A DNA stretch of 52,973 nucleotides from a virus. Lineage: Duplodnaviria; Caudoviricetes. The translations under genes were made by a program, and so were the position numbers. Numbering within the stretch: position 1 is the first letter of the stretch; the number at the start of each line of letters is the position of its first letter. Below, piece after piece: positions 1 through 52,973 of this stretch. The stretch lies in the IMG/VR virus record IMGVR_UViG_3300044576_000027, positions 1 to 52,973 of that record. The stretch is one strand, 5' to 3'. The notes beneath the pieces are model-generated. The model made no database searches, was not told where the DNA came from, and saw only the letters and a list, made by a program, of their open reading frames with translations.

Positions 1-1348
1 GTTCTGTATATGAACCATAAGAAAGCCCAAAAATTAGTTTATTTAAGTCAACAGTAGGTAACTCTTCCATAGAGTATAAAGTACCCATATTTTCAGATTC
101 TGTTACCTTTAAAATCTTGTTGTCCTTATAGCATAGCATTCTTACATCGTTCATGATTTCTTCAAAACGCTTATTTGCCATACCTGGAGTAACAGAGAGT
201 GCCATTGTTTTTATTTGAAGAGCAGATAGCTCTTCGTTTGACACAGAAGCTCTTTTTAGTAAATCATAGATCTCTGTTTGAGGCATAGGTTTTTGAAATG
301 TATTTATGGCTGTCTCTCTTGTTTCTCTGAAGAATTTATATGCCTCCACGACATCATCTGCTGTAACTTTTCCTCTCATATTTAAAAATGCTATAATTGA
401 TGCAATTGATTTGATAAGTGATTCAGCACCTTTGTCATACTGATAACCATCAACCATTTTATTTTTGTTTGCAAAGTCAAATAGATCTTTTTTCACAAAG
501 AACAGTTCATCTTCATACTTGTCATCTGATAGCATGCCTATTGAAACAGTACTGTCATTTGCATAATACTCTTCATTGAATACATCTTCAACTTTTTTAA
601 ACCAACTATCAAGCTGTTTCTTAGCCTCAAATTTGACATATTCCTCTTGTTTTAACTCAACCTCTACTTGACTATCAATAACAATAGAACGTCTAAAAAA
701 TCCAGTGCTAGATAGCTTAATTAATACATTCATTGTCTTCTCGTCAACAGCAGACTTTGACCCCATAACTAATACATTTGTAGTGAAGTCCTTAATCTCC
801 TTTTGTTGAACATCATCTTTGGTTCCCTTGATGACTTTTCCTTTAAATTGTTCATCGTAGCACTCTTTGAGCTTTTGAATCATGGTTTTATACTCAGTGA
901 CATTGTCGAGAAATTCATCTCCACTAATATTAACAGAACCAATGTAGCACTTAGATATTGCATAGATTGTCGCATACAATCCCTCTGCACTACCCTCTGG
1001 AGCAATTTCAAGGTCTAAAGGAATTCTTCTTTTTACGTAATGCATTTCACTCTTTTTGTCATTAAGTTCAAATTCATTGTATCTTTCAAAAGCTTCTGTT
1101 AAAACATCACTGTAGTTTTCAAAAGCTTTTTCAAAATAATTCCTAACAACTTTTAAACTAAACGATTTTCCTGATCCTGAATTCGCATAAGCCATAAAGT
1201 AAAACTTAATTCTTGAACCATCAGGATTCTTGAAGTTGTATCTACTCATAGCAACCGAAGTATAATAAAGAATCATACCCTTTATTAGAAGTGGATCTGT
1301 TGTTCTGTCCGATGACTTCACAATCTCGTTTGTTATTTTTTCTAGCAT
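1..1348 (-). CDS. P-loop NTPase, N4 gp43-like primase/ATPase (3' end lies outside the window)
   Basis: Translated by hand from ATG 1348 (SD AAGGAG): MLEKITNEIV...; Walker A AYANSGSGKS and Walker B-like ISGDEF; lies near the helicase in the replication module. Confidence 0.65.
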   Translation of the reverse strand, partial: MLEKITNEIVKSSDRTTDPLLIKGMILYYTSVAMSRYNFKNPDGSRIKFYFMAYANSGSGKSFSLKVVRNYFEKAFENYSDVLTEAFERYNEFELNDKKSEMHYVKRRIPLDLEIAPEGSAEGLYATIYAISKCYIGSVNISGDEFLDNVTEYKTMIQKLKECYDEQFKGKVIKGTKDDVQQKEIKDFTTNVLVMGSKSAVDEKTMNVLIKLSSTGFFRRSIVIDSQVEVELKQEEYVKFEAKKQLDSWFKKVEDVFNEEYYANDSTVSIGMLSDDKYEDELFFVKKDLFDFANKNKMVDGYQYDKGAESLIKSIASIIAFLNMRGKVTADDVVEAYKFFRETRETAINTFQKPMPQTEIYDLLKRASVSNEELSALQIKTMALSVTPGMANKRFEEIMNDVRMLCYKDNKILKVTESENMGTLYSMEELPTVDLNKLIFGLSYGSYTE

Positions 1349-1360
1349 ATAAAACTCCTT

Positions 1361-1771
1361 TTATAAGTTGTCGTAGAAATATTTTGCTTCATCTAGGTAC
1401 TTCTGATTTCTTTTTACATACCAATAAAGAGAGAGATAGTGTTTCTCTGGGTTTATTCTCTTTCGTGGTTCATTTAAGATTATTTGTCTCATCATTCTCC
1501 ATGAAGTATTAATGTCTTTTAATTCCTTTTCTGCCTTGGAATAGGTATCTAAAAATCTTAGTCTATTTCCTTTTTCGGTAACATAAGAATAGATTAGCAT
1601 TGCATCTTCTCTTAATTTTAAAGTGATTTCTCCACTTTTAATAAATCCTTTATGTGGATCACCATTTCCAAATCTACTATAGAAATCATAAGCTTTTGGT
1701 GATGTTATGCTTAATGATTTCATATATGAATTTGACTTTCCTATAGAAGTGTTTTTATCTGTTGTTGTCAT
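1361..1771 (-). CDS. hypothetical protein
   Basis: 136-aa ORF with TAGGAG SD, tightly packed in the operon. Confidence 0.7.
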   Translation of the reverse strand: MTTTDKNTSIGKSNSYMKSLSITSPKAYDFYSRFGNGDPHKGFIKSGEITLKLREDAMLIYSYVTEKGNRLRFLDTYSKAEKELKDINTSWRMMRQIILNEPRKRINPEKHYLSLYWYVKRNQKYLDEAKYFYDNL

Positions 1772-1772
1772 A

Positions 1773-2132
1773 TTAGTCTCCTATCAAAAATTTAATTGTT
1801 TTCACTTCATCATCATTTAGTTTATTTGATGAAATAATATGTTCTGCATTCTTTCTTGCATCTTTCCACTCATCTGTTTCAATTAATAGTATCTTCAGTT
1901 TAAATAGATCTGATATTTCTACTTCAAATTTATTAGACACATCACACACAATAACTCTATTTTCGATTGATTGTGATTTGCTAGTAAAAAGTAACACTCC
2001 TCTTACATTATACTCATCTTTTGAAATTTCAATTGCTTCATCGAAGCTTGGAAGTCTCCATTTCTTGTGGTTCGATACATATTTTAATGCATCGTTTATT
2101 GTCATTTTTTTCTCTAAAATCTTATACTTCAT
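1773..2132 (-). CDS. hypothetical protein with DUF1566/Lcl-like WRLP motif
   Basis: KKWRLPSFDE motif; SD ATAGGAG. Confidence 0.55.
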   Translation of the reverse strand: MKYKILEKKMTINDALKYVSNHKKWRLPSFDEAIEISKDEYNVRGVLLFTSKSQSIENRVIVCDVSNKFEVEISDLFKLKILLIETDEWKDARKNAEHIISSNKLNDDEVKTIKFLIGD

Positions 2133-2153
2133 TTATTCTCCTATATTTTTATT

Positions 2154-3992
2154 TTAGAACGGAATAATATCTTCATCAATATCTATTTCTGGTAATGTTT
2201 TATTGGTTTCATCATTTTCTTGTTTCATGTCCTCAATCTCCTCCAAATGCTTCTTTTCAAGAAACTCTGGAAAGAATCTTAAGGCATAAATACTCTCTTG
2301 AATTTGCTTGTATTTATCTTCAAACTCTTCTGTTGTCACAACACCGTCTTTCAACATCTCAAACTGTCTCATTTTTGAAATATTATACATTTTTGTTTTC
2401 ATAGCTTTAAGCCAATGATCTTTTTTTTCCGGGTATTTTTCAATGACTTTGTAATAAATCTCTAGCAACCATTGAGCTGTTTTTTCATTGTAAAATCCAG
2501 ATACAGTTTTTGTATCATAATTTTGAGACTCATTGTCGTATTTTTTGTAAGTGTATCCAACAGTATCTCTTCCCCATTTATCTTGCATTGGTTCTGAATA
2601 TGCTGTCTTAACAAATGCTAAAAATATCAAGATTAATTCATCAATATTGTCTTCAAGATACCATTTGTCAAGAAGTTGACCTAATCTCATCTCTCCAAGT
2701 CTTAATCCATTAATTGACTCGTTAAACTCTTCGATATTTCTATCTATTGTATCTTGTGTTGATGGCACAAGGTGATGTTTATGGAATAGGAATTTGCTAT
2801 TCTTTAGACCTCTTTTTGCCATATACTCTTTAACCTCTTCATTGGAAGCATCTGGAGGCAATGGAGTAAAATGTTCTTGAAAGTCTCCAAAAGTAACCGA
2901 TGAACCACCGAAATCAATGAAATATTTTGGCATATCTCCATTCTTCCTGGATAGTCTGCCAAAACGTTGGACCGTAGTTGGAAGTCTCTTACTTGGTGCA
3001 GTCATAATTCCAATTTGAATATCGTCAACGCTAAAACCTGTAGTTAACTTATTTACTGACACAAGATGCTTTACTTCTACCTGTTCAATATTGTCAAAGT
3101 TAAAAAGAGTAATCTCTTGTTTAAGAGTAGTATTGTTTCTATATGACTCCATGATTTCACTTGCAAATTTAGTTGAACCATGATAGGCAAATGCATGATA
3201 ACCTCTACTTATTAATTCATTTGCAATTGCTTCACAAGCTTTTACATTTGTTGCAAACCATAGCGTCTTTGTCTCTCGTGGTTCCAAATCTTTTATTTCA
3301 CAGAATTCTTCATATTGGTCAACCATTGTTTTGATTGACTTCTTAGAGTACATTAATGATAACTCTTCATCTGAGTAGTCATTCTCATTTACTGTTGCTT
3401 TGTTTTCAAATCCATTTTGTAAATACAAATTACTAACATAAGTCTCTACATTGGCTACATATCCTCTTTCTATTAGTTCCCTATGCGTAACATTGCTTAC
3501 AATAGTTACGCCATAAAAACCTCTTCCAGATGGCTTATATGGTGTTCCTGATAAACCAACTATATATTCAGATTGAAGTTTACTCTTAATTGACTGAAAT
3601 CTTTTCCCATCTATTCTCACATGAAACTCGTCAACACAAATTAGAGATGCCTTTACCATTGAATATTTGTCGTTTATTCCAGCATAATAAGATGAGTCTA
3701 ATGCAATCTGTATTCTTTCATTTGGATTAAATTTTGCTGGATGTCCAGACAGTATAACACTATAAGAAATATTCATTGACAACAATGTTTCTTCCACCTG
3801 TTCGACTAAATCTGTATATGGAAGTGATATAAAAATTGTTCCATGATACTCTTTACATAATGCAGCGATGATATGGCTTTTTCCGTACGAAACTGAGCCG
3901 TATATACATTGCATTTTAATGTCTTCAAACTCAATATTCATTAATATTTCAGCTAGATCTTTTTCTTGGTAATCTCTCAGTTTTATTTCCAA
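2154..3992 (-). CDS. superfamily 2 DExH helicase
   Basis: Q motif LRDYQ, variant Walker A GSVSYGKS, DEFH, LSGTP, LTTGFSV, QRFGRLSR. Confidence 0.85.
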   Translation of the reverse strand: MEIKLRDYQEKDLAEILMNIEFEDIKMQCIYGSVSYGKSHIIAALCKEYHGTIFISLPYTDLVEQVEETLLSMNISYSVILSGHPAKFNPNERIQIALDSSYYAGINDKYSMVKASLICVDEFHVRIDGKRFQSIKSKLQSEYIVGLSGTPYKPSGRGFYGVTIVSNVTHRELIERGYVANVETYVSNLYLQNGFENKATVNENDYSDEELSLMYSKKSIKTMVDQYEEFCEIKDLEPRETKTLWFATNVKACEAIANELISRGYHAFAYHGSTKFASEIMESYRNNTTLKQEITLFNFDNIEQVEVKHLVSVNKLTTGFSVDDIQIGIMTAPSKRLPTTVQRFGRLSRKNGDMPKYFIDFGGSSVTFGDFQEHFTPLPPDASNEEVKEYMAKRGLKNSKFLFHKHHLVPSTQDTIDRNIEEFNESINGLRLGEMRLGQLLDKWYLEDNIDELILIFLAFVKTAYSEPMQDKWGRDTVGYTYKKYDNESQNYDTKTVSGFYNEKTAQWLLEIYYKVIEKYPEKKDHWLKAMKTKMYNISKMRQFEMLKDGVVTTEEFEDKYKQIQESIYALRFFPEFLEKKHLEEIEDMKQENDETNKTLPEIDIDEDIIPF

Positions 3993-4374
3993 AACTTATC
4001 TCCTTAATATTTTTTATGCCTATAGAGTAGCCATCACATGACATGTATTTGTAAATATCGGCAATAATATTCACATTAACTTTTCTATTTCTTTTAAAAT
4101 CATTTCTGTTAAAAATAGATAGAAATTCCTTAACCTTATTCTCTTTTATTTTTACCCATGAATGAGTTCTAATATACTCTTTGTCTCCATTGCTGTCAAA
4201 AGTAACAAGAGATGTAAAGAGAATATGTTTTCTATTAGCAATCATTCTATAATTACTAATATTTAGATTTGCATTAATTTCTAATGTCTCAATCGGTTTA
4301 TAATAGTCACTATCTTTATACTTTTTCTTGAACTTGCATTCAAGAATTTCAAGCTCTTTTTTTAACTTAAACAT
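3949..4374 (-). CDS. hypothetical protein (possible OB-like fold)
   Basis: 141-aa ORF overlapping its neighbours in the operon. Confidence 0.6.
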   Translation of the reverse strand: MFKLKKELEILECKFKKKYKDSDYYKPIETLEINANLNISNYRMIANRKHILFTSLVTFDSNGDKEYIRTHSWVKIKENKVKEFLSIFNRNDFKRNRKVNVNIIADIYKYMSCDGYSIGIKNIKEISFGNKTERLPRKRSS

Positions 4375-4825
4375 GTCTATCTTTGCCTCCTTTGGTTCTT
4401 ATAAAATCAAATAGAAATATTAATCCACCCCAAAATCCAATGGCTACTAAAATTTGTGGTACTTTTACCAATGCAATAACAATTAGAACCACAAAGAAAA
4501 CAGTAACAAATGGATTCATAAAGAATGACAATAATGTGATATTAGATACATCATCAATTGTTTTGCTTGCAGCATTTAATGAATTCATGTTATAGTCATT
4601 ATTGTAACCGTAGAATATCTCTTTTTTAAGGCTATCAATTTTATCAGAATAGTTGTTATTGTGTCTATATATCTTTTCAAATAATAAAACAGAAAGAAGA
4701 TTAATTCTATCTTCTTCAAGTTCAATTTCATAATCATGTAGTCCATGTGCCTTTGCAGAAATCAAAATATCATCTTTAAGGCTCTTAATTCTCTCATTGT
4801 CTTTTTTAGTGTATTCTCTAATCAT
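4367..4825 (-). CDS. membrane protein
   Basis: Two C-terminal hydrophobic helices. Confidence 0.65.
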   Translation of the reverse strand: MIREYTKKDNERIKSLKDDILISAKAHGLHDYEIELEEDRINLLSVLLFEKIYRHNNNYSDKIDSLKKEIFYGYNNDYNMNSLNAASKTIDDVSNITLLSFFMNPFVTVFFVVLIVIALVKVPQILVAIGFWGGLIFLFDFIRTKGGKDRHV

Positions 4826-4827
4826 TT

Positions 4828-5097
4828 TTATTTTCCTTGTTTTGTTTTTATATTGTCATTTTTTAATTTAACTGTAGTGTTAAAAAGTTCTTTTATTTCT
4901 ACATCTAAAACTCTCATACCAGCCTTTACTTGTACCATTACAGAGTCATTATTGTAGTATCCATTTGATCCTAGGTAGAATGGTTTATATCCTTTATTCG
5001 TTTTCCATTCTTCTGTTATGTCTTTTTGGTTCAAAAAATACATCCCAAACTCATCAACAAGGACTGCTCCATTCTCTTTGTATGTTTCATTATTCAT
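4828..5097 (-). CDS. hypothetical protein
   Basis: 89-aa ORF with AAGGA SD. Confidence 0.65.
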   Translation of the reverse strand: MNNETYKENGAVLVDEFGMYFLNQKDITEEWKTNKGYKPFYLGSNGYYNNDSVMVQVKAGMRVLDVEIKELFNTTVKLKNDNIKTKQGK

Positions 5098-5114
5098 GCT
5101 TTTCCTTTATTATT

Positions 5115-5123
5115 TTGGTATAA
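5115..5123 (+). promoter_or_regulatory. extended -10 promoter TGGTATAAT for the 5154 gene
   Basis: TGnTATAAT about 30 nt upstream of the AGGAG RBS/ATG. Confidence 0.6.
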
Positions 5124-5153
5124 TTTAATCCACAATAGCCAAAGGAGACTAAA

Positions 5154-5630
5154 ATGGATATAAAAAACTTCATTATAAAAAGAATAAATCAATCAAAATT
5201 CAAGAAAATAAAATATTTTCATAATAAAGATAGACTTACTTTATTTGATAAAAAAAATGAAGTTTATTATAATGGTGTTTTTGGGTTTAATAAAAACACA
5301 ATATACCTCACAGATTTAGTTATAGATTTAAATCTTGAAATAAATGATGTCAAATATAATCTCGATTTACTTGACTCTGTAAAAGGAAGAAGATACCAAA
5401 GAGACTATTTTAGAGACAACATCTACAACAAGATAAAAAAATGGTTCAAAAATAGAAAAATAGAAGATTCTGAACTTTTTGAATCTATCATTATGCTAAT
5501 AATAAACGGTTTCAATATTGAACCAATTTTAAAAGAACTTGATTTAATATATAAGAATGAAAACATTGAGTACTCAATGAAATCACTTCTTATGGCTAAG
5601 TATAGAGTATCAACTACTCTTCAATCTTGA
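5154..5630 (+). CDS. hypothetical protein (opposite strand, moron-like)
   Basis: Own promoter and AAAGGAG RBS; opposite orientation to the flanking operon. Confidence 0.7.
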   Translation: MDIKNFIIKRINQSKFKKIKYFHNKDRLTLFDKKNEVYYNGVFGFNKNTIYLTDLVIDLNLEINDVKYNLDLLDSVKGRRYQRDYFRDNIYNKIKKWFKNRKIEDSELFESIIMLIINGFNIEPILKELDLIYKNENIEYSMKSLLMAKYRVSTTLQS

Positions 5631-5814
5631 TTTCAACATACTTAAATTGGTGTCTGAAATCTTCATATACCCAATCTTTCTTTTCTGTATCTGTATAGGT
5701 GCAGAATTCTTCGTAATTTAGTCTTGTAGATGAAGCTAGATACTCTCCAGCATTCATATTGATAATCTCTTCCATTGCATTTGGTTCGTTTCCAGCGATT
5801 ACGATAATTTTCAT
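5614..5814 (-). CDS. hypothetical protein
   Basis: 66-aa ORF with AAGGAG SD. Confidence 0.55.
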   Translation of the reverse strand: MKIIVIAGNEPNAMEEIINMNAGEYLASSTRLNYEEFCTYTDTEKKDWVYEDFRHQFKYVEIKIEE

Positions 5815-5909
5815 CTATTACTCCTTTTTGTCTTTTTCTATATGTTTTTAAAAATATGCAACGATTGTGAACATAAAGCATGTTGCTACAAGTAAAATTA
5901 TACCAAACA

Positions 5910-6725
5910 TTATTTTGTCTTCCTTTTTTTCTTATCAACAAGCGAAATGTATTTTTCTGGAATATTTAGCTTTATCTCTTTTGCCAACATCTCCATTGGA
6001 TACCAAGCAGCACCAGAATCTCTTAGTTTAAGGAAATTTTTCAAGCTTCTTAGATTAATTGTCCAAATAAGACTAACTGATGTATTTTCTGTAACTAATA
6101 CATGTTTTGCATAGTCACCAGCATTACGTTTAGCTTTTGAGTTCATCAACTTATCCATCTTGTTTTCTATTCTATCATTTGAAAAAATAATTTCAATATG
6201 ATTTTTAGTAAAACATTTCTCTTCAAAAGTCCTCTTGTCTTTGTTGACCAAATGTGATAATCCCAGATACACATAATCTAAATCAAGTGTATTGTTTATC
6301 GTTGCAAATACATCTCGATTATATAACTCTACTAAGTCCTTAAATAGGTAAATACCTCTTCTAGTATTGTATGCAATATAAAATGCATACAAGAGCATTG
6401 ATGATGTGTATCTTGTTGATTTTACGCTATATGAAGCTAGTCTATGTCTTGCTAACTCTTGTAGTACACTTCTAGGTATCATTTTAATTTCAAAAGTTAG
6501 ATTGATATGTTCAATGACACTCTCGTGATGATATGACCATACAAGTTCATCTAGAAGTTTAGATTCATCTACATCACATACACCATAGTATTTTTTATCT
6601 CTAATAAAATCACAATCACTTTTATCAAAGCTATCGTAGCAAGTTCTAGCTGCAACTTCACCAAGAAATAATGGTGTGGCATGTAGTAATGTGACTGATG
6701 GTTCTTTAAATGTATTTTGTTTCAT
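5910..6725 (-). CDS. thyX: FAD-dependent thymidylate synthase
   Basis: HHESVIEH, ELARHR-x7-STRY ThyX motif, INLRSLKNFLKLR. Confidence 0.95.
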   Translation of the reverse strand: MKQNTFKEPSVTLLHATPLFLGEVAARTCYDSFDKSDCDFIRDKKYYGVCDVDESKLLDELVWSYHHESVIEHINLTFEIKMIPRSVLQELARHRLASYSVKSTRYTSSMLLYAFYIAYNTRRGIYLFKDLVELYNRDVFATINNTLDLDYVYLGLSHLVNKDKRTFEEKCFTKNHIEIIFSNDRIENKMDKLMNSKAKRNAGDYAKHVLVTENTSVSLIWTINLRSLKNFLKLRDSGAAWYPMEMLAKEIKLNIPEKYISLVDKKKRKTK

Positions 6726-7308
6726 TTTCTTTCTCCTCTGCTAATCTATCTAATACCTTGCAGATCTCGTCTTCATCCCATGCAATAGAATCTTGAATTT
6801 GTTTTCCATACCTATTGTCTATAAGCTCTTTAACATAAGTTTCTCTAGGTACATACTTGACAATACCAATCTTAACTAAATATCTCCATGTTTCTCTTTC
6901 TCCTAAAATATCAGGATAATACATTTTAATAATCTTTCTAAGAGATTTAGTATCGTCAGAGTAAGTAACCAATTTGTGCTTTTGTTGCTCTTCAATAAGT
7001 TTTTGTTGATATTTGATTAGTTGTTCTGTTTGTTCTTCGATAAGTATTAGAAGATTTGCTCTAAGATTATCATTAAACTTGGAAGCAAACAACAAAGCTG
7101 TAAATTTATTCATTACAATAGTTTTATAAGTATTACCTCTTTTTGTTGTAAAGTCACGCTCATCATATGAGAGGAGCGTAAGAATATCTCCTGAAAGGTT
7201 ATCAAGCATCTTATTAAAATCTCTTTTAACATTATCATGTCTTTTACCTGTTGCATCAGCAAACATCTTCAATGTGTATCCGTCTGTTATGGCTGTTAAA
7301 TTATCCAT
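6706..7308 (-). CDS. Rha-family phage regulatory protein
   Basis: FADATGKRHDNVKRDF N-terminal Rha motif; C-terminal domain related to the paralogs. Confidence 0.75.
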   Translation of the reverse strand: MDNLTAITDGYTLKMFADATGKRHDNVKRDFNKMLDNLSGDILTLLSYDERDFTTKRGNTYKTIVMNKFTALLFASKFNDNLRANLLILIEEQTEQLIKYQQKLIEEQQKHKLVTYSDDTKSLRKIIKMYYPDILGERETWRYLVKIGIVKYVPRETYVKELIDNRYGKQIQDSIAWDEDEICKVLDRLAEEKENETKYI

Positions 7309-7336
7309 TTAGTCTCCTATTAGTTTATTTTGAAGC

Positions 7337-7391
7337 AAAAACTTCAATATGCATAAAGAATCGCCAAAAACTTTATACATATTGAAACTCT
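7337..7391 (-). ncRNA. leader hairpin with UUUUUGGCGAUU loop
   Basis: Stem TTCAATATGTATAAAG/CTTTATGCATATTGAA; loop matches those at 8343-8416 and 39022-39099. Confidence 0.55.
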
Positions 7392-7453
7392 TGTTGTTGC
7401 TTTATTCTCGGTGGTTCTTGAATAGATATTAACAGAACCATCGAATAAAAAAA

Positions 7454-8257
7454 CTATAATCCAATTTGCTCTTTATAATATTTAACTTTATCTTCCAGTT
7501 TCTTGATAAAGTCTAATGTTACAGTCACTTCTGGACATCCAGCTTCTTTATATGCATCAATAGCTTTTGCTACAGCTTCAGGTTTAAAATGAGGATTTCC
7601 ATACTTTCTCTCTGCATAACCAATAAAGCCATCTAAGCTTTCAGGAACATCTCTTTTTATTGTTACTTTTGGAGATGTCTCCAAGTATCCATACCATTGA
7701 AGAATATCATTAATGTCTTGTACAGTAAACTCTGTAACGTTTAATAACGTTTTAATGTTTGTAACAGATGTTGAACCATCATGAGCAAATCTCATACCAT
7801 TTTGTTTTAATCTTTCAATCTCAGATTCAAGTTCAGCGATCTTGTCAAGATATTTTGACTCCATCTCAATATACTCTTTTGCTAAAGCTTTATTAAGTTC
7901 CTCTTTCTTTTGAAGCTCAATCTCTTTCTCTTTTACAATTTGTTCCTTAATGAACTTATCACAAGCAATAGCAAAATACTCATTACAATATCTAGCAAAC
8001 GATATAACCAAATCTGGATGGATATAAGTACCCTGTGGTTTTCCCTTTCCAACAACAGTATATTTAAGGTCACTCATATTGAGGGAGCTAAGTTTTGCAA
8101 TTTTTTCTGCATATTCCTTTTCATTTCTCCAATAGTTATCCATACGCTTACCATACTTCTTAGCAACATCAGTCGCGTTAAGCCATAAGCCTTTCGAAAT
8201 AGCAAAAGATACATTCGTATCAAGCAGTGTTGTGTTAGTGAATTTTTGTAATTCCAT
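7454..8257 (-). CDS. KilA-N domain protein
   Basis: WLNATDVAKKYGK...QGTYIHPDLVISFARY KilA-N signature. Confidence 0.85.
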   Translation of the reverse strand: MELQKFTNTTLLDTNVSFAISKGLWLNATDVAKKYGKRMDNYWRNEKEYAEKIAKLSSLNMSDLKYTVVGKGKPQGTYIHPDLVISFARYCNEYFAIACDKFIKEQIVKEKEIELQKKEELNKALAKEYIEMESKYLDKIAELESEIERLKQNGMRFAHDGSTSVTNIKTLLNVTEFTVQDINDILQWYGYLETSPKVTIKRDVPESLDGFIGYAERKYGNPHFKPEAVAKAIDAYKEAGCPEVTVTLDFIKKLEDKVKYYKEQIGL

Positions 8258-8318
8258 ATAATTCCTTATACTTGTGTGCTAAACAAGATTTAAAAAATGT
8301 AAGTTGATTAATTTATAT

Positions 8319-8416
8319 GTGAGAGATTGGCGATTTCTCACTTAAACAACTTCAATATACCTATTTAGCAGAGAAATCGCCAAAAAACCTCTAAATAGGC
8401 ATACTGAAATTGTTTA
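8319..8416 (-). ncRNA. two-hairpin leader with loop-loop complementarity
   Basis: ~26-bp stem with G-U pairs; loop TTGGCGATTTCTC complementary to GAGAAATCGCCAA in the downstream GTGAGA/TCTCAC hairpin. Confidence 0.65.
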
Positions 8417-8417
8417 C

Positions 8418-8456
8418 ATAATTATACTCTATTGTTGATTCATTCTCATTGGTTCT
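8418..8456 (-). promoter_or_regulatory. cassette promoter repeat (GAACCA...TATAAT)
   Basis: 39 nt, one mismatch to 9575-9613; -10 box at 8421-8426. Confidence 0.7.
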
Positions 8457-8499
8457 TGAAGAATATTGATAGAACCATCGAGAATAGATTAAAACTTGG

Positions 8500-8695
8500 A
8501 TAGATAATATTCCAACTGTTCTAGCTACGAACAAAATTAATGTTTTAAAATCAAGAGATAGAGTTTTATGTTTTCTTATCGTTCCATTTACACTTTCTGA
8601 TTCAAATATTGACTGCTCAAATTGAAAAGCCAATAATTAGTTGCTCTATTCCACTTTCATGATAAAATTAATAAAAGATTAAATGTCGCATTGAT
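8500..8695 (-). pseudogene. degenerate Rha-family gene remnant
   Basis: Fragments NATFNL and TLSLDFKTLILFVAR resemble KATFNL and MVDFKTLVWFVTK of the intact paralogs; stops present and no RBS. Confidence 0.5.
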
Positions 8696-9410
8696 TTCTT
8701 TTAGCCTCTTCAATCTTTTCTTTATAGTATCTTGAAATTTGTTCAAATTCATCTACAAGTCTTTCATATTCTGATTTTATTGGTTTTTTGTTTTCAACCC
8801 ATTCTTTGTAAACCTTTTCTATAGTTTCTGGTAAAAAAGATGGAGTATTCCATTTCATTTTTCCAACAAATCCATCAAGTTCATCAGGAATTACTCTTTT
8901 AACAGTAACCTTTGCTTCTGTTCTAACAAAACCTTTCCAAACTAAAGCTGTCCAAATATCAGATTCTTTTGGAGCATCTTCATTTTGAAATGATTCCATA
9001 ATACATCTTCTAACTGTTGCGTGACCATCATCATACATTATTGGTTTTCTTGACTCTTTTACAGCTTCTTTCTTCTCTTTTTCTAGCTTTTCAAAAGCAA
9101 AGTTTATAACATTCATTCTCATATTCTCGTCAAATTTTGTCATTAGCCATAACATTGTTCTTAAATCTAGCGTAAATGTATTTATTGTTTCAATCTTTCC
9201 CTTACCTGTTTCTCTTTGTATTTTTTTGGGTACGACCGTAACGTACCCAATATTTTCTTCCGATAGTTTTGATATTGCAAGATTAAATGTTGCCTTCAGG
9301 TCACTGTGCCTTTTTCCATATTTATCTGCAATATCTTTTAATGTCATGGTAATACCTTGATCTGCAAGAAATTGCTCAGTAGGGCTTAGTTCAATTAATG
9401 ATTTACTCAT
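8679..9410 (-). CDS. Rha-family phage regulatory protein
   Basis: LKDIADKYGKRHSDLK; likely start ATG 9410 (SD AAAGGA) rather than 9482; C-terminus near-identical to 38289-38945. Confidence 0.75.
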   Translation of the reverse strand: MSKSLIELSPTEQFLADQGITMTLKDIADKYGKRHSDLKATFNLAISKLSEENIGYVTVVPKKIQRETGKGKIETINTFTLDLRTMLWLMTKFDENMRMNVINFAFEKLEKEKKEAVKESRKPIMYDDGHATVRRCIMESFQNEDAPKESDIWTALVWKGFVRTEAKVTVKRVIPDELDGFVGKMKWNTPSFLPETIEKVYKEWVENKKPIKSEYERLVDEFEQISRYYKEKIEEAKRNQCDI

Positions 9411-9455
9411 AGGTAATCCTTTCTGGACATTGAAATGTAATTTGATTTTTGAGTA

Positions 9456-9572
9456 GTGAAGATGTCGTCCAAAACACTTCACTTCGACATTTAAGTCAAC
9501 TCAGAGTTACCCATACTTTAAGTGTGAGGAGAAAATCTCCTCGAAGTGTCTTGGACGACTCTCAATTGACTT
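9456..9572 (-). ncRNA. two-hairpin leader with loop-loop complementarity (sequence-divergent)
   Basis: GTCGTCCAAGACACTTC in the first structure pairs with GAAGTGTTTTGGACGAC in the GTGAAG/CTTCAC hairpin. Confidence 0.6.
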
Positions 9573-9574
9573 TT

Positions 9575-9613
9575 ATAATTATACTCTATTGTTGCTTCAT
9601 TCTCATTGGTTCT
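9575..9613 (-). promoter_or_regulatory. cassette promoter repeat (GAACCA...TATAAT)
   Basis: Near-identical to 8418-8456. Confidence 0.7.
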
Positions 9614-9623
9614 GGAAAAGATA

Positions 9624-9959
9624 TTAATCTCTCTTCCATAACATTTCTCTATACACTCTCAAATGAAGATACGTTTTAAATCCAAGTTTACGATAGTAAC
9701 TCTCTAATTTATCTCCTAAGCAATTTAATCTAAGATATTGATATTTTCTTTGTAACTTTTTAACAAGCTTTGAACCATCACCTTTCTCTAAAGAAAATAG
9801 TCCATTGATTTGTACTATCTTATTTTTCTGATGATGTAATCCACAATATGCTCCTCCTAATTTTACATACCTGTCACTATATTGATTTTCATCAATAAAT
9901 TCTCTTTTATCTATTTTTTTTAGATGAAATAGATACTCATTTCTAGTTATTGTCTCCAT
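9624..9959 (-). CDS. GNAT-like acetyltransferase
   Basis: KGDGSKLV acetyl-CoA loop-like motif and YYRKLGF C-terminal motif. Confidence 0.6.
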   Translation of the reverse strand: METITRNEYLFHLKKIDKREFIDENQYSDRYVKLGGAYCGLHHQKNKIVQINGLFSLEKGDGSKLVKKLQRKYQYLRLNCLGDKLESYYRKLGFKTYLHLRVYREMLWKRD

Positions 9960-10030
9960 TGATACAAATCTCCTATTTTTTTATTAATATAAAATTGTAC
10001 CAAAATCTCTCTCTTCTCCAAAGAAAAAAA

Positions 10031-10070
10031 GAAAAAAAGAAGTAAGTAACTCCAAAAGGAGTCACTACTT
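10031..10070 (-). terminator. intrinsic terminator after the RNAP gene
   Basis: GTGACTCC-TTTT-GGAGTTAC stem followed by a T-rich tract on the minus strand. Confidence 0.6.
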
Positions 10071-11780
10071 CATACAGAGTCCTGAAAACTCTTTATTATT
10101 ACCATCATATTCAACAATAACTTTCTTTAAGTCTCTAATCAACTTAGGAGTCTTAGGTGAATACTCAGCTCCAATAGACTTCAAGTAATTTACCAATATA
10201 GATTTACGTTGATTATGCATATCTCTCATGTGTATCTCTGCATTGGTTCTTACATCATCAATTACATGTGGTAATGATAGTACTGCGTCATGCACTGGTA
10301 ATGCAAACTCAATGTCATCAATAGCTGATACAATTCTATCCATAAGTATAGAATCAAGTGAATGAATTACACAGGTGTATGAAAAATTTTGATGTTGTTT
10401 ATAATCTTTAGCTACAATAACATCTGTATTATTGAAGTACTTCATAATACCTGTCTCACTATCAATAGTAAAGTAATCATTCTTTTTACTGTCAATAGGT
10501 TTAGTCTTCTTGACTTCAACTCTAAAAGGTTCGCAATAATCTCCAAGAGACACTGTATATTCACCTTTGCTATTGCAGACTTCATGATACATTGAAGATT
10601 CTTTCAACAATGTATTCATTGCAGTTATAATACCATATCTACCTTTGGTTAATTCACGTTTTAATAATCTAAGTTGCTTATCAATCTCAGTTGTTCGTGG
10701 TTCATCGAAGTTACGATCATATAGTGATGATAATTTCTCTTGACTACCATAGAATGTTGCAGTAGCTAATTTAGCTATAGGTCTATCAACACCATCTATA
10801 TACCAAGGGTCAAGTAGTTTATCGTTATTTATAACATTGCCCCAAGTTAATAATCTCTCATCATTGGTTATTAGTGCAGTTATCGTTGAGAGTGACATAC
10901 TGAAATCACTTTCAAGCACTATATCCCATTCAACAGAACCACAAGCATAAAGAGTATCTAATTTACTATAGATACGTTCTAACCAAATATTTAGATATAA
11001 CTCATCACCAATAACTCTATTTTCATAACATCTCTTACCATCAGCAATTCTGTCTTCAAGATTATCAGTCTTATTACCAACTTCATTACTAATAAAGCAG
11101 TAGATGTTATTTAATGCAGATATTGAGTCTAATGTATATACTACAGGCTCTACTCTCATTAATGCTCTACCAAGTTTATAACCCATAGGATTTAAAATCT
11201 TATTCAAAGCATTTGGTATAGCTCTACCTCTACTATCAGTGTTACAACCATTCATAGAGTATTGCAAGTCATACTCTGCATAATGACCAATGATTGTAGC
11301 AACAACATCAAAGTAAGTATATTCAAACTCTTCAGCATACTCAATATATCCTCTTTTAATCATTTCAGATGCCATTTTATGAACAACATCATCAATGATT
11401 TGAGTCTTATATTTATTGAGCATATCTACATCAAATCTAAATAATTTGTTATATTGTTTAACAAATCCTTTTCTCTTGATACCCATATCTCTTAATCCAC
11501 TTGCAGTTTTAGTTAAGCATTCATCGGTGGTTCTATTATTGAGCATATATTTCTCTAGGTTCATAGCAAATTTTTCATCTTTGAAATATTCTCTAAAAGA
11601 TTCACTAGCTTCAACAGTTGCATAATTATATTTAACTTTAGATACTACTATGTTGTTGGCAATCAATTCTTTTAGGCAAATAATAAAATATTTTTGACCT
11701 AATTCTTTGATTGCATAAGGAGTTGATACAATAAGTCTTGGAGAGTTAATTAGCATATTGTAAAGTTTATTGTTTTTCAT
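10065..11780 (-). CDS. single-subunit (T7/N4 RNAPII-type) DNA-dependent RNA polymerase
   Basis: DSRGRA (DxRGR), motif A LESDFSMS, motif B RPIAKLATATFYGS, IHSLDS, motif C PVHDA. Confidence 0.85.
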   Translation of the reverse strand: MKNNKLYNMLINSPRLIVSTPYAIKELGQKYFIICLKELIANNIVVSKVKYNYATVEASESFREYFKDEKFAMNLEKYMLNNRTTDECLTKTASGLRDMGIKRKGFVKQYNKLFRFDVDMLNKYKTQIIDDVVHKMASEMIKRGYIEYAEEFEYTYFDVVATIIGHYAEYDLQYSMNGCNTDSRGRAIPNALNKILNPMGYKLGRALMRVEPVVYTLDSISALNNIYCFISNEVGNKTDNLEDRIADGKRCYENRVIGDELYLNIWLERIYSKLDTLYACGSVEWDIVLESDFSMSLSTITALITNDERLLTWGNVINNDKLLDPWYIDGVDRPIAKLATATFYGSQEKLSSLYDRNFDEPRTTEIDKQLRLLKRELTKGRYGIITAMNTLLKESSMYHEVCNSKGEYTVSLGDYCEPFRVEVKKTKPIDSKKNDYFTIDSETGIMKYFNNTDVIVAKDYKQHQNFSYTCVIHSLDSILMDRIVSAIDDIEFALPVHDAVLSLPHVIDDVRTNAEIHMRDMHNQRKSILVNYLKSIGAEYSPKTPKLIRDLKKVIVEYDGNNKEFSGLCMK

Positions 11781-11805
11781 GGCGATTTTTCCTTTATGTT
11801 ATTTT

Positions 11806-11838
11806 AAAAAAAAATGAGACAGTATTAATACTATCTCA
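11806..11838 (-). terminator. intrinsic terminator upstream of the RNAP gene
   Basis: TGAGATAGTA/TACTGTCTCA stem plus T9 on the minus strand. Confidence 0.6.
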
Positions 11839-11857
11839 AATAGTTTTTAAACAGATA

Positions 11858-12457
11858 TTAAATCTGTTCTTCTAAAGACTTCATATTGTCTCTAATTGTT
11901 TTAGCTTCAGCAAGTTCATCTTTAGCTTTCTCTAAAGCTTTATCTTCAGCTTTATTCCAAAGTTCAATATCAAACGATTTAGCTTCCGATTTAAGTACAT
12001 CAATAAGAACATCTAACTTTAGATGTTTCAATACTTCAATACTGGCTTCAATAGCTAACTCTTCATCTGGTTCTAAACAATCAAATATCTCTTTAGCAAT
12101 GTCATGTTCATCTTTAACGACAAAACTATAATAACCATTAGATTCACGAACTTCTTCTAGCAATTCTGGATCAATATTGTTAAGTACTTCAAGTTGAGCG
12201 TCATTGTTATCAAGTTGTAAATCAATATCAAACTTTTCATCTTTGTTTTGTGGACGGTTATATGCTCTTGCAATTAACACAAGAAGTCCATAAGTTTTAC
12301 CAAATGAGAATGATTTACTGAATGCTCTAGGTCTAGCACTTAACAATCTAAAGTCTCTTGGTAGTTCCAAATTAGCTACATTGTAAACTTCTTTTGCTAA
12401 GTCAGTTAGTTTATTGAAAGCGTTTGTTTGCTTAATTGTCATTTTAATTCTTGCCAT
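11858..12457 (-). CDS. early hypothetical protein
   Basis: Likely start ATG 12457 (MARIK) with AAAGGA SD; acidic C-terminal half. Confidence 0.7.
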   Translation of the reverse strand: MARIKMTIKQTNAFNKLTDLAKEVYNVANLELPRDFRLLSARPRAFSKSFSFGKTYGLLVLIARAYNRPQNKDEKFDIDLQLDNNDAQLEVLNNIDPELLEEVRESNGYYSFVVKDEHDIAKEIFDCLEPDEELAIEASIEVLKHLKLDVLIDVLKSEAKSFDIELWNKAEDKALEKAKDELAEAKTIRDNMKSLEEQI

Positions 12458-12545
12458 AATATGTCCTTTGATAATTGGTATAGTACGAATATGCATAAAT
12501 GAATATGCATAAATAGAAAGTTGATATAGGTAACACGATTGTTAC

Positions 12546-12560
12546 CTAAATAGATTACAC
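12546..12560 (-). promoter_or_regulatory. putative phage-RNAP promoter GTGTAATCTATTTAG
   Basis: One of five copies upstream of minus-strand early genes. Confidence 0.6.
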
Positions 12561-12615
12561 CAAAAGTTTATAGTCTTTATGGATTGGACTTAGGTTACTT
12601 GTCTGCATGGTTCTA

Positions 12616-12798
12616 TTAATATTTGAAACCATTCCAAGATGATTTGAGTTTGAATTTAATGTATATCTTTTTATTCAACTCGTATTGAGTATGGATTACT
12701 AAATTTGGATTGTCATACATAAATAAGTTAACTTCGTTAATGTCATTGAATACTTTATTGATAAACATCTGTTTCTCCTTAATTATATTTAGCTTCAC
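12616..12798 (-). CDS. small hypothetical protein
   Basis: Short ORF; the internal ATG (MFINK) has an AAGGAG SD and is probably the true start. Confidence 0.5.
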   Translation of the reverse strand: MKLNIIKEKQMFINKVFNDINEVNLFMYDNPNLVIHTQYELNKKIYIKFKLKSSWNGFKY

Positions 12799-13033
12799 AA
12801 TATTCAGAAGCTTGTTTTACTCTAAAGTCAATTAGTTCATATCTATCCATATCTGAACTCATTTCAACTTCTAAATCAGTTAACTCATAGTCTTCTATAC
12901 AATTTGCTATTAATTCTGACTTTGTTAATTGTTGCTGATTATCTTCAATTTGTGGTTCTTTAGGTAATGTATTTGAACTACAAGCATTGATTAGTATAGC
13001 AATTATGAATGATAGTGTAAATTGTTTTGACAT
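12779..13033 (-). CDS. putative lipoprotein
   Basis: Signal peptide with lipobox LINAC. Confidence 0.7.
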   Translation of the reverse strand: MSKQFTLSFIIAILINACSSNTLPKEPQIEDNQQQLTKSELIANCIEDYELTDLEVEMSSDMDRYELIDFRVKQASEYCEAKYN

Positions 13034-13079
13034 TATGTATCCTTTAATAAAAATTGGTTTAGGTAAATATATTTATTAC

Positions 13080-13094
13080 CTAGATAAATTACAC
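13080..13094 (-). promoter_or_regulatory. putative phage-RNAP promoter (variant GTGTAATTTATCTAG)
   Basis: Two mismatches to consensus; upstream of the lipoprotein gene. Confidence 0.5.
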
Positions 13095-13304
13095 CATTAC
13101 TGGCACGGAAATTGGCTTTTTAGAGGTTAAAATTGTTGTAGTGTAGGTTTGTATTGGAATTGATGTAAAAATGGTTATTTGGTATGTGTATGACATCTGT
13201 GTGGTTGGTATTTTGAAATGTCTATTGATTTGTGGTTGTTGAATGCTTCTGGTTCCCACAACTGTGGGATTTGGAGAGGTTAACAGAATTTAACAGGTGT
13301 TAAT

Positions 13305-13351
13305 TGATTAAAAAATAAGCAGTTTTTTGATTAAAAAATAAGCAGTTTTTT
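13305..13351. repeat. tandem direct repeat TGATTAAAAAATAAGCAGTTTTT x2
   Basis: Seen directly. Confidence 0.85.
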
Positions 13352-13622
13352 GAACCACAGATGTTCTATTTTTTCATCAAGTTGTTCATATATACTAGAT
13401 TAATCTATACAGGTAACAATGCTTGTTTTATGGGCTTTAGAGAGGTAGAAAGTTAACGTTTGAAGCAACTTTCTATTTGATAAGTTAATGAATTCGTTAA
13501 CTTTCTAAGAAATTTTTAAGAACCACAAGGTGTTATATATATATTAATATATTATATATAAGGGATTAAATTTACCTAAAAATGCTTATTGATACCGAGA
13601 TTGTTGGATTTAAACGTGTTTT

Positions 13623-13713
13623 TTTACGAACAAGATTCTGTTTCTAAATGGGTAGTTACGAACAAGATATTGTTTCTAGAGTAGTGTTTACGAACAAGAT
13701 TCTGTTTCTAAAT
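13623..13713. repeat. three iteron-like repeats TTACGAACAAGATTCTGTTTCTA
   Basis: Copies at about 13623, 13656 (variant) and 13688, 32-33-bp period. Confidence 0.8.
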
Positions 13714-13792
13714 TTACAATGATGTTGACTTTATGAAGACCTTTGTGATAGGATGAAGTTGCAATAATAATAAAATCACAAAGGATAACTGA

Positions 13793-14263
13793 ATGAAGAC
13801 AGACAACAATGTATCTGAAATGGAGTATAACGTATTTCCACTTAAACAAAAGAAGAATCGAGGAGCAACAAAAGTGTATCTAACATTGAAAGACAAAGTC
13901 GAAATAATGAAAGAATGTGGTGATGCATCACTTATACTGTTTGATTTTTATTTGACAAAAACATCATATATGAATGGAACAGAGAAAGGTTATGACTATA
14001 TGGATGATGCTAAAACTGCTAAATCACTTGGTTGGAGCAAATTTAAAGTCAGAGACAATAGACAGAAACTCATGAAGAATAATTGGATGAAAATTGTCAA
14101 AGGACGTTATAACAATGGTAAGAAAATCATTAAGACATTTCTTGGTAAAGAGGTCGTTGAGAAAGAATTAAGCTTTGAAAGCAATACTCCAATCAGAGAA
14201 GAAGAAGTAAGTAGCAAAGTCAAAACATTTGCATCAATGTTTCCAAGCATGCAAACTAAATAA
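13793..14263 (+). CDS. winged-helix DNA-binding protein (possible replication initiator)
   Basis: DAKTAKSLGWSKFKVRDNRQKLMKNNWM HTH-wing pattern; AAGGA SD; downstream of the repeats. Confidence 0.55.
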   Translation: MKTDNNVSEMEYNVFPLKQKKNRGATKVYLTLKDKVEIMKECGDASLILFDFYLTKTSYMNGTEKGYDYMDDAKTAKSLGWSKFKVRDNRQKLMKNNWMKIVKGRYNNGKKIIKTFLGKEVVEKELSFESNTPIREEEVSSKVKTFASMFPSMQTK

Positions 14264-14600
14264 CAACAGAACCACATCATATAACAAAACTCCTCACCTT
14301 TTAAAGGAAGCTGGTGCGAACATGAAGAGGAATTATTTGTTCCATATTCTTGACGAAGCTCTGCGTTAGCAGAGTGCCGTTTAGCGAACGAAGTGAGTAG
14401 GCATCAAGAATCTGGAAAAATAACTTCTGATGAAGTGTTTCAGCACCAAAGCTGACGTTTAAGATTTTTGCAGATAGCACAACTAAAAACCTCGTAGAGC
14501 CGTCGGAGACATAACATATTTATAGAACCATTAGGTGTTAACTTCATCTGTGTGGTTCTATGAAGTTCATATAAATTTGCATTTTTTTATCAAAAAACCC

Positions 14601-14628
14601 TTGACAAATGTATCAAAAATGTTATAAT
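14601..14628 (+). promoter_or_regulatory. consensus sigma70 promoter
   Basis: TTGACA-N16-TATAAT with a TG extension. Confidence 0.75.
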
Positions 14629-14831
14629 TGACTAGTCAATTGACAAGGACGTATGTCCCAATTGTCAACTAGTCAAAATTTAAAATATTGAATATAAGAT
14701 TCTTTTTATGAGCTACCAACTCAAACTCTTGAACACATAGTTTATCTGTGTAGTTCATAAAAGGAATCAATGAGAGTTTAGAAGTTGGTAGCTCTATAAC
14801 TCCATTAAATTATATTCCTAAGAAAAATTAA

Positions 14832-15071
14832 TTGTTAGATATAATTGAGTTCTCTAAATACGAGAAAACAGTCATTGTTATAGCTCATACAATATATTAT
14901 TCAGGTAAAGGAGTTGTACCTGAAGTTGATTTTCAATGGTCAAATCATCTTGGTTGCAGACTCCATTTACACAAAGATATACTAAAGACGAAGACAAACT
15001 GTTATCTTGAAGTTGAAAAGCTTAGAGGCTATAAAGGTGATGATGTTATTGAACATTGGATGAGAGATTAG
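14832..15071 (+). CDS. hypothetical protein
   Basis: 79-aa ORF with a TTG start and weak RBS. Confidence 0.35.
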   Translation: MLDIIEFSKYEKTVIVIAHTIYYSGKGVVPEVDFQWSNHLGCRLHLHKDILKTKTNCYLEVEKLRGYKGDDVIEHWMRD

Positions 15072-15194
15072 AACAAATACTAAGTTGATACACTCTCTTT
15101 CATCAGTGGTTCTAAGATTATGTTTCCCTTATAAACCTATTGACTTATGTGTTATGTGCAATAGAGAAAAAATAATAAGTATAATCCAAAAGGA

Positions 15195-15404
15195 CTATAC
15201 TTTTATAAAGGTTAATACTCCACTACGAGTATCTAACTTCTCATATACAGTATTACTAGCTACATGTAATAGTTTGCCATTTGCATTTGTAAAACCTGAT
15301 TTCATCATTAATGCCCAAGCTTCTCTTTTATTTTTTGTATTCGTAGAGATGATGCTAGCTTTACCTGCAATTGTTTGTAATGTTTGTAATTTAATTGTTT
15401 TCAT
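15195..15404 (-). CDS. early hypothetical protein
   Basis: AAAGGA SD; preceded by the promoter repeat. Confidence 0.7.
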   Translation of the reverse strand: MKTIKLQTLQTIAGKASIISTNTKNKREAWALMMKSGFTNANGKLLHVASNTVYEKLDTRSGVLTFIKV

Positions 15405-15428
15405 AATAAGTCCTTTAAATTTAATTTG

Positions 15429-15443
15429 CTAAATAGATTACAC
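15429..15443 (-). promoter_or_regulatory. putative phage-RNAP promoter GTGTAATCTATTTAG
   Basis: Exact copy. Confidence 0.6.
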
Positions 15444-15452
15444 TAATATTTT

Positions 15453-15491
15453 GAAAAAAATAAAATACCAACTATCTAATGACAGTTGGTA
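15453..15491 (-). terminator. intrinsic terminator
   Basis: TACCAACTG/TAGTTGGTA stem plus T tract on the minus strand. Confidence 0.55.
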
Positions 15492-15574
15492 GGAATGACA
15501 TAAATCCGTAGAAGAATTGTACAGAATAGTAAGCAAGTACAGTAGTAAAAAACAGTATGTATAATTGTTTTCAT
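15476..15574 (-). CDS. 32-aa hydrophobic early peptide
   Basis: ATG 15574 with AAAGGA SD directly after the promoter repeat; below the ORF-track cutoff. Confidence 0.5.
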   Translation of the reverse strand: MKTIIHTVFYYCTCLLFCTILLRIYVIPTNCH

Positions 15575-15599
15575 AGCTAATCCTTTATAATATTTTTAT

Positions 15600-15614
15600 C
15601 TAAATAGATTACAC
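15600..15614 (-). promoter_or_regulatory. putative phage-RNAP promoter GTGTAATCTATTTAG
   Basis: Exact copy. Confidence 0.6.
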
Positions 15615-15686
15615 TAATGCTCTGAATTGTCTTATCAGATGGTTCTGTTAACTGTGTGTATTGTAAAAAAGAATTACCAACAAGTC

Positions 15687-15956
15687 TTATGACTTGTTAG
15701 CTTTTAACTCTTTTAGCTCACGTTTAAGCTTTTCAAGTTCAATATCTGTTTCAAGAGCATCAATCTCAAAATCTTTTTGAACAGATTTCTTAAACTCTTC
15801 AGTATATACTTTTGCAACTGATGTTAAATCTCTAGTAATGTCGATAACGTCATTGGCTAAGTTTAGAGCATTTCTTGCTGTATCAAATACTTCAATAGTT
15901 GTATTTACTACTTCAGTAGTTAGCTTTCTTCTTGGTCGTCTAGTTGTTGTTTGCAT
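15687..15956 (-). CDS. early coiled-coil protein
   Basis: AAAGGA SD; preceded by the promoter repeat. Confidence 0.7.
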   Translation of the reverse strand: MQTTTRRPRRKLTTEVVNTTIEVFDTARNALNLANDVIDITRDLTSVAKVYTEEFKKSVQKDFEIDALETDIELEKLKRELKELKANKS

Positions 15957-15987
15957 AGTATGTCCTTTATATTTTTATTTGCTTATG

Positions 15988-16002
15988 CTACATAGATTAC
16001 AC
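15988..16002 (-). promoter_or_regulatory. putative phage-RNAP promoter (GTGTAATCTATGTAG)
   Basis: One mismatch to consensus. Confidence 0.55.
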
Positions 16003-16226
16003 TCATGTTGGTAGTCTGTAGAGTTATGGACTTGTCTATGTATTAGCATGATTGCTGTGTGTTATCTGCATGGTTCTGTAGTTGTAGAGGATTAGATGTA
16101 TGGCTTGTTTAGAACCACAGGTATAGTTAGGTATAGGGGGGGTATTTTTTGGTTTTATAAATCGAGTTTTTTGGATAAGGGGGTCGAAATATTTCTAGTA
16201 GGTTGGGCTGAAAAGTGGGTGAACTA

Positions 16227-16357
16227 CCATAATAATATATATGAATACAAGAATATATATGAACCTCCATAATAGTATATACCTACCACAAGAATATATA
16301 CATCCACAATAATATATATTGAACCACAATAATATATTGAAACACAATAATATATAT
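16227..16357. repeat. about seven degenerate tandem repeats, consensus CCACAATAATATATAT
   Basis: Seen directly, ~18-21-nt period. Confidence 0.75.
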
Positions 16358-16448
16358 CGTAAGAATGATTACTGCAAGAAACAAATAGGTCAAGTTGTTT
16401 AACACTTTAATATTTAAACACTCAACCTACACTGATGTTATGGTTGAA

Positions 16449-16730
16449 CTAATTTTCTATATCTCTAACATTGTATTCAACATACTCTACTTTTATACCA
16501 GAATCAATTAATGATTGTATGTTTGTTTCTGCATGTGTTTTATTAGAACCTTTTGTCTTAGCTTTACAGCGACTATAACAGTGTCCAGTATCAGTTACAG
16601 AACCACTGTCATTCAATATTGTCTCATAATGTTCACAGGTACCACAGATTTTAGAACCACCTGATACACCTAAAAAGAAGTTGTATCTAAAGTTTTCAAT
16701 GCTGTCATCTAATACTTTGTATTTGTCCAT
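16449..16730 (-). CDS. hypothetical protein with CxxC and further Cys/His
   Basis: CGTC...HCYSRC; AAAGGA SD. Confidence 0.6.
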   Translation of the reverse strand: MDKYKVLDDSIENFRYNFFLGVSGGSKICGTCEHYETILNDSGSVTDTGHCYSRCKAKTKGSNKTHAETNIQSLIDSGIKVEYVEYNVRDIEN

Positions 16731-16746
16731 AGTTTGTCCTTTGTTG

Positions 16747-17661
16747 TTAAAAAAATATAATAGATTTGTTTTCTAAAAATATAGGCATAAATTGATACAT
16801 AACAATAGATGTTTCTTCGTCAACTGGTTCTATTGATGTAATATTGGTATGTGTATCGTTATATGCAATCTTAACCATAACGAGCCTATTAGCAAGAATC
16901 ATATAAGCTTTATCATCTGACTCTATATATTTTTTAATAATTTTATCGTGATTGTTTTTTATTTGAATTACATCTTTTATTTTGATGGATTGAAACTCGA
17001 CATAAACACTTTCATCATCATCTATTTCTCTAGCGTATGGAATGTAATGATCAGATATTCTTGCAGTAACTTCTATTGTATGCTTTGAATACAAGTTTCC
17101 ATCTTTTTGATTTATAGACATATTAGATAACTGATTAATTGATTCAATAGCACGTTTAATGTCAACACCATCAATATCTTCATTGATATACAAAGTTCCA
17201 TATGGATCCCCAACAATGTTATCTAAAGATGACAACATTCTAAGTTCACCATACGACACATAATCAATATATGTCTTGTCTTTTATAGTGATAGTTGAGT
17301 TTCTGGAGTAGTCATCAATATTAAAGTTGCTGTCTGTAATTTTTAATGGGCGTGTACACATATTCTCAACAAATATATCTTTATCTCCATCTTCAATAGC
17401 CATTCTTGCTTTTGCATATACATCGTTACGAACAAATGCCTGAGTCTTTTTTGACTTAAATGTATTGTGTAACACATATTCTAATGGCTCAACAGCAACG
17501 ACATTATCTTTGTCTTCTTTTGAATTAACAGGAATTCCATAGTTATCGAACCATGTGCCATTTAATTTGATGCAAAAATTAAACTTTGGATTACTAAGAA
17601 AATCCATTAGACAATTAAAAGATGCTTCTGATAAGTTAAGTTTCTGATTATTTGGTAGCAT
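16747..17661 (-). CDS. hypothetical protein
   Basis: 304-aa ORF with TAGGAG SD. Confidence 0.7.
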   Translation of the reverse strand: MLPNNQKLNLSEASFNCLMDFLSNPKFNFCIKLNGTWFDNYGIPVNSKEDKDNVVAVEPLEYVLHNTFKSKKTQAFVRNDVYAKARMAIEDGDKDIFVENMCTRPLKITDSNFNIDDYSRNSTITIKDKTYIDYVSYGELRMLSSLDNIVGDPYGTLYINEDIDGVDIKRAIESINQLSNMSINQKDGNLYSKHTIEVTARISDHYIPYAREIDDDESVYVEFQSIKIKDVIQIKNNHDKIIKKYIESDDKAYMILANRLVMVKIAYNDTHTNITSIEPVDEETSIVMYQFMPIFLENKSIIFF

Positions 17662-18130
17662 AACGTTCTCCTAATTTTTGTGTTGTTGTTAAAATGTTAA
17701 ATAGGTCAACTGGTGATGTTTTGCAGCCAGGTGGAAGCCATTTGTAATATCTTGTTTGTCTCAATGCTTCTGTTATAATTTCTGAACAAAAGAATTTTTT
17801 CTTGTTTTCAAACCTACAGGTATTAAAGATTGAGAACATTGCTCCGAACCAATCATATTTAACTCCAGCATATTTTTTGCAAAAATCATATACAACTTCT
17901 TCTTCATTATCAATAAATGTTCCAATGTCAACTGTGTAGTATTTGCTTTTATCTATTGAGTATTTCTTTAAAAATCTTCCTCTCATTGTTTTTGGTGACA
18001 TAGAGAACATATCTCCATTATTAAACATTAGTTCACAGTGAGAATATCTACCTCTAGAAAAGAAAGCTATGATTTTTGAGAGAGTTATTAATCTATCGTT
18101 TTTGTATGCATCATAGAATAGTATCTCCAT
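17648..18130 (-). CDS. permuted papain-like (YiiX/YaeF-type NlpC/P60) amidase
   Basis: YSHCEL...KYDWFG...FFCSEII (His precedes the catalytic Cys). Confidence 0.7.
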   Translation of the reverse strand: MEILFYDAYKNDRLITLSKIIAFFSRGRYSHCELMFNNGDMFSMSPKTMRGRFLKKYSIDKSKYYTVDIGTFIDNEEEVVYDFCKKYAGVKYDWFGAMFSIFNTCRFENKKKFFCSEIITEALRQTRYYKWLPPGCKTSPVDLFNILTTTQKLGERYATK

Positions 18131-18155
18131 TTTTTCTCCTATTTGATACTTTTTA

Positions 18156-18169
18156 TGTATAATTATACA
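18156..18169. promoter_or_regulatory. palindromic divergent -10 boxes TGTATAATTATACA
   Basis: TATAAT on both strands between the divergent 18130(-) and 18202(+) genes. Confidence 0.55.
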
Positions 18170-18201
18170 ATAAGTAACTTTTGAACCACAAGGAGATAGT
18201 A

Positions 18202-19095
18202 ATGAAACAAGATAATGTAGGTGAAAAAAAAGATAACTTTGAAGTGACTAGATTTTCAAGATTAAGCAATGATGCTATAGAGACGCTTAAGCAGAACTTA
18301 CCAAATAAATACTCAGTAGCTTTAACTGATGAGATATACTCTTTAATTGACAAGATGAAAGAAGAAAATTCTATGAATGACTCAGATGCAGTATCATCTA
18401 TATTAGAGAATTTTACATTTGTAAAAGATATAAAGGGATTAACTTTTGATAGATACTGTGTAGCATTAAGGTTTGTGTCATTGGTTCTTAATGGTGTTAC
18501 TCAGATTGATGCCTGGAAGATAATATTTCCTGAAAAAACAAAGCGTGGATACAGTCAAGAACAGATGTTGAAATGGTCAACTGCTTATGCTAATACGAAG
18601 TTGGTTTCAACGTTGAAAGCTAGAATGATGGTATCATTTTCTATACAATATTCACATTTTAGACATGCAGCGATACAAAAAGAGTACGATTTGATGATGG
18701 GAATACCATCTGTTTGTAAGATACCAAAATATAAAAGAACCAAAGATGGAAAGATTAAGCTAGATAAAGATGGTCAAAAGCAAATATTAAGAACGAAACA
18801 TGGAAATATTATGTATGAAGAGGTGTATCAGGTTGTTACTCCTATGGTTCAACATCAAGCTGCTCAAACTATATTGGAGATTACTAAACCTAAAGAAGAG
18901 TCTGAAATTGATATAAATGTTGCAATATCTGTTGATGAAACAAATGAAAAGATGAAAATAAAAAGAACCATGATGGAAATAGCACAGGCACAAAGAGAGA
19001 GACTTGAAAGAGGCGAAAGCATAGATGATGTCCAGAGGATAGGTGATATTATAGAAACATCTCTTGTTGATGACAAGGAGGATGAAGATGAGTAA
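18202..19095 (+). CDS. terminase small subunit (N4 gp69-like)
   Basis: Immediately upstream of the large terminase; ATG 18202 with AAGGAG SD. Confidence 0.6.
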   Translation: MKQDNVGEKKDNFEVTRFSRLSNDAIETLKQNLPNKYSVALTDEIYSLIDKMKEENSMNDSDAVSSILENFTFVKDIKGLTFDRYCVALRFVSLVLNGVTQIDAWKIIFPEKTKRGYSQEQMLKWSTAYANTKLVSTLKARMMVSFSIQYSHFRHAAIQKEYDLMMGIPSVCKIPKYKRTKDGKIKLDKDGQKQILRTKHGNIMYEEVYQVVTPMVQHQAAQTILEITKPKEESEIDINVAISVDETNEKMKIKRTMMEIAQAQRERLERGESIDDVQRIGDIIETSLVDDKEDEDE

Positions 19096-22000
19096 AATTG
19101 AGAAAATTGGTGATAAGAAATATTTAGCTACTGCAAATAATGGCAGTACATTTAATTTTGTAGATAAAATACCAAGAACTAAAGATGAAATTAGTTGGGC
19201 AGTAAAAAATAACTATGTAATACCAGCTTTTGAAGCTATGGATATGGAAATAGACTTACTGTTAGACCATGTAGATTTAAAATTAGATTGGTACATCCCA
19301 TCTGTTGAAGCATTCGATTTTATGAACTTCATGAGATTGTGTCTTGGAAGTGAACCAGAAAATTTGAATAGTAAAGCACATTACTTCTTTGTAGATGCAA
19401 TGTTTGGCTCAGAAGAGATTAAGTCATATTTTCAAGTGAGAGGTATAGATTTTGATGAGTTGAGTAGAGATGTTATTATCTTATCTAGCCGAGAATTTTC
19501 AAAAGCTCTTCATTACAGTACTCTTATAGCTACTCCAAGTGGTCCAAAAGAGATTAGATATATAAAAGATGGAGATATGGTAATAAGCAGGACTGGTAAG
19601 CCAACAAGAGTAATCAAGAAATCAAATATGATTATGGATAACACTTTTGAGATGGTTCTTGAAGATGGAAGAAGATTTAAGTCATCTAATGACCATAGAC
19701 ATATATTGTGGAGAAGAAAAAGTAAGTATATTGGATATTATAAAGATGGAAAGAAATGCTCTAAAAAAGATGGTGGAAAAGCATATTTTATAAATGGAAT
19801 GGAAGAAGTTGTTATGACTTCACAGGAGTTGGCAAGTGAAAACATTGTTACAAATAGAACAATAACAGATAATCAAAGAAGAGGCTATGAAAACAAATAT
19901 TATATACCAAGAATGGATAGTGGAATACAGTACGATCCAGTTAATTTTCCAATTGATCCATATACTGTTGGTGTAATTCTTGGAGATGGTTCTGTCTCAG
20001 AGGGAGTTAAGTTAAGTCAAACGAGTATGGCTAAAAAATATAGAAAATCATTGACTAACAATAATCGAAATAGAAGAATGTACAAAGATGATCAAAAGTA
20101 TGGGGAATCAAGAGGTAGAACTAGAATTACATGCCACAAAGACGATGTAGATAACTTGATAAATAATATTCCTTATGAACTTGCAGTAAAAGGATATAAG
20201 TCAAGAAAGAATATAGTAGATTTAATTATGCCAAAAGATATGAATTCTGTTATAGCAGAATATATTGGTTGTGACAATAGTTACACAAAGAAAGTACCAA
20301 AAATTTTATTGAATGGATCAGTAAGTCAAAGATTATCACTTCTTCAAGGTCTAATGGATACAGATGGAACAATCAATAAAAAAGGTAGCACATCTTACAC
20401 CACTGTGTCAAAACAGTTAGCAGATGATATTGTCTATTTGGTGCGTTCATTAGGTGGTTCTGCTAGAATTTCAGAACGTAAAACTAATAGTAAGTTTGGA
20501 AAAGCATATCAAGTTTTAATCTCTATAAATACATATTCTATTTTTAGATTAAAGAGAAAAAAGGATAGAGAAACATATATTCCAGCAAGAGACTATTTTC
20601 CAATAAAATCATTTGAACTTGTTCATAGTGAACCATCATATTGTTTAACCGTTGAGTGTCCAACATCATCGTTTGTTATGGCTGATGGATTGATAACTCA
20701 CAATAGCACTATTACGATATTTTTTATACTTTATATGGCTGCAAGAGGTATTAAGCCAAACTTTGGAAGAGTAAATTATGGAATGTATGTATCAGATAGA
20801 ATGAAAGGTAACGTAAAGGTTACAATGCAGACAATAGAGACAATCTACATGGGAAGTGAATACTTACAGTCAATATTTGAAGAAGTGCATTTCACTGATG
20901 AAGAGTGTTGGTTTATTAGAAAACCACAGACTCAAAAAGAGATTAGAATTTATAATAAAGCCATGGCACAAGGTAAGAAGATTAAAGAGGTGCCTAAACG
21001 TTCAGAGAGAATGTTTAAAATTACTGGACTTGGTTGCTCTGGTGGTCGTGGTTCTCGAAGTGGTTTAGATAGACCTCAATTTGCAATTTTTGATGATATG
21101 ATTGCCAATGAAAAAGATGCTTACTCTAAAGCTATACTTGACTCTATTGACTCTACAATTGAAGCTGATGTTGGTTCATCTTTAAGTGGTAATGGTAATT
21201 TTAGAATATATATTGGTACAGGTTATCATGTTGATGACCCAGTTTGTAAGAGAGTTAGAGAGCTAGCTGGTATCCCAGTAGTATTTCCAAAAGCTGAGGT
21301 TGCTCCACATGGAGATATTTATGATAGTAACGGTGAACTTGTAAAGCCTGCTCTCAAAGAAGAAGATTTTGTATCTGTATGGAAAGATAGACACTCATTT
21401 AAGAACCAAAGAGCAGACTATGCAAAGGCAGAATTAGCATACAAACGTGGAAATCCAAAGCCACTAAAAACGATAAATCAAGAGTTCTATATTAGATTGA
21501 CATCTGAGCATGAAAGACTAATACCAGATAGTTGTATAAAGACAAAAGACTTGTCATATATAAAAGAAAATGCTATGTTCTTTAATTGGCTATTAACAAC
21601 AGACTATACTACCACAGGAAATAAGAACTCAGACTTTTCAGTTGCAATATTGTGGGCTATGGATAGCGAAGAAAATATGTATATGATTGACATTAAAGCA
21701 GAGAAGATGGATTTGACTGAACAGTATCAAAACACATTAAATATGATAAATGACGCTATTAGTTGGGGTGCTTCTTACGTTGAGATTGGTGTTGAGATTG
21801 ATGGTCAACAATCTTTGCATCTTATAGCGTTGGAGAGATTTTTTGAGAAGAATAAAGCTTCGGAGAAGTTAATATTTGCAAAGCAAATTGAGAAGAGTGG
21901 TAAAAAGGTTACATGGGAAGGAATCAAATCTAAAGGAAGTGGTGATAAATTTTGGAGACTTAAGATTACAGCAGATGAGTTTTATCGTGGAAAAATAATT

Positions 22001-22249
22001 ATAAGTAAAGAGTTGGCTGAGAGTGGTTCTACAGATTTTGAGGTATTAATGCATCAGATAAAAAATGTATCGCAAACAGAAATAAAAACTAAAAATGACG
22101 ACTGCCTTGATGGTATAAGCCAAATATCTTTAATAGATAGAGATTTTCCAACAATGTCATTTGAAGAGGCAAGACGTATGCAAGAGGAGATAGGTTATAA
22201 TGATGATTATGAGTATTCTGACTTTGGATACGGAACTATAGAATATTAA
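19088..22249 (+). CDS. terminase large subunit (N4 gp68-like), intein-containing
   Basis: Walker A SSREFSK^S split by the intein, RPQFAIFDD Walker B, nuclease LTTDYT...SDFS and KNDDCLD. Confidence 0.85.
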   Translation: MSKIEKIGDKKYLATANNGSTFNFVDKIPRTKDEISWAVKNNYVIPAFEAMDMEIDLLLDHVDLKLDWYIPSVEAFDFMNFMRLCLGSEPENLNSKAHYFFVDAMFGSEEIKSYFQVRGIDFDELSRDVIILSSREFSKALHYSTLIATPSGPKEIRYIKDGDMVISRTGKPTRVIKKSNMIMDNTFEMVLEDGRRFKSSNDHRHILWRRKSKYIGYYKDGKKCSKKDGGKAYFINGMEEVVMTSQELASENIVTNRTITDNQRRGYENKYYIPRMDSGIQYDPVNFPIDPYTVGVILGDGSVSEGVKLSQTSMAKKYRKSLTNNNRNRRMYKDDQKYGESRGRTRITCHKDDVDNLINNIPYELAVKGYKSRKNIVDLIMPKDMNSVIAEYIGCDNSYTKKVPKILLNGSVSQRLSLLQGLMDTDGTINKKGSTSYTTVSKQLADDIVYLVRSLGGSARISERKTNSKFGKAYQVLISINTYSIFRLKRKKDRETYIPARDYFPIKSFELVHSEPSYCLTVECPTSSFVMADGLITHNSTITIFFILYMAARGIKPNFGRVNYGMYVSDRMKGNVKVTMQTIETIYMGSEYLQSIFEEVHFTDEECWFIRKPQTQKEIRIYNKAMAQGKKIKEVPKRSERMFKITGLGCSGGRGSRSGLDRPQFAIFDDMIANEKDAYSKAILDSIDSTIEADVGSSLSGNGNFRIYIGTGYHVDDPVCKRVRELAGIPVVFPKAEVAPHGDIYDSNGELVKPALKEEDFVSVWKDRHSFKNQRADYAKAELAYKRGNPKPLKTINQEFYIRLTSEHERLIPDSCIKTKDLSYIKENAMFFNWLLTTDYTTTGNKNSDFSVAILWAMDSEENMYMIDIKAEKMDLTEQYQNTLNMINDAISWGASYVEIGVEIDGQQSLHLIALERFFEKNKASEKLIFAKQIEKSGKKVTWEGIKSKGSGDKFWRLKITADEFYRGKIIISKELAESGSTDFEVLMHQIKNVSQTEIKTKNDDCLDGISQISLIDRDFPTMSFEEARRMQEEIGYNDDYEYSDFGYGTIEY
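19505..20704 (+). mobile_element. intein (400 aa) with LAGLIDADG homing endonuclease
   Basis: Starts ALHYSTLIATPSG, ends GLITHN|S; LAGLIDADG motifs VGVILGDG and LQGLMDTDG. Confidence 0.9.
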
Positions 22250-22265
22250 TATAAGGATATAATAT

Positions 22266-22670
22266 ATGACTTGGAGAAGAGTAAAAAGCTTAACAAATTC
22301 ACTTCTTTCTGGTGATACTCCATTTCCGATGGATGATGAAGAAAGTGCGATAGCATTGCTAGAATATGCATTAGAACAAGTAGCAATTGAAAGCTATGTT
22401 TCTATATTGATTAGTGATACTCCAGTGACAAATAACACAATAAGAGTAAATGATGATGGGAAATACGTTAGAAGACCAAATTTACCATCAGATGATAATG
22501 ACATAATAGATATTGACAAAGGACTTGTATTTGCAGTTTGTAGATTGATGGCTTCATATCTAAGTAGAGAAAATAAACAAATTCACTATTTAATTGCAAA
22601 GTCATCTATGGAAAAATATGAAGAGATGATATGTGGAATACGTGAAGCACAAAAGGACGGTATTTTATGA
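22266..22670 (+). CDS. putative head-tail adaptor
   Basis: Position after the terminase (N4 gp67 slot); helical 134 aa. Confidence 0.45.
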   Translation: MTWRRVKSLTNSLLSGDTPFPMDDEESAIALLEYALEQVAIESYVSILISDTPVTNNTIRVNDDGKYVRRPNLPSDDNDIIDIDKGLVFAVCRLMASYLSRENKQIHYLIAKSSMEKYEEMICGIREAQKDGIL

Positions 22671-24379
22671 GTAGTATCTACTTTAAAGAGTTATTTTCTC
22701 CAGATGAGACTGGAAATGTAAATAATGGACCAAAAACTTGTGATAGAATTTTTGCAATAAATAATGCATCAGATTGTGAGTCAAAAAAGAATCTGTTTAT
22801 ATCGCAAGAATTGAATCTTTCAACGATGAAATTTAAAGCAACTCTTGACACTTCAAATGTTCCAAGTGTAGATGCAGTGATAATGTTACATTACATTGAC
22901 GGAAATGGAAATGAAGTTGATGAACAACTAACAAATGGAAAAGAGATTGTATCCAATGTTGTAGTTGAGAATGGAATCATTAAGTCAAATATTGGATTTG
23001 TAATATATAGTTCACAAAATACAAATCAGTGTAAATACATACTAAACATTGAAGAGAATGTTTCTGATGTGTTTACAGTTGGTAAAGACTCTCTTGGCAA
23101 TATAATTATAAATAAAACATTGACAGATAATAACATATCTATAGTTGATGGAACATACTCTTGGAAGTTTAATGGAATAAATATTTCTTCAACTACAAGT
23201 AATTCTGGGATAACAGATTCATACATTAGAGCAAATGGAAATTCAAGCGAGAACCATCTTGTTGCCACTACACCTGTTGGTTCAATAGTTGAGTATAGCT
23301 ATTCGTATAATACTGAGATTTTGGGCATGAGAATAGATACAAATCATGTAATAAATGGAACAACTGTATATTATAATGCAGTTCCTTACGCAAATGATGT
23401 AAATGGTTTTACGTATAAATTGTTTAAGAATAATCAAAAAGTTATAAGTGATGCTTTTACTCAAAACAGTAATGATAAATTTCAATTGGTTTCATTTAAA
23501 ACATCTGATACCAACAATGATGATACAATAGCAGTTTTTGACAGAACAGATTACTCAAAATATTACTCTTTTATTGAAGCAACTATAGATGAATTTAACA
23601 TAAACACAATTCTTTCAAATGGATTTGATTCAGTAGATTCTTCATCAAATAGCATTACAAGTACACTTGATAGTTCAAAGGCTTTTACTGTGTCAAAGAA
23701 GACAACTTTAGAACCACAAGACACATATAGTCTCCAATATACAGTTCCTAGAGATAGAAGATTCTTATCACTAGAGTATAATGGTGACTATTCTTCAAAT
23801 TCAAAAGAGGATTTATTTTACACTGGAAGTGGAGTACTTCAATATAGCGATCATGATGGAATAAAACATGACGTAACTCTTGTTAGAGCAATAGATAAAA
23901 TTGTTGAACTTATTGACCAAGAGCAGACTTTCTCTGCTGCTACAATAGCAGACTTATCTGCAAATCAAGTACTGCCAAATGGTATTACAGCAAACTTATC
24001 AGAGTCTAATGGTTGGATTAAAAGTACTGGATTAACTATTCTAAACAGAACATTTATAAGCACAGAAAATTTAGTTCAAGTTGAATTTGACTATTATGGA
24101 GAACTAATAAACTCACTTGATGCTGGAGTTAAATTTGAGTTCTTTGATGCAAATAATATTCTTATAACATCATCTGAGATTAAAAAGAGATCTGACAATA
24201 CATCATGGAGCATAAAAAACAATTCTATAGTTAGTGTTGTCAATGGAGCACTATTCCATGACAGATTTACAATAAATTTAAATAACTATGCTGATATAAA
24301 AAAGATGGTATTTACATTGCAAGGTGCTGAGAATAATTTTGCAATCAAAGATATAATATTATCGATAAGAACAAGTTAA
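22667..24379 (+). CDS. putative tail/virion protein
   Basis: Beta-rich S/T/N composition in the tail module. Confidence 0.5.
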   Translation: MSSIYFKELFSPDETGNVNNGPKTCDRIFAINNASDCESKKNLFISQELNLSTMKFKATLDTSNVPSVDAVIMLHYIDGNGNEVDEQLTNGKEIVSNVVVENGIIKSNIGFVIYSSQNTNQCKYILNIEENVSDVFTVGKDSLGNIIINKTLTDNNISIVDGTYSWKFNGINISSTTSNSGITDSYIRANGNSSENHLVATTPVGSIVEYSYSYNTEILGMRIDTNHVINGTTVYYNAVPYANDVNGFTYKLFKNNQKVISDAFTQNSNDKFQLVSFKTSDTNNDDTIAVFDRTDYSKYYSFIEATIDEFNINTILSNGFDSVDSSSNSITSTLDSSKAFTVSKKTTLEPQDTYSLQYTVPRDRRFLSLEYNGDYSSNSKEDLFYTGSGVLQYSDHDGIKHDVTLVRAIDKIVELIDQEQTFSAATIADLSANQVLPNGITANLSESNGWIKSTGLTILNRTFISTENLVQVEFDYYGELINSLDAGVKFEFFDANNILITSSEIKKRSDNTSWSIKNNSIVSVVNGALFHDRFTINLNNYADIKKMVFTLQGAENNFAIKDIILSIRTS

Positions 24380-24390
24380 AGGAAAATAAT

Positions 24391-26163
24391 ATGATAGATG
24401 GATACAGTTATTCAAATGGTAGGCTATCTTTGACTGATGGTTCTACGAATGTTGGATATATTGATTTTTTTAAGCAGATAAACTACAGTGACATACCTGA
24501 GCAAAAGAAACATGTAGTAAAAGACTATACAGGCTCAAACAGTGCAGTAAATCTGTATGTAGATGGTTCTGTTGCACTGCTTGCAAATAATGAAGTAAGA
24601 TGTAGGATAAATGGAAAGATTATTGACTCCATAAACCAAGATGTTCAGTATCCACTGATTGTACCACAATATGACAGCTCAGATGCAACACAATATGTGG
24701 ACAATAATTTAGTAGCAAACAATGGTAAGTTGTATTATTTAAAAAATAAGTTGCTTCCAACTCCACCAAGTAGCGTATATAAGTTTATACCAATAAGCTC
24801 AGCAACTGTTAGTAGTTATGTTTTTTTACCTGGTGGTTCAAAAAATATTAAATTTTATAATACAGATGTTTATTCATATCTATCAGATGGAATTTATTAT
24901 CTATATGATAAAAAAGATAATCATACCTTAGTTGTATCATCAAACTCAGATGAGTATTTGAAACCATTTTTTAGTGTATTTAGAGGAAATTCATGGGCTT
25001 ATCTAAAAGACAATCATACTGTGACTGTAAAAAATGATGGTGATATTATGTTTCCATTAACCATATCATCAATATTCACTGATTATAAAAACTTATTTAT
25101 TGCAGATACGTCAAAAAATGTATATAAAGTTGACTCAACAACATTTGAGTATGAAAAAATCTTTACAACAAATATTATATCAAGTGGAGAGATGTACTAT
25201 TTAAATGATATTTTAACAGTTGAGAGCTCAGATAAAACGTTTATCAGAGTTTACTGTGTTGGTGATGGTTCTTATTTTGATGTATCAAAAAGTACATCAG
25301 ACTCGTATATTCCAATTGATGATTCAACATACTATATTGTTGAGAAAAGTGGTGCAAGCAATCAAAGAAAGCAGACTGTTGTACAACGATATTTTTCTGA
25401 AATAAGTGTTGATAAGCTTTTTAAAATTAATGGAAGAAAAGAGATTTTTAGAGAAGTAAAAGGATTCACAAGAAGTCCATCAATAGTTTTCTCTTCAAAT
25501 AATCTTATATCAAAATCATCAACAATAATTGGAAACAATATTTACATACTGAAAGATTTGTCTATAGATAAGATGAATATAAGCTCTGGATTTCAATCCA
25601 TTGATAATAATAGTGTAACTACAAATACTGGATATACGTTGCTAAATAATGCTACAAGTATATATGGATATAAAGATAGACTGTATCAAATGTCAAATGA
25701 GTCAAAAATTATAACATTTATTGATGTAACAAATGGAACCACAGGTCAATATGATTTTAGTGGAATACTTAATGGCACTGGAATAAAAAGTATGTTTGTA
25801 TCTGGAAACAACTATGATGAGTACAGCATACTAACTAACAATGGTACTGTATATACAATTGATATTTTAGGGCTAACAGTGCTATCGACATTTAATGTAC
25901 AAGGTTACCATTATGATACTCAAATAGTTGAATTTTTTGACAATAAAATTTTAGCAACAAATTTGTATTCACCAACTAGGTCAATATATGAAGTTGACAG
26001 AACCACTGGAGAAAAGTCAATTAATGCATACATAGTTCTTCCTTACACTGTTGGTTCAAATGAAAGTACTTTTATATATAACAATATGCTAGTTGCATAT
26101 AACAGTCAATTGGGTGAATACTATATGTATCCAAGAGAAGATAAAGTTAAGAGGGTAAAATAA
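24391..26163 (+). CDS. putative tail protein (beta-propeller-like)
   Basis: Repeated short beta-strand patterns in the C-terminal part. Confidence 0.5.
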   Translation: MIDGYSYSNGRLSLTDGSTNVGYIDFFKQINYSDIPEQKKHVVKDYTGSNSAVNLYVDGSVALLANNEVRCRINGKIIDSINQDVQYPLIVPQYDSSDATQYVDNNLVANNGKLYYLKNKLLPTPPSSVYKFIPISSATVSSYVFLPGGSKNIKFYNTDVYSYLSDGIYYLYDKKDNHTLVVSSNSDEYLKPFFSVFRGNSWAYLKDNHTVTVKNDGDIMFPLTISSIFTDYKNLFIADTSKNVYKVDSTTFEYEKIFTTNIISSGEMYYLNDILTVESSDKTFIRVYCVGDGSYFDVSKSTSDSYIPIDDSTYYIVEKSGASNQRKQTVVQRYFSEISVDKLFKINGRKEIFREVKGFTRSPSIVFSSNNLISKSSTIIGNNIYILKDLSIDKMNISSGFQSIDNNSVTTNTGYTLLNNATSIYGYKDRLYQMSNESKIITFIDVTNGTTGQYDFSGILNGTGIKSMFVSGNNYDEYSILTNNGTVYTIDILGLTVLSTFNVQGYHYDTQIVEFFDNKILATNLYSPTRSIYEVDRTTGEKSINAYIVLPYTVGSNESTFIYNNMLVAYNSQLGEYYMYPREDKVKRVK

Positions 26164-27266
26164 TGAGCTATCAATTCAACTACAATTATAAGCAAGAAGA
26201 TTTAACTGCTATAAACTCAATGATTACTGGATTTGCTTTTAATGAACAATCAAAAATACTTATAATATCAAGATATGATGGTACACATGAATATGTAAAT
26301 ATAAGTGATGTGATTTCAGATTTTAGTGAGGCAGATTCAACTAATATTAAATTTGTAAAAAATAAACCATCTGTAAAATTATTCAATACTATATTAGATT
26401 ATACTTCTAGCAGCAATGTTACAAACGGTGATATTGTACTAATTGGAATAGGAAATCAAAGTAAATATTATGTGAACAACAATGGGACATTGAAGCAGAT
26501 TTCTGTATCAAACAGTGATTTAAATGGACGAATTATACTTGGAGAATATGGTGATAGCAAGAACTTTTTTGAAGATGAAATTGTGTTTACTGATGATAAA
26601 AAAATTGTACATTCATTGGGATACTTTAAAAGCGATAACTATACAAAAATAAGTGATAATATTGACTACTATAAACGTGGAAATTTGATCTACCAAGTAG
26701 AAGAGATATTGTCATATGGGCTAGAAGCTTCTTTTAAAACAATTCAATCAGGACTATCATCTGGATTGACTATAAATGATAGATTCTCATTGTTAGCTAT
26801 ATCAGACTTTAACCTATCAACATTTGATGTATATGATTTTTATAACTACTCTGTTGATTTAATAGATCCCAATGGAAACAATATAGGGATAGATGTATCT
26901 AGACTCAATATCCCAGATGGTTCAAATAACTACATATCTATAAATCCAAAAAAACTTTCAAATCCAACATTATTTTCTTGTGACTTTACATTTGCATATT
27001 ATCTATTTGCAAATAATTCATTATTTGGAATTGAAGCAGTTGATAAATCAACAAACAATATTGTTTATAAAGATATTGTATCAATAGTGTCAACTAATGG
27101 CAATGCTGTTAGAACAAGAGTTGACTTATCTGGAACAACTACATCAAACCCTAGTAATGGTACAATTACGTTATCAATAGGAGATTTATCGTCTAATTCT
27201 AATGAGATTGAATATAGACTATATATCAAGTGTGATAAATTGTCAAATATAAATATACAATACTAG
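26163..27266 (+). CDS. putative tail protein
   Basis: Position and composition. Confidence 0.5.
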   Translation: MSYQFNYNYKQEDLTAINSMITGFAFNEQSKILIISRYDGTHEYVNISDVISDFSEADSTNIKFVKNKPSVKLFNTILDYTSSSNVTNGDIVLIGIGNQSKYYVNNNGTLKQISVSNSDLNGRIILGEYGDSKNFFEDEIVFTDDKKIVHSLGYFKSDNYTKISDNIDYYKRGNLIYQVEEILSYGLEASFKTIQSGLSSGLTINDRFSLLAISDFNLSTFDVYDFYNYSVDLIDPNGNNIGIDVSRLNIPDGSNNYISINPKKLSNPTLFSCDFTFAYYLFANNSLFGIEAVDKSTNNIVYKDIVSIVSTNGNAVRTRVDLSGTTTSNPSNGTITLSIGDLSSNSNEIEYRLYIKCDKLSNINIQY

Positions 27267-27283
27267 ATAAATGGAGTAAGTAA

Positions 27284-28216
27284 ATGGCTAAAGTTAAAAT
27301 TTTTTGTGACAGAAATATTAGGTATAAAAAACAGGGGCTTCAAAGTTGGAACACAGTACTTGGTGGTATAACAACTGTATTAAATCTTGATTATAATACA
27401 ACATATGAACTAGCTGCTGTTACTGCAACAAGATTGCTTATAGTAGGTGAAGTTGAAAATATAATCATATCAAAGTCAGATTTATCTGACATAAACAACT
27501 CGTTTAAAAATAACTTTTTTCTAAAATCAATAATTATAAACTCTTCAAGTATAATACAAGATGCATCTTATGCTTTTAGAAGCGACTTGAATCTTGAAAA
27601 TATATCTATAACTGGACTAGGAACAAATGCAAATTTGACCGAGATAGCTTTTGGTGTAATTAATGCAAATAGTGCCACAGACATAGTTCCTATTGGAAGC
27701 ACTGGAGTAAAAGATAATGCTCTTGTACTATCAAATGTAATTAACCATGTAAGTAATCTTTATAAAATGCAAGATGTATCTGGCTCAAAAAATGCTATTG
27801 TACCTAATAGTGAGATTGACTTGACTAAATTGGATAGCTCTAGTGATAAAACAAAGTTTCTAATCGGCTCCAATGTATTTGATAATATTGAGATAATGGA
27901 AACTACAGATGGAAATATTCTTAGAAAGAAATACAAAAGCATTTTTGATAAGAGCAAGGATAATAACTATAATATTGAATTAGATTTAAAAAGTCATGAA
28001 TCCGATAGTTATATTGTGAATAATAACACAGATAATAGTAATTTGTTTGACAGCAATCTCAGTGGTTCGTATAATATTGAATTGGATCTAAAACAATATA
28101 AAACTGATAGTTACATTATAAATAATAACACAGATAATAGTAATTTATTTGACAACACTACAAATGCTACATATAATATAGAAATTGATATAATACCTTA
28201 TTACATACTACAATAA
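27284..28216 (+). CDS. putative tail protein with 34-aa C-terminal repeats
   Basis: YNIELDLK...NNNTDNSNLFD repeated. Confidence 0.5.
   Translation: MAKVKIFCDRNIRYKKQGLQSWNTVLGGITTVLNLDYNTTYELAAVTATRLLIVGEVENIIISKSDLSDINNSFKNNFFLKSIIINSSSIIQDASYAFRSDLNLENISITGLGTNANLTEIAFGVINANSATDIVPIGSTGVKDNALVLSNVINHVSNLYKMQDVSGSKNAIVPNSEIDLTKLDSSSDKTKFLIGSNVFDNIEIMETTDGNILRKKYKSIFDKSKDNNYNIELDLKSHESDSYIVNNNTDNSNLFDSNLSGSYNIELDLKQYKTDSYIINNNTDNSNLFDNTTNATYNIEIDIIPYYILQ
27968..28192 (+). repeat. 102-nt intragenic tandem repeat (two copies plus a partial)
   Basis: AATATTGAATTRGAT at 27971 and 28073, variant at 28175. Confidence 0.8.
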
Positions 28217-28241
28217 AATAAATATAAAAGGAAAAGCAAGC

Positions 28242-30155
28242 ATGATAAAAGTTTATTCAGATATAAAAATACAGTTGCCAGTTAATGGAGAGTACTCAGT
28301 AGATTCTGGTGTTACATGGACACCTTTGACTGCTAATACACAGGTAATTATTGCTGGTTCATCATTGGCACAAGATGCAGTTGTTAAAGTTAGAAGTACA
28401 AATGCTGTAACAACTCTAGATAAGGTTGGATTTGGATTGCCAACAACTAAATACGATACATTTAATATTAAACAGGCACAAAATGTTACAAATTTAGATA
28501 ACTTTTTTAATGGTGCAATTATTAAAAAAGCAAGAATAGGATCATTGCCTACATTAACATCAATGATTGGCACATTTAAAAATTCAACTTGCAATGACGT
28601 GCTAATAGAATCCAATTCATCTCTAAATAATGTCTCAAACATGTTTGAGACATCAAACATTGAAAGACTTCTTATTAAAAAGCAACAAAATCTAAAAATA
28701 TCAGCATCATTGTTTTACGCAGCAAATATAAAAGAAGTATCATCAATCAGTTTTCCAAAATGTATATCAGGAAATAGTTTTATGAATGGAGCTACGATTA
28801 ATGTATTAGGAAGAATAGATTTAGGATCAGAAGTACAACCGAATGCAACAGATATAAATGGGAATCTTGATTATAGTTATGCATTTAAAAACTTAGATCT
28901 ATATTCTGGTGCAAGTATTGACATAAAAACTTCTTCATACAATGGATATGTAGGAAGTTTTTATGCTACCCTTGATAATGTTAAGTGCCCATACTTACTT
29001 GGTTCAAATTTTAAAGTTGATGCAAAAAGTCAAACCTTAAACTTTGTTTCAAATATTGGCTATTTTATAACAAGAGGTTCAAATTTGAATCCTGCATTTC
29101 AAGATTTAAATTTGGTTGTTGAGTCACAGCAAACTTATGCAGTTGAGAACACTTACTCAATATTTTTTCCTGTTCAAAACAGAAAAAGATTTTCATTATT
29201 TAATTCAATAAAAGTAATTGGATTTAAAGGAAAATATGATTTATTAAATATTAATTCAGTATTTTATGTTGGAAACCAATCTTTTAATGCAGTAGATACA
29301 AGATGGATTGCAAAATATGGAAGCTCATCAATTGTTGAGAATTCGTCAGGATTATTCAATGCTTATACTACTGCATCAGATTATGATATTCAAAAATCAA
29401 TTCCAGAGTTCTATGCAGTAAGAGAATCATCAAACGGTGCTTTAAGCTTAGTAGGTTCAAATGTTTATTTTGGATACGATGGTTTTAAGACTGTTAAGTT
29501 TGAAAATTTAGGTGGAACAATAATTAAAAATGTTACTGATTATGCAGAAAGAATTGAGAATGTAGCAACAAAACTATATTCTGTTGCAACAAATATGCCT
29601 ACCGAAATTGTTTACTTCAGTAGAAATGGATATAAAGCTTGTCTTGATGGAACAAATATAAAACTTTATGATGAGACAGAAACTCTTGTAACGACTATTA
29701 CTGGAATAACAAATTTCAAGGGTGCATATATCCATGAAGATGGATATGCAGTAGGCATTGCAACTGGTGGAGATAAAACTGCTGGTACAACTACTGTTAC
29801 TACCATTAAAGAGTACAAGTGGACAGATGGTTCTGAGATACATCATGGATACGTTGAGAATGCAATTGACGAAGTTGTTGTTGGTATTTATCGCTCAAAT
29901 AGAAATTCTAAACTAAATGTTGTTCAGTCATTATATACTGGTGGAACATTGACATCAAGTACAGTTAAAAACTTTAATGGTTTCAATGATCCAGTAAATA
30001 CTACAACAATGTTGTCACCAAATATGACTGATGGATACTATTCTGAAACAACACAATATCCAGTTGATTATGTAACTAATATATTTACTGAAGATGCAGA
30101 GTTCTTATGTGTAAACAGAACAACTGGTGCCTACATAAGATATTTCACTAGATAA
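28242..30155 (+). CDS. putative tail fibre/adhesin with BspA/DUF285-like repeats
   Basis: VTNLDNFFNG, LTSMIGTFKN, LNNVSNMFET repeats. Confidence 0.5.
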   Translation: MIKVYSDIKIQLPVNGEYSVDSGVTWTPLTANTQVIIAGSSLAQDAVVKVRSTNAVTTLDKVGFGLPTTKYDTFNIKQAQNVTNLDNFFNGAIIKKARIGSLPTLTSMIGTFKNSTCNDVLIESNSSLNNVSNMFETSNIERLLIKKQQNLKISASLFYAANIKEVSSISFPKCISGNSFMNGATINVLGRIDLGSEVQPNATDINGNLDYSYAFKNLDLYSGASIDIKTSSYNGYVGSFYATLDNVKCPYLLGSNFKVDAKSQTLNFVSNIGYFITRGSNLNPAFQDLNLVVESQQTYAVENTYSIFFPVQNRKRFSLFNSIKVIGFKGKYDLLNINSVFYVGNQSFNAVDTRWIAKYGSSSIVENSSGLFNAYTTASDYDIQKSIPEFYAVRESSNGALSLVGSNVYFGYDGFKTVKFENLGGTIIKNVTDYAERIENVATKLYSVATNMPTEIVYFSRNGYKACLDGTNIKLYDETETLVTTITGITNFKGAYIHEDGYAVGIATGGDKTAGTTTVTTIKEYKWTDGSEIHHGYVENAIDEVVVGIYRSNRNSKLNVVQSLYTGGTLTSSTVKNFNGFNDPVNTTTMLSPNMTDGYYSETTQYPVDYVTNIFTEDAEFLCVNRTTGAYIRYFTR

Positions 30156-30177
30156 TTAAACATGAGAGAGAATAGTT

Positions 30178-30522
30178 ATGCAAAGTAGAGATATTGAAAG
30201 AACATTAATGAAATTGGGAAATGACATGTCAGTTATGGCTTCCCAGCAAGAGCATACAAGTGAAAACATAGAGAAGCTTTCAAATGAGGTATCTAAGCTT
30301 GTTGAGTATATGCATAAAGATACTCAATCAAAAAAAGATTTCTCTGAGGTCTATAGAGATGTTACTAAAAACAAAGAGATGATAATTAAAGTTGATAACC
30401 ATTGTGAAATGAATACATATAGAACAGACAAATTGGAAAAGATTGTTTATGGAACTGTTAGTATATTGTTAACTTCAATCATTGGTTCAATAGCTTATGC
30501 ATTTGTCGGTGTAAAGCAATGA
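30178..30522 (+). CDS. holin-like membrane protein
   Basis: Coiled coil plus one C-terminal TM helix, directly before the endolysin. Confidence 0.5.
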   Translation: MQSRDIERTLMKLGNDMSVMASQQEHTSENIEKLSNEVSKLVEYMHKDTQSKKDFSEVYRDVTKNKEMIIKVDNHCEMNTYRTDKLEKIVYGTVSILLTSIIGSIAYAFVGVKQ

Positions 30523-31076
30523 TTAGGAATACAAATAAAGAACAGAAACTACTCCTTGAAGAGATAAAGAAGCAAGGAGTAACTAACAAATGGCAAATTG
30601 CATACATAATGGCTACTGCACACCATGAAACAAATGGGACTTTTAAGCCAGTTATAGAAGCATACTGGGTAAAAGATAGGCTTATTCGCAAACACGGCAA
30701 AAAACGTGGATTACAACGTTTCTATAGATGGTTGTCTGCAACAAGTCCAATGAATAGATATTATCCTTATGTTGGACGTGGATTGGTTCAAATAACATGG
30801 GAAAGAAACTATAGGTTTTTTAGTAATGTTCTAACGGATATGTACAGGTCAAACTATATAGATTTAGTAGAAAATCCTGGAATGGCTATGATACCTGAGT
30901 TTAGTAGAAAAATAATTGTATATGGAATGATAAACGGAAGTTTTACAGGAAAAAAGCTAAGTGATTATACTAATGACAATAAAGTTGATCTTGAAAATGC
31001 TAGGAGGATAATAAATGGAAGAGATAAAGCAAAAAAAATCGCAATTATTGCAAGAAGATACTATAAGTCTATATAA
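30519..31076 (+). CDS. endolysin, glycoside hydrolase family 19-like
   Basis: AYIMATAHHET, YVGRGLVQITWERNY, ARRIING. Confidence 0.85.
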   Translation: MIRNTNKEQKLLLEEIKKQGVTNKWQIAYIMATAHHETNGTFKPVIEAYWVKDRLIRKHGKKRGLQRFYRWLSATSPMNRYYPYVGRGLVQITWERNYRFFSNVLTDMYRSNYIDLVENPGMAMIPEFSRKIIVYGMINGSFTGKKLSDYTNDNKVDLENARRIINGRDKAKKIAIIARRYYKSI

Positions 31077-31320
31077 AACATTCTTCTATAATGGTTGGAG
31101 ACCAACATTGTATTGGATAATTGTTGCTGCAACAGCCTATTTATTTATTGTGTATCCTATTTTAAATATCTTAAAATCTTATTTTGAATTAAAAATTGAT
31201 ATAATTAAGTTAGATAATGCAGAAATAATATCATTGGTAACACTTATCTTAGGAACCACAGGATTAAGAGGATACGAGAAGTTTAAGCATAAAGAATTGG
31301 AGAATAGGAATGAATTTTAA
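31015..31320 (+). CDS. holin (GTA 3TM/DUF3154-like)
   Basis: GWRPTLYW motif, TM helices, LILGTTGLRGYEK. Confidence 0.7.
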   Translation: MEEIKQKKSQLLQEDTISLYKTFFYNGWRPTLYWIIVAATAYLFIVYPILNILKSYFELKIDIIKLDNAEIISLVTLILGTTGLRGYEKFKHKELENRNEF

Positions 31321-31627
31321 AATAGCATTTTCTTTAATGAAATATATTCCACTAATATCACTTATTTTGTATTCGTCATATCTATATATTGATAGAGAAT
31401 CTGAAATAAAAAAAAGAGTTATTATTGAGAGTGAAAATGTAGATCTTAGAGAATCAATAATAAAGTTAAAATCTATAAGTACTGAGTGCAAGAATCAATT
31501 TGCACTTAAAGAGGAATACTTTAGCTCTATGATTAGAGACTTAGTTGATAGAGACGCTAATGATATAACAGATATGAACTCAACAACAATAAATGGTGTA
31601 ACATACCATAGATTTGTACTGGAGTAG
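31310..31627 (+). CDS. i-spanin-like protein
   Basis: N-terminal TM helix plus coiled coil in the lysis cassette. Confidence 0.55.
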   Translation: MNFKIAFSLMKYIPLISLILYSSYLYIDRESEIKKRVIIESENVDLRESIIKLKSISTECKNQFALKEEYFSSMIRDLVDRDANDITDMNSTTINGVTYHRFVLE

Positions 31628-31630
31628 AAA

Positions 31631-31942
31631 ATGAAGTATATTATGTTTATAATTATATCTGTTTTGTTGTCTGCTTGTGGTTCAAAGAATAGCAATATAC
31701 AGTTGATTAATTGTGATGATTTTAAAATTAAAGATAAGTTGATTGTTCCGAGGTTTAAATATAAAACAATTGATATACAATGGGGCGTTGATTCAGCTGG
31801 AACGATAGTTGGATTGGACAATGATAAGCTTGTTGACCTAGTAAAACAAAACTACAAGATAAGAAAAGATATTAAAATCATATATAAATATATAGACAAT
31901 TTCAATAAAAGGAGCTATGATGGCAATAGTACCAACAAGTGA
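31631..31942 (+). CDS. o-spanin-like lipoprotein
   Basis: Lipobox LLSAC. Confidence 0.6.
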   Translation: MKYIMFIIISVLLSACGSKNSNIQLINCDDFKIKDKLIVPRFKYKTIDIQWGVDSAGTIVGLDNDKLVDLVKQNYKIRKDIKIIYKYIDNFNKRSYDGNSTNK

Positions 31943-32240
31943 GTACAGGGCATCTGAAGCATTTGAGTCTAAGATATACAAGTATCTAAGTGGCTCTGAT
32001 GTTGAACTAGAAATACCATTCGATGGTCAATTAAGTGACCTTGAAGTTAAACTTGATTTCATAAATGAAGCTGATGGATGTGTTAGACTAAAAGGATACA
32101 CATTGGACTTGTCTTCCTTTATGATACCACATGAATTAATTAATAAATTGTACTCTAGAACATCATGCATAATTTCAATAAATAACACAAGTACAAATGT
32201 AAAAAAGATAATAAAGGTTCTGCTTCATGAAGAAAATTAG
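31917..32240 (+). CDS. hypothetical protein
   Basis: 107-aa ORF before the portal. Confidence 0.55.
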   Translation: MMAIVPTSEYRASEAFESKIYKYLSGSDVELEIPFDGQLSDLEVKLDFINEADGCVRLKGYTLDLSSFMIPHELINKLYSRTSCIISINNTSTNVKKIIKVLLHEEN

Positions 32241-34611
32241 CCATAAGACAAAAGAGTTACTTAGAAATAAAGATGCAATTTTTAGAATAATAAAAAGTGA
32301 TTATTCTAACTCAATAAATTACTATAGAGAAAAAAATTCATTAATTAGAAAATGGAGAAGAGTATATGATGATATAGAGGGAGATAATTCAAAATCAGAT
32401 GTGTCAACATACAGAAGCAGAATGTTTAAGAAAAAAGTTCGTGAAATGGTGCCAAATATTTCTGAGCCTATTTTGACGAGCCAAAGATTATATGACGTAG
32501 ATATTGTTGCACAAGATGGATATAGTGCAGATGAGACTGAGATAAGTGATATGCTTAATTATCAATTTAAGAGTATCCCTGAGCTGAATAGAATAATTAA
32601 TTCACTTGCAAAATCATTTGTTATTGATGGGACAGCCATACTTAAAACTACATGGGATAGAGAGGAAAAGACAATAGTAACTGGAACTAAAAAGATAAAT
32701 ATATATCCAGAAAGCAAAGATGATGTTGATGATTTTCTTAATAAAATTGACAAAGACAAGAAGAGTAAATTGCTTAAACTTGGATATGATGTTCTTAAGA
32801 AAAAACTACCTATTGGAGAAAAGGAAGTTAACATTGAAGTAAAAAAGGTTGTAAAGAATAGACCAATGATCAGAGAGGTCGATTCTATCAGGATAATGAC
32901 AGATCCTAATGCAAAAGGTATCTTTAGTAATTCAAGATTTATAATTGAATTTGTTGAGACAAATTATGCATCATTGCGTTCAAGTGGAAACTACTTTAGT
33001 CTAGACAAGGTAAAAAAAGAAATTGATGACAATGATTCACCAATATTTGATCCTGTTTTATTTTCTGAGCTTTATCTCGGTGGTTCATCAACATATTTAA
33101 GTGAAGATGAGTATGCAATAATGTTTGACTTTGATGATAAGGCTAGAAAGAGATTAAATATTGTTGAGTATTGGGGTGAAGTACCAATTGATGGTTCAAC
33201 TGGTGAATTGGTACCTATAGTAGCTTCATGGATAGGGGATACCCTTATAAGATTGGAAGAGAATCCTATGCCACACAAGACAATGCCGTACTCAATACAA
33301 TCCTATGAGCCAGTAAAAAATAGAATATTTGGTGAATCAGATGCAGAAATTGTTGCAGAAGACCAAATTGGTTCAACTTTGGCTATGAGAAATATGCAAG
33401 ATATTACTCAAAGAAATCATAGAAATCTAACACAGGAATTTATTGAGAATGGCTTCTTGCCTGATATAACTCAAAAAAACAACTACAAGAATGGAAAGAC
33501 TGTTTTTTACAGAAAAGGTTCAGATCCACGTCAAGCAATATACAGAAGAACGATTGATGAAATTCCACAAGTTGTATTCCAATTAAAAGACTTGTACGAT
33601 AATGAGATTGAAAAATCAATTGGAACTGTATCTGCAATTGACACTGAAAAAGCTGATATTAGAGATGGTGTTGACAATCGTATGCACAGTATAATTGAAA
33701 GATTTTCTGACATCTTTGTTGATTGTGGTTCAAAGATTTTGCACATGAATACAAAGTTCTCACTAGATAGTGACTTCTATAAAGTTAATAGGAAGATTAG
33801 AAAAGTAAACACATCAATATTAAAGAGCATAGATAGCTTTGCAGTGGAAGTAACTACTTCAGCAAAAAATGCAAAACAGATAAGAGATTTAATTGGGTTA
33901 ATGAATACTAGAAGTGCAAATATGTCTGAAGAGGTTGCTGCTATTCACTATAGCAAGATTGCATTGTTGTCTGGAATGAAAGATCTGTCAAATGAAGTTC
34001 TCGACATGACAATAAATAGAGAACCATCAGAGTTTGAGAAACAACAACAGCAATTAGAGATGATGAAAATTCAATTAGACTTAGAGAAAACAAAACTTGA
34101 AATTAAACGAATCGACACTGAAGCAATGCTTAATATTGCTAAAGCTGAAGAGGCTAAGATTAAGTCAATTGAAAAACAAGAAGCTATTGATACTGGAATA
34201 ATTGAATCACAAGCTTCTCTAAATAGAGCTAGAGCTTATGAATATCTAAGCTCAGCAGAAAAACTTGAAGCTCAAACTGGACTATTTAATCAACAGTTTG
34301 ATTTAGAGCAATCTGGAGAAAAAAGAAGAAGGGAAGAGTTAGATAAAGAGTTTGCACATGAAGCTAATCTTGAAAGAGAGAATATTAGAACTGAAAGAGA
34401 GTTGACTATGCTAGAAAGGAAAAAGGACGCAAATCATGATGGTGTAGTAACAAAACAAGAGTCTGATGACTTCTTGTTAAACTACATAAAAGATGGTACA
34501 CTAAACAATGATAGTTATGATGCAGTTGGAGATGTATATAGAAATATACTTGAAAAAGGATTCTATGATGAACCAATAGCACAAAACGATGATAAAAATA
34601 CACAGGAGTAA
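32227..34611 (+). CDS. portal protein (N4 gp59-like)
   Basis: GTAILKTTW, IVEYWG, VPIVASWIGDTLIRLEENP, FGESDA; size and synteny. Confidence 0.85.
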   Translation: MKKISHKTKELLRNKDAIFRIIKSDYSNSINYYREKNSLIRKWRRVYDDIEGDNSKSDVSTYRSRMFKKKVREMVPNISEPILTSQRLYDVDIVAQDGYSADETEISDMLNYQFKSIPELNRIINSLAKSFVIDGTAILKTTWDREEKTIVTGTKKINIYPESKDDVDDFLNKIDKDKKSKLLKLGYDVLKKKLPIGEKEVNIEVKKVVKNRPMIREVDSIRIMTDPNAKGIFSNSRFIIEFVETNYASLRSSGNYFSLDKVKKEIDDNDSPIFDPVLFSELYLGGSSTYLSEDEYAIMFDFDDKARKRLNIVEYWGEVPIDGSTGELVPIVASWIGDTLIRLEENPMPHKTMPYSIQSYEPVKNRIFGESDAEIVAEDQIGSTLAMRNMQDITQRNHRNLTQEFIENGFLPDITQKNNYKNGKTVFYRKGSDPRQAIYRRTIDEIPQVVFQLKDLYDNEIEKSIGTVSAIDTEKADIRDGVDNRMHSIIERFSDIFVDCGSKILHMNTKFSLDSDFYKVNRKIRKVNTSILKSIDSFAVEVTTSAKNAKQIRDLIGLMNTRSANMSEEVAAIHYSKIALLSGMKDLSNEVLDMTINREPSEFEKQQQQLEMMKIQLDLEKTKLEIKRIDTEAMLNIAKAEEAKIKSIEKQEAIDTGIIESQASLNRARAYEYLSSAEKLEAQTGLFNQQFDLEQSGEKRRREELDKEFAHEANLERENIRTERELTMLERKKDANHDGVVTKQESDDFLLNYIKDGTLNNDSYDAVGDVYRNILEKGFYDEPIAQNDDKNTQE

Positions 34612-34614
34612 AAT

Positions 34615-35025
34615 ATGCCAGTAAGTTACGCAGATATTGAAAAAAAGAGATTGGGTGAATTAGCAATGGCTAATCAAAAGGCACAGGAATTGATTGCAAA
34701 TGAAGCTGAACAGGCTAGAATTCAAAACAACATTGCAGAACAACAAGTATCGGATGAAGACTCTAAAACACAGGAAGCTATGGATGCAATAGACAAAATG
34801 CACCAAGTTGAAGCAAATGGTGGAAATCCACTTGAAGTTGTACAATCATTACCAGAGGATTTGCAAATAAGAGTTGCTTCGATAATGAAAAGTGAAATTG
34901 AAAAATCTAAAGGAAATAATCCTGATGTAAATTCTGATTCTATTGGTATTGAGCCAAGCAATGAACCAGTTGGTGAGCAGAACAGCGATACAATACCATC
35001 AATAGCACAAGTAAATAAAGCTTAG
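34615..35025 (+). CDS. hypothetical acidic protein
   Basis: AGGAG SD; follows the portal. Confidence 0.6.
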   Translation: MPVSYADIEKKRLGELAMANQKAQELIANEAEQARIQNNIAEQQVSDEDSKTQEAMDAIDKMHQVEANGGNPLEVVQSLPEDLQIRVASIMKSEIEKSKGNNPDVNSDSIGIEPSNEPVGEQNSDTIPSIAQVNKA

Positions 35026-35071
35026 CTGTTGTATAATTTTACTAACAATTAACAAACAGGAGACTAAACAA

Positions 35072-35596
35072 ATGGCACAATTAAAAGAAATTCTTGACGA
35101 TACAAAATATGAATTAATCTATCTTATTGGAGATGGTTCTGATGAAAATGAAAGTTATTCTGAATCTGAACTTGATGAGTTCAAGGAGAAGCACTACAAC
35201 AGTATTGCAGAAGCTGGATATGGATTAAAAGAGCTAAAAGAGTCAATTAAAGAGGATAAAGAGCTTCTTAAGAGATTTTATACTCAAAAGTCAGCATACG
35301 AATCACTATTAAAGCTAACAAAAAACAAAGACTTTATTAATGTTATTGCATACTACTTTAATGATGAAGTAAAAAGAATATCTGAAATTTTAACATCACC
35401 ACAGTCGTTTGATGCTAATTCAAAAGATGAACTCATTTCAAAGATTAACTCTGTAAGACATTTCAAGCTATTTCTGAAAGCTCTAGCATCGAGTGGAATT
35501 GAGGCTAAACAAGAGATTGAGATGAAAGAGATTAACATTGAAATTGTTAACAAAATCATTGAAAATAAAAAATACGACAATGGAGGTAAGAAATAA
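35072..35596 (+). CDS. N4 gp58-like protein
   Basis: LLKLTKNKDFINVI..YFNDEVKR pattern and synteny. Confidence 0.55.
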   Translation: MAQLKEILDDTKYELIYLIGDGSDENESYSESELDEFKEKHYNSIAEAGYGLKELKESIKEDKELLKRFYTQKSAYESLLKLTKNKDFINVIAYYFNDEVKRISEILTSPQSFDANSKDELISKINSVRHFKLFLKALASSGIEAKQEIEMKEINIEIVNKIIENKKYDNGGKK

Positions 35597-36783
35597 TGGC
35601 TACCGAAGAAGTTGTAGAAAACGTTGTTGAGACAGAAGAAGAGTTTGAGGCTAGAATTGCCTCTATTGAGAGTGGTTCAAATCCAATCGAACAAATTGAA
35701 AAGAACCACGGTGCAGACAAGATGGATATTCCAGAAGATGATAAGCAAAATGAAAGCGACAATACTAAAGACGATAGTGATGATGTCAAAGAAGAGCTAG
35801 ATGATAAAAAGGCAGAAGATGTCAACAGTGGAACTGATGACGTTGTAGATGATGATGATGGTTCTGATAATGACTATCAAGAAGATATTAAGGAAGATGA
35901 TGATAGTATTGAAGAAGATGAACATGGTGAGGATATAAATAAATCCAATAATGTTGACAACGAAGTATTAGGTAAGTTTGGAATAAAAGATGAAAATGAG
36001 TTAAAAGATATTTTATCTGAACTGAAGAGAGCAAATGTCATTTTAGAAGACAATAAAAAATATATTGAAAACGGAAAACTGCTTGACAAAGCTGAAATAT
36101 CAGATGAAGATCTTGGAATGCTGATTGCAATCAAAAATGGAGATAAAGCAACGGTACTAGATCTAGTGAAGAAAATGAATATTGATATTAATGATGTTCC
36201 AGATGAAAAAGTTGAGCCTAAAAAAATTGACATAGAAGAGTTTAAACAAAGTGATTTTGATAGAAAACTTGATGACTTTATTGCGACTGCAAAAGTTATG
36301 AGTGTTGACACAAACTCATTGAACAGCATTGTTCAGAACTTTGACGAAGACTCAGTTATGAGATTGCTTGATGAACCAGATAGCCAAAAAGCATTGCTAG
36401 AAAATTATAGAGATGGTACATATCAAAAGGTTCATGAAAAAATTAAAGAGATTGAAGACCAGGATTACCTTGGAAGATTCTCAAAAAAAACAGCATACGA
36501 AAAATATGCAATTGGATTAAAAGCTCTCAGAGATGAAGAAGCTAGACAGGAGCAACAAAAAGTAGAAGATGTTCCAAAACAAAAGCCGACTAAAAAAGTT
36601 ACCAAGCAAAAAAAGGTAACAAAGGAAACAAAACAAGAGGTTGTTGAAGATGATAACATTAGTTCATCATTTGACACTAAAGCAAATTCACCAGAGATTC
36701 CTGATAATGTACAAGTTGCATCTACTGAGAATATGGACGATGATGAATTTGATGAATATATTAACAATATTTTAAATTCGTAG
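35596..36783 (+). CDS. capsid scaffolding-like protein (N4 gp57 slot)
   Basis: Highly acidic; directly upstream of the MCP; ends MDDDEFDEY. Confidence 0.6.
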   Translation: MATEEVVENVVETEEEFEARIASIESGSNPIEQIEKNHGADKMDIPEDDKQNESDNTKDDSDDVKEELDDKKAEDVNSGTDDVVDDDDGSDNDYQEDIKEDDDSIEEDEHGEDINKSNNVDNEVLGKFGIKDENELKDILSELKRANVILEDNKKYIENGKLLDKAEISDEDLGMLIAIKNGDKATVLDLVKKMNIDINDVPDEKVEPKKIDIEEFKQSDFDRKLDDFIATAKVMSVDTNSLNSIVQNFDEDSVMRLLDEPDSQKALLENYRDGTYQKVHEKIKEIEDQDYLGRFSKKTAYEKYAIGLKALRDEEARQEQQKVEDVPKQKPTKKVTKQKKVTKETKQEVVEDDNISSSFDTKANSPEIPDNVQVASTENMDDDEFDEYINNILNS

Positions 36784-36804
36784 TAAAGAGCAAAAGGAGT
36801 AATT

Positions 36805-38103
36805 ATGCCAACTACACCAATTCAATTTAACACTGGATATACAACATCAGATATGGGACCTCAAATTACCCAATATGATATGCAAAGAATTGCCGTTCAA
36901 GAGGCTAAAAAGAACATTCGTTTTTCACAAATGGGTATGTTACAAAAGATTAAACCGAACCATGGTGATGAGTTAAAAAGATACAGAGAGTATCCAATTT
37001 TACATGACAGCAACGTAAACAACCAAGGTTTAGACGCACAAGGTGCTGAACTACTTGCAAATAAGTGGTATGCCTATAAGGCTGATGGTTCACGAACAGT
37101 ACATATTGATGAAGCTTCTGCAAGAGCTGTACTGGGAGTAGTTAAAGTGCTCAAAGGTGGTGGAGCTTTATATGCTGGTTCACGAGATTTTGCACTTCAA
37201 AATGACAACTTTCCTTTAATTGGTGAAATCGGTGGTCGTGGAAATAGAGTAGGTTTAACTCGTGAAATTCTTACAGCAAAAGTCAAAAAGTATGCAATTA
37301 ACATTGAATACACAGCAGATGCATTAAAGTTTGATTCTCAACCAAAACTAAACATCAAATATGCACGTGAAATTGGTAGAGCTTATTCAGAGCTAAGAGA
37401 AGCAATTGTACGTAACCAATTGATTACTGAGGGTCTTGTTAATGCTGCTTATGGTGGTTCTGCTACAACTGTTATTGAAGTAGATGAAACTTCTGGTATT
37501 ACATACCCATCATTGAGACGTATGCAAACTTCACTTGACTTAGCTAGATGTCCTTATGACACAAAGGTAATCAGTGGTTCAAAAAATATTGATACAGTTA
37601 CAGTTTCTGCATCACGATACGTTTACATTCCAATTGAACTTGAATCTGAAATCGAAGATTTAACTCATAATGGTAGAGCAATGTATTCTGATTGGGCTTC
37701 TTATGCTGCTGCTGGTGGAACATCTTACGCACAAGGTGAAATCGGTAAAGCTGGTAAATTTAGATTCATCTCTGACTTTGACTTCCCAATTATGAAGGGT
37801 GCAGGAGCAGATGCTACTAATGGTCTAGACGCGAATGCAAATGGAATTGAAGATGCTGGAGAAGGCAAATCAATTACAAATGGTCATTATGACGTTGCAC
37901 CATTACTATTCGTAGGTAGTGAATCGTTTGAAGTTATTACAACTGAAAAAGATGGATTTGTGCTTAATGAGTCTGCTCCTAAAGTAACTCCAGGTGTTGA
38001 CAACTATGCTGACTTAGGTGTTGTATCTGTTAAGTGGCACCAAGGACTCATGGTGAACAAGGCAGAACACATCCGTTGTTTACTCGTTAGCTTCAACAAA
38101 TAA
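36805..38103 (+). CDS. major capsid protein (N4 gp56 family)
   Basis: GEIGGRGNRVGLTR, KVISGSKNIDT, GEIGKAGKFRFI, YDVAPLLFVG; strongly biased codon usage. Confidence 0.9.
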   Translation: MPTTPIQFNTGYTTSDMGPQITQYDMQRIAVQEAKKNIRFSQMGMLQKIKPNHGDELKRYREYPILHDSNVNNQGLDAQGAELLANKWYAYKADGSRTVHIDEASARAVLGVVKVLKGGGALYAGSRDFALQNDNFPLIGEIGGRGNRVGLTREILTAKVKKYAINIEYTADALKFDSQPKLNIKYAREIGRAYSELREAIVRNQLITEGLVNAAYGGSATTVIEVDETSGITYPSLRRMQTSLDLARCPYDTKVISGSKNIDTVTVSASRYVYIPIELESEIEDLTHNGRAMYSDWASYAAAGGTSYAQGEIGKAGKFRFISDFDFPIMKGAGADATNGLDANANGIEDAGEGKSITNGHYDVAPLLFVGSESFEVITTEKDGFVLNESAPKVTPGVDNYADLGVVSVKWHQGLMVNKAEHIRCLLVSFNK

Positions 38104-38107
38104 TTCT

Positions 38108-38130
38108 AAACCCCTAAATATAGGGGTTTT
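38108..38130 (+). terminator. intrinsic terminator after the MCP
   Basis: AAACCCCTA-AATA-TAGGGGTTTT. Confidence 0.75.
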
Positions 38131-38222
38131 AATCTACTATCAAACATCAAATCATAAAAAATTACAGAATATAAGTCGATTCAAAATGAAATCATGGTAC
38201 AATTCATTACAAAAACAACATC

Positions 38223-38287
38223 TTAGAGGTTACCAAGCCAGACTTCTGGTTACTTCTGCGTCTCTCTGACAACGAGGTAACCTCTAA
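38223..38287 (+). ncRNA. leader stem-loop before the Rha gene
   Basis: TTAGAGGTTACC/GGTAACCTCTAA perfect 12-bp stem with an internal AGCCAG/CTGGTT hairpin; TGGTACAAT -10 at 38195. Confidence 0.5.
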
Positions 38288-38288
38288 A

Positions 38289-38945
38289 TTGAAAGAGGTT
38301 GCAGATAAATATGGAAAGCAAAACAAGAATCTTTTGCGAGATTTTAACAACATGGTTGCAGAATTGTCAGAGAAAAATTTTAACCAGCTCAGATTTGAGC
38401 CTGTTAAATATATTGACAAGAAAAACGAAGAAAGACCAACAGTGATGGTAGATTTTAAGACTCTTGTTTGGTTTGTAACCAAATTTGATCACAACCTCAG
38501 ATTAAAAGTTATTAATGAAGCTTTTGCTAAGCTAGAACAACAAAAAGAACAAGAAAAACTTGAAGCTGTAAAACAAGCTAAACTTCCAAAAGTATATGAC
38601 AATGGATATACTTCTGTTCGTGGTGCAATTAGTTCTCATTTTGAAGACATAAAAGATGATGTAAATGAAAGTGATGTTTGGGATGCTCTAGTCAGTCAAG
38701 AAGTAGTTGTAACAAGAGCAAAGGTAACAATTAAACGTGAACTGTCTGAATCATTTGATGGATTAGCTGGAACAGCAAAACATAATATGGCTGTATTTGA
38801 TCCACAATTAGTTAGAAACTGTTATGAAAAATGGATTGAAGCTGGTAAACCTATTAAATCAGAGTATGAAAGATTAATAGAAGAGTTTGAACAAATATCT
38901 GAGTACTACAAGGAAAAGATTGAGGAAGCTAAGAAAAAATTATAA
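38289..38945 (+). CDS. Rha-family regulator, N-terminally truncated (TTG start)
   Basis: LKEVADKYGK; C-terminus KPIKSEYERL..EFEQIS.YYKEKIEEAK shared with 8679-9410; no in-frame ATG upstream. Confidence 0.65.
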   Translation: MKEVADKYGKQNKNLLRDFNNMVAELSEKNFNQLRFEPVKYIDKKNEERPTVMVDFKTLVWFVTKFDHNLRLKVINEAFAKLEQQKEQEKLEAVKQAKLPKVYDNGYTSVRGAISSHFEDIKDDVNESDVWDALVSQEVVVTRAKVTIKRELSESFDGLAGTAKHNMAVFDPQLVRNCYEKWIEAGKPIKSEYERLIEEFEQISEYYKEKIEEAKKKL

Positions 38946-38956
38946 CTACCTCTCCA

Positions 38957-38993
38957 TCATTGGTTCTCATAATATCTAGAACCACAAAGATAA
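38957..38993 (+). repeat. cassette boundary direct repeat with inverted TGGTTC-N12-GAACCA
   Basis: 37 nt, two mismatches to 39907-39943. Confidence 0.8.
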
Positions 38994-39021
38994 GATTAAA
39001 CTACAATAAGGTATAATTCAT

Positions 39022-39122
39022 TTAAACAACTTTTATATGCTCAGTTATGAAGTTTTTGGCGAGGCTTTCTGCATGGCTGAGTATATGAAAGTTGTTTAAG
39101 TGAAAGCCTTGCCATCTTTCAC
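39022..39122 (+). ncRNA. two-hairpin leader with loop-loop complementarity
   Basis: Long stem; loop TGGCGAGGCTTTC pairs with GAAAGCCTTGCCA in the GTGAAAG/CTTTCAC hairpin; homologous to 8319-8416. Confidence 0.65.
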
Positions 39123-39180
39123 ACAAAAATAATCAACTTAAAATTTTAAAATCTTATTTGCTATAAATATAAGGATTATT

Positions 39181-39895
39181 ATGCAAAGCGATATTATCAA
39201 ATTAGATAACAATGGTGCTGCTTATGCAGTTGTAAAAGATATAGCTGAGTATTGTGAGGTAGATGTTAAAGCTACAAGACAATTGGTTTTAAATCATATT
39301 GATGAGTTCAATGATGTTACAAATAAGTTGCAAAATAAAATTGGTGGCATTTCAAATGGTGCTTCCAAAGATTCGTTTAAGGTTCCAGAATTGAAACTAA
39401 TTAAAAAAAGAGGAACATCAAGAGATGAAGTTGATTGGTCAAAAACAAAACTTTATCAACCTCACATAGAATTGTTGCTTATGATGATGAAAAAATACAA
39501 AGATAGTTAGAAGTCATAAAGTTGACGTTATTGTCGATCTATTTGCCTCAAAATTTGAACTAATACAAACAAAACTTGAAAATCAAAAACTACTAATTGA
39601 AAAACAAAATACTGAGTTAGTTTTACTTGAAAATAAAGTTAATCAACTTGAAACTGATAAATTTTATGATTGGGAAGAAGAGTACTCATCTGTATCAAGA
39701 TTTATCAAAGAAAATAAACTAAAGATTACATCTACTGAATTACTTGATAAACTTGAAGAAGCTAAGCAAATTGAAACTAAGCAAATTACTAGGATGGTTA
39801 GATTTTTAACAGAAGAATCTGATGGTAGAGTTTCAAAGAAAGGTACATTGTTGTTTAAGAATAGTTTACTCAAAAAATTATCTGACACTATCTAA
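39181..39895 (+). pseudogene. Rha-like regulator interrupted by a +1 frameshift in an A6 run
   Basis: Removing one A at 39490-39495 gives LLLMMMKNTKIVRSHK... and an open frame to TAA 39893-39895. Confidence 0.7.
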
Positions 39896-39906
39896 CTCAT
39901 TTTTAA

Positions 39907-39943
39907 TCATTGGTTCTCAAAATATCGAGAACCACAAAGATAA
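39907..39943 (+). repeat. cassette boundary direct repeat; TGCTATAAT promoter follows
   Basis: Copy of 38957-38993. Confidence 0.8.
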
Positions 39944-39983
39944 AACAAACTATGCTATAATAATATCAATCAAGGAGTAACAG

Positions 39984-40346
39984 ATGATAAATCCGGATAA
40001 AGAAGAAGGTTTACTTGAAGCAAGAAATTTAACTGCTGTAAAAAATATGAGTATTATGGAAAACTTAGTTGAACATTGGCATTTGGGTCCTAAAGTTGCT
40101 TATGATAATCAACAAAAAAATGATGAGTTTTGGGAGTCATTAGCTAAGGTAATGTTTGTAACTGTAGATGAAGCAAGGAGATACAGTTGTGCTAGTTGTA
40201 AATATGGAAACATTAGACCTGAATTTTTAAAAGAAATGGAACATATTCCATATAATGATCTAGACAAAGATGGTGGAATTAGAGTTTGGTGTGATAAATT
40301 TGATTTTATTTGTCATACTACTAGAGTTTGTCAAGCATATATCTAA
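39984..40346 (+). CDS. Cys-rich metal-binding hypothetical protein
   Basis: CASC...WCDKFDFICHTTRVC; AAGGAG SD. Confidence 0.7.
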   Translation: MINPDKEEGLLEARNLTAVKNMSIMENLVEHWHLGPKVAYDNQQKNDEFWESLAKVMFVTVDEARRYSCASCKYGNIRPEFLKEMEHIPYNDLDKDGGIRVWCDKFDFICHTTRVCQAYI

Positions 40347-40370
40347 GTTTTTGTTTTGTATAATAAATAT

Positions 40371-40461
40371 GTTACTGCTATCAATTTTTATTTCTCCTAT
40401 AAAAGTTTAGTCTCCTATAAGCAAAAAAAGATTTAGTTTTCATTGTATTGGTGGCAGTAAC
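40371..40461 (+). ncRNA. candidate sRNA with a double anti-Shine-Dalgarno loop
   Basis: TATAAT at 40359-40364; 15-bp terminal stem with G-U pairs; TCTCCTATAA twice in the loop. Confidence 0.55.
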
Positions 40462-40522
40462 GCCTTATTTCAAAAAAAATATGATAAAATATATAAAAAT
40501 AAAAACACTTTGGAGACAAAAT

Positions 40523-41137
40523 ATGGAAAACACAGATTTCAAATCAGAAGCACAACTTAGAGTTATGAATGAAGAAAAGCTAGTTGAATTACTAGAAAAA
40601 GACTTTGGTATTTCAACTCTTCCAACGCAACTTAAGAACGATAAGAAAAAAATGAGAGAAGTTTATTTAAAGTTGATTGACAATGGAGGAGATGATTCAT
40701 TTATTTACGATATTTATGATACAACTTTGAAAGAAGCACCTAAAGCAAATATCAACAAAAAAGAAACACTTGCTCAAAAGCGAAAACGATTAAAAAAAGA
40801 ATTGTTTGTTTTGTTTAATGTAACAATCCATGATAATAATCCAACTGAAACACTTGAAAACGACGAGCATGTTAGAGTTAGATTTGTATCTTGGGGTAAT
40901 GATGTTGTTGGTCACTATACAACAAAAGTTATTATGGATCATCCAGTATTTGTACATGAGGGAGCTTTGAGAAACTTAAGAGCAGTAACGTATAGAAAAA
41001 CTTCAACTAAAAAAGGTGAATCTGGTATTAGATATTCAAAGCCTCTTCCACGCTATACAATTACATACAACGAGGTAACACAAGAGTTTATTGACAATCT
41101 TGCTAAAAAACAAGCACTAGAAGAAATTAATGATTAA
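40523..41137 (+). CDS. N4 gp55-like virion protein
   Basis: Synteny; VTIHDNNP...VSWGNDVVG...LDNLAKKQ-like ending; ATG 40523 with GGAG SD. Confidence 0.6.
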   Translation: MENTDFKSEAQLRVMNEEKLVELLEKDFGISTLPTQLKNDKKKMREVYLKLIDNGGDDSFIYDIYDTTLKEAPKANINKKETLAQKRKRLKKELFVLFNVTIHDNNPTETLENDEHVRVRFVSWGNDVVGHYTTKVIMDHPVFVHEGALRNLRAVTYRKTSTKKGESGIRYSKPLPRYTITYNEVTQEFIDNLAKKQALEEIND

Positions 41138-41150
41138 TATGGAGTAATTT

Positions 41151-42377
41151 ATGCCTATAGTAACAAATCACTCAAATTCTGAAACGGATGTAACCATCAC
41201 TGGTGGTTCTGTTGTTGTTGATTCAACCTTTATAAATGATGTATTGACGCAGATAAAAAACTTAAAAAATGATGTACAACAGCTTAATACAGGAACTGAT
41301 TACAAGGAGATATATAACGACTCAACACTTGATAACGGTGGAATAGTTGGTGATTTGTTACATCTAATGAGAGTCCATATTAATGACTCGATAAGAAAAG
41401 GCGAGTTATCTAAAGATATGTCTGGTCAAGCTTATGTCGCAGCAATATCTGAAGCTGTACAAGCCTCAATACAGATATATACAGTTAAATCTGATTCAAG
41501 ATTTAAGTATTTAGAAAACAAACTTAAGCTATTTGATTCACTCATTGGTTCTTATACAAATCTTATGTCTATGAACCAGACAGAGATAGATGCTAAAATA
41601 AAAGAGTTTACGTTAAAAGAGCTTATGCCACTTGATAGGGAACTTAAAAAAGAAGATATTGAGTATAAACATAAGAGCCATTCTCTTCTTGATGAACAGA
41701 TTATAACTGAGCAAAAAAGACATGCTCAACAAGATGTTGATAAAAATATAGCATCGTACAATCTTTCAGATATGCTACCAACCGAAAAACTTCTAAAGGT
41801 TGAGCAAAAAAACGATCTTATAAAACGTGCAGCATTAACTCAAAAAGAGATAGATTTAAAGTCTTACGAATTGACGAATATTTATCCACAAAAACTACTT
41901 GAATCTACAGCAGTTAGACAGTTAAAAGAGAAGCAACTTGATTTTGAATCATATAAATTCACCAATATGCTACCATTGGAGAAAATTAAACTAACACATG
42001 AAGTTGCATTGTCTGATGCACAGGCATTATTGATGGGTGTAGAAAAAGATATAAAATTATATTATAAGACAGATATTCAACCAGAAGAGAAAAAACTTGC
42101 ACAGTCAAAAGCAAGAATTGAATCTATTAATGCAGCTCTTGGTGGAAATGTTATAGACTCGTTACCAGCAAAAAGAATGGCAGTCATTGATAAGCAATTA
42201 TTGGTTTATGATAAACAAATAGCACACTATGCAGATCAGAAAGATTTAGATCTATTAAAAATGATGACATCATATCAATCAATGATTTATCCAGACTTAA
42301 CTGGTACTAGCCAAGCTATATTTTCATTTGCAAATAGCACAAATGCATCTACTGTATTTAGTAGATTGAATAACTAA
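41151..42377 (+). CDS. N4 gp54-like structural protein
   Basis: GGIVGDLLHLMRVHI...KGEL pattern, coiled-coil repeats, synteny. Confidence 0.55.
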   Translation: MPIVTNHSNSETDVTITGGSVVVDSTFINDVLTQIKNLKNDVQQLNTGTDYKEIYNDSTLDNGGIVGDLLHLMRVHINDSIRKGELSKDMSGQAYVAAISEAVQASIQIYTVKSDSRFKYLENKLKLFDSLIGSYTNLMSMNQTEIDAKIKEFTLKELMPLDRELKKEDIEYKHKSHSLLDEQIITEQKRHAQQDVDKNIASYNLSDMLPTEKLLKVEQKNDLIKRAALTQKEIDLKSYELTNIYPQKLLESTAVRQLKEKQLDFESYKFTNMLPLEKIKLTHEVALSDAQALLMGVEKDIKLYYKTDIQPEEKKLAQSKARIESINAALGGNVIDSLPAKRMAVIDKQLLVYDKQIAHYADQKDLDLLKMMTSYQSMIYPDLTGTSQAIFSFANSTNASTVFSRLNN

Positions 42378-42398
42378 TTTTCTATTGGTGGTTCAAAG

Positions 42399-45077
42399 AT
42401 GGGTTTATTTGGTGGTTTATTTGAGTCTAGCTATGAGACACACGTAGGTTTCCAATATGTTGATCTTGGACAATCATCAGTTGATTCATACTATAAATTT
42501 AGAAGAGGATTATTGTTTGCATCAAATGGTAATGTTGATTTTTATCAAGAACAGATGTTCAAGTTTAAGCAAAATTATAGACATAAATATAGTCATAAAA
42601 GATTAAATTCATTAGGATTTGGTCCAGAAACAAAAACTATACCAAAAAATACATACAATGATTTTATTTCAACATCAAATATACCAAGCAATACAAAAGC
42701 CATAAATACAAACACAATATATTCTCCATTGCAGCATTCAAAATCATATTACTATTCAACATTCTCAGATGAAGATATGGCTGTAATATATGCAATAAAT
42801 AATATACCAGGAACCTACACAACATTATATAAAAGAGATAACAATGTTAATTTCTCTAATGTCCCAAATTACACAAATGATGGGAACCACACGTATCTAA
42901 GGTATGAAGTATCTGGTGGACACTCAATACTTAGAGATTCAAAAAACTTTATATATGAAGTTTCACTATATGGTGTAAAAAAATATGAAGTTACATCATA
43001 TACATATATATTGTATTCTGCATTATTAGTTTCTGGTGCAACATACTCATCTACAAATCAACAGGATGTAGTTAATTGGATTCAAGCAAATAAAGCTCCA
43101 AATGAATCGGCTGCTGTAAATGAAACATACATAACAGCTTATAACCCTGAGACAATAACAACTATTGGAAATGTTACATATACAATTCCAGATGAAGAGA
43201 TATATTATCATGTTAGAGCTTTATCCGATAGTGGTTCAAATTTCAATATTAAAATATTAGATATGTTTAATACAAGAGGATATTTACATGATGTTTCTCA
43301 ACCAACAGTTACACTTCAATTCGCACCACTAATACCATTAAAGGAGAATAATAGTTCTGTTTTAGAAGAGAAACGTAAAAAAGCATTAAAAGAGTTTTCG
43401 TTAGATGAGAAATCTATAAAACCATATATAAATAATGGAAATATAGATGACTTTTATTTAACATTATCAATAGCACCAGAAGATGCACTTAGAAGTAGAG
43501 AATTATCAAAATTATTATGGAATACATTAGATTCACTTGCTCCTTCAACTACAGATTTTCTTGGTGCAGAAGATAGATACACAATAGATATGTCAATCAA
43601 TACACTTAGTGCAAGTACATCTTTCAGCTTATCTCAAAATATAAAAACAGGAGTTCTTAGTTCAATTTATCCAAATATTAAAAAATGGAGAGTAGTTATA
43701 AAGCAAAATATAACGAACCAACAGAAATACTATAATGAAGTACTTTCAGTTTATAATAGTCTTGGATTTAGTGGACAAACAACAACTGCAGATATGTACG
43801 ATAGAATTTTTAATGACAAAATATATGTAGATGAAAATAATGGTACCTATGCAAAGGATTCACATCCATTAAGAGGTCAATTGCCAAGTAGAGATGCTAG
43901 AAACAATAGGAAACCAAAAAGATACTACTATATTTATTGTACTGAATCTGAAATACCATCAAAGGTTGATAGTTACCTTAGATATAAAGGTAATATTATA
44001 TCATCAATATTAAGCTACAACGAAATAAATGCAAATATAGAACTATCTAAGTATTATTCAACATCATCTACTGTTGAAACATTGACTTATGATTCAAATG
44101 GTTATCCAATTCTAACAGCATCTCCGAATGTTAGTGTTACTGTGATGAAGCAGATAACTCCAACAACTTACAAATCATACACAATATACAATGGAACAAC
44201 TACGTACAATCCAGTTTCATCTATTCCAGCAACAAAGGCATGGGATAGCTTAAATGGTTCCTTTAGAATTCCAGTAAAATTTGATGCACTTGAAGGAAAG
44301 CCATATTTCGAAACAATTGAACTGTACGACCATCTATCATGTGGTGTTATTTTTACAGAAGTAGTTGTTGAAATTAAGTGGTATCAAAAGGGATGGTTTA
44401 AAGTATTCATACAGATAGTTGCAGTAATAATAGCAGTTGTTATAACATACTTCTCTGCTGGTGCTGGAGCTGGAATAGGTGGTGCAATAATTGCAACAGC
44501 AGAAACAGCAGCAATTGTTTATGCAGTATCAGTAGTTGTTGAACAAATACTTATTGCTTTCGATATAGATCCAAAATATGCAAAATTAATATCAACAATA
44601 ATTATAGCAGCTTATACTGGATATGTTGATACGAATACTATTTTTAAAATAGCAAATGAAGCTTTAGAAATATATATGGAGAGTGAAACTGAGAAAATTC
44701 AAGATGACGCAAAAAGATTAAAAGAGGAATCAGATAATTTTTATAGAAAATATAATGATTTAAGAAAAGACCTTGAAGCATCAATAAATGGAACTCCACA
44801 ATCAAGGACAAAAGATGAAATAATTGCCAACATAATAAATAGAGATTTACTATATACTTCAGATGGAGATAGAATTTTTAATGATTCATCATCGTTGCAT
44901 ATTGAACCTGATTCTATTGACGAGTATGATGACAAAAGTTGGATGGTGCCACCTGTACCAAAGTTTTCATTGTATCCAACAAATACATTGCCTGAGAAAG
45001 GTCAAATAAAAGATATAAGAATAGAATTACCAAAAATAAACATATCACTTGGTATAATTGATAATACATTCATTTAA
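42399..45077 (+). CDS. N4 gp53-like virion membrane-spanning protein
   Basis: MGLFGG start; KWYQKGWFK followed by TM helices; about 890 aa. Confidence 0.65.
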   Translation: MGLFGGLFESSYETHVGFQYVDLGQSSVDSYYKFRRGLLFASNGNVDFYQEQMFKFKQNYRHKYSHKRLNSLGFGPETKTIPKNTYNDFISTSNIPSNTKAINTNTIYSPLQHSKSYYYSTFSDEDMAVIYAINNIPGTYTTLYKRDNNVNFSNVPNYTNDGNHTYLRYEVSGGHSILRDSKNFIYEVSLYGVKKYEVTSYTYILYSALLVSGATYSSTNQQDVVNWIQANKAPNESAAVNETYITAYNPETITTIGNVTYTIPDEEIYYHVRALSDSGSNFNIKILDMFNTRGYLHDVSQPTVTLQFAPLIPLKENNSSVLEEKRKKALKEFSLDEKSIKPYINNGNIDDFYLTLSIAPEDALRSRELSKLLWNTLDSLAPSTTDFLGAEDRYTIDMSINTLSASTSFSLSQNIKTGVLSSIYPNIKKWRVVIKQNITNQQKYYNEVLSVYNSLGFSGQTTTADMYDRIFNDKIYVDENNGTYAKDSHPLRGQLPSRDARNNRKPKRYYYIYCTESEIPSKVDSYLRYKGNIISSILSYNEINANIELSKYYSTSSTVETLTYDSNGYPILTASPNVSVTVMKQITPTTYKSYTIYNGTTTYNPVSSIPATKAWDSLNGSFRIPVKFDALEGKPYFETIELYDHLSCGVIFTEVVVEIKWYQKGWFKVFIQIVAVIIAVVITYFSAGAGAGIGGAIIATAETAAIVYAVSVVVEQILIAFDIDPKYAKLISTIIIAAYTGYVDTNTIFKIANEALEIYMESETEKIQDDAKRLKEESDNFYRKYNDLRKDLEASINGTPQSRTKDEIIANIINRDLLYTSDGDRIFNDSSSLHIEPDSIDEYDDKSWMVPPVPKFSLYPTNTLPEKGQIKDIRIELPKINISLGIIDNTFI

Positions 45078-45089
45078 AAGGAACAATAA

Positions 45090-45581
45090 ATGCAAGACAA
45101 TAATTATAGCTTCAGTGACTATCTAGATAAGAATTATAGTATAGCTGATGCGTATGGATATAGTGGTAACAAGTCATCTGATAATGGACTACTAGGTGGA
45201 CTATTTGGTGGTAAGACCAAATCTTCATCTGGTGGTTCTGGATTTGGTTTTAATTCTGGAACTTTAAGTACTGGACTCAATACATTGAAAATTGTAGGTG
45301 ATCTATGGCAAGGATATAACGCTATAAAAATCGGTAATGAGCAAAACAAGCTAAATAGAGAAGCTTTTGAATTTAACAAGAAATTGAGTACAGACAATTT
45401 CAATTTGGCAAAAGATTCTTATGATAGAAGAGTTAAACGTTCTGAAAATATTTCTAAACAATTCGCAAATGCATATCAAAATTATCGAAACGATCTGAAA
45501 ATTGCTAATGTAAATAACAATAAGCAAAATATTAGCAAGCCAAATAAAAATAATAGAGATAAAGGAGATATTTATGGCTAG
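45090..45581 (+). CDS. N4 gp52-like internal virion protein
   Basis: Gly-rich segment plus helical C-terminus; synteny. Confidence 0.55.
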   Translation: MQDNNYSFSDYLDKNYSIADAYGYSGNKSSDNGLLGGLFGGKTKSSSGGSGFGFNSGTLSTGLNTLKIVGDLWQGYNAIKIGNEQNKLNREAFEFNKKLSTDNFNLAKDSYDRRVKRSENISKQFANAYQNYRNDLKIANVNNNKQNISKPNKNNRDKGDIYG

Positions 45582-46659
45582 TGATGCATTTCAATGGAGA
45601 GGTGCTGGTCAGCAAATATCTGCACCTAGACTATCAAATTATGGTATCTTTACTGATGCTAGAAAACATATAGATCAATATCTGCAAGAGCAAGATAAAG
45701 CAAAGAAACTTGAAGAAGAGAGAGCTAGACAAGACAAGCTTATTGCTAATGATAGGGCTTTTAAAGAGCTAATGCAGAGAAAAAGATTTGGTCATGACGA
45801 ACAATTAAGGAGAGACAATCAAGCATTTCAAGAAAACATGTTTAATAAGAAATCTGATTTTGAAAAAGATTTGCAGAAACAAAAAATTGGTCATGACGAG
45901 CAGATGCAAAAAGATAGAATAAATGGTCAAATAACCCTAGAGAATCTAAGATATTCACATAGTTTGGGAGAGATTGGTGCTAGAGCGTCCAAACAGAAAG
46001 AAGTTGCTAGATATAAAGCTGGTCTAAATAAACCCATAAAAGGTGAAAAGGTTGGTGGTATTGATTTATCTAAACTTGTTAAATATGACGTTTTGGGAAC
46101 CACCAAGAAGAAGATAATTGACGAAAGTATTCCACTAGGCGATGATTACAAAAACAAAGTAAATGAGGCTAGTAAATATTTTGGTGATATTAAAAACTAC
46201 AAAGATAAGTTAAAAGAAAAAGGCTTATCCAATAGTGAACGTAAATCATTGGAAAGAAAAATAAGCCTAACAAAAGCAAATGCACTAAATTCAGATTCAC
46301 TAGAAGAGTACAAAAAGAAACTTGCTGATAAAATTAGGACTAGAGAAGTTGTTGTTCCGACAAAAACAAGATTGAATATTGAAGAGACTACAAAAAACTT
46401 TTCAAATTTATTTGTAAACAGCAACTTAAAAGGTCCACAGATAAAAGCAGCACAGGATTATTTAAAGAGACTATCTAAAGAGCAAGATGATACATACAGC
46501 AATACATTAGAGGCTACAAAAAAGGCTTTAGATTCAAACGTAAAGAATGCACAAAGTTACCATGATAGCCTAATTAAAAATGGAGTAGATCCTAAAACTG
46601 CTGAAAGTTCAACGAAAGAAAAATTTAAATCTGCTGCAAGATACGTACAGTTTTACTAA
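45574..46659 (+). CDS. N4 gp51-slot internal virion protein
   Basis: Charged coiled coil; synteny. Confidence 0.5.
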   Translation: MASDAFQWRGAGQQISAPRLSNYGIFTDARKHIDQYLQEQDKAKKLEEERARQDKLIANDRAFKELMQRKRFGHDEQLRRDNQAFQENMFNKKSDFEKDLQKQKIGHDEQMQKDRINGQITLENLRYSHSLGEIGARASKQKEVARYKAGLNKPIKGEKVGGIDLSKLVKYDVLGTTKKKIIDESIPLGDDYKNKVNEASKYFGDIKNYKDKLKEKGLSNSERKSLERKISLTKANALNSDSLEEYKKKLADKIRTREVVVPTKTRLNIEETTKNFSNLFVNSNLKGPQIKAAQDYLKRLSKEQDDTYSNTLEATKKALDSNVKNAQSYHDSLIKNGVDPKTAESSTKEKFKSAARYVQFY

Positions 46660-46755
46660 AAAATAACTATTCTCCGAACCACAAGGAGAATAGAATTACT
46701 CAAATAAATCAAAAAATGTTATAATTGTTAAAAACAAATATCAAGGAATATAAAT

Positions 46756-49700
46756 ATGTCACTATATGATAAAATGTATGCAGAGAATAGAGCATTAGGC
46801 GTAGCACAAGATGTTAAAGATAATGAATTCAAGACAGCAAGAGAAAGAGATAAACTTGATACTATTGCATACAATGAATATCTTAAGAATGGTGAAATAT
46901 TGTATAATAATGGCAATCCTGTATCAGATGATCCACGAAATGAAATAAAACTTGATAGTAATGGTAAGCCATATAATACTGGAGCAATAATTGGTGGGCT
47001 AAAAGAAGCTTCAAATTTTATTGTAGATAATCTAGCACCAGATAGTTTAAAGTCAGATTTACATTCAAATATATATAAAGATGGAAGAATTTATGATACA
47101 TCAAATAAATCTGATTCTGGTATATTTTCAAAATATAGTGCCTCAAAAATGAAAGATTTTCTTGAAAATGTTGAAGATGATCCAAATGCAAAAGGTACAC
47201 TTTATGCAGAGAGAGTCTTTGCTGGTCTTAATCCCGATGGTTCGGAGAAGTATTATATTAAATATGGATACTCAAAAGATGGTTTAGTTGAGAGACAAGC
47301 ATCAAATAAAGGACTTGCCACAGAGATATTATGGCAAAAAAGATTTGCTAATGCAGAACAGGCTGAGAATAGAATAAATCAATTGAATTTTGAAGCAAAT
47401 AACAACGTTTATGATGTAGGTAATGGTAAGGTATCAGGCTTTGGTTCTGGATACTCTGAGATAGCAAAGAATGATATTTTAGGTATGTTAAATGTGAACC
47501 AGACAGACGAACAATTGACTGCAAACTATAATAAGAGTCTTGAAGATGCAAATAACTATAAATTTCAAAGAAAAGATGCTGATAAAAATAATACATTCTA
47601 TGAAAAATATGTAAAACTTGGTGACTATGGTGATGCATTGCAATACGGTGGCGTAAAACTTGTAAATGATTTGGCAGATACTGCTCTAACTGCTGTTGGT
47701 GCATTAGGTAATTATGTTGGACTTGAAAATGATTTAAAGAATAATATATTCGACAAATGGAGTAATAACGCTGCAAAAATAACTGGTTACAATGAAGCAG
47801 ACTTTAATGCTGCCATAAAAGAATCTGTTGGAAGATTTAAAGGTGGAGACTATTTTGGTGCAATAACTGGAGATTTTTCAACATTAGCTGAATCAATATT
47901 CTCTTCAGCTCCAGATATGGCTTTAATGTATGCTTCAGGTGGAGCTTCAATATTATCAAAATCAAGCAAAGGTAAAAAATATTATTCCTTGATTAAGAAA
48001 TCTGAAGAGGCACTAAAAAATGGAAACAAAAATCTAGCAGATAGTTTTTTATCTAAAGCTAACAAAATAAAAGACGATATTATAAAAACAGGCACAAATG
48101 CAGAGAAGGAATTTACTAATCTAACTGGAGAAATTAGCTCTATAAGAGATATAGCTTCAACTATAGGTAAAGACTATGGGTTTAATGCTATTGTTGCAAA
48201 ACAGACAAATGATGTTGTTGAGCAAAGAATAGCTAATGGTGACAAAGATATAACTGTAGGCGAGGTTGCTTCAATAGCTCTATCTCAATATTTAGCTTCA
48301 TCACTTGACAAACTTGCACTAGAAGAAGTTTTAAAGGCTCCAAAGACTATAGGAGTATTAAGAAAAGCTGTATCATCTATAACTGATAAAAGCAAGATTG
48401 CTTCTATTGGTGCAAAACTTCTTCAAAAGTCAATAGATGTTGTAAAAGCTTCTGGTGTAGAAGCTGGACAAGAGTATTTGCAAACATGGACTGAAGTTCT
48501 TGGAGCAGATGTTGGTGTAGATGGAAAAACACTAATAGAAGCATTAAAGGATGAATCAAACAATGATGAAGTACTTGGTGCTATGTTAGCTGGTGGTGTA
48601 TCTGGTGGTTCTGTTCATGGTATATCAAGTGCAGTAAACATTGTAACAGATAAATCTTTAGGTGCCATAGACACTGTAAAGCAAAATAGAGCAAATAGTA
48701 TAGATACTGCTTATGTAGAAAGACCAATGGATGATACATATAAAACAATAGTATCTAAAGAAGACTTTGATTCTCCAGAGCATACTGCTGAAGATAAACT
48801 GTATAGCATAAAAGAATTTCTTGACAATGATAGTGAGCATGACATTGAAGAAGATATAAAAAAAGAGTTACCAAAAAAGATAGTAGAGGTATCAATTGAG
48901 AATGCTATAGATAAAAAAGATCCTAATATTGCATCTCAAAACTTATCATCAATGCTGTTGAATATAAAGTCAAGTGATGTTAATAATAAAGAAAATATGA
49001 TAAGTGACTTGATAAGAATATCTAAAGAACATGGTGTTGATGTATCAAATGACATTCTTGAAACAGATGCAATTGATGACATGTTTAAAGCGATGTACGG
49101 TGCATCATCAAATAAAAAAGGTTCATCAATAAGAGAACCACAAACAGAAGATATAACAAATAATCCTATAGATTTTTCAGTAAACAATGAAGCTAGATCT
49201 GTTAAAAATAGGATGTATGGAAAATTAGATGACTCAATATCTTTAATGAGAAAAAAGATAGGTAGATATTCTAAACTTGGTCTAGACATAGCTCCATTAA
49301 CAAATGCATTAAAAACATTAGAAAAGTACAACAACACTAAAAAAATAAATGGAAATATAGGTTCAAAAGACATAAGAGATGTCTCAAATGAGATAAGTCA
49401 AATAGGTTTTATCTCCGATGATGGTTCACTAATTGCACCATCTATATCTGCTTATGATAAATTTTTACCAATGCTATTTGATCCATCTTCTTCAAAGAAT
49501 ATAGGTCCAATAAGAAGTGGATTTGTAAGCTTAAAGGGTTTTGATAGCTTCATTAGAAGTAGATATTCTCATATGTCTTCAATTGAAAACAATGAAGACT
49601 TGTTGATACAGAAACTAAAAGAATTAGATGAGTTGTCCGATACAATATCAAAAACAAACTCATCTATAGTGTCATCAGAATCAATATCAGATAGCAATAA

Positions 49701-51153
49701 AGCATCATATTCAAGTAAAATGATAGAGTTGCAAGATATCGTTAATGCTACAAGAAGTAGATTTTTTGACAAACTTGTAAATAGAAATATATCATATAAC
49801 ATTGCAAGAAAAGCAAACAGTGATCTTGACTACATTCCAACAGAAGAGATAGATAAAGCAATTCAAGATATAAAGAGTAATTCTTTAGACAAGAATTATA
49901 TAATGTCTAAATTTAAAGAAATAGCAAATAATGGATACATCTCTCCATCTGATGCTTCCAGGCTAATAGATGCTTCAAATATAACATATAGCAGTGATAG
50001 TACATTTGGTGGTTCAAAAAGTAATGTACAATCGGATATTAAAAAGGATGATGTATCCAAAAAAATAAATGATTTTGTTATAAAATTTCAAGCAAGTCAA
50101 AAGAATAAAAATGTGTCAAAGACAATAAGCGATAACGATTTTGATAAAGTTATGGCTGGCATGTTAAAGGCAATAAGCAATAATAGAACTGATGAAGTAA
50201 GTTTATTGTCAAAAGCTATTTCTGCTAGAAAATTAAGTGTTGAACAGATAAAGAAACTTTTTGCAATCGTAAATGCAAACAATAATTTTAGTCGTAAGGC
50301 TAAACAACTAAAAGAAGCAAAAGAACTTGAACTAGCTTCACTTGATGCTAAATCAAAAATAGCAATGCTTAAGAAATTTAAAAATGATTTAAATAAGGAA
50401 TTTAAAGACAGTAATCATTTTACAGTTTCTGATACAAAAGAATTTTCATCTGCTATTGGAATAATTTACAATGAATTATCAAAAGAAATAGAAGATACAT
50501 ATAATGAGATATTAAGCATATCTAGCGAGATTGACTATGTAAAATCAAATAGACTAGACAAGTCTAAAGATGCACAAAAAAAATCAAGTTCAAAAAAAAT
50601 AAGAGACAAGATAGGTAAAGCAATAAAAAAGTTCATATCGAGAATTTCAATTTTAAAAGATAGATTAAAAAAGGTAAAAGCTAAAAACAGAAATGATTTA
50701 AGAGATAAGAACTCACTTGATAAAATAATATTCAAAATACTGGGAGAGTCAAAAAGAAGTCATCAGAGAAAAGTAACAGAGAACAACTATAATGAAATAC
50801 TGTCACAAATAAACAAGACAATTTCATTGCTAAACGATAAAGGTAACAATAATGCGAGTGAACAAATAGATTCAAATATAAACGAAAAAAGAACCACAAA
50901 CACAGAAAGCACAAAAGGAAATATAGAAAGTATTGGTAAATATAGTAAAGTAAATGTAACTGATGGTTCAAAAAATATTGATAACAATATTACAATTATA
51001 AACAAAGATGATATAATTACTAAAATAAGTGAAGAACTTGTCAATTCGTATCCAGGTAAAGTTGATAATATAATAAATAATTTATTGAAAATCAAGGACA
51101 AAGATAAAGCAAATAGAATGCTGGAAATATTAAACGAATTCTCAAAATGTTAA
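46756..51153 (+). CDS. large ejection-type virion protein (vRNAP N-terminal-like)
   Basis: GVEAGQEYLQ...GAMLAGGVSGG ejection-protein pattern; occupies the vRNAP slot; no polymerase motifs recognised; TGTTATAAT promoter at 46717. Confidence 0.55.
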   Translation: MSLYDKMYAENRALGVAQDVKDNEFKTARERDKLDTIAYNEYLKNGEILYNNGNPVSDDPRNEIKLDSNGKPYNTGAIIGGLKEASNFIVDNLAPDSLKSDLHSNIYKDGRIYDTSNKSDSGIFSKYSASKMKDFLENVEDDPNAKGTLYAERVFAGLNPDGSEKYYIKYGYSKDGLVERQASNKGLATEILWQKRFANAEQAENRINQLNFEANNNVYDVGNGKVSGFGSGYSEIAKNDILGMLNVNQTDEQLTANYNKSLEDANNYKFQRKDADKNNTFYEKYVKLGDYGDALQYGGVKLVNDLADTALTAVGALGNYVGLENDLKNNIFDKWSNNAAKITGYNEADFNAAIKESVGRFKGGDYFGAITGDFSTLAESIFSSAPDMALMYASGGASILSKSSKGKKYYSLIKKSEEALKNGNKNLADSFLSKANKIKDDIIKTGTNAEKEFTNLTGEISSIRDIASTIGKDYGFNAIVAKQTNDVVEQRIANGDKDITVGEVASIALSQYLASSLDKLALEEVLKAPKTIGVLRKAVSSITDKSKIASIGAKLLQKSIDVVKASGVEAGQEYLQTWTEVLGADVGVDGKTLIEALKDESNNDEVLGAMLAGGVSGGSVHGISSAVNIVTDKSLGAIDTVKQNRANSIDTAYVERPMDDTYKTIVSKEDFDSPEHTAEDKLYSIKEFLDNDSEHDIEEDIKKELPKKIVEVSIENAIDKKDPNIASQNLSSMLLNIKSSDVNNKENMISDLIRISKEHGVDVSNDILETDAIDDMFKAMYGASSNKKGSSIREPQTEDITNNPIDFSVNNEARSVKNRMYGKLDDSISLMRKKIGRYSKLGLDIAPLTNALKTLEKYNNTKKINGNIGSKDIRDVSNEISQIGFISDDGSLIAPSISAYDKFLPMLFDPSSSKNIGPIRSGFVSLKGFDSFIRSRYSHMSSIENNEDLLIQKLKELDELSDTISKTNSSIVSSESISDSNKASYSSKMIELQDIVNATRSRFFDKLVNRNISYNIARKANSDLDYIPTEEIDKAIQDIKSNSLDKNYIMSKFKEIANNGYISPSDASRLIDASNITYSSDSTFGGSKSNVQSDIKKDDVSKKINDFVIKFQASQKNKNVSKTISDNDFDKVMAGMLKAISNNRTDEVSLLSKAISARKLSVEQIKKLFAIVNANNNFSRKAKQLKEAKELELASLDAKSKIAMLKKFKNDLNKEFKDSNHFTVSDTKEFSSAIGIIYNELSKEIEDTYNEILSISSEIDYVKSNRLDKSKDAQKKSSSKKIRDKIGKAIKKFISRISILKDRLKKVKAKNRNDLRDKNSLDKIIFKILGESKRSHQRKVTENNYNEILSQINKTISLLNDKGNNNASEQIDSNINEKRTTNTESTKGNIESIGKYSKVNVTDGSKNIDNNITIINKDDIITKISEELVNSYPGKVDNIINNLLKIKDKDKANRMLEILNEFSKC

Positions 51154-51166
51154 CAAGGAATACTAT

Positions 51167-52973
51167 ATGCCAAACAATTGTGATTTAAGTAGTGCTTTAG
51201 AAGAGCTGTCAAAAATTGGACTTTATTCGAAAGAAAATGATGCCTTTAGAGATATTATTGTTGAGATATCAAAGTCAAATAAAACACATCCATTATCTAA
51301 AAGTAACGATTTGGAATTTATAAAATCAAGAACAATTAGTGAAATAGATAACTCATTTGAATCAATTGATGGAATCAATAGCTCATTAAAGAAGTCAATA
51401 GAAAACAAAATAGATTCACTTAAGACATCAATATTAAAAGATTTTAATAGTATAGAGAAATATAGAAAAGAAAATATATATTTACATTACAAGCGTAGCA
51501 GTATAAAATACCTAAGAAGCATTCTTAAAAAAACTAAAAGCGATAGAGAAAAACATGGCAAGCACTATCTAAAATTAAAAAAAAATAATGATATTGCAGT
51601 AAAAAGAAATATTGAACTGTCAAAAGATTTATTAATATTAGAAAAAGAACTTAATCGTGAAAATAGTAAAATTGATGCCAACAACAAGAGAGGTGTAAAA
51701 TCTTACTATGAAAAGTTAAATGAGTTAACAAACAAGATCAATGAGATAAAAGAAGAAATACATAAAAATGATGAACACATAAATAGATTTAACATATATG
51801 ACAAAAATGATATCGATCTAAAGTACTCTGAGAAAATAAAAGATTTAGAGTACAAAATAGGTACACTCTCTGAAAATACAACTGGAGATAAAAGTTCTCA
51901 TGCTGAGAATGTATTAAATACAATAAAATCAAAAATATTAAATGTATTTAAGTATATAAGAGAAAAAATAAAAAATATATCTAAAAAAAGAGAAGACGTT
52001 AGGTACCTAGAATCATTAATTGATAAACTTGAAAATGGACAAAATTTATTAGATATTGATAATGATAGATTGAAACTAGAATTTAAAATAACAAGTGGAG
52101 AGTATATTGATGATACAGTCAAAGAATCCTATGATAAATTAACAAATAGTAATGAAAATATTAAGAATATTGTTGAAATAAAAAGTACACCACTTACAAA
52201 AGCAATTGATATAATGATTAGAATGAGAGACAAAGGCACAAAAGAAGTCTTTTCTACTATATCAAGACTGCAAGGTCATAATGTAAATATTGGAAAAATA
52301 AGCAGTGATGATATAGATATACTATCAAATATTTCAAGAAAAATTGGATTTTCAACATTAGACATTAATAAAGCTGTTGGTTCAACAAAAATAAAAGAAG
52401 ATACATCAATTGATAGTGGAAACAATGTATTTTATGTTTTAAATGACATTTTTAAAACAGAAAATGGTTTGTTAGGTAAAACTCAAATGATGGCTATAGC
52501 TATAGGTGTATCTGACGCTATCTCAAATTGGTCTATAAGAGCCAACAATCTTAGGAGAAAAGATGTTGACCAGTTATCAAAAGATACTGGGATATCACTT
52601 GAAGATGCAATGATTTTAAAAAGCCATCTTGAATCTGGAAAAATACCAACAAGACTAATGATAAAGGAAACTTCTCAGTTAGTAATGGATTCAATTGGAA
52701 TATCTGTAAAAAAAGATGTTGATCACAAAACAAAGGATATTATTGAATCTGGAATAGAAGCTTTAATTTTGGCTCAATTAAAATCATTCATTGGCAAACA
52801 AAATAAATCATCAATGTCAACAGAAGTTGTGGATATTGGGACTAAAAAATACACAATGATTTCGTTGAATGAGAAGTATATTGAAGATATTTTGGGATAC
52901 AAGATAAATGACATATCAAAGTCGATAAGAAACTTCTCATATATTGATGAAAATAGGTTAAAAAATACTGTAT
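51167..52973 (+). CDS. large protein running off the window end (possible vRNAP polymerase part)
   Basis: ATG 51167 with AAGGA SD; translated by hand at both ends in the same frame with no stop seen (MPNNCDLSSALEELSK...). Confidence 0.6.
   Translation, partial: MPNNCDLSSALEELSKIGLYSKENDAFRDIIVEISKSNKTHPLSKSNDLEFIKSRTISEIDNSFESIDGINSSLKKSIENKIDSLKTSILKDFNSIEKYRKENIYLHYKRSSIKYLRSILKKTKSDREKHGKHYLKLKKNNDIAVKRNIELSKDLLILEKELNRENSKIDANNKRGVKSYYEKLNELTNKINEIKEEIHKNDEHINRFNIYDKNDIDLKYSEKIKDLEYKIGTLSENTTGDKSSHAENVLNTIKSKILNVFKYIREKIKNISKKREDVRYLESLIDKLENGQNLLDIDNDRLKLEFKITSGEYIDDTVKESYDKLTNSNENIKNIVEIKSTPLTKAIDIMIRMRDKGTKEVFSTISRLQGHNVNIGKISSDDIDILSNISRKIGFSTLDINKAVGSTKIKEDTSIDSGNNVFYVLNDIFKTENGLLGKTQMMAIAIGVSDAISNWSIRANNLRRKDVDQLSKDTGISLEDAMILKSHLESGKIPTRLMIKETSQLVMDSIGISVKKDVDHKTKDIIESGIEALILAQLKSFIGKQNKSSMSTEVVDIGTKKYTMISLNEKYIEDILGYKINDISKSIRNFSYIDENRLKNTV

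Follow-up and report, generated by a model that had tools for sequence, protein, structure and literature searches.

A dense, strand-biased GAACCA word in N4-like phage genomes and its candidate reader

Genes and GAACCA sites of the window

The window, the whole 52,973-nucleotide stretch of viral DNA analysed here, is an incomplete genome of a distant N4-like podovirus, as judged by its protein matches. Its GC content is 30.4%, a little above the 28% or so that had been estimated by eye. Besides a portal gene, which was used for orienting genomes, and an SF2 helicase gene, the window encodes four Ant/KilA-N/Rha-like proteins and the truncated product of a homologue of N4 gp43 (Table 1). The last is the gp43-like primase claimed in an earlier note on this DNA; it matched PHROG 2135, "DNA primase" (E 4e-19), residues 61 to 260 of N4 gp43 (25% identity, E 4e-7), and the gp43-like protein of a 100-kb relative, G006 (23% identity, E 3e-8). 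A Pfam search with the 449-aa fragment gave no match; full-length gp43 from N4 and ZC08 carries PriCT_1 above the Pfam cutoff. The gp43 family is confined to N4-like phages, with 469 records whose distribution over organisms matches that of the portal.

On the + strand, an exact count gave 49 copies of the hexamer GAACCA and 73 of its complement TGGTTC. These 122 copies start between 12 and 52378, about one per 434 bp. A manual scan had arrived at about 120, and every position that it quoted is in our list.

Table 1. Coordinates of GAACCA sites, paired sites, and genes in the window
Feature	Position	Strand	Details
GAACCA, 49 copies (TGGTTC on - strand)	12..50896	+	Starts: 12, 936, 1215, 2902, 3175, 4486, 5520, 7435, 7773, 8472, 9772, 10936, 13352, 13520, 14269, 14525, 16112, 16321, 16600, 16654, 17548, 17846, 18183, 18737, 18965, 19352, 20630, 21403, 23251, 23711, 25736, 26000, 31253, 34021, 34570, 34963, 35703, 36373, 36957, 38979, 39929, 41573, 42884, 43715, 46097, 46676, 47496, 49135, 50891
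GAACCA, 73 copies (TGGTTC on + strand)	820..52383	-	Starts: 820, 1466, 2068, 2589, 3279, 4393, 5027, 5442, 5782, 6699, 7412, 8450, 9607, 10244, 10698, 11528, 12068, 12608, 12953, 13250, 14553, 15107, 15640, 16071, 16825, 18482, 18845, 19653, 19987, 20455, 21049, 21172, 22024, 23278, 24438, 24564, 24834, 25266, 26052, 26918, 28063, 28355, 29000, 29828, 30483, 30784, 31678, 33081, 33192, 33369, 33726, 35134, 35673, 35859, 37086, 37176, 37455, 37575, 38961, 39911, 41204, 41546, 42389, 43232, 44255, 45233, 47238, 47442, 48606, 49422, 50010, 50964, 52378
gp43 ("dns") homologue, N-terminal 449 aa	2..1348	-	DUF3987-type helicase fused to archaeo-eukaryotic (AEP) primase; primase half cut off by contig end; candidate reader
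SF2 helicase (ResIII + Helicase_C)	2154..3992	-	Replication module; adjoins gp43-like gene
Inverted pair TGGTTCT-N15-AGAACCA	7412..7440		Between two Ant/KilA-N/Rha-like genes; upstream of - strand gene 6706-7308
Inverted pair TGGTTCT-N14-AGAACCA	8450..8477		Upstream of - strand gene 7454-8257
Everted pair GAACCA-N22-TGGTTC	14525..14558		Intergenic, between 14480 and 14832
Portal gene	32227..34611	+	PHROG 1216, E 3e-83; 24-27% identity to N4-like phage portals; 26% to N4 gp59 portal
Inverted pair TGGTTCT-N10-AGAACCA	38961..38984		After Ant-like gene 38289-38945, before gene 39181
Inverted pair TGGTTCT-N10-AGAACCA	39911..39934		Upstream of gene 39984-40346; TATAAT 21 nt after GAACCA

GAACCA is over-represented beyond chance and codon usage

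The expected both-strand count was 15.7 under an order-0 Markov model, against about 14 in the earlier note, 17.4 at order 1, and 32.7 at orders 2 and 3; the order-4 expectation is high (90.5) because the 5-mers of that model already hold the signal. GAACCA ranked first among 2080 hexamer pairs under orders 1 to 3 (z of 25, 15.6, and 15.6), followed by its own overlaps (AGAACC, AACCAC, and GGTTCA). The core is sharp: GAACC was followed by A in 122 of 136 occurrences, by T in 14, and never by C or G, and no single-base variant exceeded 57 copies. The 60 permutations of A3C2G1 had a median of 17 copies, sevenfold fewer than GAACCA, and the runner-up, AGAACC (61 copies), overlaps it. As a null that preserves codons and protein we used 300 synonymous-codon shuffles with intergenic DNA held fixed, which gave 52.2±4.7 copies (maximum, 66) and a z of 14.8 for GAACCA, above every other hexamer; among those that do not overlap it the best reached 6.7. 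The earlier note had named two outcomes that would speak against the signal, loss of the excess under codon-preserving shuffling and equal frequency of other hexamers of the same composition, and neither was found.

The sites lie in intergenic DNA, as had been described, and in all frames: 51 read xxT-GGT-TCx (Gly-Ser) and 17 GAA-CCA (Glu-Pro), the other four frame and orientation classes together hold 36, and 18 are intergenic or at gene boundaries. The 3,603 bp of intergenic DNA contain 18 copies where 0.9 would be expected, a 20-fold excess. Gly-Ser pairs are encoded GGT-TCN in 57 of 82 cases, against 27 expected from codon usage, and the preceding codon ends in T in 51 of those 57, compared with 39% of all codons. 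A functionless by-product of amino-acid, codon, or dinucleotide usage could draw on the fact that half of the coding copies are Gly-Ser and that GGT-TCN and GAA-CCA both use favoured codons, and on a shuffle expectation well above the zero-order one. The synonymous shuffles refute a codon or amino-acid by-product, however, and the intergenic copies, the T-ending preceding codons, and, as described below, enrichment in genomes of different codon usage and the retention of aligned sites also argue against it, so that we give such a by-product next to no credence. We conclude that the excess is not due to chance or codon usage and that selection acts on GAACCA at the DNA level in the window, as seen in the shuffles, the intergenic excess, and the bent synonymous choice.

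Distribution, strand bias, and pairing in N4-like genomes

A word of the type [G/A][A/T][A/G]CCA was among the top five hexamers or top five heptamers in 18 of 21 N4-like genomes; the signal was weak in Presley (z 6.1) and DSS3P2 (z 5.2), and no clear word was found in G007, a gp43-bearing 38.5-kb fragment. GAACCA heads the hexamer list of N4 (220 copies versus 85.4±6.7 in synonymous shuffles; GAACCAG, 110 versus 35.2±4.4), ZC08 (196 versus 71.1±6.4), G7C, and the uncultured relatives G002, G003, and L001, and it ranks third or fourth in Ea9-2, JWAlpha, and PhiImVa-1. The variants AAACCA and AAGCCA are found in LUZ7, LIT1, P184, Nepra, and Ab2712, GAGCCA(A) in G004, and GTACCAG in G006 (117 versus 8.2 expected, as much as 14 times an order-2 Markov null). 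The commonest variant begins with three purines (R-A-R) in 20 of 21 genomes, the exception being G006 with T at position 2. Phages with an excess of the same word infect Escherichia, Pseudomonas, Achromobacter, Erwinia, and Vibrio, and the excess extends over genomes of 30 to 58% GC with differing codon usage, uncultured phages included. In the controls, no GAACCA-type signal was found in the T7 genome and no excess in the E. coli K-12 chromosome, which has 2012 copies against a uniform expectation of about 2266 (one per 2307 bp, versus one per 319 bp in N4). Of the N4 sites compared with their aligned positions, 43 of 155 were identical in G7C (control hexamers, 16.6%), 29 of 126 in JWAlpha (7%), 24 of 121 in Ea9-2 (8.9%), and 14 of 52 in ZC08 (6.6%), that is, 1.7 to 4 times as often as control hexamers; single sites turn over and density is kept. 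We found no published description of the GAACCA signal in the literature.

The gp43-coding strand was the richer in 15 of 15 genomes (pooled, 1290 versus 805; p 2e-26), and three further genomes, oriented by gp43, showed the same bias, giving 18 of 18 with ratios of 1.25 to 2.7. The bias is uniform along the genomes, with no switch point, and equal in both gene arms of N4 and of the window. Mean gaps per strand are 0.5 to 1.1 kb; of 30 strand sets, 28 had a coefficient of variation (CV) of the gaps below 1, in 10 of 15 genomes one strand or both reached significance, and same-strand pairs within 40 bp numbered 59 against about 96 expected. In the window the - strand set is the richer and the more evenly spaced, with a mean gap of 716 bp, a CV of 0.575 where random placement gave 0.98±0.11 (none of 5000 simulations went that low), a largest gap of 2005 bp versus 3499 expected, and 4 to 7 sites per 4-kb bin over both gene arms; the + strand set has a mean gap of 1060 bp and a CV of 0.86, no different from random. 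The absolute component of the skews at fourfold sites is negative for GC in 10 of 12 genomes and for TA in 11 of 12, which suggests that the lagging-strand template is usually the complement of the gp43-coding strand; it correlates with motif asymmetry at a Spearman coefficient of -0.55 (p 0.07). This is a small argument, confounded by the differing expression of the two gene arms, and the word itself adds slightly to the skew.

Close pairs are inverted in 8 of 8 cases in the window, and in its clade 29 inverted pairs within 40 bp compare with 1 same-strand pair. Five promoter-like regions of the window contain TGGTTCT-N10-16-AGAACCA or the everted form. The pair at 7412 has flanks similar to those around the pair at 8450 and around the single site at 9607; at 8450, TATAAT lies 23 nt after GAACCA on the - strand, in the same context as at 9607. 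The pairs at 38961 and 39911 have a conserved element of about 36 bp in common.

Candidate reader and alternative explanations

The word and its strand bias point to a conserved, co-evolving phage reader that travels along DNA; some phage-encoded machine probably reads GAACCA, most likely the replication primase. We infer both the identity of the reader, gp43, and the role of the word in priming; that GAACCA is the template recognition site of a gp43-type primase is a candidate, proposed from sequence, to which we give somewhat less than an even chance. GAACCA would be a functional word held by selection at high, even density on both strands, and its reader would be phage-encoded and common to N4-like phages (Schitoviridae and the ∼100-kb marine relatives), the likeliest being the gp43-type DUF3987 helicase-AEP primase with its PriCT-1 helix bundle. 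The single-stranded template 5'-TGGTTC-3' (in N4, 5'-CTGGTTC-3') would set the primase start of an Okazaki primer. Primers of most primases start with purines, and the primer here would do so either as the complement of the word (R-A-R-C-C-A) or just 5' of it, as in pRN1. At 30% GC, chance alone would give a site of 6 to 7 bases only once in 7 kb of each strand; extra copies would therefore be needed for lagging-strand fragments near 0.5 to 1 kb, and they would be placed at synonymous positions, in the codons chosen for Gly-Ser and Glu-Pro, and between genes. The strand that is more often the lagging-strand template would hold ∼1.5 times more sites.

According to the accessible parts of the sources, N4 gp43 ("dns") is a helicase-AEP fusion essential for replication (PMC4889955), the pRN1 primase primes on GTG templates only (PMC2965215), and the helix bundle on which the pRN1 specificity depends is identified as PriCT-1 (PMC5862659), which N4 gp43 also carries. 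The T7 gp4 primase site has a 5'-GTC-3' core, extended to 5'-GGGTC/TGGTC/GTGTC-3', and 5'-TGGTTC-3' resembles 5'-TGGTC-3'; for pRN1 ORF904, an AEP primase, the site is GTG. In all of these, on the primase reading, a short single-stranded word directs primer starts on both strands at Okazaki-fragment spacing. The N4-type word differs in having 6 to 8 nt rather than 3 to 5, in drifting between clades, and in a priming role that here is our proposal. The window word is 2.3-fold over the codon-preserving null, whereas T7 primase sites are enriched only 1.1- to 1.6-fold with no strand bias (118 versus 117), which counts against a primase site. Known primase specificities are mostly 3 nt, so that 6 to 8 is unusual. 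The base after GAACCA in the window is C 49, T 35, A 28, and G 10 times, while relatives mostly have G, a further point against. The class of motif follows the phylogeny of every conserved protein, and gp43 is therefore not singled out over DNA polymerase, exonuclease, the Sak4-like protein, SSB, RNA polymerase II, or terminase. The primase-site idea of the earlier note remains the best fit, given host-independent sharing among N4-like phages, spacing, the gp43-strand bias, and PriCT-1, but its analogy with T7 is weak. The gp43-bearing G007 without a clear word and the weak signals of Presley and DSS3P2 also count against a primase site.

Chi, KOPS, and similar polar words are recognised by their over-representation and strand bias, and an oriented signal for another DNA-travelling phage machine, though rather unlikely, would account for a biased word without a switch point. 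It could be a Chi-like regulator of the exonuclease/Sak4-like/SSB module, an intracellular nicking-enzyme site whose 3' ends feed strand-displacement synthesis, or a signal for a helicase or packaging motor; exonuclease (gp42), Sak4-like protein (gp44), SSB (gp45), and the gp24/gp25 pair occur, like gp43, in 12 to 13 of 13 named genomes, and CTGGTTC has CTGGT in common with E. coli Chi (5'-GCTGGTGG-3'). Chi, KOPS (FtsK), and SRS (SpoIIIE) are likewise over-represented oriented words with a translocating reader and a bias reflecting the direction of a DNA process, but they are host-encoded, species-specific, and far sparser, and they switch orientation at origin and terminus. The N4-type word goes with a phage lineage whatever the host, occurs every 320 to 430 bp, about ten times as densely as Chi in E. 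coli, and is in excess on both strands. The bias of only 56 to 73%, with both orientations strongly enriched, argues against such a machine, as do the even per-strand spacing and same-strand neighbour avoidance, which are no known property of Chi; we know of no report of nicked N4 virion DNA, which counts against a nicking enzyme. The five palindromes and inverted close pairs fit a dimeric DNA-binding protein, or a hairpin, better than they fit a primase site. The word could be a half-site for an abundant phage DNA-binding protein, either a transcription regulator or a single-stranded-DNA-binding RNA polymerase II cofactor, present singly genome-wide and as palindromes at promoters, some of them 21 to 23 nt before TATAAT; the four Ant/KilA-N/Rha-like proteins of the window speak for this reading, which we consider improbable. 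In the accessible text, the ssDNA-binding cofactors gp2 and Drc recruit RNA polymerase II in N4-like phages and Drc can coat DNA (PMC7145618, PMC9163698), but the two, unlike the word, are not conserved across these phages (PMC7145618), and the motifs given in the available part of the LUZ7 mapping of transcription starts and terminations are hairpin and sigma70-like ones rather than AAACCA. The strand bias is an absolute one, independent of transcription direction, coding DNA holds 9 of 10 inverted pairs in N4 and 8 of 9 in ZC08, and the promoter copies at 7412, 8450, and 9607 lie in paralogous gene cassettes and may be duplicates. Of the earlier idea of a genome-coating protein, the inverted pairs at Ant/KilA-N/Rha-like promoters are real, but a simple double-strand binder leaves the constant strand asymmetry and the mostly coding pairs of N4 and ZC08 unexplained.

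The stoperators of cluster A mycobacteriophages resemble the N4-type word as dozens of short asymmetric sites scattered in coding DNA with a phage-protein reader; they are 13 to 14 bp long, number 20 to 40 in a genome, follow the direction of transcription, and are bound by the immunity repressor in temperate phages, unlike 120 to 220 copies of 6 to 8 bp oriented by absolute strand. DUS and USS of Neisseria and Pasteurellaceae are also short genome-wide words in all frames, with DNA-level selection, frequent inverted pairs, and lineage dialects, but they belong to cellular genomes, have 9 to 12 nt, and are read by the competence machinery, an uptake process that phages do not have. A host-related target was also suggested earlier, as a modification or Chi-like site, and the word does hold both phosphorothioation cores, GAAC/GTTC (Dnd) and CCA (Ssp). 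Sharing across N4-like phages whatever the host (five genera and uncultured phages) contradicts a host factor, be it restriction, BREX, phosphorothioation, or the host's own Chi, and E. coli is not enriched; we regard such a target as extremely improbable. Defence targets are normally depleted in phages, and the depletion in the window is of other words, CTCAAG (0 versus 22 expected from the synonymous shuffles) and CATATG (5 versus 20).

GAACCA in the window and the identity of the phage

The window, which is a single record and the entire assembly (52,973 bp; GC content, 30.4%), contains 49 copies of GAACCA and 73 of its reverse complement, TGGTTC, on the plus strand. This exact count of 122 agrees with the earlier note, which had reported about 120 copies and quoted their positions correctly. 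Markov models of orders 0 to 3 predict 15.7, 17.4, 32.7, and 32.7 copies on both strands, and under orders 1 to 3 GAACCA ranks first among 2080 words; the order 4 model predicts 90.5, because its pentamers already contain the GAACCA signal. The base after GAACC is A in 122 cases, T in 14, and never C or G, while single-base variants of the word reach at most 57 copies each and the flanking bases carry little information. When the window was shuffled with proteins and codon usage preserved (n = 300), 52.2 ± 4.7 copies were obtained (maximum, 66), which gives GAACCA a z score of 14.8 that no other hexamer reaches. For the 60 permutations of its letters the median count is 17, and second place among them is taken by AGAACC (61), which overlaps GAACCA. 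Neither of the two outcomes that the earlier note had named as refuting was seen; the enrichment is real, and stronger than the earlier note could know.

The genic copies (104 of 122) cover all six frame/orientation classes, and the other 18 are intergenic or at gene boundaries; 0.9 copies would be expected in the 3603 bp of intergenic DNA, which contains 18. The biggest coding class is xxT-GGT-TCx. Gly-Ser pairs are written GGT-TCN in 57 of 82 cases, compared with 27 expected from codon usage, and 51 of these 57 are preceded by a codon ending in T, whereas 39% of all codons have T as their last base. These codon choices are direct evidence that selection acts on the DNA sequence, not on the protein. 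Under the same synonymous shuffle several other words are depleted, as though host restriction sites were being avoided: CTCAAG/CTTGAG is absent (22.0 ± 4.3 expected), and CATATG (5 versus 20), TCCTCA (6 versus 25), and AAGATC (14 versus 39) are scarce.

The portal, capsid protein, and terminase are 26%, 28%, and 26% identical to their N4 counterparts; homologues of the portal, major capsid protein, large terminase, and gp43-type helicase-primase, also matched by PHROG, place the phage among the N4-like viruses. Its genes are arranged as in N4 with orientation reversed, replication genes on the minus strand and structural genes on the plus strand. The contig is a fragment, because open reading frames (ORFs) exit both ends. 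Two very large plus-strand ORFs sit at the position of N4 gp50, its giant virion RNA polymerase; neither matched any PHROG family, and the second is truncated. The window's relatives were gathered by alignment of portal homologues, and the nearest are uncultured contigs with portals 33 to 63% identical, some from records of about 100 kb. A nucleotide search with 7.1 kb of the window gave no match among named phages, and single-protein searches confirmed no related viral contig. The terminase ORF, at 1061 aa, is about twice the length of N4 gp68 (530 aa), and its PHROG terminase matches fall in two separate stretches (136-559 and 548-1039); the ORF may contain an insertion, for example an intein or a fused domain.

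Features of the window, with position, strand, and basis or context
Feature	Position	Strand	Basis or context
gp43-like "DNA primase," PHROG 2135 (N4 gp43 family)	2-1348	-	first 449 residues; exits left contig end
SF2 helicase	2154-3992	-	PHROG/Pfam scans
Ant/KilA-N/Rha-like paralogue	6706-7308	-	
Ant/KilA-N/Rha-like paralogue	7454-8257	-	
Ant/KilA-N/Rha-like paralogue	8679-9482	-	
Ant/KilA-N/Rha-like paralogue	38289-38945	+	
Inverted pairs TGGTTCT-N10-16-AGAACCA	7412, 8450, 38961, 39911		promoter-like intergenic
Everted pair	14525		promoter-like intergenic
Cluster of plus-strand GAACCA	16000-20000	+	10 copies in 4 kb
Divergence point of gene arms	18130-18181		
Large terminase	19064-22249	+	PHROG/Pfam scans
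Portal	32227-34611	+	PHROG/Pfam scans
Major capsid protein	36805-38103	+	PHROG/Pfam scans
ORF at N4 gp50 position	46756-51153	+	1465 aa
ORF at N4 gp50 position	51167-52972	+	at least 602 aa; cut by contig end

The word in other N4-like phages

All hexamers were scored in 56 related loci, each of at least 9 kb, taken from the portal alignment. GAACCA ranked first in four, one of which is Pseudomonas phage ZC08, and seventh in one more. Against the synonymous shuffle, the complete N4 genome has 220 copies of GAACCA (85.4 ± 6.7 expected) and 110 of GAACCAG (35.2 ± 4.4), and ZC08 has 196 (71.1 ± 6.4) and 133 (33.1 ± 4.4). Of the 21 N4-like genomes or large fragments that we then compared (7 uncultured records and 13 named phages in addition to the window), 18 had a word matching [G/A][A/T][A/G]CCA, or its 7-mer extension, among their top five hexamers or top five heptamers. 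The letters differ by clade: GAACCA(G) in N4, G7C, ZC08, Ea9-2, and the uncultured relatives G002, G003, L001, and G005; GAACCAA in JWAlpha and PhiImVa-1; GAGCCAA in the uncultured G004; AAACCA together with AAGCCA in LUZ7, LIT1, P184, Nepra, and Ab2712; and GTACCAG in the uncultured G006 (100 kb; loci L161-L165), with 117 copies versus 8.2 expected (z = 38). G006 also has 119 copies of AGTACCA versus 17; it uses these words in place of GAACCAG, and two such words set back to back would form the palindrome CTGGTACCAG. The signal is weak in Presley (z = 6.1) and DSS3P2 (z = 5.2); G007, a 38.5-kb fragment encoding a gp43 homologue, gave no clear word, and no word of this form is enriched in T7. 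In the window the seventh base is C in 49 copies, T in 35, A in 28, and G in 10, whereas its nearest relatives have G. At aligned positions, 20 to 28% of N4 sites are kept in G7C, JWAlpha, Ea9-2, and ZC08, 1.7 to 4 times the figure for control hexamers.

The hosts of these phages include Escherichia, Klebsiella, Pectobacterium, Erwinia, Pseudomonas, Acinetobacter, Achromobacter, Vibrio, and Ruegeria, and the genomes compared range from 29 to 58% GC, which excludes a host factor as the reader of the word. Across its 4.64 Mb, the chromosome of E. coli K-12 has 2012 copies of GAACCA and 720 of GAACCAG, near uniform expectation, which makes N4 7 to 10 times denser in the word than its host. In the openly accessible full text on N4-like phages, we found no description of GAACCA, GAACCAG, AAACCA, or any other over-represented word, and the available portions of two LUZ7 transcription papers (PMC9163698, PMC7145618) mention none.

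Some of these phages have further prominent words. The second-ranked word of N4 is GGGTCA/TGACCC(A), at 69 copies versus 25 and, as a 7-mer, 43 versus 10.7. Vibrio phage PhiImVa-1 (loci L135-L138) has 37 runs of at least seven C (or G), with 0.4 expected. ACGGCG/CACGGCG is prominent in both Acinetobacter phages, Ab2712 (L106) and Presley (L147-L150), as are ACGTACG/GTACGTA in Ab2712 and CTGCAG in Presley (81 versus 24).

Spacing and strand bias

Mean gaps between copies on the two strands of the window are 716 and 1060 bp. On the richer strand (73 copies) the coefficient of variation (CV) of the gaps is 0.575, compared with 0.98 ± 0.11 for random placement; the biggest gap is 2005 bp where 3499 would be expected, and each 4-kb bin holds 4 to 7 copies in both gene arms. 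In a set of 15 genomes, 28 of the 30 strand sets have a gap CV under 1, and 10 of these genomes have a significantly low value on one strand or both. Sites therefore stand on both strands at the spacing of Okazaki fragments, without long gaps. Neighbors within 40 bp number 59 on the same strand (about 96 expected) and 91 on opposite strands (about 87 expected). Given the even gaps and the scarcity of same-strand neighbors, selection seems to act on coverage per strand and not on given positions, with which the low retention of individual sites agrees. On the plus strand of the window, GAACCA forms a cluster surrounding the point where the gene arms diverge; other complete 4-kb bins have 1 to 5 copies.

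Genomes were turned so that gp43 lay on the top strand and the portal on the bottom one. In this orientation the word was commoner on the top strand in 15 of 15 genomes, with ratios of 1.25 to 2.68 and pooled counts of 1290 versus 805 (binomial p = 2e-26). G004, G005, and G006, oriented by the gp43 gene, showed the same bias, bringing the tally to 18 of 18. The excess on the gp43 strand extends throughout the genome with no switch point. Oppositely transcribed arms share its sign both in N4 (58/47 and 72/43) and in the window (25/22 and 48/27), and hence the bias belongs to the DNA strand and not to the transcript. At fourfold-degenerate sites, the strand opposite gp43 has a small absolute skew toward G and T in 10 to 11 of 12 genomes, and this skew is loosely related to the strand bias of the word (Spearman correlation, -0.55; p = 0.07). 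It would be compatible with that strand usually serving as the lagging-strand template, although the effect is small and confounded.

Candidate readers of the word

The earlier note had put forward three kinds of reader: a primase, a phage DNA-binding protein, and a host modification system or Chi-like function. The last of these we reject. For a host Chi, the same word should not recur in phages of five host genera while standing near uniform expectation in E. coli K-12; a restriction-modification or phosphorothioation target would be host specific and normally avoided by phages, whereas GAACCA is enriched in them whatever the host. A DNA-binding protein fared better in the window itself, where five promoter-like regions carry paired sites, some of the palindromes lying 21 to 23 nt ahead of a TATAAT beside the four Ant/KilA-N/Rha-like genes. 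Upstream of each of the three minus-strand paralogues lies a similar stretch of roughly 45 bp that contains GAACCA, with a TATAAT in two of them, although the copies at 7412, 8450, and 9607 may be duplicates of a single gene cassette. All eight close pairs in the window are inverted, and its clade has 29 inverted pairs versus 1 direct pair. Because of these palindromes and the excess of inverted pairs, a binding-protein or hairpin reading is kept alive for the window's clade. Against its extension to the group, paired or palindromic promoter sites were found in the window only, inverted pairs are intergenic in just 1 of 10 cases in N4 and 1 of 9 in ZC08, and orientation does not track transcription in N4 or the window, as it would for an operator or stoperator.

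The word is host independent, conserved in a lineage, drifting by single letters, present on both strands every 0.5 to 1 kb, averse to redundancy, and biased by absolute strand. Such properties point to a machine that the phage encodes and that moves along single strands, for which the replication fork is the obvious candidate. The window encodes a gp43-like protein, of which the contig holds only the helicase-like half. Of 5 uncultured records searched, 4 encode a full-length gp43 homologue, as do 12 of the 13 named genomes, and the family is confined to N4-like phages. To our knowledge, all that is known of gp43 ("dns") is that the gene is essential and that a helicase-primase architecture is predicted for it. 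PMC4889955 reports that gp43 is essential for N4 replication and combines a DUF3987 (MCM-like) helicase with a C-terminal archaeo-eukaryotic primase. PriCT_1 scored above the Pfam curated cutoff at the C terminus of N4 gp43 and in ZC08 gp43. This resembles the pRN1 primase, whose helix bundle is a PriCT-1 domain according to PMC5862659; as PMC2965215 reports, that primase uses only templates containing GTG, starts 5' of the triplet, and requires the bundle.

Other comparisons were less informative. A search of three related records with the partial gp43-like protein of the window gave no match, no solved structure matched the N4 gp43 sequence at an E value below 0.5, and the gp43-like protein of G006 had no Pfam match. 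Motif class could not be assigned to a single protein, as the GAACCA, AAACCA/AAGCCA, and other classes share one phylogeny for all 12 conserved proteins. T7, taken as a positive control, showed weak enrichment of its primase sites (GGGTC, 94 versus 57-66; TGGTC, 141 versus 84-125; GTGTC, 85 versus 68-99) and no strand bias (118 versus 117), rather than a comparable genome-wide enrichment.

Of the three proposals, the primase is the best supported, by spacing, strand bias, and gp43 with its PriCT_1 domain, while the barely enriched T7 sites count against it, and the promoter palindromes and odd seventh base of the window lie outside its reach. We infer the steps from an oriented, conserved word to a primase site, and with them priming itself. 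From the pattern of a phage-encoded machine, together with an essential helicase-primase, its PriCT_1 domain, the pRN1 parallel, and a family confined to these phages, we tentatively prefer template recognition by gp43 as the explanation of the word. A further and rather doubtful proposal is a "priming code," in which gp43 would have an unusually long template specificity of 6 to 8 nt that co-evolves with the genome, so that each genome would be obliged to hold a site per 0.5 to 1 kb per strand. Its dialects would be GAACCAG, GAACCAA, GAGCCAA, AAACCAG, AAGCCAG, and GTACCAG, with GAACCAC in the window, and upkeep of the sites would reach down to which Gly-Ser codons are used. A side effect would be that the replisome primes about 7 to 10 times more often per kilobase on phage than on host DNA, and discrimination of self from non-self would be built into replication.

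For about 60 years coliphage N4 has served as a model phage. The word occupies 110 to 220 positions in its genome, persists between phages whose portals are just 26% identical, shifts by single letters between clades, and is biased to one strand everywhere, which makes for a concrete and immediately testable hypothesis. If recognition by the primase is correct, this would be the clearest case of primase specificity molding a whole genome, and it would account in part for how these phages use their codons; if not, the word still marks a directional process shared by a phage group that is both large and ecologically important. Practically, it offers a signature for recognizing N4-like contigs in metagenomes and sorting them into clades, and a constraint to respect when such phages are recoded. 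Chi, KOPS, and uptake sequences are known oriented, over-represented genomic words of the same kind; what appears new is a host-independent word with clade-specific dialects over a phage lineage, at one site per 320 to 430 bp.

More distant podovirus contigs (including loci L042, L043, L048, L049, L054, L056, and L077, and L040, L045, L050, L057, L062, and L092) have over-represented words of their own. One group has CCTGCA with GCAGGA, jointly TCCTGCA, and another has the rare words ACCGGG/CCGGGA at 10 to 20 times expectation.

What the first reader, a model, noticed from the sequence alone, without database searches (positions are those of the whole stretch)
7337..9572. Family of two-hairpin, loop-loop complementary RNA leaders on Rha/KilA-N genes (left cluster)
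Seen: each regulator gene has a structured 5' leader. At 8416-8319(-) a ~26-bp stem exposes UUGGCGAUUUCUC, and a second hairpin (GUGAGA/UCUCAC) exposes the exact complement GAGAAAUCGCCAA. At 9572-9456(-) the architecture is the same but the pairing sequence is unrelated (GUCGUCCAAGACACUUC versus GAAGUGUUUUGGACGAC in GUGAAG/CUUCAC). At 7391-7337(-) only the first hairpin remains, with the same UUUUUGGCGAUU loop, so it could act in trans on the 8319 target. Stem mismatches are mostly G-U compatible on the coding strand. Established analogy: P1 C4 and P4 CI antisense RNAs control antirepressor operons through leader pairing. Inference: a diversified RNA-switch system with cassette-specific lock-and-key loops, unexpected in an N4-like phage and possibly undescribed.
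Basis: partly seen in the sequence, partly recalled or inferred. Interest (0 to 1): 0.85.

Follow-up and report, generated by a model that had tools for sequence, protein, structure and literature searches.

The report
Lock-and-key RNA leaders on phage regulator genes
An uncultivated N4-like phage puts a long RNA hairpin in front of several of its Rha and KilA-N regulator genes, and the hairpin loop matches a sequence just downstream, with a different matching pair for each gene; this looks like a new kind of gene-specific RNA switch, but no experiment has tested it.

Summary
Three full leaders (A 9572-9456, B 8416-8319, both minus strand; D 39022-39122, plus strand) and one truncated copy (C 7393-7336) follow copies of one promoter module. 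Each full leader has a 5' hairpin whose loop ("key") is complementary to a segment directly downstream ("lock").

- **Chance:** at most 1 of 2000 shuffles reaches the observed pairing for any copy.
- **RNA level:** the helices hold 144 Watson-Crick and 14 G-U pairs, with no A-C, on the gene strand. That points to RNA rather than DNA.
- **Second phage:** contig L130 carries the same hairpin (34.7 bits, E 8e-7) before an orthologous gene (51% identity). Its key and lock are unrelated in sequence but still complementary (0 of 2000 shuffles).
- **Known families:** no Rfam family matches, C4 included.

In B, D and L130 the lock starts 0-2 nt from the base of a 26-28 bp helix, so one molecule's key and lock cannot meet. 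I infer action between transcripts, or after the hairpin is cut. In logic this resembles P4 CI, P1 C4 and Salmonella IsrK. Transcription, processing and any regulatory effect are untested.

The parts
9578..9606 (-). Leader A promoter-like site (-35, 17-nt spacer, consensus -10). It places the start of the RNA at the base of A's first hairpin.
   Evidence: 10 of 12 consensus positions. Part of the repeated promoter module.
9493..9572 (-). Leader A, hairpin HP1: 14-bp stem (9572-9559 / 9506-9493) closing a 52-nt multiloop. The multiloop holds the key (9559-9543) and an inner 7-bp hairpin (9542-9526).
9456..9482 (-). Leader A, hairpin HP2: 6-bp stem and 15-nt loop, containing the lock (9480-9464).
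   Evidence: 17-bp key:lock complement with 1 G-U. 0 of 5000 shuffles reach it.
8679..9410 (-). Gene served by leader A: Rha/anti-repressor-like protein, 243 aa.
   Evidence: PHROG anti-repressor families. 47-48% identical to the Rha protein at 38289-38945.
8451..8476 (.). Short palindrome or hairpin (6-nt arms, 14-nt spacer) at the upstream edge of B's promoter module.
8421..8449 (-). Leader B promoter-like site.
   Evidence: 10 of 12 consensus positions.
8343..8416 (-). Leader B, hairpin HP1: 26 bp with a 22-nt loop carrying the key (8383-8371).
   Evidence: Covariance model score 118 bits.
8319..8341 (-). Leader B, hairpin HP2 with the lock (8339-8327).
   Evidence: 13-bp perfect complement to the key. 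0 of 5000 shuffles reach it.
8300..8310 (-). Conserved box downstream of HP2 that mimics the base of HP1's 5' arm. It is identical in B and D, and pairs with the base of the 3' arm if the 5' arm is removed.
   Evidence: Sequence comparison. Folds of 5'-shortened RNAs.
7454..8257 (-). Gene served by leader B: KilA-N domain protein, 267 aa.
   Evidence: Pfam KilA-N, E 6e-14.
7413..7439 (.). Palindrome or hairpin of the promoter module upstream of C.
7336..7393 (-). Leader C: truncated copy with a 23-bp hairpin and a 12-nt loop carrying the shared core. No HP2, and the -10 box of its module is deleted.
   Evidence: Covariance model 29.9 bits, E 1e-4.
6706..7308 (-). Gene after leader C: Rha protein, 200 aa.
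   Evidence: Pfam Phage_pRha.
38962..39017 (+). Leader D promoter module: palindrome 38962-38983 and a consensus -10 at 39012-39017.
39022..39122 (+). Leader D (right cluster): HP1 of 28 bp (39022-39049 / 39072-39099) with the key at 39057-39069. HP2 is at 39100-39122 with the lock at 39102-39114.
   Evidence: 120 bits. 0 of 5000 shuffles.
39181..39895 (+). Gene served by leader D. It is read in two overlapping frames (39181-39510 and 39491-39895).
38198..38287 (+). Leader F: a related -10 and start region followed by a 12-bp hairpin (38223-38234 / 38276-38287) before the Rha gene 38289-38945. It has no key:lock pair.
   Evidence: 601 of 2000 shuffles reach its best loop-to-downstream duplex. 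Pfam Rha.
39912..39961 (+). Module E: the same palindrome and promoter but no leader, before ORF 39984-40346.

Best explanation
These are structured 5' leaders of mRNAs, selected at the RNA level. They belong to a portable unit of promoter plus leader that is attached to paralogous Rha and KilA-N type regulator genes of an N4-like phage.

The RNA probably starts at the base of a long hairpin (HP1). The HP1 loop carries a 13-30 nt key. The complementary lock lies directly 3' of HP1. In the window's copies it sits in a small hairpin (HP2) whose four basal stem pairs are the same in A, B and D.

In B, D and L130 the lock begins 0-2 nt from the base of a 26-28 bp helix. Key and lock of one molecule therefore cannot meet while HP1 stands. 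The most likely mode of action is between molecules. Leaders made earlier would bind the lock on later or nascent transcripts of the same cassette, either as whole leaders or as a hairpin fragment released by a double-strand-specific nuclease such as RNase III. Binding would open HP2 and change the translation, stability or elongation of that mRNA. That gives each regulator gene a private, dose-dependent feedback channel.

Shown here: the structures, the complementarity, its covariation within and between phages, and the strand asymmetry.
Inferred: the transcription start, action in trans or after processing, and the direction of the effect.
For: 1. RNA-level helices. Of 159 pairs, 144 are Watson-Crick, 14 G-U, 0 A-C and 1 G-G on the gene strand. 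This holds in both clusters although they lie on opposite strands. Sense against antisense fold energies are B -39.2/-30.2, C -23.4/-14.4 and D -45.5/-27.9.
2. Covariation in HP1 and HP2. Between B and D, 32 pairs are 100% paired and 7 changed on both sides; slid controls give 27-50% paired. Across B, D and L130, 71 of 72 cells are paired, 7 of 24 pairs changed on both sides, 0 of 500 shuffles reach this, and slid controls give 33-47%.
3. Key:lock complementarity is beyond chance in every full copy: 0 of 5000 shuffles for each of A, B and D, and 0 of 2000 for L130.
4. The key:lock pair differs between cassettes yet stays complementary. Cognate duplexes are -21.7 to -31.2 kcal/mol and non-cognate ones -4.0 to -14.0. 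Meanwhile the base of HP1, the four basal HP2 pairs and the downstream box are nearly identical between B and D.
5. An orthologous gene in another phage contig (51% identity) has the same hairpin (34.7 bits, E 8e-7) with an unrelated key and lock. There the lock also pairs with the stretch just upstream of the start codon (-16.5 kcal/mol, 4 of 2000 shuffles). That suggests a competition between key and ribosome-binding region for the lock.
6. Consensus -10 boxes end 5-7 nt before HP1 in A, B and D, and likewise in L130.
7. No terminator-like site follows HP1 or HP2.
8. Precedents for leader-derived RNAs acting on their own transcript: P4 CI and IsrK (passages and abstract of PMC4825925), and P1 C4 controlling Ant (passages of PMC8201110).
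Against: - No transcript data. No sequencing run was listed.
- Only three full copies, one truncated copy and one orthologue are known.
- Copy A folds differently. Its key:lock helix is the predicted minimum-energy fold in cis, and it scores only 9.4 bits (E 6) with the model built from B and D.
- In B and D the lock shows no pairing with the translation start region (1347 and 855 of 2000 shuffles do as well). So there is no obvious route from lock binding to expression.
- A scan of the whole window finds other sites with duplex energies close to the cognate one. For the B loop, 22441-22495 (+) gives -22.7 against -21.7 for the cognate lock. For the D loop, 14324-14363 (-) gives -22.6 against -24.0. 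It is adjacency and perfect pairing, not energy alone, that single out the lock.
- Templated mutation within quasi-palindromes could create complementarity without selection.
- The steric argument rests on textbook A-form geometry, not on a model.
Confidence: 0.45

Rival explanations
1. A purely cis-acting element for processing and stability. HP1 would be a 5'-terminal stabiliser and/or an RNase III site. The key:lock complement and the downstream box would only provide alternative folds of the same molecule, before and after cleavage or during folding. There would be no action between molecules and no cassette specificity in function.
For: - HP1 starts at the predicted 5' end and is 26-28 bp of uninterrupted duplex.
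- After a simulated cut, the 3' product refolds into a new 5'-terminal stem formed by the base of the 3' arm and the downstream box, enclosing HP2.
- In A the key:lock helix is the predicted minimum-energy fold of a single molecule.
- Leader F and the hairpin in L128 are 5' or intergenic hairpins without any key:lock pair.
Against: - It does not explain why key and lock diverge together between cassettes and between phages while the flanks stay conserved.
- In B and D the key:lock fold is 12-19 kcal/mol worse than the two hairpins, and it cannot form with HP1 intact.
Confidence: 0.2
2. A portable repeat (a miniature palindromic element travelling with a promoter) that has spread among the paralogous genes. 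Its hairpin would be kept by its mode of spread or by templated repair, with no regulatory role for key and lock.
For: - There are five or six copies of the promoter module, with or without a leader, in front of unrelated N-terminal domains.
- One copy is decayed (C).
- L130 carries the B/D-type hairpin before an A-type gene, which shows that leader and gene reassort.
Against: - The upper stem and the key:lock pair differ between copies instead of being conserved as recognition sites at the ends would be.
- The G-U against A-C asymmetry (14 to 0) indicates selection on the transcript.
- No transposase or target duplication was seen, though I did not look for one systematically.
Confidence: 0.1
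3. A small RNA or decoy whose real partner is elsewhere. The HP1 loop or HP2 would bind a host or phage RNA or protein, for example a defence or RNA-processing factor. The adjacent complement would be a built-in antidote or folding chaperone.
For: - The shared 7-nt core recurs in B, C and D and, swapped, in A, and occurs nowhere else in the window.
- The four basal HP2 stem pairs are the same in A, B and D.
- Other sites in the phage reach similar duplex energies.
Against: - L130 lacks the core and the HP2 stem yet keeps key:lock complementarity.
- No known RNA family matches.
- No partner was identified.
Confidence: 0.1
4. A DNA-level signal: a cruciform or single-strand hairpin used as a promoter, origin or operator. 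This would be relevant because N4-type polymerases use hairpin or single-stranded templates.
For: - The phage is N4-like.
- The arms are the longest inverted repeats in the window.
- Orientation follows the divergent gene clusters, which could also follow replication direction.
Against: - All 14 non-Watson-Crick wobble pairs are G-U on the gene strand and would be A-C on the other strand. A cruciform or a dimeric operator should keep both strands matched.
- The spacing and sequence of key and lock vary between copies.
- Consensus bacterial-type promoters directly precede the hairpins.
Confidence: 0.05

Closest known systems
Satellite phage P4 CI RNA (immunity factor)
   Same: A hairpin RNA derived from an untranslated leader carries a sequence complementary to sites in the same transcript. 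It acts as an antisense RNA on that transcript (passage in PMC4825925).
   Different: - CI has targets both upstream and downstream and causes premature termination in a lysogen. Here only a downstream lock is seen, in a phage with N4-like structural genes.
- No sequence or structure match.
- Processing is unknown.
P1/P7 C4 antisense RNA of the immI operon (Rfam C4 and c4-a1b1; family names recalled)
   Same: It is encoded on the same strand, upstream of an anti-repressor gene whose expression it controls (passages in PMC8201110). P1/P7 specificity through matched loop and target changes is recalled, not read here.
   Different: - No Rfam match at the gathering score or at E up to 10.
- The lock is not at a ribosome-binding site in B or D.
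- There is one key instead of two loops.
- HP1 is a 26-28 bp hairpin at the 5' end.
Gifsy-1 IsrK (Salmonella)
   Same: A short RNA made from the start of an operon binds, in trans, the long transcript from the same promoter and switches on translation, ultimately controlling phage regulators (abstract and passages of PMC4825925). L130's arrangement of key, lock and start-codon-proximal mimic fits this logic.
   Different: IsrK's short form is made by a terminator. Here no terminator-like site follows HP1, so a short form would need processing. There is no sequence similarity.
RNase III processing hairpins and 5'-terminal stabiliser hairpins of phage mRNAs (T7 early RNAs, lambda N leader; recalled)
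   Same: A long uninterrupted duplex at the very start of the mRNA.
   Different: Those have no loop sequence matched to an adjacent target, and no cassette-specific covariation.
   Same: Loop-to-loop recognition between RNA molecules, with specificity set by matched loop sequences that covary between relatives.
   Different: Plasmid antisense RNAs are transcribed from the opposite strand, and the packaging RNA is not an mRNA leader. Here both partners lie on one transcript.

Membership tests
Rfam C4 antisense RNA / c4-a1b1 | Match to the family covariance model at its gathering score | tested here: not met
   0 matches to any of 4227 families in the whole window. At E up to 10 on 7200-9700 there are 8 weak matches, none to C4-type families.
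Rfam C4 antisense RNA / c4-a1b1 | Loop(s) complementary to target sites on the same transcript | tested here: met
   Key:lock of 13-17 bp in A, B and D and about 30 nt in L130, beyond shuffles.
Rfam C4 antisense RNA / c4-a1b1 | Target overlaps the ribosome-binding site of the next ORF (feature recalled) | tested here: not met
   The lock lies about 60-70 nt upstream of the start codon in A, B and D. It shows no significant pairing to the start region in A, B or D (248, 1347 and 855 of 2000 shuffles).
Rfam C4 antisense RNA / c4-a1b1 | Maturation by RNase P (feature recalled) | not testable with these tools
   No RNA data. No run was listed.
P4 CI RNA | Complementary sites both upstream and downstream of the hairpin RNA (PMC4825925 passage) | tested here: not met
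   HP1 starts at the predicted 5' end. Only a downstream lock was found.
IsrK-type dual-isoform RNA | Short isoform ended by a terminator inside the leader (PMC4825925 abstract) | tested here: not met
   In 6500-10200 the only terminator-like sites are 9226-9250 (+) and 10066-10045 (-). In 38000-40600 the only one is 38129-38108 (-). None lies after HP1 or HP2.
RNase III substrate / 5' stabiliser hairpin | About two turns or more of uninterrupted duplex at the 5' end of the mRNA | tested here: met
   26 bp (B), 28 bp (D) and 23 bp (C) without non-standard pairs. The -10 box ends 5-7 nt before the stem.
RNase III substrate / 5' stabiliser hairpin | Cleavage or stabilisation in vivo | not testable with these tools
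   No RNA data.
Intrinsic terminator / attenuator | G+C-rich hairpin followed by a run of U | tested here: not met
   Not reported by the scan at HP1 or HP2.
Miniature inverted-repeat mobile element | Terminal inverted repeats conserved in sequence between copies | tested here: inconclusive
   The base of the stem is conserved (19 of 20 positions between B and D). The upper stem is not (17 of 32 positions), though it is still paired. Target duplications were not examined.

The most novel reading that the evidence does not exclude
This is a previously undescribed class of self-addressed riboregulators. A promoter-proximal hairpin would present a hypervariable key to a lock on sister transcripts of the same gene. 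A phage carrying several paralogous Rha and KilA-N regulators would then run several mutually orthogonal RNA feedback loops side by side. Key and lock would evolve under diversifying selection, as immunity or incompatibility determinants do, while the scaffold stays fixed.
Probability: 0.3. Interest if true: 0.8.

Novelty: new variant of a known kind. Interest (0 to 1): 0.62.

Why it matters
If it works as proposed, this would be a natural set of orthogonal RNA lock-and-key switches on one scaffold. That is useful as a model for how RNA-RNA specificity diversifies, and as parts for synthetic circuits.

It would also show that phages with N4-like structural genes, normally regarded as strictly lytic and studied mostly for their RNA polymerases, use leader-encoded antisense control of anti-repressor-type genes. 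That mode of control is so far known from temperate elements (P1, P4, Gifsy-1).

It also gives a concrete RNA motif, absent from Rfam, that can be searched for in viral metagenomes.

Tried and rejected
**Known RNA families.** Rfam at gathering scores on the whole window gave nothing. A permissive scan of 7200-9700 gave only weak miRNA, snoRNA and Cyano-1 matches on long hairpins.

**Relatives by DNA.**
- blastn of 6700-9700 and of leader B against 50,697 phage records gave no match, or only short chance matches at E 3-9.
- Exact-pattern scans of viral contigs returned 3 and 5 loci. All lie in unrelated coding sequence.
None of the 118 examined has the long A+T-rich stem, so I judged them chance matches.

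**Relatives by protein.**
- KilA-N protein: none in viral, metagenome or genome contigs.
- The 571-aa neighbour: none.
- Capsid protein alone: none.
- Capsid alignment: two loci at 46-47% identity. The covariance model's best score there is 12.8 bits, E 0.21. L128 has a 21-bp hairpin after the capsid gene, but I could not show homology.
- Rha alignment in genome contigs: none.
- A-protein against phage records: no match.
- KilA-N against phage records: only about 36% identity, N-terminal domain only.
- Closer relatives exist as proteins: KilA-N at 45-68% identity and capsid at 73-79%.

**Sequencing runs.** None was listed, and no RNA holder was listed.

That left a degenerate search for the HP1 stem undone.

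**Ideas considered and dropped.**
- Leader peptides: the short frames across HP1 are not conserved; B has an in-frame stop (read).
- Intrinsic terminators.
- tRNA-like or RNase P-type ends (no support).
- Leader F as a lock-and-key member (601 of 2000 shuffles).
- Lock pairing with the ribosome-binding site in A, B and D.

**Literature.** Three full-text searches found no description of such leaders. That is a narrow search, not proof of absence. No supplementary files were consulted.
Full report
**What the window is**

The window is a whole IMG/VR virus record of 52,973 bp with 30% G+C, estimated 61% complete. Its major capsid protein is about 33% identical to those of N4-like phages over 95-98% of its length. 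One relative is named by its source an N4-gp56 family capsid protein. Portal, terminase, helicase and primase genes are present. The label 'N4-like' is therefore reasonable.

The finding covers three genes on the minus strand:
- Rha (6706-7308)
- a KilA-N protein (7454-8257)
- a Rha/anti-repressor-like protein (8679-9410)

These three, together with a fourth protein at 38289-38945, share a C-terminal domain.

**The observation**

- **Leader B** has a 26-bp hairpin (HP1, 8416-8343) with a 22-nt loop. One base later comes a 6-bp hairpin (HP2, 8341-8319). Thirteen loop bases (the key, 8383-8371) are the perfect complement of 8339-8327 (the lock). The lock spans four bases of the HP2 stem and nine of its loop.
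- **Leader A** has a 17-bp key:lock pair (9559-9543 with 9480-9464) and an HP2 whose four basal stem pairs match B's. Its HP1 is only 14 bp and closes a 52-nt multiloop.
- **Leader C** is a 23-bp hairpin (7393-7336) with a 12-nt loop and no HP2.
- **Leader D**, a fourth full copy, lies in the right-hand cluster on the plus strand (39022-39122).
- **Significance:** these arms are among the longest inverted repeats of the whole window (ranks 1, 2, 9, 12 and 15 of 63 pairs). The folds lie 5-7 standard deviations below shuffles. Key:lock energies are reached by 0 of 5000 shuffles each, and by at most 1 of 2000 when 70 nt downstream are used.

**A repeated promoter-plus-leader unit**

Alignment shows one module in five places (A, B, C, D and E at 39905-39965). 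It has three parts: a short palindrome with 6-nt arms, a conserved stretch that includes a -35-like hexamer, and a consensus -10 box.

- A and B score 10 of 12 as sigma-70-type promoters.
- The -10 box ends 5-7 nt before HP1 in A, B and D. The RNA would therefore begin at the base of the hairpin. This is an inference; no transcript data exist.
- In C the -10 box and the base of the stem are deleted.
- E has the promoter but no leader.
- A sixth, more distant unit (F, 38198-38287) has a similar -10 and start region and a 12-bp hairpin before another Rha gene, but no key:lock pair.

A covariance model built from B and D was run over the window without filters. It returned 41 matches at E up to 10. 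The top five are D (120 bits), B (118), their antisense strands (44 and 39) and C (29.9 bits, E 1e-4). A scores only 9.4 bits (E 6). No further copy stands out.

**RNA rather than DNA**

In the eleven helices counted (HP1, HP2 and key:lock of A, B and D, HP1 of C, and A's inner hairpin), 159 pairs comprise 144 Watson-Crick, 14 G-U, 0 A-C and one G-G, read on the gene strand. The left cluster is on the minus strand and D on the plus strand, so the asymmetry follows the direction of transcription. If the selected object were duplex DNA or a cruciform, G-T and A-C should be equally frequent. At least one G-U is shared by descent between B and D, so the count is slightly less than 14 independent events. 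Sense RNAs fold 9-18 kcal/mol better than antisense in B, C and D. In A the difference is only 1.9.

**Covariation among paralogues**

- Between B and D, all 32 pairs of HP1 and HP2 stay paired. Seven changed on both sides and four on one side. Sliding the partners by 1-3 columns gives 27-50% paired and at most one double change.
- Divergence is uneven. The base of the stem (19 of 20 positions), the HP2 stem (10 of 12) and an 11-nt box downstream of HP2 are nearly identical. The upper stem (17 of 32), the loop (12 of 24) and the HP2 loop (4 of 11) have diverged. Keys and locks changed together.
- Cognate key:lock duplexes are -21.7 (B), -24.0 (D) and -27 to -31 (A) kcal/mol. Non-cognate combinations are -4 to -14. 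C's loop prefers B's lock, at -12.5 to -15.2.

A's pairing sequence is not unrelated to B's. The core of the B, C and D keys recurs in A's lock with one extra base. Its complement recurs in A's key. The two partners have swapped places. Swapping is neutral for RNA pairing. It would not be neutral for an oriented protein site.

**A second phage**

Most searches for relatives failed (see the tried-and-rejected field). The last viral scan used an alignment of the A-protein and its paralogue. It found one contig, L130, encoding a 51%-identical orthologue.

- Directly upstream, the B/D model scores 34.7 bits (E 8e-7).
- An extended -10 box is followed by a 27-28 bp HP1 (L130 2327-2412; two mismatches and one G-U) with a 30-nt loop.
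- Across B, D and L130, 71 of 72 cells in the 24 shared pairs are paired. Seven pairs changed on both sides, no shuffle of 500 reaches this, and slid controls give 33-47%.
- The loop is complementary to the 32 nt immediately after HP1 (-26.3 kcal/mol, 0 of 2000 shuffles). This sequence is unrelated to any of the window's keys, with cross-duplexes of -6.5 to -11.4.
- In L130 the lock also pairs with the stretch just upstream of the start codon (-16.5 kcal/mol, 4 of 2000 shuffles). The same test is not significant in A, B or D (248, 1347 and 855 of 2000).
- The whole 9.8-kb record holds only this one copy.

L130 carries a B/D-type hairpin before an A-type gene. Leaders and genes therefore reassort.

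**How it may work**

In B, D and L130 the lock begins 0-2 nt after the last pair of a 26-28 bp helix, while the key sits at the far end of that helix. With A-form geometry (recalled: about 2.8 Å rise per pair, so roughly 70-80 Å), the two cannot pair within one molecule while HP1 stands. HP1 will form before the lock is transcribed.

The alternative fold without HP1 is 12-19 kcal/mol worse in B and D. It is better only in A, at -48.8 against -41.0.

The simplest reading is that key and lock meet between molecules, or after HP1 has been cut. A 26-28 bp perfect duplex is a plausible RNase III substrate (general knowledge, not tested). After a simulated cut, the downstream product refolds: the conserved box pairs with the base of the old 3' arm and encloses HP2. 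This would explain why the box, the base of the stem and the basal HP2 pairs are conserved.

Binding of a key to HP2 would open its 6-bp stem. In L130 it would compete with the pairing between lock and start region, and so could switch translation on. That resembles how short IsrK activates the long isrK transcript (abstract of PMC4825925). In B and D the consequence is unclear; it could be decay, elongation or translation. I therefore commit only to 'cassette-specific RNA-RNA feedback on the regulator's own mRNA', at about 45% confidence. I leave the sign of the effect open.

**Rivals**

- A purely cis element for processing and stability (20%) explains HP1, leader F and the refolding. It does not explain the coordinated divergence of key and lock.
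- A selfish portable repeat (10%) fits the modular spread and the decayed copy C. It does not fit the strand asymmetry or the variable upper stem.
- A small RNA or decoy with another partner (10%) fits the shared core and the alternative sites of similar energy in the window. But L130 keeps key:lock pairing without that core.
- A DNA-level signal (5%) is disfavoured by the 14 to 0 G-U against A-C count.

**Comparison with known systems**

In logic the closest are leader-derived, same-strand antisense RNAs:
- P4 CI, which is processed from an untranslated leader and pairs with sites on the same transcript (passage of PMC4825925)
- P1/P7 C4, which controls the anti-repressor Ant (passages of PMC8201110)
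- IsrK

Membership fails where it could be tested:
- No Rfam model matches.
- There is no upstream target, because HP1 is at the predicted 5' end.
- The lock is not at the ribosome-binding site in B or D.
- No internal terminator exists.

So it works like these systems but is not one of them. I file it as a new variant of a known kind.

**Limits**

- There are no transcript data.
- Only five informative sequences come from two uncultivated contigs.
- The searches for relatives were by exact pattern or close protein identity.
- The covariance model was run only on the window, L128, L129, L130 and the L130 record.
- One planned degenerate scan was not run.
- Three literature searches found no description of such leaders. 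That is weak evidence for novelty.

Noticed in passing
window 7413-7439, 8451-8476, 38962-38983, 39912-39933: A short palindrome (6-nt arms, 10-15 nt spacer) sits just after the stop codon of the preceding gene, at the upstream edge of four promoter modules. A looser pattern with 5-nt arms gives 7 matches against 0.18 expected. The variable spacer suggests a hairpin, as an RNA 3' end or a single strand, rather than a fixed operator. No run of U follows it.
   Followed up: partly
window 39181-39895: The gene behind leader D is split into two overlapping frames (39181-39510 and 39491-39895). The overlap lies at a run of A. This could be a frameshift, a sequencing error, or programmed slippage.
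   Followed up: partly
window 8480-8680: The 200-nt stretch between the A gene and B's promoter module translates in one frame to something resembling a fragment of a Rha N-terminal domain. It may be a remnant of an earlier cassette. This was judged by eye only.
   Followed up: no
window 12445-16357: A region poor in long ORFs holds several repeat families: 26-37 nt repeats at 12445-16009, three 27-nt copies spaced 32 nt apart at 13623-13713, and three copies at 16226-16357. Several 24-30 nt inverted repeats lie here too (13446-13507, 14330-14427, 14613-14768). It may be an early-promoter or origin region between the divergent gene clusters.
   Followed up: no
window 27968-28171: A tandem duplication of 102 nt (78% identity) lies inside ORF 27284-28216.
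   Followed up: no
window 19064-22249: The large terminase ORF is unusually long (1061 aa). PHROG terminase profiles match it in separate segments (136-448, 272-550, 548-1039), so it may be a fusion or carry an insertion.
   Followed up: no
L128 2549-2645: In a phage contig with a 46%-identical capsid gene, a 21-bp hairpin with a 52-nt branched loop follows the capsid gene and precedes a 225-aa ORF of unknown family. It is analogous in place and shape to leaders A and F, but homology was not shown (11.6 bits, E 0.4).
   Followed up: partly
L130 421-614: About 190 nt are 67-68% identical to a region annotated in T4-type phages under nrdD, and in one Salmonella phage under a thymidylate synthase gene. 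It could be a shared intron or mobile segment, or a conserved gene fragment.
   Followed up: no
window 9226-9250 (+) and L130 2627-2691 (+): A G+C-rich hairpin lies inside the coding region of the A gene (9 bp, reported as terminator-like on the opposite strand). Another lies inside its L130 orthologue (18.3 bits as a partial model match).
   Followed up: no

Follow-up and report, generated by a model that had tools for sequence, protein, structure and literature searches.

A repeated stem-loop/promoter module and a putative two-helix leader RNA in a plastic region of an N4-like phage

The segment 38943-39943 of the analysed phage DNA (52,973 nt; the whole of this stretch is hereafter called the window) lies in a plastic region located 3' of the capsid gene of an N4-like phage. 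Taken as a whole, the observations are best explained, with a probability that we put at roughly 60%, by a stand-alone unit that is shuffled via common modules and carries a leader of two mutually exclusive helices. In this explanation, the segment would form a single transcription unit: a stem-loop comes first, then a TATAAT promoter and a structured leader of 160 nt, and last a small gene (gene A). Its two direct repeats would be copies of one stem-loop/promoter module, which stands at the head of all units of this kind in the genome. The data point to a putative new regulatory RNA that travels with the shuffled genes. The capsid, the portal and the gene order of the window are N4-like, the phage has a giant polymerase-like gene of N4 type, and its lifestyle appears to be lytic.

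Hairpin-plus-promoter modules

The elements of the cassette, which we refer to as unit A, are as follows.
38943-38993, + strand: left module DR1, beginning at the stop codon of the preceding Rha gene F, with TGGTTCT-N10-AGAACCA at 38961-38984; includes CAAAGATAA
39012-39017, + strand: TATAAT, inferred -10 box of the cassette promoter, with a predicted start in the first bases of stem S1
39023-39098, + strand: S1, a 27-bp hairpin (arms 39023-39049 and 39072-39098, 22-nt apical loop)
39057-39069, + strand: X, UGGCGAGGCUUUC, in the S1 loop, starting with UUGGCG
39102-39114, + strand: X', GAAAGCCUUGCCA, complementary to X over 13 bp; forms the 5' arm and loop of hairpin H2
39100-39106 / 39116-39122, + strand: stem of H2, containing X' as 5' arm and loop
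39123-39175, + strand: tail, poor in G and unstructured; leader B shares a conserved block with it at 39126-39159, and the Shine-Dalgarno sequence (SD), AAGGA, is at 39171-39175
39181-39510, + strand: gene A, N-terminal frame, 109 aa; one additional A within the run 39490-39495 disrupts the frame seen in the homologue
39491-39895, + strand: gene A, C-terminal part in the next frame, lacking its own start codon for most of its length
39893-39943, + strand: right module DR2, with the inverted repeat at 39911-39934 and TATAAT at 39956-39961

A preceding sequence-only reading of this DNA had described 37-nt direct repeats, each holding an inverted repeat and followed by TATAAT. Both features were found as described: 38957-38993 and 39907-39943 agree in 35 of 37 nt, TGGTTCT-N10-AGAACCA is present in both, and a TATAAT follows each copy. 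A repeat search extended the similarity to the 51 nt of DR1 and DR2 at 84% identity, both copies beginning at the stop codon of the upstream ORF. The repeats had also been taken for a pair that brackets the gene, and in this respect the picture changed, as they are two among at least five hairpin-plus-promoter modules in the genome, each lying 5' of a KilA-N/Rha/Ant-type gene (gene A itself matches no family). The pattern TGGTTC-N8-20-GAACCA occurs four times in the window against 0.03 expected, a count reached by none of 100 shuffles; the remaining two copies lie at 7412-7440 and 8450-8477, and a fifth inverted repeat, that of unit D, is degenerate. The inverted repeat is positioned 20-27 nt 5' of TATAAT in units A, E (39984), B and D, and 5' of TTCAAT rather than TATAAT in unit C. 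The TATAAT of DR2 and an SD serve the next gene (39984-40346), which is without a long leader.

The position of TATAAT relative to S1 is conserved in leaders A, B and D and in those of three relatives from IMG/VR (G002, G001 and G003). The -35 box is weak or absent in the module promoters, and there is none in that of A. A generic sigma-70 scan left the TATAAT of cassette A unflagged and flagged B and D only, and promoter-like sites in the window did not exceed the shuffle expectation. Since no U tract was found after the module hairpins or after H2, an intrinsic terminator at either place was rejected; a terminator role of the module hairpins is kept as a candidate.

Related units were located elsewhere in the window.
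8255-8477, - strand: unit B, 5' of the KilA-N gene 7454-8257; module inverted repeat 8450-8477, TATAAT 8421-8426, S1 8416-8343, X 8383-8371, X' 8339-8327
9411-9632, - strand: unit D, 5' of an Ant/Rha-like gene (likely start ATG 9410); degenerate inverted repeat, TATAAT 9578-9583, S1 9572-9558 / 9507-9493, X 9557-9542, X' approximately 9486-9466
7309-7440, - strand: unit C, 5' of the Rha gene 6706-7308; module inverted repeat 7412-7440, short S1-like hairpin 7393-7336
38104-38288, + strand: unit F, 5' of the Rha gene 38289-38945; canonical terminator after the capsid gene, TACAAT, a different leader hairpin holding the SD
46650-46725, + strand: a single hairpin TTCTCC-GAACCACAA-GGAGAA with TATAAT, 'empty' here; G002 has a gene A cassette at the equivalent place

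The gene of unit B matches KilA-N at 52.2 bits (Pfam cut-off 23.8), the genes of F and C match Pfam Phage_pRha at 36.2 and 32.5 bits (cut-off 29.9), and that of D matches PHROG anti-repressor families. The D, F and C genes are paralogues (45% and 27-29% identity). One type of leader, in turn, heads the unrelated genes of A (no family) and B (KilA-N), and the hairpin loop of unit C, UUUUUGGCGAUU, matches the X of B, C having no X' of its own.

As neighbouring units have a module in common, homologous recombination between modules would be able to insert, delete or swap units. The module arms, however, belong to a genome-wide intergenic motif, so that the modules could instead be kept alike by a binding protein. 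According to such an explanation, they would be regulatory sites only (an operator or terminator plus a promoter, bound at AGAACCA by a phage or host protein), the cassettes would have arisen by local duplication and divergence, and the flanking repeats would be a by-product. Several observations agree with this: GAACCA occurs 22 times between genes against approximately 1.2 expected (18-fold enrichment), with the extended consensus ATATT-N4-5-AGAACCA and ten single copies in the control region at 12.6-16.3 kb; GAACCACAA is found 15 times against 0.37 expected; adjacent modules are the most alike (95% over 43 nt); and the paralogy of the D, F and C genes fits duplication as well. Nevertheless, we regard this explanation as unlikely, given that one leader type heads the unrelated genes A and B, and that orthologues of A and D occupy non-homologous positions in relatives, with fresh flanking repeats, as described below.

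Cassette positions in related phages

The cassettes were compared with those of relatives whose capsid proteins are 42-46% identical to that of the window. Capsid proteins closer to the window's also exist (P0002-P0004, 73-79% identical). The window had no blastn match in INPHARED. The capsid protein as a single query gave none in IMG/VR or in JGI metagenomes, the capsid alignment none in metagenomes, the gene A and gene D families none among GTDB genome contigs, and protein P0011 none in INPHARED.

In G002, an orthologue of gene A (identity to the two window frames: 42.6% across 101 aa and 44.3% across 131 aa) has other structural genes as neighbours, at a place where the window has a single module, and is flanked on both sides by AGAACCAG...CTGGTTCT and TATAAT. 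In G001, an orthologue of D (49% identity) belongs to the late region and is enclosed by a direct repeat whose two copies agree at 48 of 49 positions. The 3' end of the preceding coding region is part of this repeat, as it would be in a recombination scar and would not be in a binding site, which also speaks against the modules being regulatory sites only. G003 contains three KilA-N units between the capsid gene and the homologue of w40448, with hairpin and promoter repeats between them; in L118 there is no gene between these two, and L120, L123 and L124 carry HNH-like genes at the site after the capsid gene. Orthologues at differing positions together with flanking repeats support the proposed shuffling between modules, and it is from these positions that the recombination step is inferred.

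The sequence-only reading had called the cassette a mobile unit and had suggested a search for empty sites. The modular shuffling part of that claim held, with orthologous, repeat-flanked cassettes found elsewhere; neither a recombinase nor an allelic empty site was seen. The matching sites are indeed empty in relatives, none of them truly allelic among genomes this distant. Could the unit be an autonomous mobile element, the 37-nt repeats being attachment or target-duplication sites of a dedicated recombinase or nuclease? Direct repeats do bracket the unit here and in G001, G002 and G003, and the HNH-like genes after the capsid gene of three loci would suit such an element. However, no integrase, transposase or homing nuclease was identified by Pfam or PHROGs within the cassette or next to it, the repeat sequence differs per genome and always includes that genome's promoter module, and this module also heads genes lacking a second flanking copy, e.g. 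at 39984. We consider an autonomous element highly improbable.

Two exclusive helices in six leaders

The leader of A was said to have a paralogue at 8416-8258, which proved to be the leader of unit B: 39019-39183 aligns with 8419-8255 of the - strand with 82% mean column identity over 168 columns. The fold of leader A has -49.5 kcal/mol (z -5.5), a value matched by 1 of 200 shuffles; that of leader B has -44.3 kcal/mol (z -5.0), matched by none of 200. The same layout, i.e. a long 5' stem S1 that holds X and is followed by a complementary X', was found in six leaders with unrelated sequences, three in the window (A, B and D) and one each in G001, G002 and G003. The X:X' duplex energies of the six are -24.0, -21.7, -29.0, -23.9, -30.6 and -22.2 kcal/mol, and 0, 0, 0, 8, 0 and 0 of 2000 shuffles each, in the same order, were as good. 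When the 5' arm was removed, X:X' became the main helix of the minimum free energy (MFE) fold in all six.

Compensatory change in the stem and loop sequences, which had been claimed by comparing A and B, was confirmed by structural alignment. RNAalifold gave 35 pairs for the two leaders, with both sides changed in nine and none broken. Among the alignable leaders (A, B and G003), double-sided changes affect 8 of the 13 X:X' positions, and none of 39 cells is unpaired. Together with the six-leader layout, this upholds the claim of a functional RNA structure; on the other hand, hairpin-templated changes that arise in inverted repeats as DNA is replicated can look like covariation. Non-cognate X and X' of these three leaders pair at 7-11 of 13 positions. 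The energies of cognate X:X' pairs are -22 to -29 kcal/mol and those of non-cognate pairs -5 to -14. Each leader would have an X/X' 'address' of its own. UUGGCG is present in A, B and C and is UUGACG in G003; it is absent from the leaders of D, G001 and G002.

Searches beyond these leaders were carried out in several ways. A layout scan returned 3 matches in the 53-kb window, compared with 10 across N4-like loci (1.06 Mb) and 6 across control loci (1.03 Mb); these background rates are only a guide, as the rough scanner missed two of the six known leaders (G002 and G003). Covariance models R1 and R2 matched A, B, C and G003, and weakly G001, with the antisense strand scoring as well, and gave no match in 80 other N4-like loci. 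By eye only, no such layout was seen in the short leader of the D homologue in G003. Of two longer leader DNA patterns run against IMG/VR, one had no match and the other a single one, in G003; a 15-mer from the leader gave at least 116 chance matches there, which were reused as control DNA. The leader is absent from Rfam: cmscan of the whole window against Rfam 15 at E up to 1 gave three chance-level matches, none in the leaders of A, B, C or D.

The interleaved inverted repeats could also act as DNA, i.e. as cruciforms, as single-strand hairpins comparable to origins or to the promoters used by the N4 virion polymerase, or as palindromes bound by protein. The N4-type capsid, portal and giant polymerase-like gene make this worth weighing, as do the antisense scores of the covariance models and the leader of G001, which folds better on the antisense strand. 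The other five of six leaders are more stable on the sense strand, though, and all 13 non-Watson-Crick pairs among 150 helix pairs of four leaders are G-U on that strand. Moreover, the element always lies between the -10 box and the SD in the orientation of the gene, and the leader stems of 14-27 bp are far longer than those of N4 promoter hairpins, which have 5-7 bp. A role as DNA is accordingly improbable in our estimate, and the leader would be a sense-strand regulatory RNA.

In such an RNA, S1 and X:X' could not coexist in one molecule, X:X' pairing the loop or interior of S1 with the segment just 3' of it that would otherwise form H2. A loop-loop contact had been proposed for these sequences. 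Its complementarity stands, X and X' being complementary over 13 bp in both A and B. The contact within one molecule does not: because X' begins 3 nt past the base of the 27-bp S1 and X lies at its top, helix geometry would allow no such contact while S1 stands. With S1 at -35 and -32 kcal/mol in A and B and X:X' at -24 and -22, S1 is far stronger, and X:X' may consequently never form in cis. It most likely forms only with S1 absent or in another molecule. Either the 5' arm would be cut away, e.g. by a double-strand RNase, freeing X:X', or a released S1 top would bind in antisense to the H2 site that sister transcripts carry; both routes would set the fate of the G-poor leader and hence the output of a possibly host-harmful gene.

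A simpler arrangement would be a switch in one molecule, in which the two helices control Rho-dependent or other premature termination in the G-poor tail, with neither processing nor action in trans. In its favour, the tails of four leaders together have 10 G in 163 nt, where the sense strand has 17.8% G. The MFE fold of D already has X:X' as its helix, and in the G002 leader the energies of the two helices nearly match (-21.7 vs -23.9 kcal/mol). A block of the tail that is similar to the 5' arm (AAUCAACUU) might also base-pair with the S1 3' arm. Against it, S1 is stronger than X:X' by 2-11 kcal/mol of duplex energy in A, B and G003 and forms first during synthesis, and no trigger is known. 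We regard a switch of this kind as rather unlikely. Two other candidates were dropped. SD occlusion was set aside, as the unpaired probability of the SD changes between the two states in no consistent direction (0.39 to 0.49, 0.34 to 0.14, 0.57 to 0.57, 0.47 to 0.49, 0.54 to 0.79 and 0.52 to 0.54 in the six leaders). A leader peptide was rejected because the small ORF, read from the sequence, is not conserved (20 codons in A, 3 in B).

Going further, we tentatively suggest that the leaders may form a new class of self-addressed riboregulators, each with antisense X and target X' on one transcript and orthogonal to its paralogues. Each of several potentially harmful KilA-N/Rha/Ant genes in one lytic phage would be limited by its own RNA, and the promoter-leader block would move between unrelated genes and genome sites via module recombination. 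If true, this would resemble RNA control of the plasmid incompatibility type within a phage genome, spreading as a mobile regulatory cassette, and may explain how phages keep such genes in check. The leaders are a directly testable case of paralogous regulatory RNAs avoiding cross-talk. They also amount to a compact RNA part already diversified by nature, in which at least three 13-bp addresses have been exchanged on one scaffold; three further scaffolds follow the same logic.

Known parallels and the gene A family

The closest known parallel is the PeSL (promoter-early stem-loop) cassette of T4-type phages (Arbiol et al. 2010, PMC2839356; Comeau et al. 2014, PMC4122927). Recombination between shared modules that inserts, deletes or swaps units has been shown for PeSL cassettes, as have promoter and terminator activity and mini-circles, and the stem-loops frequently contain polyG/polyC tracts (PMC2839356). 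As far as the cited accounts go, both systems have a short intergenic module, with a stem-loop beside a sigma-70-type promoter (predicted here, its -35 box weak or absent), that extends from the upstream stop codon to the SD of the next gene and recurs around single genes that are non-essential and lie in plastic regions; modules delimit the segments in which genomes differ, as judged here from distant relatives only (capsid 42-46% identical). Unlike the T4-type myoviruses of those accounts, the present phage is N4-like, and its stems are AT-rich with conserved arms or loops and have no U tract. A long structured leader is present here, and none is described for PeSLs in the parts of the articles cited. 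If our explanation is true, promoter/stem-loop-mediated shuffling would extend from T4-type phages to an unrelated N4-like lineage, and would offer lytic phages a general route to try accessory genes inside otherwise fixed structural operons.

The morons of lambdoid phages, which Juhala and Hendrix reportedly described in 2000, are said to be promoter-gene-terminator units between genes that are adjacent in relatives. The cassette is likewise an independent transcription unit between structural genes that are adjacent in a relative (L118). Unlike morons, it has no canonical 3' terminator, occurs in arrays with one common module, and resides in a phage that appears lytic.

For the leader, a comparable case is the c4 antisense RNA of the P1/P7 immI operon (PMC8198154, citing Citron & Schuster 1990). 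In the portion of that article describing it, as proposed here, the antisense element is on the same strand and transcript as its target, 5' of an antirepressor-type gene, and specificity resides in short complementary segments; the c4 target covers the ribosome binding site, whereas X' lies approximately 65 nt 5' of the SD. Further differences from c4 are that the leaders match no Rfam family, C4 included, at E up to 1, and that their processing is a supposition. Between P1 and P7, the complementary segments of c4 differ.

The stem-loop I/pseudoknot switch of IncI-complex plasmid rep mRNAs (PMC8053102; PMC10724649) resembles the leaders in the pairing of the apical loop with a downstream segment of the same leader, and in the few loop bases that set specificity. 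Its apical loop carries UUGGCG, which A, B and C have as well; G003 has UUGACG, and the leaders of D, G001 and G002 are without UUGGCG. In the passages cited, the plasmid partner is far downstream by the rep start, so that a cis pseudoknot is possible, whereas X' abuts the stem and the helices are exclusive. Also in contrast to that system, no antisense gene or conserved leader peptide was found here, the opposite strand at 39100-39200 having no promoter-like site.

Gene A had been called Rha-like, a label that we did not retain: its ORFs have no Rha, KilA-N or Ant match in Pfam or PHROGs. Phage_pRha matched three of six members of the gene A family weakly at E up to 1 (best 9.3e-5), and hhalign of gene A with the Rha paralogues gave 21% probability, in the C-terminal part only. 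Family member P0012 has a different, Rha-like N-terminus in the alignment. With the AlphaFold model of gene A (mean pLDDT 74), Foldseek returned nothing at E up to 0.001 and, against the PDB, weak helix-turn-helix-like rows only. The product would be a small protein of DNA-binding type. The intact homologue has 234 aa, relative to which gene A is frameshifted by one extra A; since the gene is broken, this copy may be decaying.

Stem-loop/promoter modules and the genes they precede

The sequence-only reading had placed paired 37-nt direct repeats around a Rha-like gene (gene A), its promoter and its leader. The repeats (38957-38993 and 39907-39943) are indeed paired, with mismatches at 2 positions and a TATAAT after both, and the inverted repeat within them stands out from the background: TGGTTC-N8-20-GAACCA occurs 4 times in the window against 0.03 expected. 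The pair is not unique. Further exact copies of this stem-loop/promoter module lie at 7412-7440 and 8450-8477, a degenerate copy is found near 9600-9632, and each of the three precedes a -10 box and a KilA-N/Rha/Ant-type gene, while the right-hand repeat doubles as the promoter module of the next gene (39984-40346). The cassette promoters are putative, assigned by position alone; a generic promoter scan performed at chance level, and the module hairpins carry no U tracts.

Genes of the KilA-N/Rha/Ant kind in the window
6706-7308, gene C, Rha
7454-8257, gene B, KilA-N
8679-9410, gene D, Ant-like
38289-38945, gene F, Rha, the fourth of this kind, with an upstream region of a different type

The 200 nt that separate the stop codon of D from the B module (8478-8678, minus strand) contain no convincing gene and could be what is left of a lost unit.

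The Rha-like label was not borne out for gene A, which has no family match and finds its best BLASTP match among the window paralogues at E = 0.17. Its family is tiny, and one of the six proteins departs from the others in the alignment by a Rha-like N-terminal region. Gene A is split over two frames: an intact 234-aa IMG/VR homologue matches 39190-39489 and then, in the next frame, 39491-39859. Relative to this homologue the window has one additional A in the run at 39490-39495, which may reflect either a true mutation or an error in the homopolymer.

The leader RNA and its predicted internal pairing

The leader of gene A had also been described as having a covarying copy; like the rest of the observation, this is real and more general than first reported. 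It aligns with the leader of gene B (8419-8255, minus strand) at 82% column identity, both fold with z about -5, and in a structural alignment of the two (RNAalifold) 9 of 35 pairs had changed on both sides and none was broken. Six leaders, including those of IMG/VR relatives G001, G002 and G003, have a common layout: the 5' arm of a long stem (S1), a segment X, the 3' arm of S1 and, within 0-10 nt, the X-complementary segment X', which also contributes both 5' arm and loop to a small hairpin (H2).

Duplex energies (kcal/mol) of S1 and X:X', and shuffled sequences scoring as well
Leader A: S1 -35.0; X:X' -24.0; 0/2000
Leader B: S1 -32.0; X:X' -21.7; 0/2000
Leader D: S1 -17.0; X:X' -29.0; 0/2000
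Leader G002-A: S1 -21.7; X:X' -23.9; 8/2000
Leader G001-D: S1 -17.6; X:X' -30.6; 0/2000
Leader G003-kilA3: S1 -24.4; X:X' -22.2; 0/2000

Leaders A, B and G003-kilA3 are alignable, and in their X:X' helices (gap-free register, 13 pairs) both sides had changed at 8 positions, with 0 of 39 cells unpaired. X from one of these leaders and X' from another paired at only 7-11 of 13 positions, the duplex energies being -22 to -29 kcal/mol for cognate and -5 to -14 for non-cognate combinations. The orthologous pairs (A/G002-A and D/G001-D) have the layout in common and no recognisable sequence. A structured RNA with orthogonal internal addresses is well supported; the covariation could be imitated by hairpin-templated mutation. 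G-U pairs (13 among 150 helix pairs in four leaders) and the greater stability of the sense strand in 5 of 6 leaders (all but that of G001) favour an RNA in the gene's orientation.

The layout is not obligatory for the gene family, since the G003 homologue of D has a short leader in which no S1/X/X' arrangement was seen by eye. Leader C has a short S1 whose loop matches X of B, without an X'. Leader F is of a different type, a 12-bp hairpin containing the Shine-Dalgarno (SD) sequence. This hairpin (TTAGAGGTTACCAAGCCA ... GGTAACCTCTAA) lies at 38223-38287 in the window and at 30370-30450 in G003; its 18-nt 5' arm is identical in both, against a capsid protein identity of only 45%. The 3' arm holds the SD in the window, and the G003 copy is about 250 nt from the next gene.

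S1 and X:X' cross: X' starts 3 nt past the base of the 27-bp stem and X lies at the stem top, a geometry by which the two helices should be unable to coexist in one molecule. S1 is the stronger helix, and is synthesised first, in leaders A, B and G003; in leader D, X:X' is already the MFE helix, and in silico removal of the 5' arm made X:X' the main helix in all six. Because the helices should exclude each other and 5'-arm removal in silico yields X:X', a two-state or trans-acting mechanism is favoured. By one route, the long S1 duplex would be cut and its top, carrying X, would pair with X' of sister transcripts; by the other, the 5' arm would be lost or occupied, and X:X' would form in cis. 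The former would resemble c4, which a passage in PMC8198154 describes as a co-transcribed antisense RNA controlling the P1 antirepressor operon. The loops of leaders A, B and C start with UUGGCG. A paper on stem-loop I as an antisense RNA target in IncI plasmids carries this hexamer in its title (reference list of PMC10724649); in such plasmids, according to a passage in PMC8053102, a pseudoknot required for RepZ translation competes with antisense RNA. Predicted SD accessibility showed no consistent shift upon X:X' formation in the six leaders in silico. The leader tail (34-45 nt) has few G residues (10 in 163 nt, where 17.8% G would be expected) and contains AAUCA(A/G), spotted post hoc, in 5 of 5 tails inspected (all leaders but G003); such a tail would suit a Rho or standby-ribosome site.

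Cassette positions in relatives

Cassette positions were compared with four distant IMG/VR contigs of the same sub-lineage, whose capsid proteins are 46% (L118), 46% (G002, locus L119) and 45% (G003) identical to that of the window, or, in G001, encoded by two ORFs at 42% and 34% identity. The latter (L201 4111-4857 and 5222-5578, minus strand) are about 360 nt apart; an insertion or intron may have split the gene, or the break may come from sequencing.

In L118 the capsid gene is followed, after 180 nt with no gene, by the homologue of window gene w40448. A KilA-N-like gene comes after the capsid gene in G002. G003 has three KilA-N genes in the interval from the capsid gene to the w40448 homologue, and the hairpin-plus-promoter repeats that separate them keep the same loop (TTAAGT) on differing stems. 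The gene A orthologue of G002 lies much further downstream, between the positional counterpart of window gene w45574 (weak similarity, E = 9e-4) and a giant polymerase-like gene, with AGAACCAG...CTGGTTCT plus TATAAT on both flanks; at this position the window has a single hairpin and TATAAT (46650-46725). The D orthologue of G001 (49% identical) is a late-region gene downstream of the w40448 homologue; D of the window belongs to the early region. The direct repeat that encloses the G001 copy matches at 48 of 49 positions and takes in a hairpin and the final part of the upstream coding region. In G002 (L119 11270-11460), about 25 nt of the capsid 3' end are duplicated about 130 nt downstream, just before the inserted KilA-N-like gene, which looks like a recombination scar.

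These comparisons indicate that cassettes differ in place between genomes with breakpoints at each genome's own module, and that the region 3' of the capsid gene is plastic. The proposal of a mobile unit stands in so far as cassettes change place at modules; recombination between modules as the mechanism we can only infer, because the relatives are distant. For the promoter-early stem-loop (PeSL) cassettes of T4-type phages, indels and mini-circles were shown to arise when modules recombine with each other (passages in PMC2839356 and PMC4122927), and the window lineage shows the same pattern of module-bounded cassette relocation. This cassette is a new example, from the N4 lineage, of gene shuffling bounded by promoter/stem-loop modules.

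Zinc-finger/HNH-like ORFs are found directly 3' of the capsid gene in three more distant relatives (L120 8085-8540, L123 9517-10290, L124 5980-6236), which makes this site a hot spot for insertions throughout the lineage.

GAACCA occurs 122 times in the window against 15.7 expected, 51 of these being Gly-Ser codon pairs. Intergenic DNA (about 4.1 kb) holds 22, where about 1.2 would be expected, and there the motif extends to the consensus ATATT-N4-5-AGAACCA; GAACCACAA occurs 15 times against 0.37 expected (example sites for GAACCACAA/GAACCA: 12613, 13352, 13520, 14269, 14525, 14558, 15645, 16076, 16112 and 16321). G002 over-uses GAACCAG instead (31 against 1.4). Motifs of this type are probably protein-binding or promoter-type sites of the lineage and, because GAACCA is enriched in intergenic DNA, a protein binding them may shape the modules.

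Genome and lineage

The window spans the full record of this phage genome, 52,973 bp with about 30% G+C. N4-like phages have major capsid proteins that share 32-34% identity with the one encoded here (36805-38103); portal, large terminase, helicase and primase genes were detected, and the structural gene order is that of N4-like phages, where gp55/gp54 homologues directly follow the capsid gene. Searches of the window found no tRNA genes and no relevant Rfam family.

The large terminase ORF (19064-22249) encodes 1061 aa, with PHROG terminase matches on separate stretches, a length suggestive of at least one intein or inserted domain; the G003 homologue has 1322 aa. Two adjacent ORFs, 46756-51153 (1465 aa) and 51167-52972 (>602 aa, running off the end), occupy the place of one 3232-aa ORF in G003. 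The first product is 29% identical to it over 995 aa, and the second had no match in the same comparison. The pair probably corresponds to an N4-type virion RNA polymerase whose gene is interrupted or split in the window, and the contig end probably falls inside this gene. Iteron-like arrays in the divergent control region, with three ACCACAA-TAATATATAT units at 16226-16357 and three 27-nt units at 32-nt spacing at 13623-13713, may be an origin or operator field. The ORF at 27284-28216 contains two tandem 102-nt copies (27968-28171, 78% identical), with a probable partial third copy starting at 28172.

Follow-up and report, generated by a model that had tools for sequence, protein, structure and literature searches.

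What is the function, if any, of the short element that lies between a Cys-rich open reading frame (ORF) and a gp55-like structural gene in this phage? The element combines a promoter-like box, a long stem and two C/U-rich loop words able to pair with ribosome-binding sites (RBSs). It could be the folded 5' leader of the gene behind it, a trans-acting small RNA (sRNA), a relic or DNA-level binding site, or the 3' end of the gene in front of it. A structured 5' leader of the gp55-like operon is our preferred reading; we ranked it first and consider it more likely than a small regulatory RNA, and we hold it tentatively, at somewhat less than an even chance.

The whole stretch of DNA that was analysed (the window) is a virus record of 52,973 bases with a G+C content of ~30% and an estimated completeness of 61%. 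By sequence comparison, the whole window is a distant N4-like phage. The capsid protein (36805-38103) matched phrog_1357 and gave 477 matches among phage records, the best at 32-34% identity and nearly all of them from N4-like phages; no relative of this protein was found in viral contigs. From 35072 to the end, gene order paralleled the LUZ7 structural block: gp57-like, capsid, gp55-like, gp54-, gp53- and gp52-like, and virion RNA polymerase. The gp55-like structural gene (40523-41137, + strand, 204 aa; phrog_2130; synteny with LUZ7) is the first gene of the gp55-to-virion-RNA-polymerase block. Its product aligned weakly to the LUZ7 'N4 gp55-like protein' (26% identity, 118 aa, E 1e-5), and protein relatives were seen at 53-63% identity (P0002-P0007).

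The gap between the capsid and gp55-like genes is 59 nt in LUZ7 versus 2.4 kb here. This accessory block (38104-40522) has its own promoter-like boxes and holds a Rha-domain gene (38289-38945), a possibly split gene from 39181 onward, a Cys-rich ORF of 120 aa (39984-40346, + strand) with its own TGCTATAAT box at 39953-39961, and finally, at the right edge, the element. The Cys-rich ORF matched no family in Pfam or PHROG. The region from 39181 consists of a 109-aa ORF (39181-39510) followed by a long open frame at ~39578-39895, which is in a different reading frame and has a coiled-coil/Ant-C-like look; Pfam gave no match above threshold for either piece. Read by eye, 39181-39895 may be one gene split by a frameshift or stop. 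Directly 3' of the capsid gene is a hairpin followed by a T-run (38108-38129), which the terminator scan listed on the - strand and whose + form was read by eye. If this hairpin terminates transcription, the gp55-like block would need a promoter of its own.

The element opens with the promoter-like box TGTATAAT (40357-40364, + strand), which contains TATAAT at 40359-40364. A closing stem of 15 pairs begins at the predicted +1, with its 5' arm at 40371-40385 and its 3' arm at 40447-40461; on the + strand, two of the pairs are G-U, which become A.C mismatches when the - strand is read. The upstream stop codon is 25 nt before the stem, which encloses 61 nt and ends 61 nt 5' of the gp55-like ATG. 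Within it, hairpin 1 (40386-40404) has a 6-bp A-U stem with the loop TTCTCCT (40392-40398) and is present in both the minimum-energy and the centroid fold. Hairpin 2 (40405-40422) has a 5-bp stem with the loop GTCTCCTA (40410-40417) and carries a 14-nt word complementary to four RBS regions. The 10-nt word TCTCCTATAA occurs at 40393 and 40411, its sole two copies in the window. Three nucleotides past the stem is a T-rich tail, TTATTT (40465-40470), a weak terminator at best. A second promoter-like box, TGATAAAAT (40482-40490), lies 32 nt 5' of the ATG at 40523, and the gp55-like RBS, GGAGAC, is at 40512-40517. The sequence-only reading that drew attention to this locus had described the -10 box, the stem of 15 bp including two G-U pairs, the doubled 10-nt word and six RBS matches of 10-13 nt, and the letters and coordinates it gave proved exact.

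The + strand local fold had a predicted energy of -22.9 kcal/mol, compared with -11.96 +/- 2.55 for shuffled sequences (z -4.29), and none of 200 shuffles was as good. The - strand fold was poorer (z -2.70; 3/200 shuffles as good). Predicted unpaired probabilities were 0.94-1.00 for the hairpin 1 loop and 0.83-1.00 for the hairpin 2 loop, and the seed flanks outside the loops were mostly paired (predicted unpaired probability 0.13-0.28). The fold was unchanged when a 175-nt leader that extends into the gene was folded, and the gp55 RBS stayed open in it. A proposed pairing in cis with the gp55-like RBS was not borne out: it amounts to only 6 bp (GUCUCC/GGAGAC) and is absent from the 175-nt leader fold, which is blind to loop-to-downstream contacts. 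On these grounds, cis sequestration of the gp55 RBS was rejected. Small ORFs were also rejected: a 13-codon + strand frame (ATG 40369) and a 20-codon - strand ATG frame both lack an RBS by eye, and a 13-codon - strand TTG frame, again by eye, is too short and has no gene behind it.

Considered one by one, the parts of the element do not stand out in the whole window. Uninterrupted + strand stems of at least 15 bp, with at most 3 G-U pairs and a span of at most 160, numbered 2, and 12 block shuffles gave 1.4 on average, which is chance level in the window. In 100 shuffled windows, direct repeats of 10 nt spaced 10-40 nt apart occurred ~4.8 times each on average. Neither the stem nor the 10-nt repeat, taken alone, exceeds chance at window level.

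Promoter-like boxes were examined across the window. The patterns TGTATAAT and TGnTATAAT together gave 23 matches on both strands, of which 9 were intergenic, an enrichment given that intergenic sequence makes up 4,594 of the 52,973 bases (8.7% of the window); one of the nine (15558) lies within a possible 32-codon - strand ORF. Six boxes were placed 22-38 nt before an RBS-bearing start codon (5116, 18156, 18169 on the - strand, 35030, 39953 and 46717), and for this reason the type is probably a real promoter class. Such a box class agrees with the host-type late promoters described for N4-like phages (PMC9163698). The 40357 box stands 158 nt from the next ATG, compared with 22-38 nt elsewhere. 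The pattern of the 40482-40490 box, TG.TA.AAT, is a less specific motif, with 27 + strand matches, 6 of them intergenic. A simple sigma-70 scan listed neither the 40357 nor the 40482 box because a -35 is missing; the 40357 box has none that is usable at 16-18 nt. In line with the earlier proposal, a promoter at the 40357 box is plausible in silico, and the + strand fold (z -4.29) begins at its predicted +1.

On the 3' side, the terminator scan listed nothing in the element, and the 61-nt enclosed loop does not fit the pattern of an intrinsic terminator, which is a G+C-rich hairpin with a 3-8-nt loop and a direct T-run. A 3' end defined by an intrinsic terminator, which is a feature of sRNAs, was thus not found here.

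Complementarity to RBS regions was the feature that had suggested a regulator in trans. Exact complementarity was found to 7308-7320 (13 nt), 1773-1784 (12 nt), 35058-35069 (12 nt) and 5143-5153 (11 nt), and further to 2136-2145 and 18133-18142 (10 nt each). For statistics, the loop region 40386-40446 was compared with 54 gene starts (-25 to +3), a list drawn up by hand from ORFs of at least 70 aa, with small ORFs left out. Exact matches of at least 9, 10, 11, 12 and 13 nt were found to 6, 6, 4, 3 and 1 genes, respectively. In 5000 shuffles that kept the TCTCC cores fixed, P was 0.0042 at both 10 and 11 nt, 0.0012 at 12 nt and 0.05 at 13 nt. The window contains 103 TCTCC contexts, 13 of which were dropped as antisense of listed gene starts; among the 90 others, the second seed fell in the top 1-2%.

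When 61-nt windows were slid along both strands with self-antisense excluded, the element ranked first of 21,166, with 8, 4 and 3 genes at 10, 11 and 12 nt, and the runner-up was the antisense of the 7308 RBS. For comparison, 300 sequences of 53 kb were generated with an order-3 Markov model and the best window of each was scored: none reached 8 genes at 10 nt, 13.7% reached 4 at 11 nt, and 3.7% reached 3 at 12 nt. After this look-everywhere correction, the excess of RBS complementarity is modest (P 0.14 to <0.003, depending on word length). Duplex energies, computed with accessibility ignored, reached -16 kcal/mol or better for 9 of the 54 starts; the mean was 4.1 when the sequence was fully shuffled (P 0.065) and 9.7 when the cores were kept (P 0.6; 200 shuffles each). 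The comparison with shuffled controls proposed earlier was therefore split: exact matches exceed those of core-keeping shuffles, but duplex energies do not.

The complementarity signal rests mostly on one 10-nt word common to four RBS regions. GGAGACTAA has five copies on both strands together; four are at gene starts (5154, 35072, 1771 and 7308), and the fifth is the antisense of the element. Among 24 GGAG-bearing starts, 10-mer sharing was seen in 8 pairs against a mean of 5.6 under a column-permutation null (P 0.18), and the four AGGAGACTAA RBS regions were for this reason rejected as proof of a common regulator. For TCTCCTAT, 5 of the 7 + strand matches are real RBS regions on their own strand. 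Parts of the element other than the seeds also match other places in the window exactly over 12-14 nt.

Relatives of the element were sought in several ways. Searching the phage collection with blastn gave no DNA match, and the gp55-like protein and its alignment A1 gave no relative in viral, metagenome and genome contigs. Relatives of the 120-aa upstream gene were found at three viral loci (66-77% identity). These loci contained neither a stem arm nor a loop word and were not significantly similar to 40347-40522, and the three stretches gave no match to five other proteins of the window. The element was absent in 3/3 loci, and its membership in a cassette with the 120-aa gene was rejected. 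The doubled 10-nt word was found at 26 loci in viral contigs, none of which resembled the element; the same scan turned up iteron-like GTCTCCTATAAGAC-type arrays in unrelated, higher-G+C viral contigs (L006, L009, L014, L015, L018, L019, L020 and L027). An Rfam scan of 39000-42000 with E up to 10 returned 7 weak matches, the best at E 0.068, all far below gathering scores and none to C4. ARAGORN listed 0 tRNA or tmRNA genes in the whole window.

In the folded-leader reading, a + strand RNA would be transcribed from the TGTATAAT box with a start at about G40371. The closing stem would form at once and leave no free 5' end, and by analogy with known leaders such a 5'-terminal helix would shield the mRNA from 5'-end-dependent decay. 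Transcription would read through into the gp55-like gene, the putative head of a late structural operon, while the two small hairpins inside the stem would present UCUCCU words in their loops. Read-through is likely because the stem encloses 61 nt, the tail is only TTATTT and the site is unlisted by the terminator scan. In the predicted fold, the G-U pairs on the + strand and the poorer - strand fold are points in favor of a + strand leader RNA.

The same layout recurs in the phage. A box at 14620 is followed by a 19-bp stem (14698-14768) and an ORF at 14832, and a box at ~39007 is followed by a hairpin (39017-39104) and an ATG at 39181; in these recurrent leaders a long hairpin comes soon past the -10 box, 60-76 nt before the gene. 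Related hairpins precede the - strand genes 8257 and 7308. Because other leaders share the layout and the stem ends 61 nt before the gene, the folded leader is the ordinary reading of the element.

Other regulatory-looking features were observed elsewhere in the phage. An upstream module is repeated before five genes (39181, 39984, 8257, 7308 and 9482; alignment A2) at 38946-39015, 39896-39961, 8417-8460 (-), 7394-7460 (-) and 9560-9623 (-). It consists, in order, of a GGTTCT...AGAACCA palindrome, a conserved A-rich stretch and (A)GTATAAT, and it has the look of a promoter/operator class that is specific to the phage and linked with Rha, KilA-N and Ant-like genes. Just past this module lie three long leader hairpins (39017-39104 on the + strand, 8343-8416 and 7336-7393 on the - strand) with arms of 23-36 nt; their loops are similar (TTTTTGGCGA-like) but the sequences of their stems are not, a pattern suggestive of a hairpin family conserved as RNA or as DNA.

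The region 13034-16448 is mostly non-coding (3.4 kb) and is a possible origin or early control region. It contains a 27-nt tandem repeat (13304/13327), three TTACGAACAAGAT... units (13624, 13656 and 13688) and a perfect TTGACA-17-TGTTATAAT promoter at ~14600-14628, after which come a palindrome and the 19-bp stem. Before the virion RNA polymerase gene, an intergenic hairpin (46667-46693) pairs CTATTCTCC with GGAGAATAG, an RBS-like word with its complement.

Several observations weigh against the folded leader. The 40482-40490 box, 32 nt before the ATG and so at the usual distance, would make the upstream box unnecessary for gp55; the upstream box would then drive a unit with no ORF, a better fit to a separate sRNA. 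The upstream box lacks a -35 and escapes the sigma-70 scan, chance alone would give about one stem this long on each strand of a window, and a pure stabiliser leaves the two anti-Shine-Dalgarno (anti-SD) loops and the best RBS-complementary window unexplained. A trans-acting sRNA, either discrete or processed from the leader, is a rival reading: its loop words would block translation by pairing at the RBS regions of the Rha-like gene at 7308 and the genes at 1771, 35072 and 5154, and more weakly those at 2132 and 18130. Such an sRNA is favored by the first rank among windows for exact RBS complementarity, by the excess over core-keeping shuffles (P 0.001-0.004 at 10-12 nt) and over other TCTCC contexts, by the rarity of 8 genes at 10 nt (0/300 random sequences) and of 3 genes at 12 nt, and by TCTCC cores that are predicted to sit open in loops (unpaired probability of at least 0.83). 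The remaining GGAGACTAA copies all being RBS regions, the unusual distance of the box from the ATG, and the second box at the usual distance also agree with it. The A/U-rich single strand past the stem could be a cleavage site that frees a stem-closed RNA, and a report on the N4-like phage LUZ7 describes putative late intergenic sRNAs (PMC9163698).

We nevertheless judge the sRNA unlikely. Its duplex energies do not exceed those of core-keeping shuffles, 4 genes at 11 nt are reached in 14% of random sequences, the signal comes mostly from one 10-nt word whose sharing has a P of 0.18, the seed flanks past the loops are paired, a canonical terminator is lacking, other parts of the element match by chance over 12-14 nt, and Rfam families, the C4 model included, are unmatched. 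Of the earlier proposal of a phage-encoded repressor acting in trans, what stands is the presence of anti-SD words in predicted open loops and the top exact-match window; a discrete transcript of ~90 nt is unsupported, since as many as 61 nt lie inside the stem and its tail does not pass the terminator scan. Less probable again is the more specific proposal of a stem-closed sRNA, made from a host-type promoter, whose loops mimic an anti-SD and silence the phage's own genes with AGGAGACTAA-type RBSs, including the Rha/Ant-like regulator. If true, the phage would have, in RNA form, an equivalent of the proteins with which phages repress translation, and this RNA would set the time at which accessory and replication-block genes are shut off.

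The possibility we place next after the folded leader is that the element has no function as an RNA. It may be a relic at the edge of an insertion, made up of a duplicated, inverted RBS word and a chance inverted repeat, or a protein-binding site at the DNA level with direct repeats 18 bp apart. All other GGAGACTAA copies, and 5 of the 7 + strand TCTCCTAT matches, are RBS regions on their own strand, and because other copies are real RBS regions, the simplest origin of the word is an RBS-like word in reverse. The block may be decaying, since the neighboring gene at 39181 appears by eye to be split; stem and repeat, taken singly, do not exceed window-level chance, and the element is missing downstream of the upstream gene's relatives at all three viral loci. 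Against this reading, no start codon is suitably spaced from the first RBS-like word on the - strand, and behind the second there is only a frame of 13 codons. Further points against it are that the two imperfect stem pairs are both G-U on the + strand, that the first base of the stem coincides exactly with the predicted +1 of a box type enriched between genes, and that the local fold has a z of -4.29. We regard the 3' end of the upstream gene as a very doubtful explanation: a large leaky terminator or 3' UTR structure would close the 39984-40346 transcript before the gp55 promoter. The stem does begin shortly past the stop codon and is followed by TTATTT, and leaky terminators are common in N4-like LUZ7 (PMC9163698). 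Yet the site is unlisted by the terminator scan and has a 61-nt enclosed loop, a promoter-like box separates the stop codon from the stem, and homologues of the 120-aa gene elsewhere lack such a structure.

RNA regulators of lytic phages are poorly known, and those reported for N4-like phages are only putative sRNAs, from LUZ7 (PMC9163698). The putative LUZ7 sRNAs are late, small, non-coding and intergenic, with host-type late promoters (PMC9163698). They lie between orf69 and orf70, unlike the element, which is at the capsid/gp55 junction. If a phage RNA represses several of the phage's own genes at their RBSs, timing in the N4-like family would be controlled at a new level. If the element is only a folded leader, it would be unremarkable, since this phage has several 5' hairpins.

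Among better-characterized systems, sRNAs with anti-SD loops include H. pylori RepG, C. jejuni CJnc190 and the C-rich loops of the S. aureus RNAIII type. Like these, the element has C/U-rich words in hairpin loops that are able to pair with G-rich RBS regions of several mRNAs. Those sRNAs, however, are shown transcripts with terminators and tested targets, whereas the element is known from its sequence and has a weak tail; its words are UCUCCU in an A/U-rich frame, and its target enrichment is borderline. The c4 antisense RNA of phages P1 and P7 is a leader-encoded phage RNA in which two short loop words pair with an RBS region, and its target system is an antirepressor. The element likewise has two loop words and a putative leader position, and its best match is the Rha/Ant-like gene at 7308. 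In contrast to c4, which has its target downstream on the same transcript, the element's match in cis to the gp55 RBS is only 6 bp, and the element has no match to the Rfam C4 model at E up to 10. We filed the element under neither c4 nor the anti-SD sRNAs because it fails both the c4 model and the feature of a discrete transcript with a terminator. The 5'-terminal stem-loops that stabilize mRNAs, such as the leaders of E. coli ompA and B. subtilis aprE and ermC, correspond to the folded-leader reading. As in these leaders, a stable helix stands at or within ~2 nt of the 5' end, here a predicted one, of a long leader; those stabilisers are simple hairpins, whereas the stem of the element encloses two anti-SD loops.
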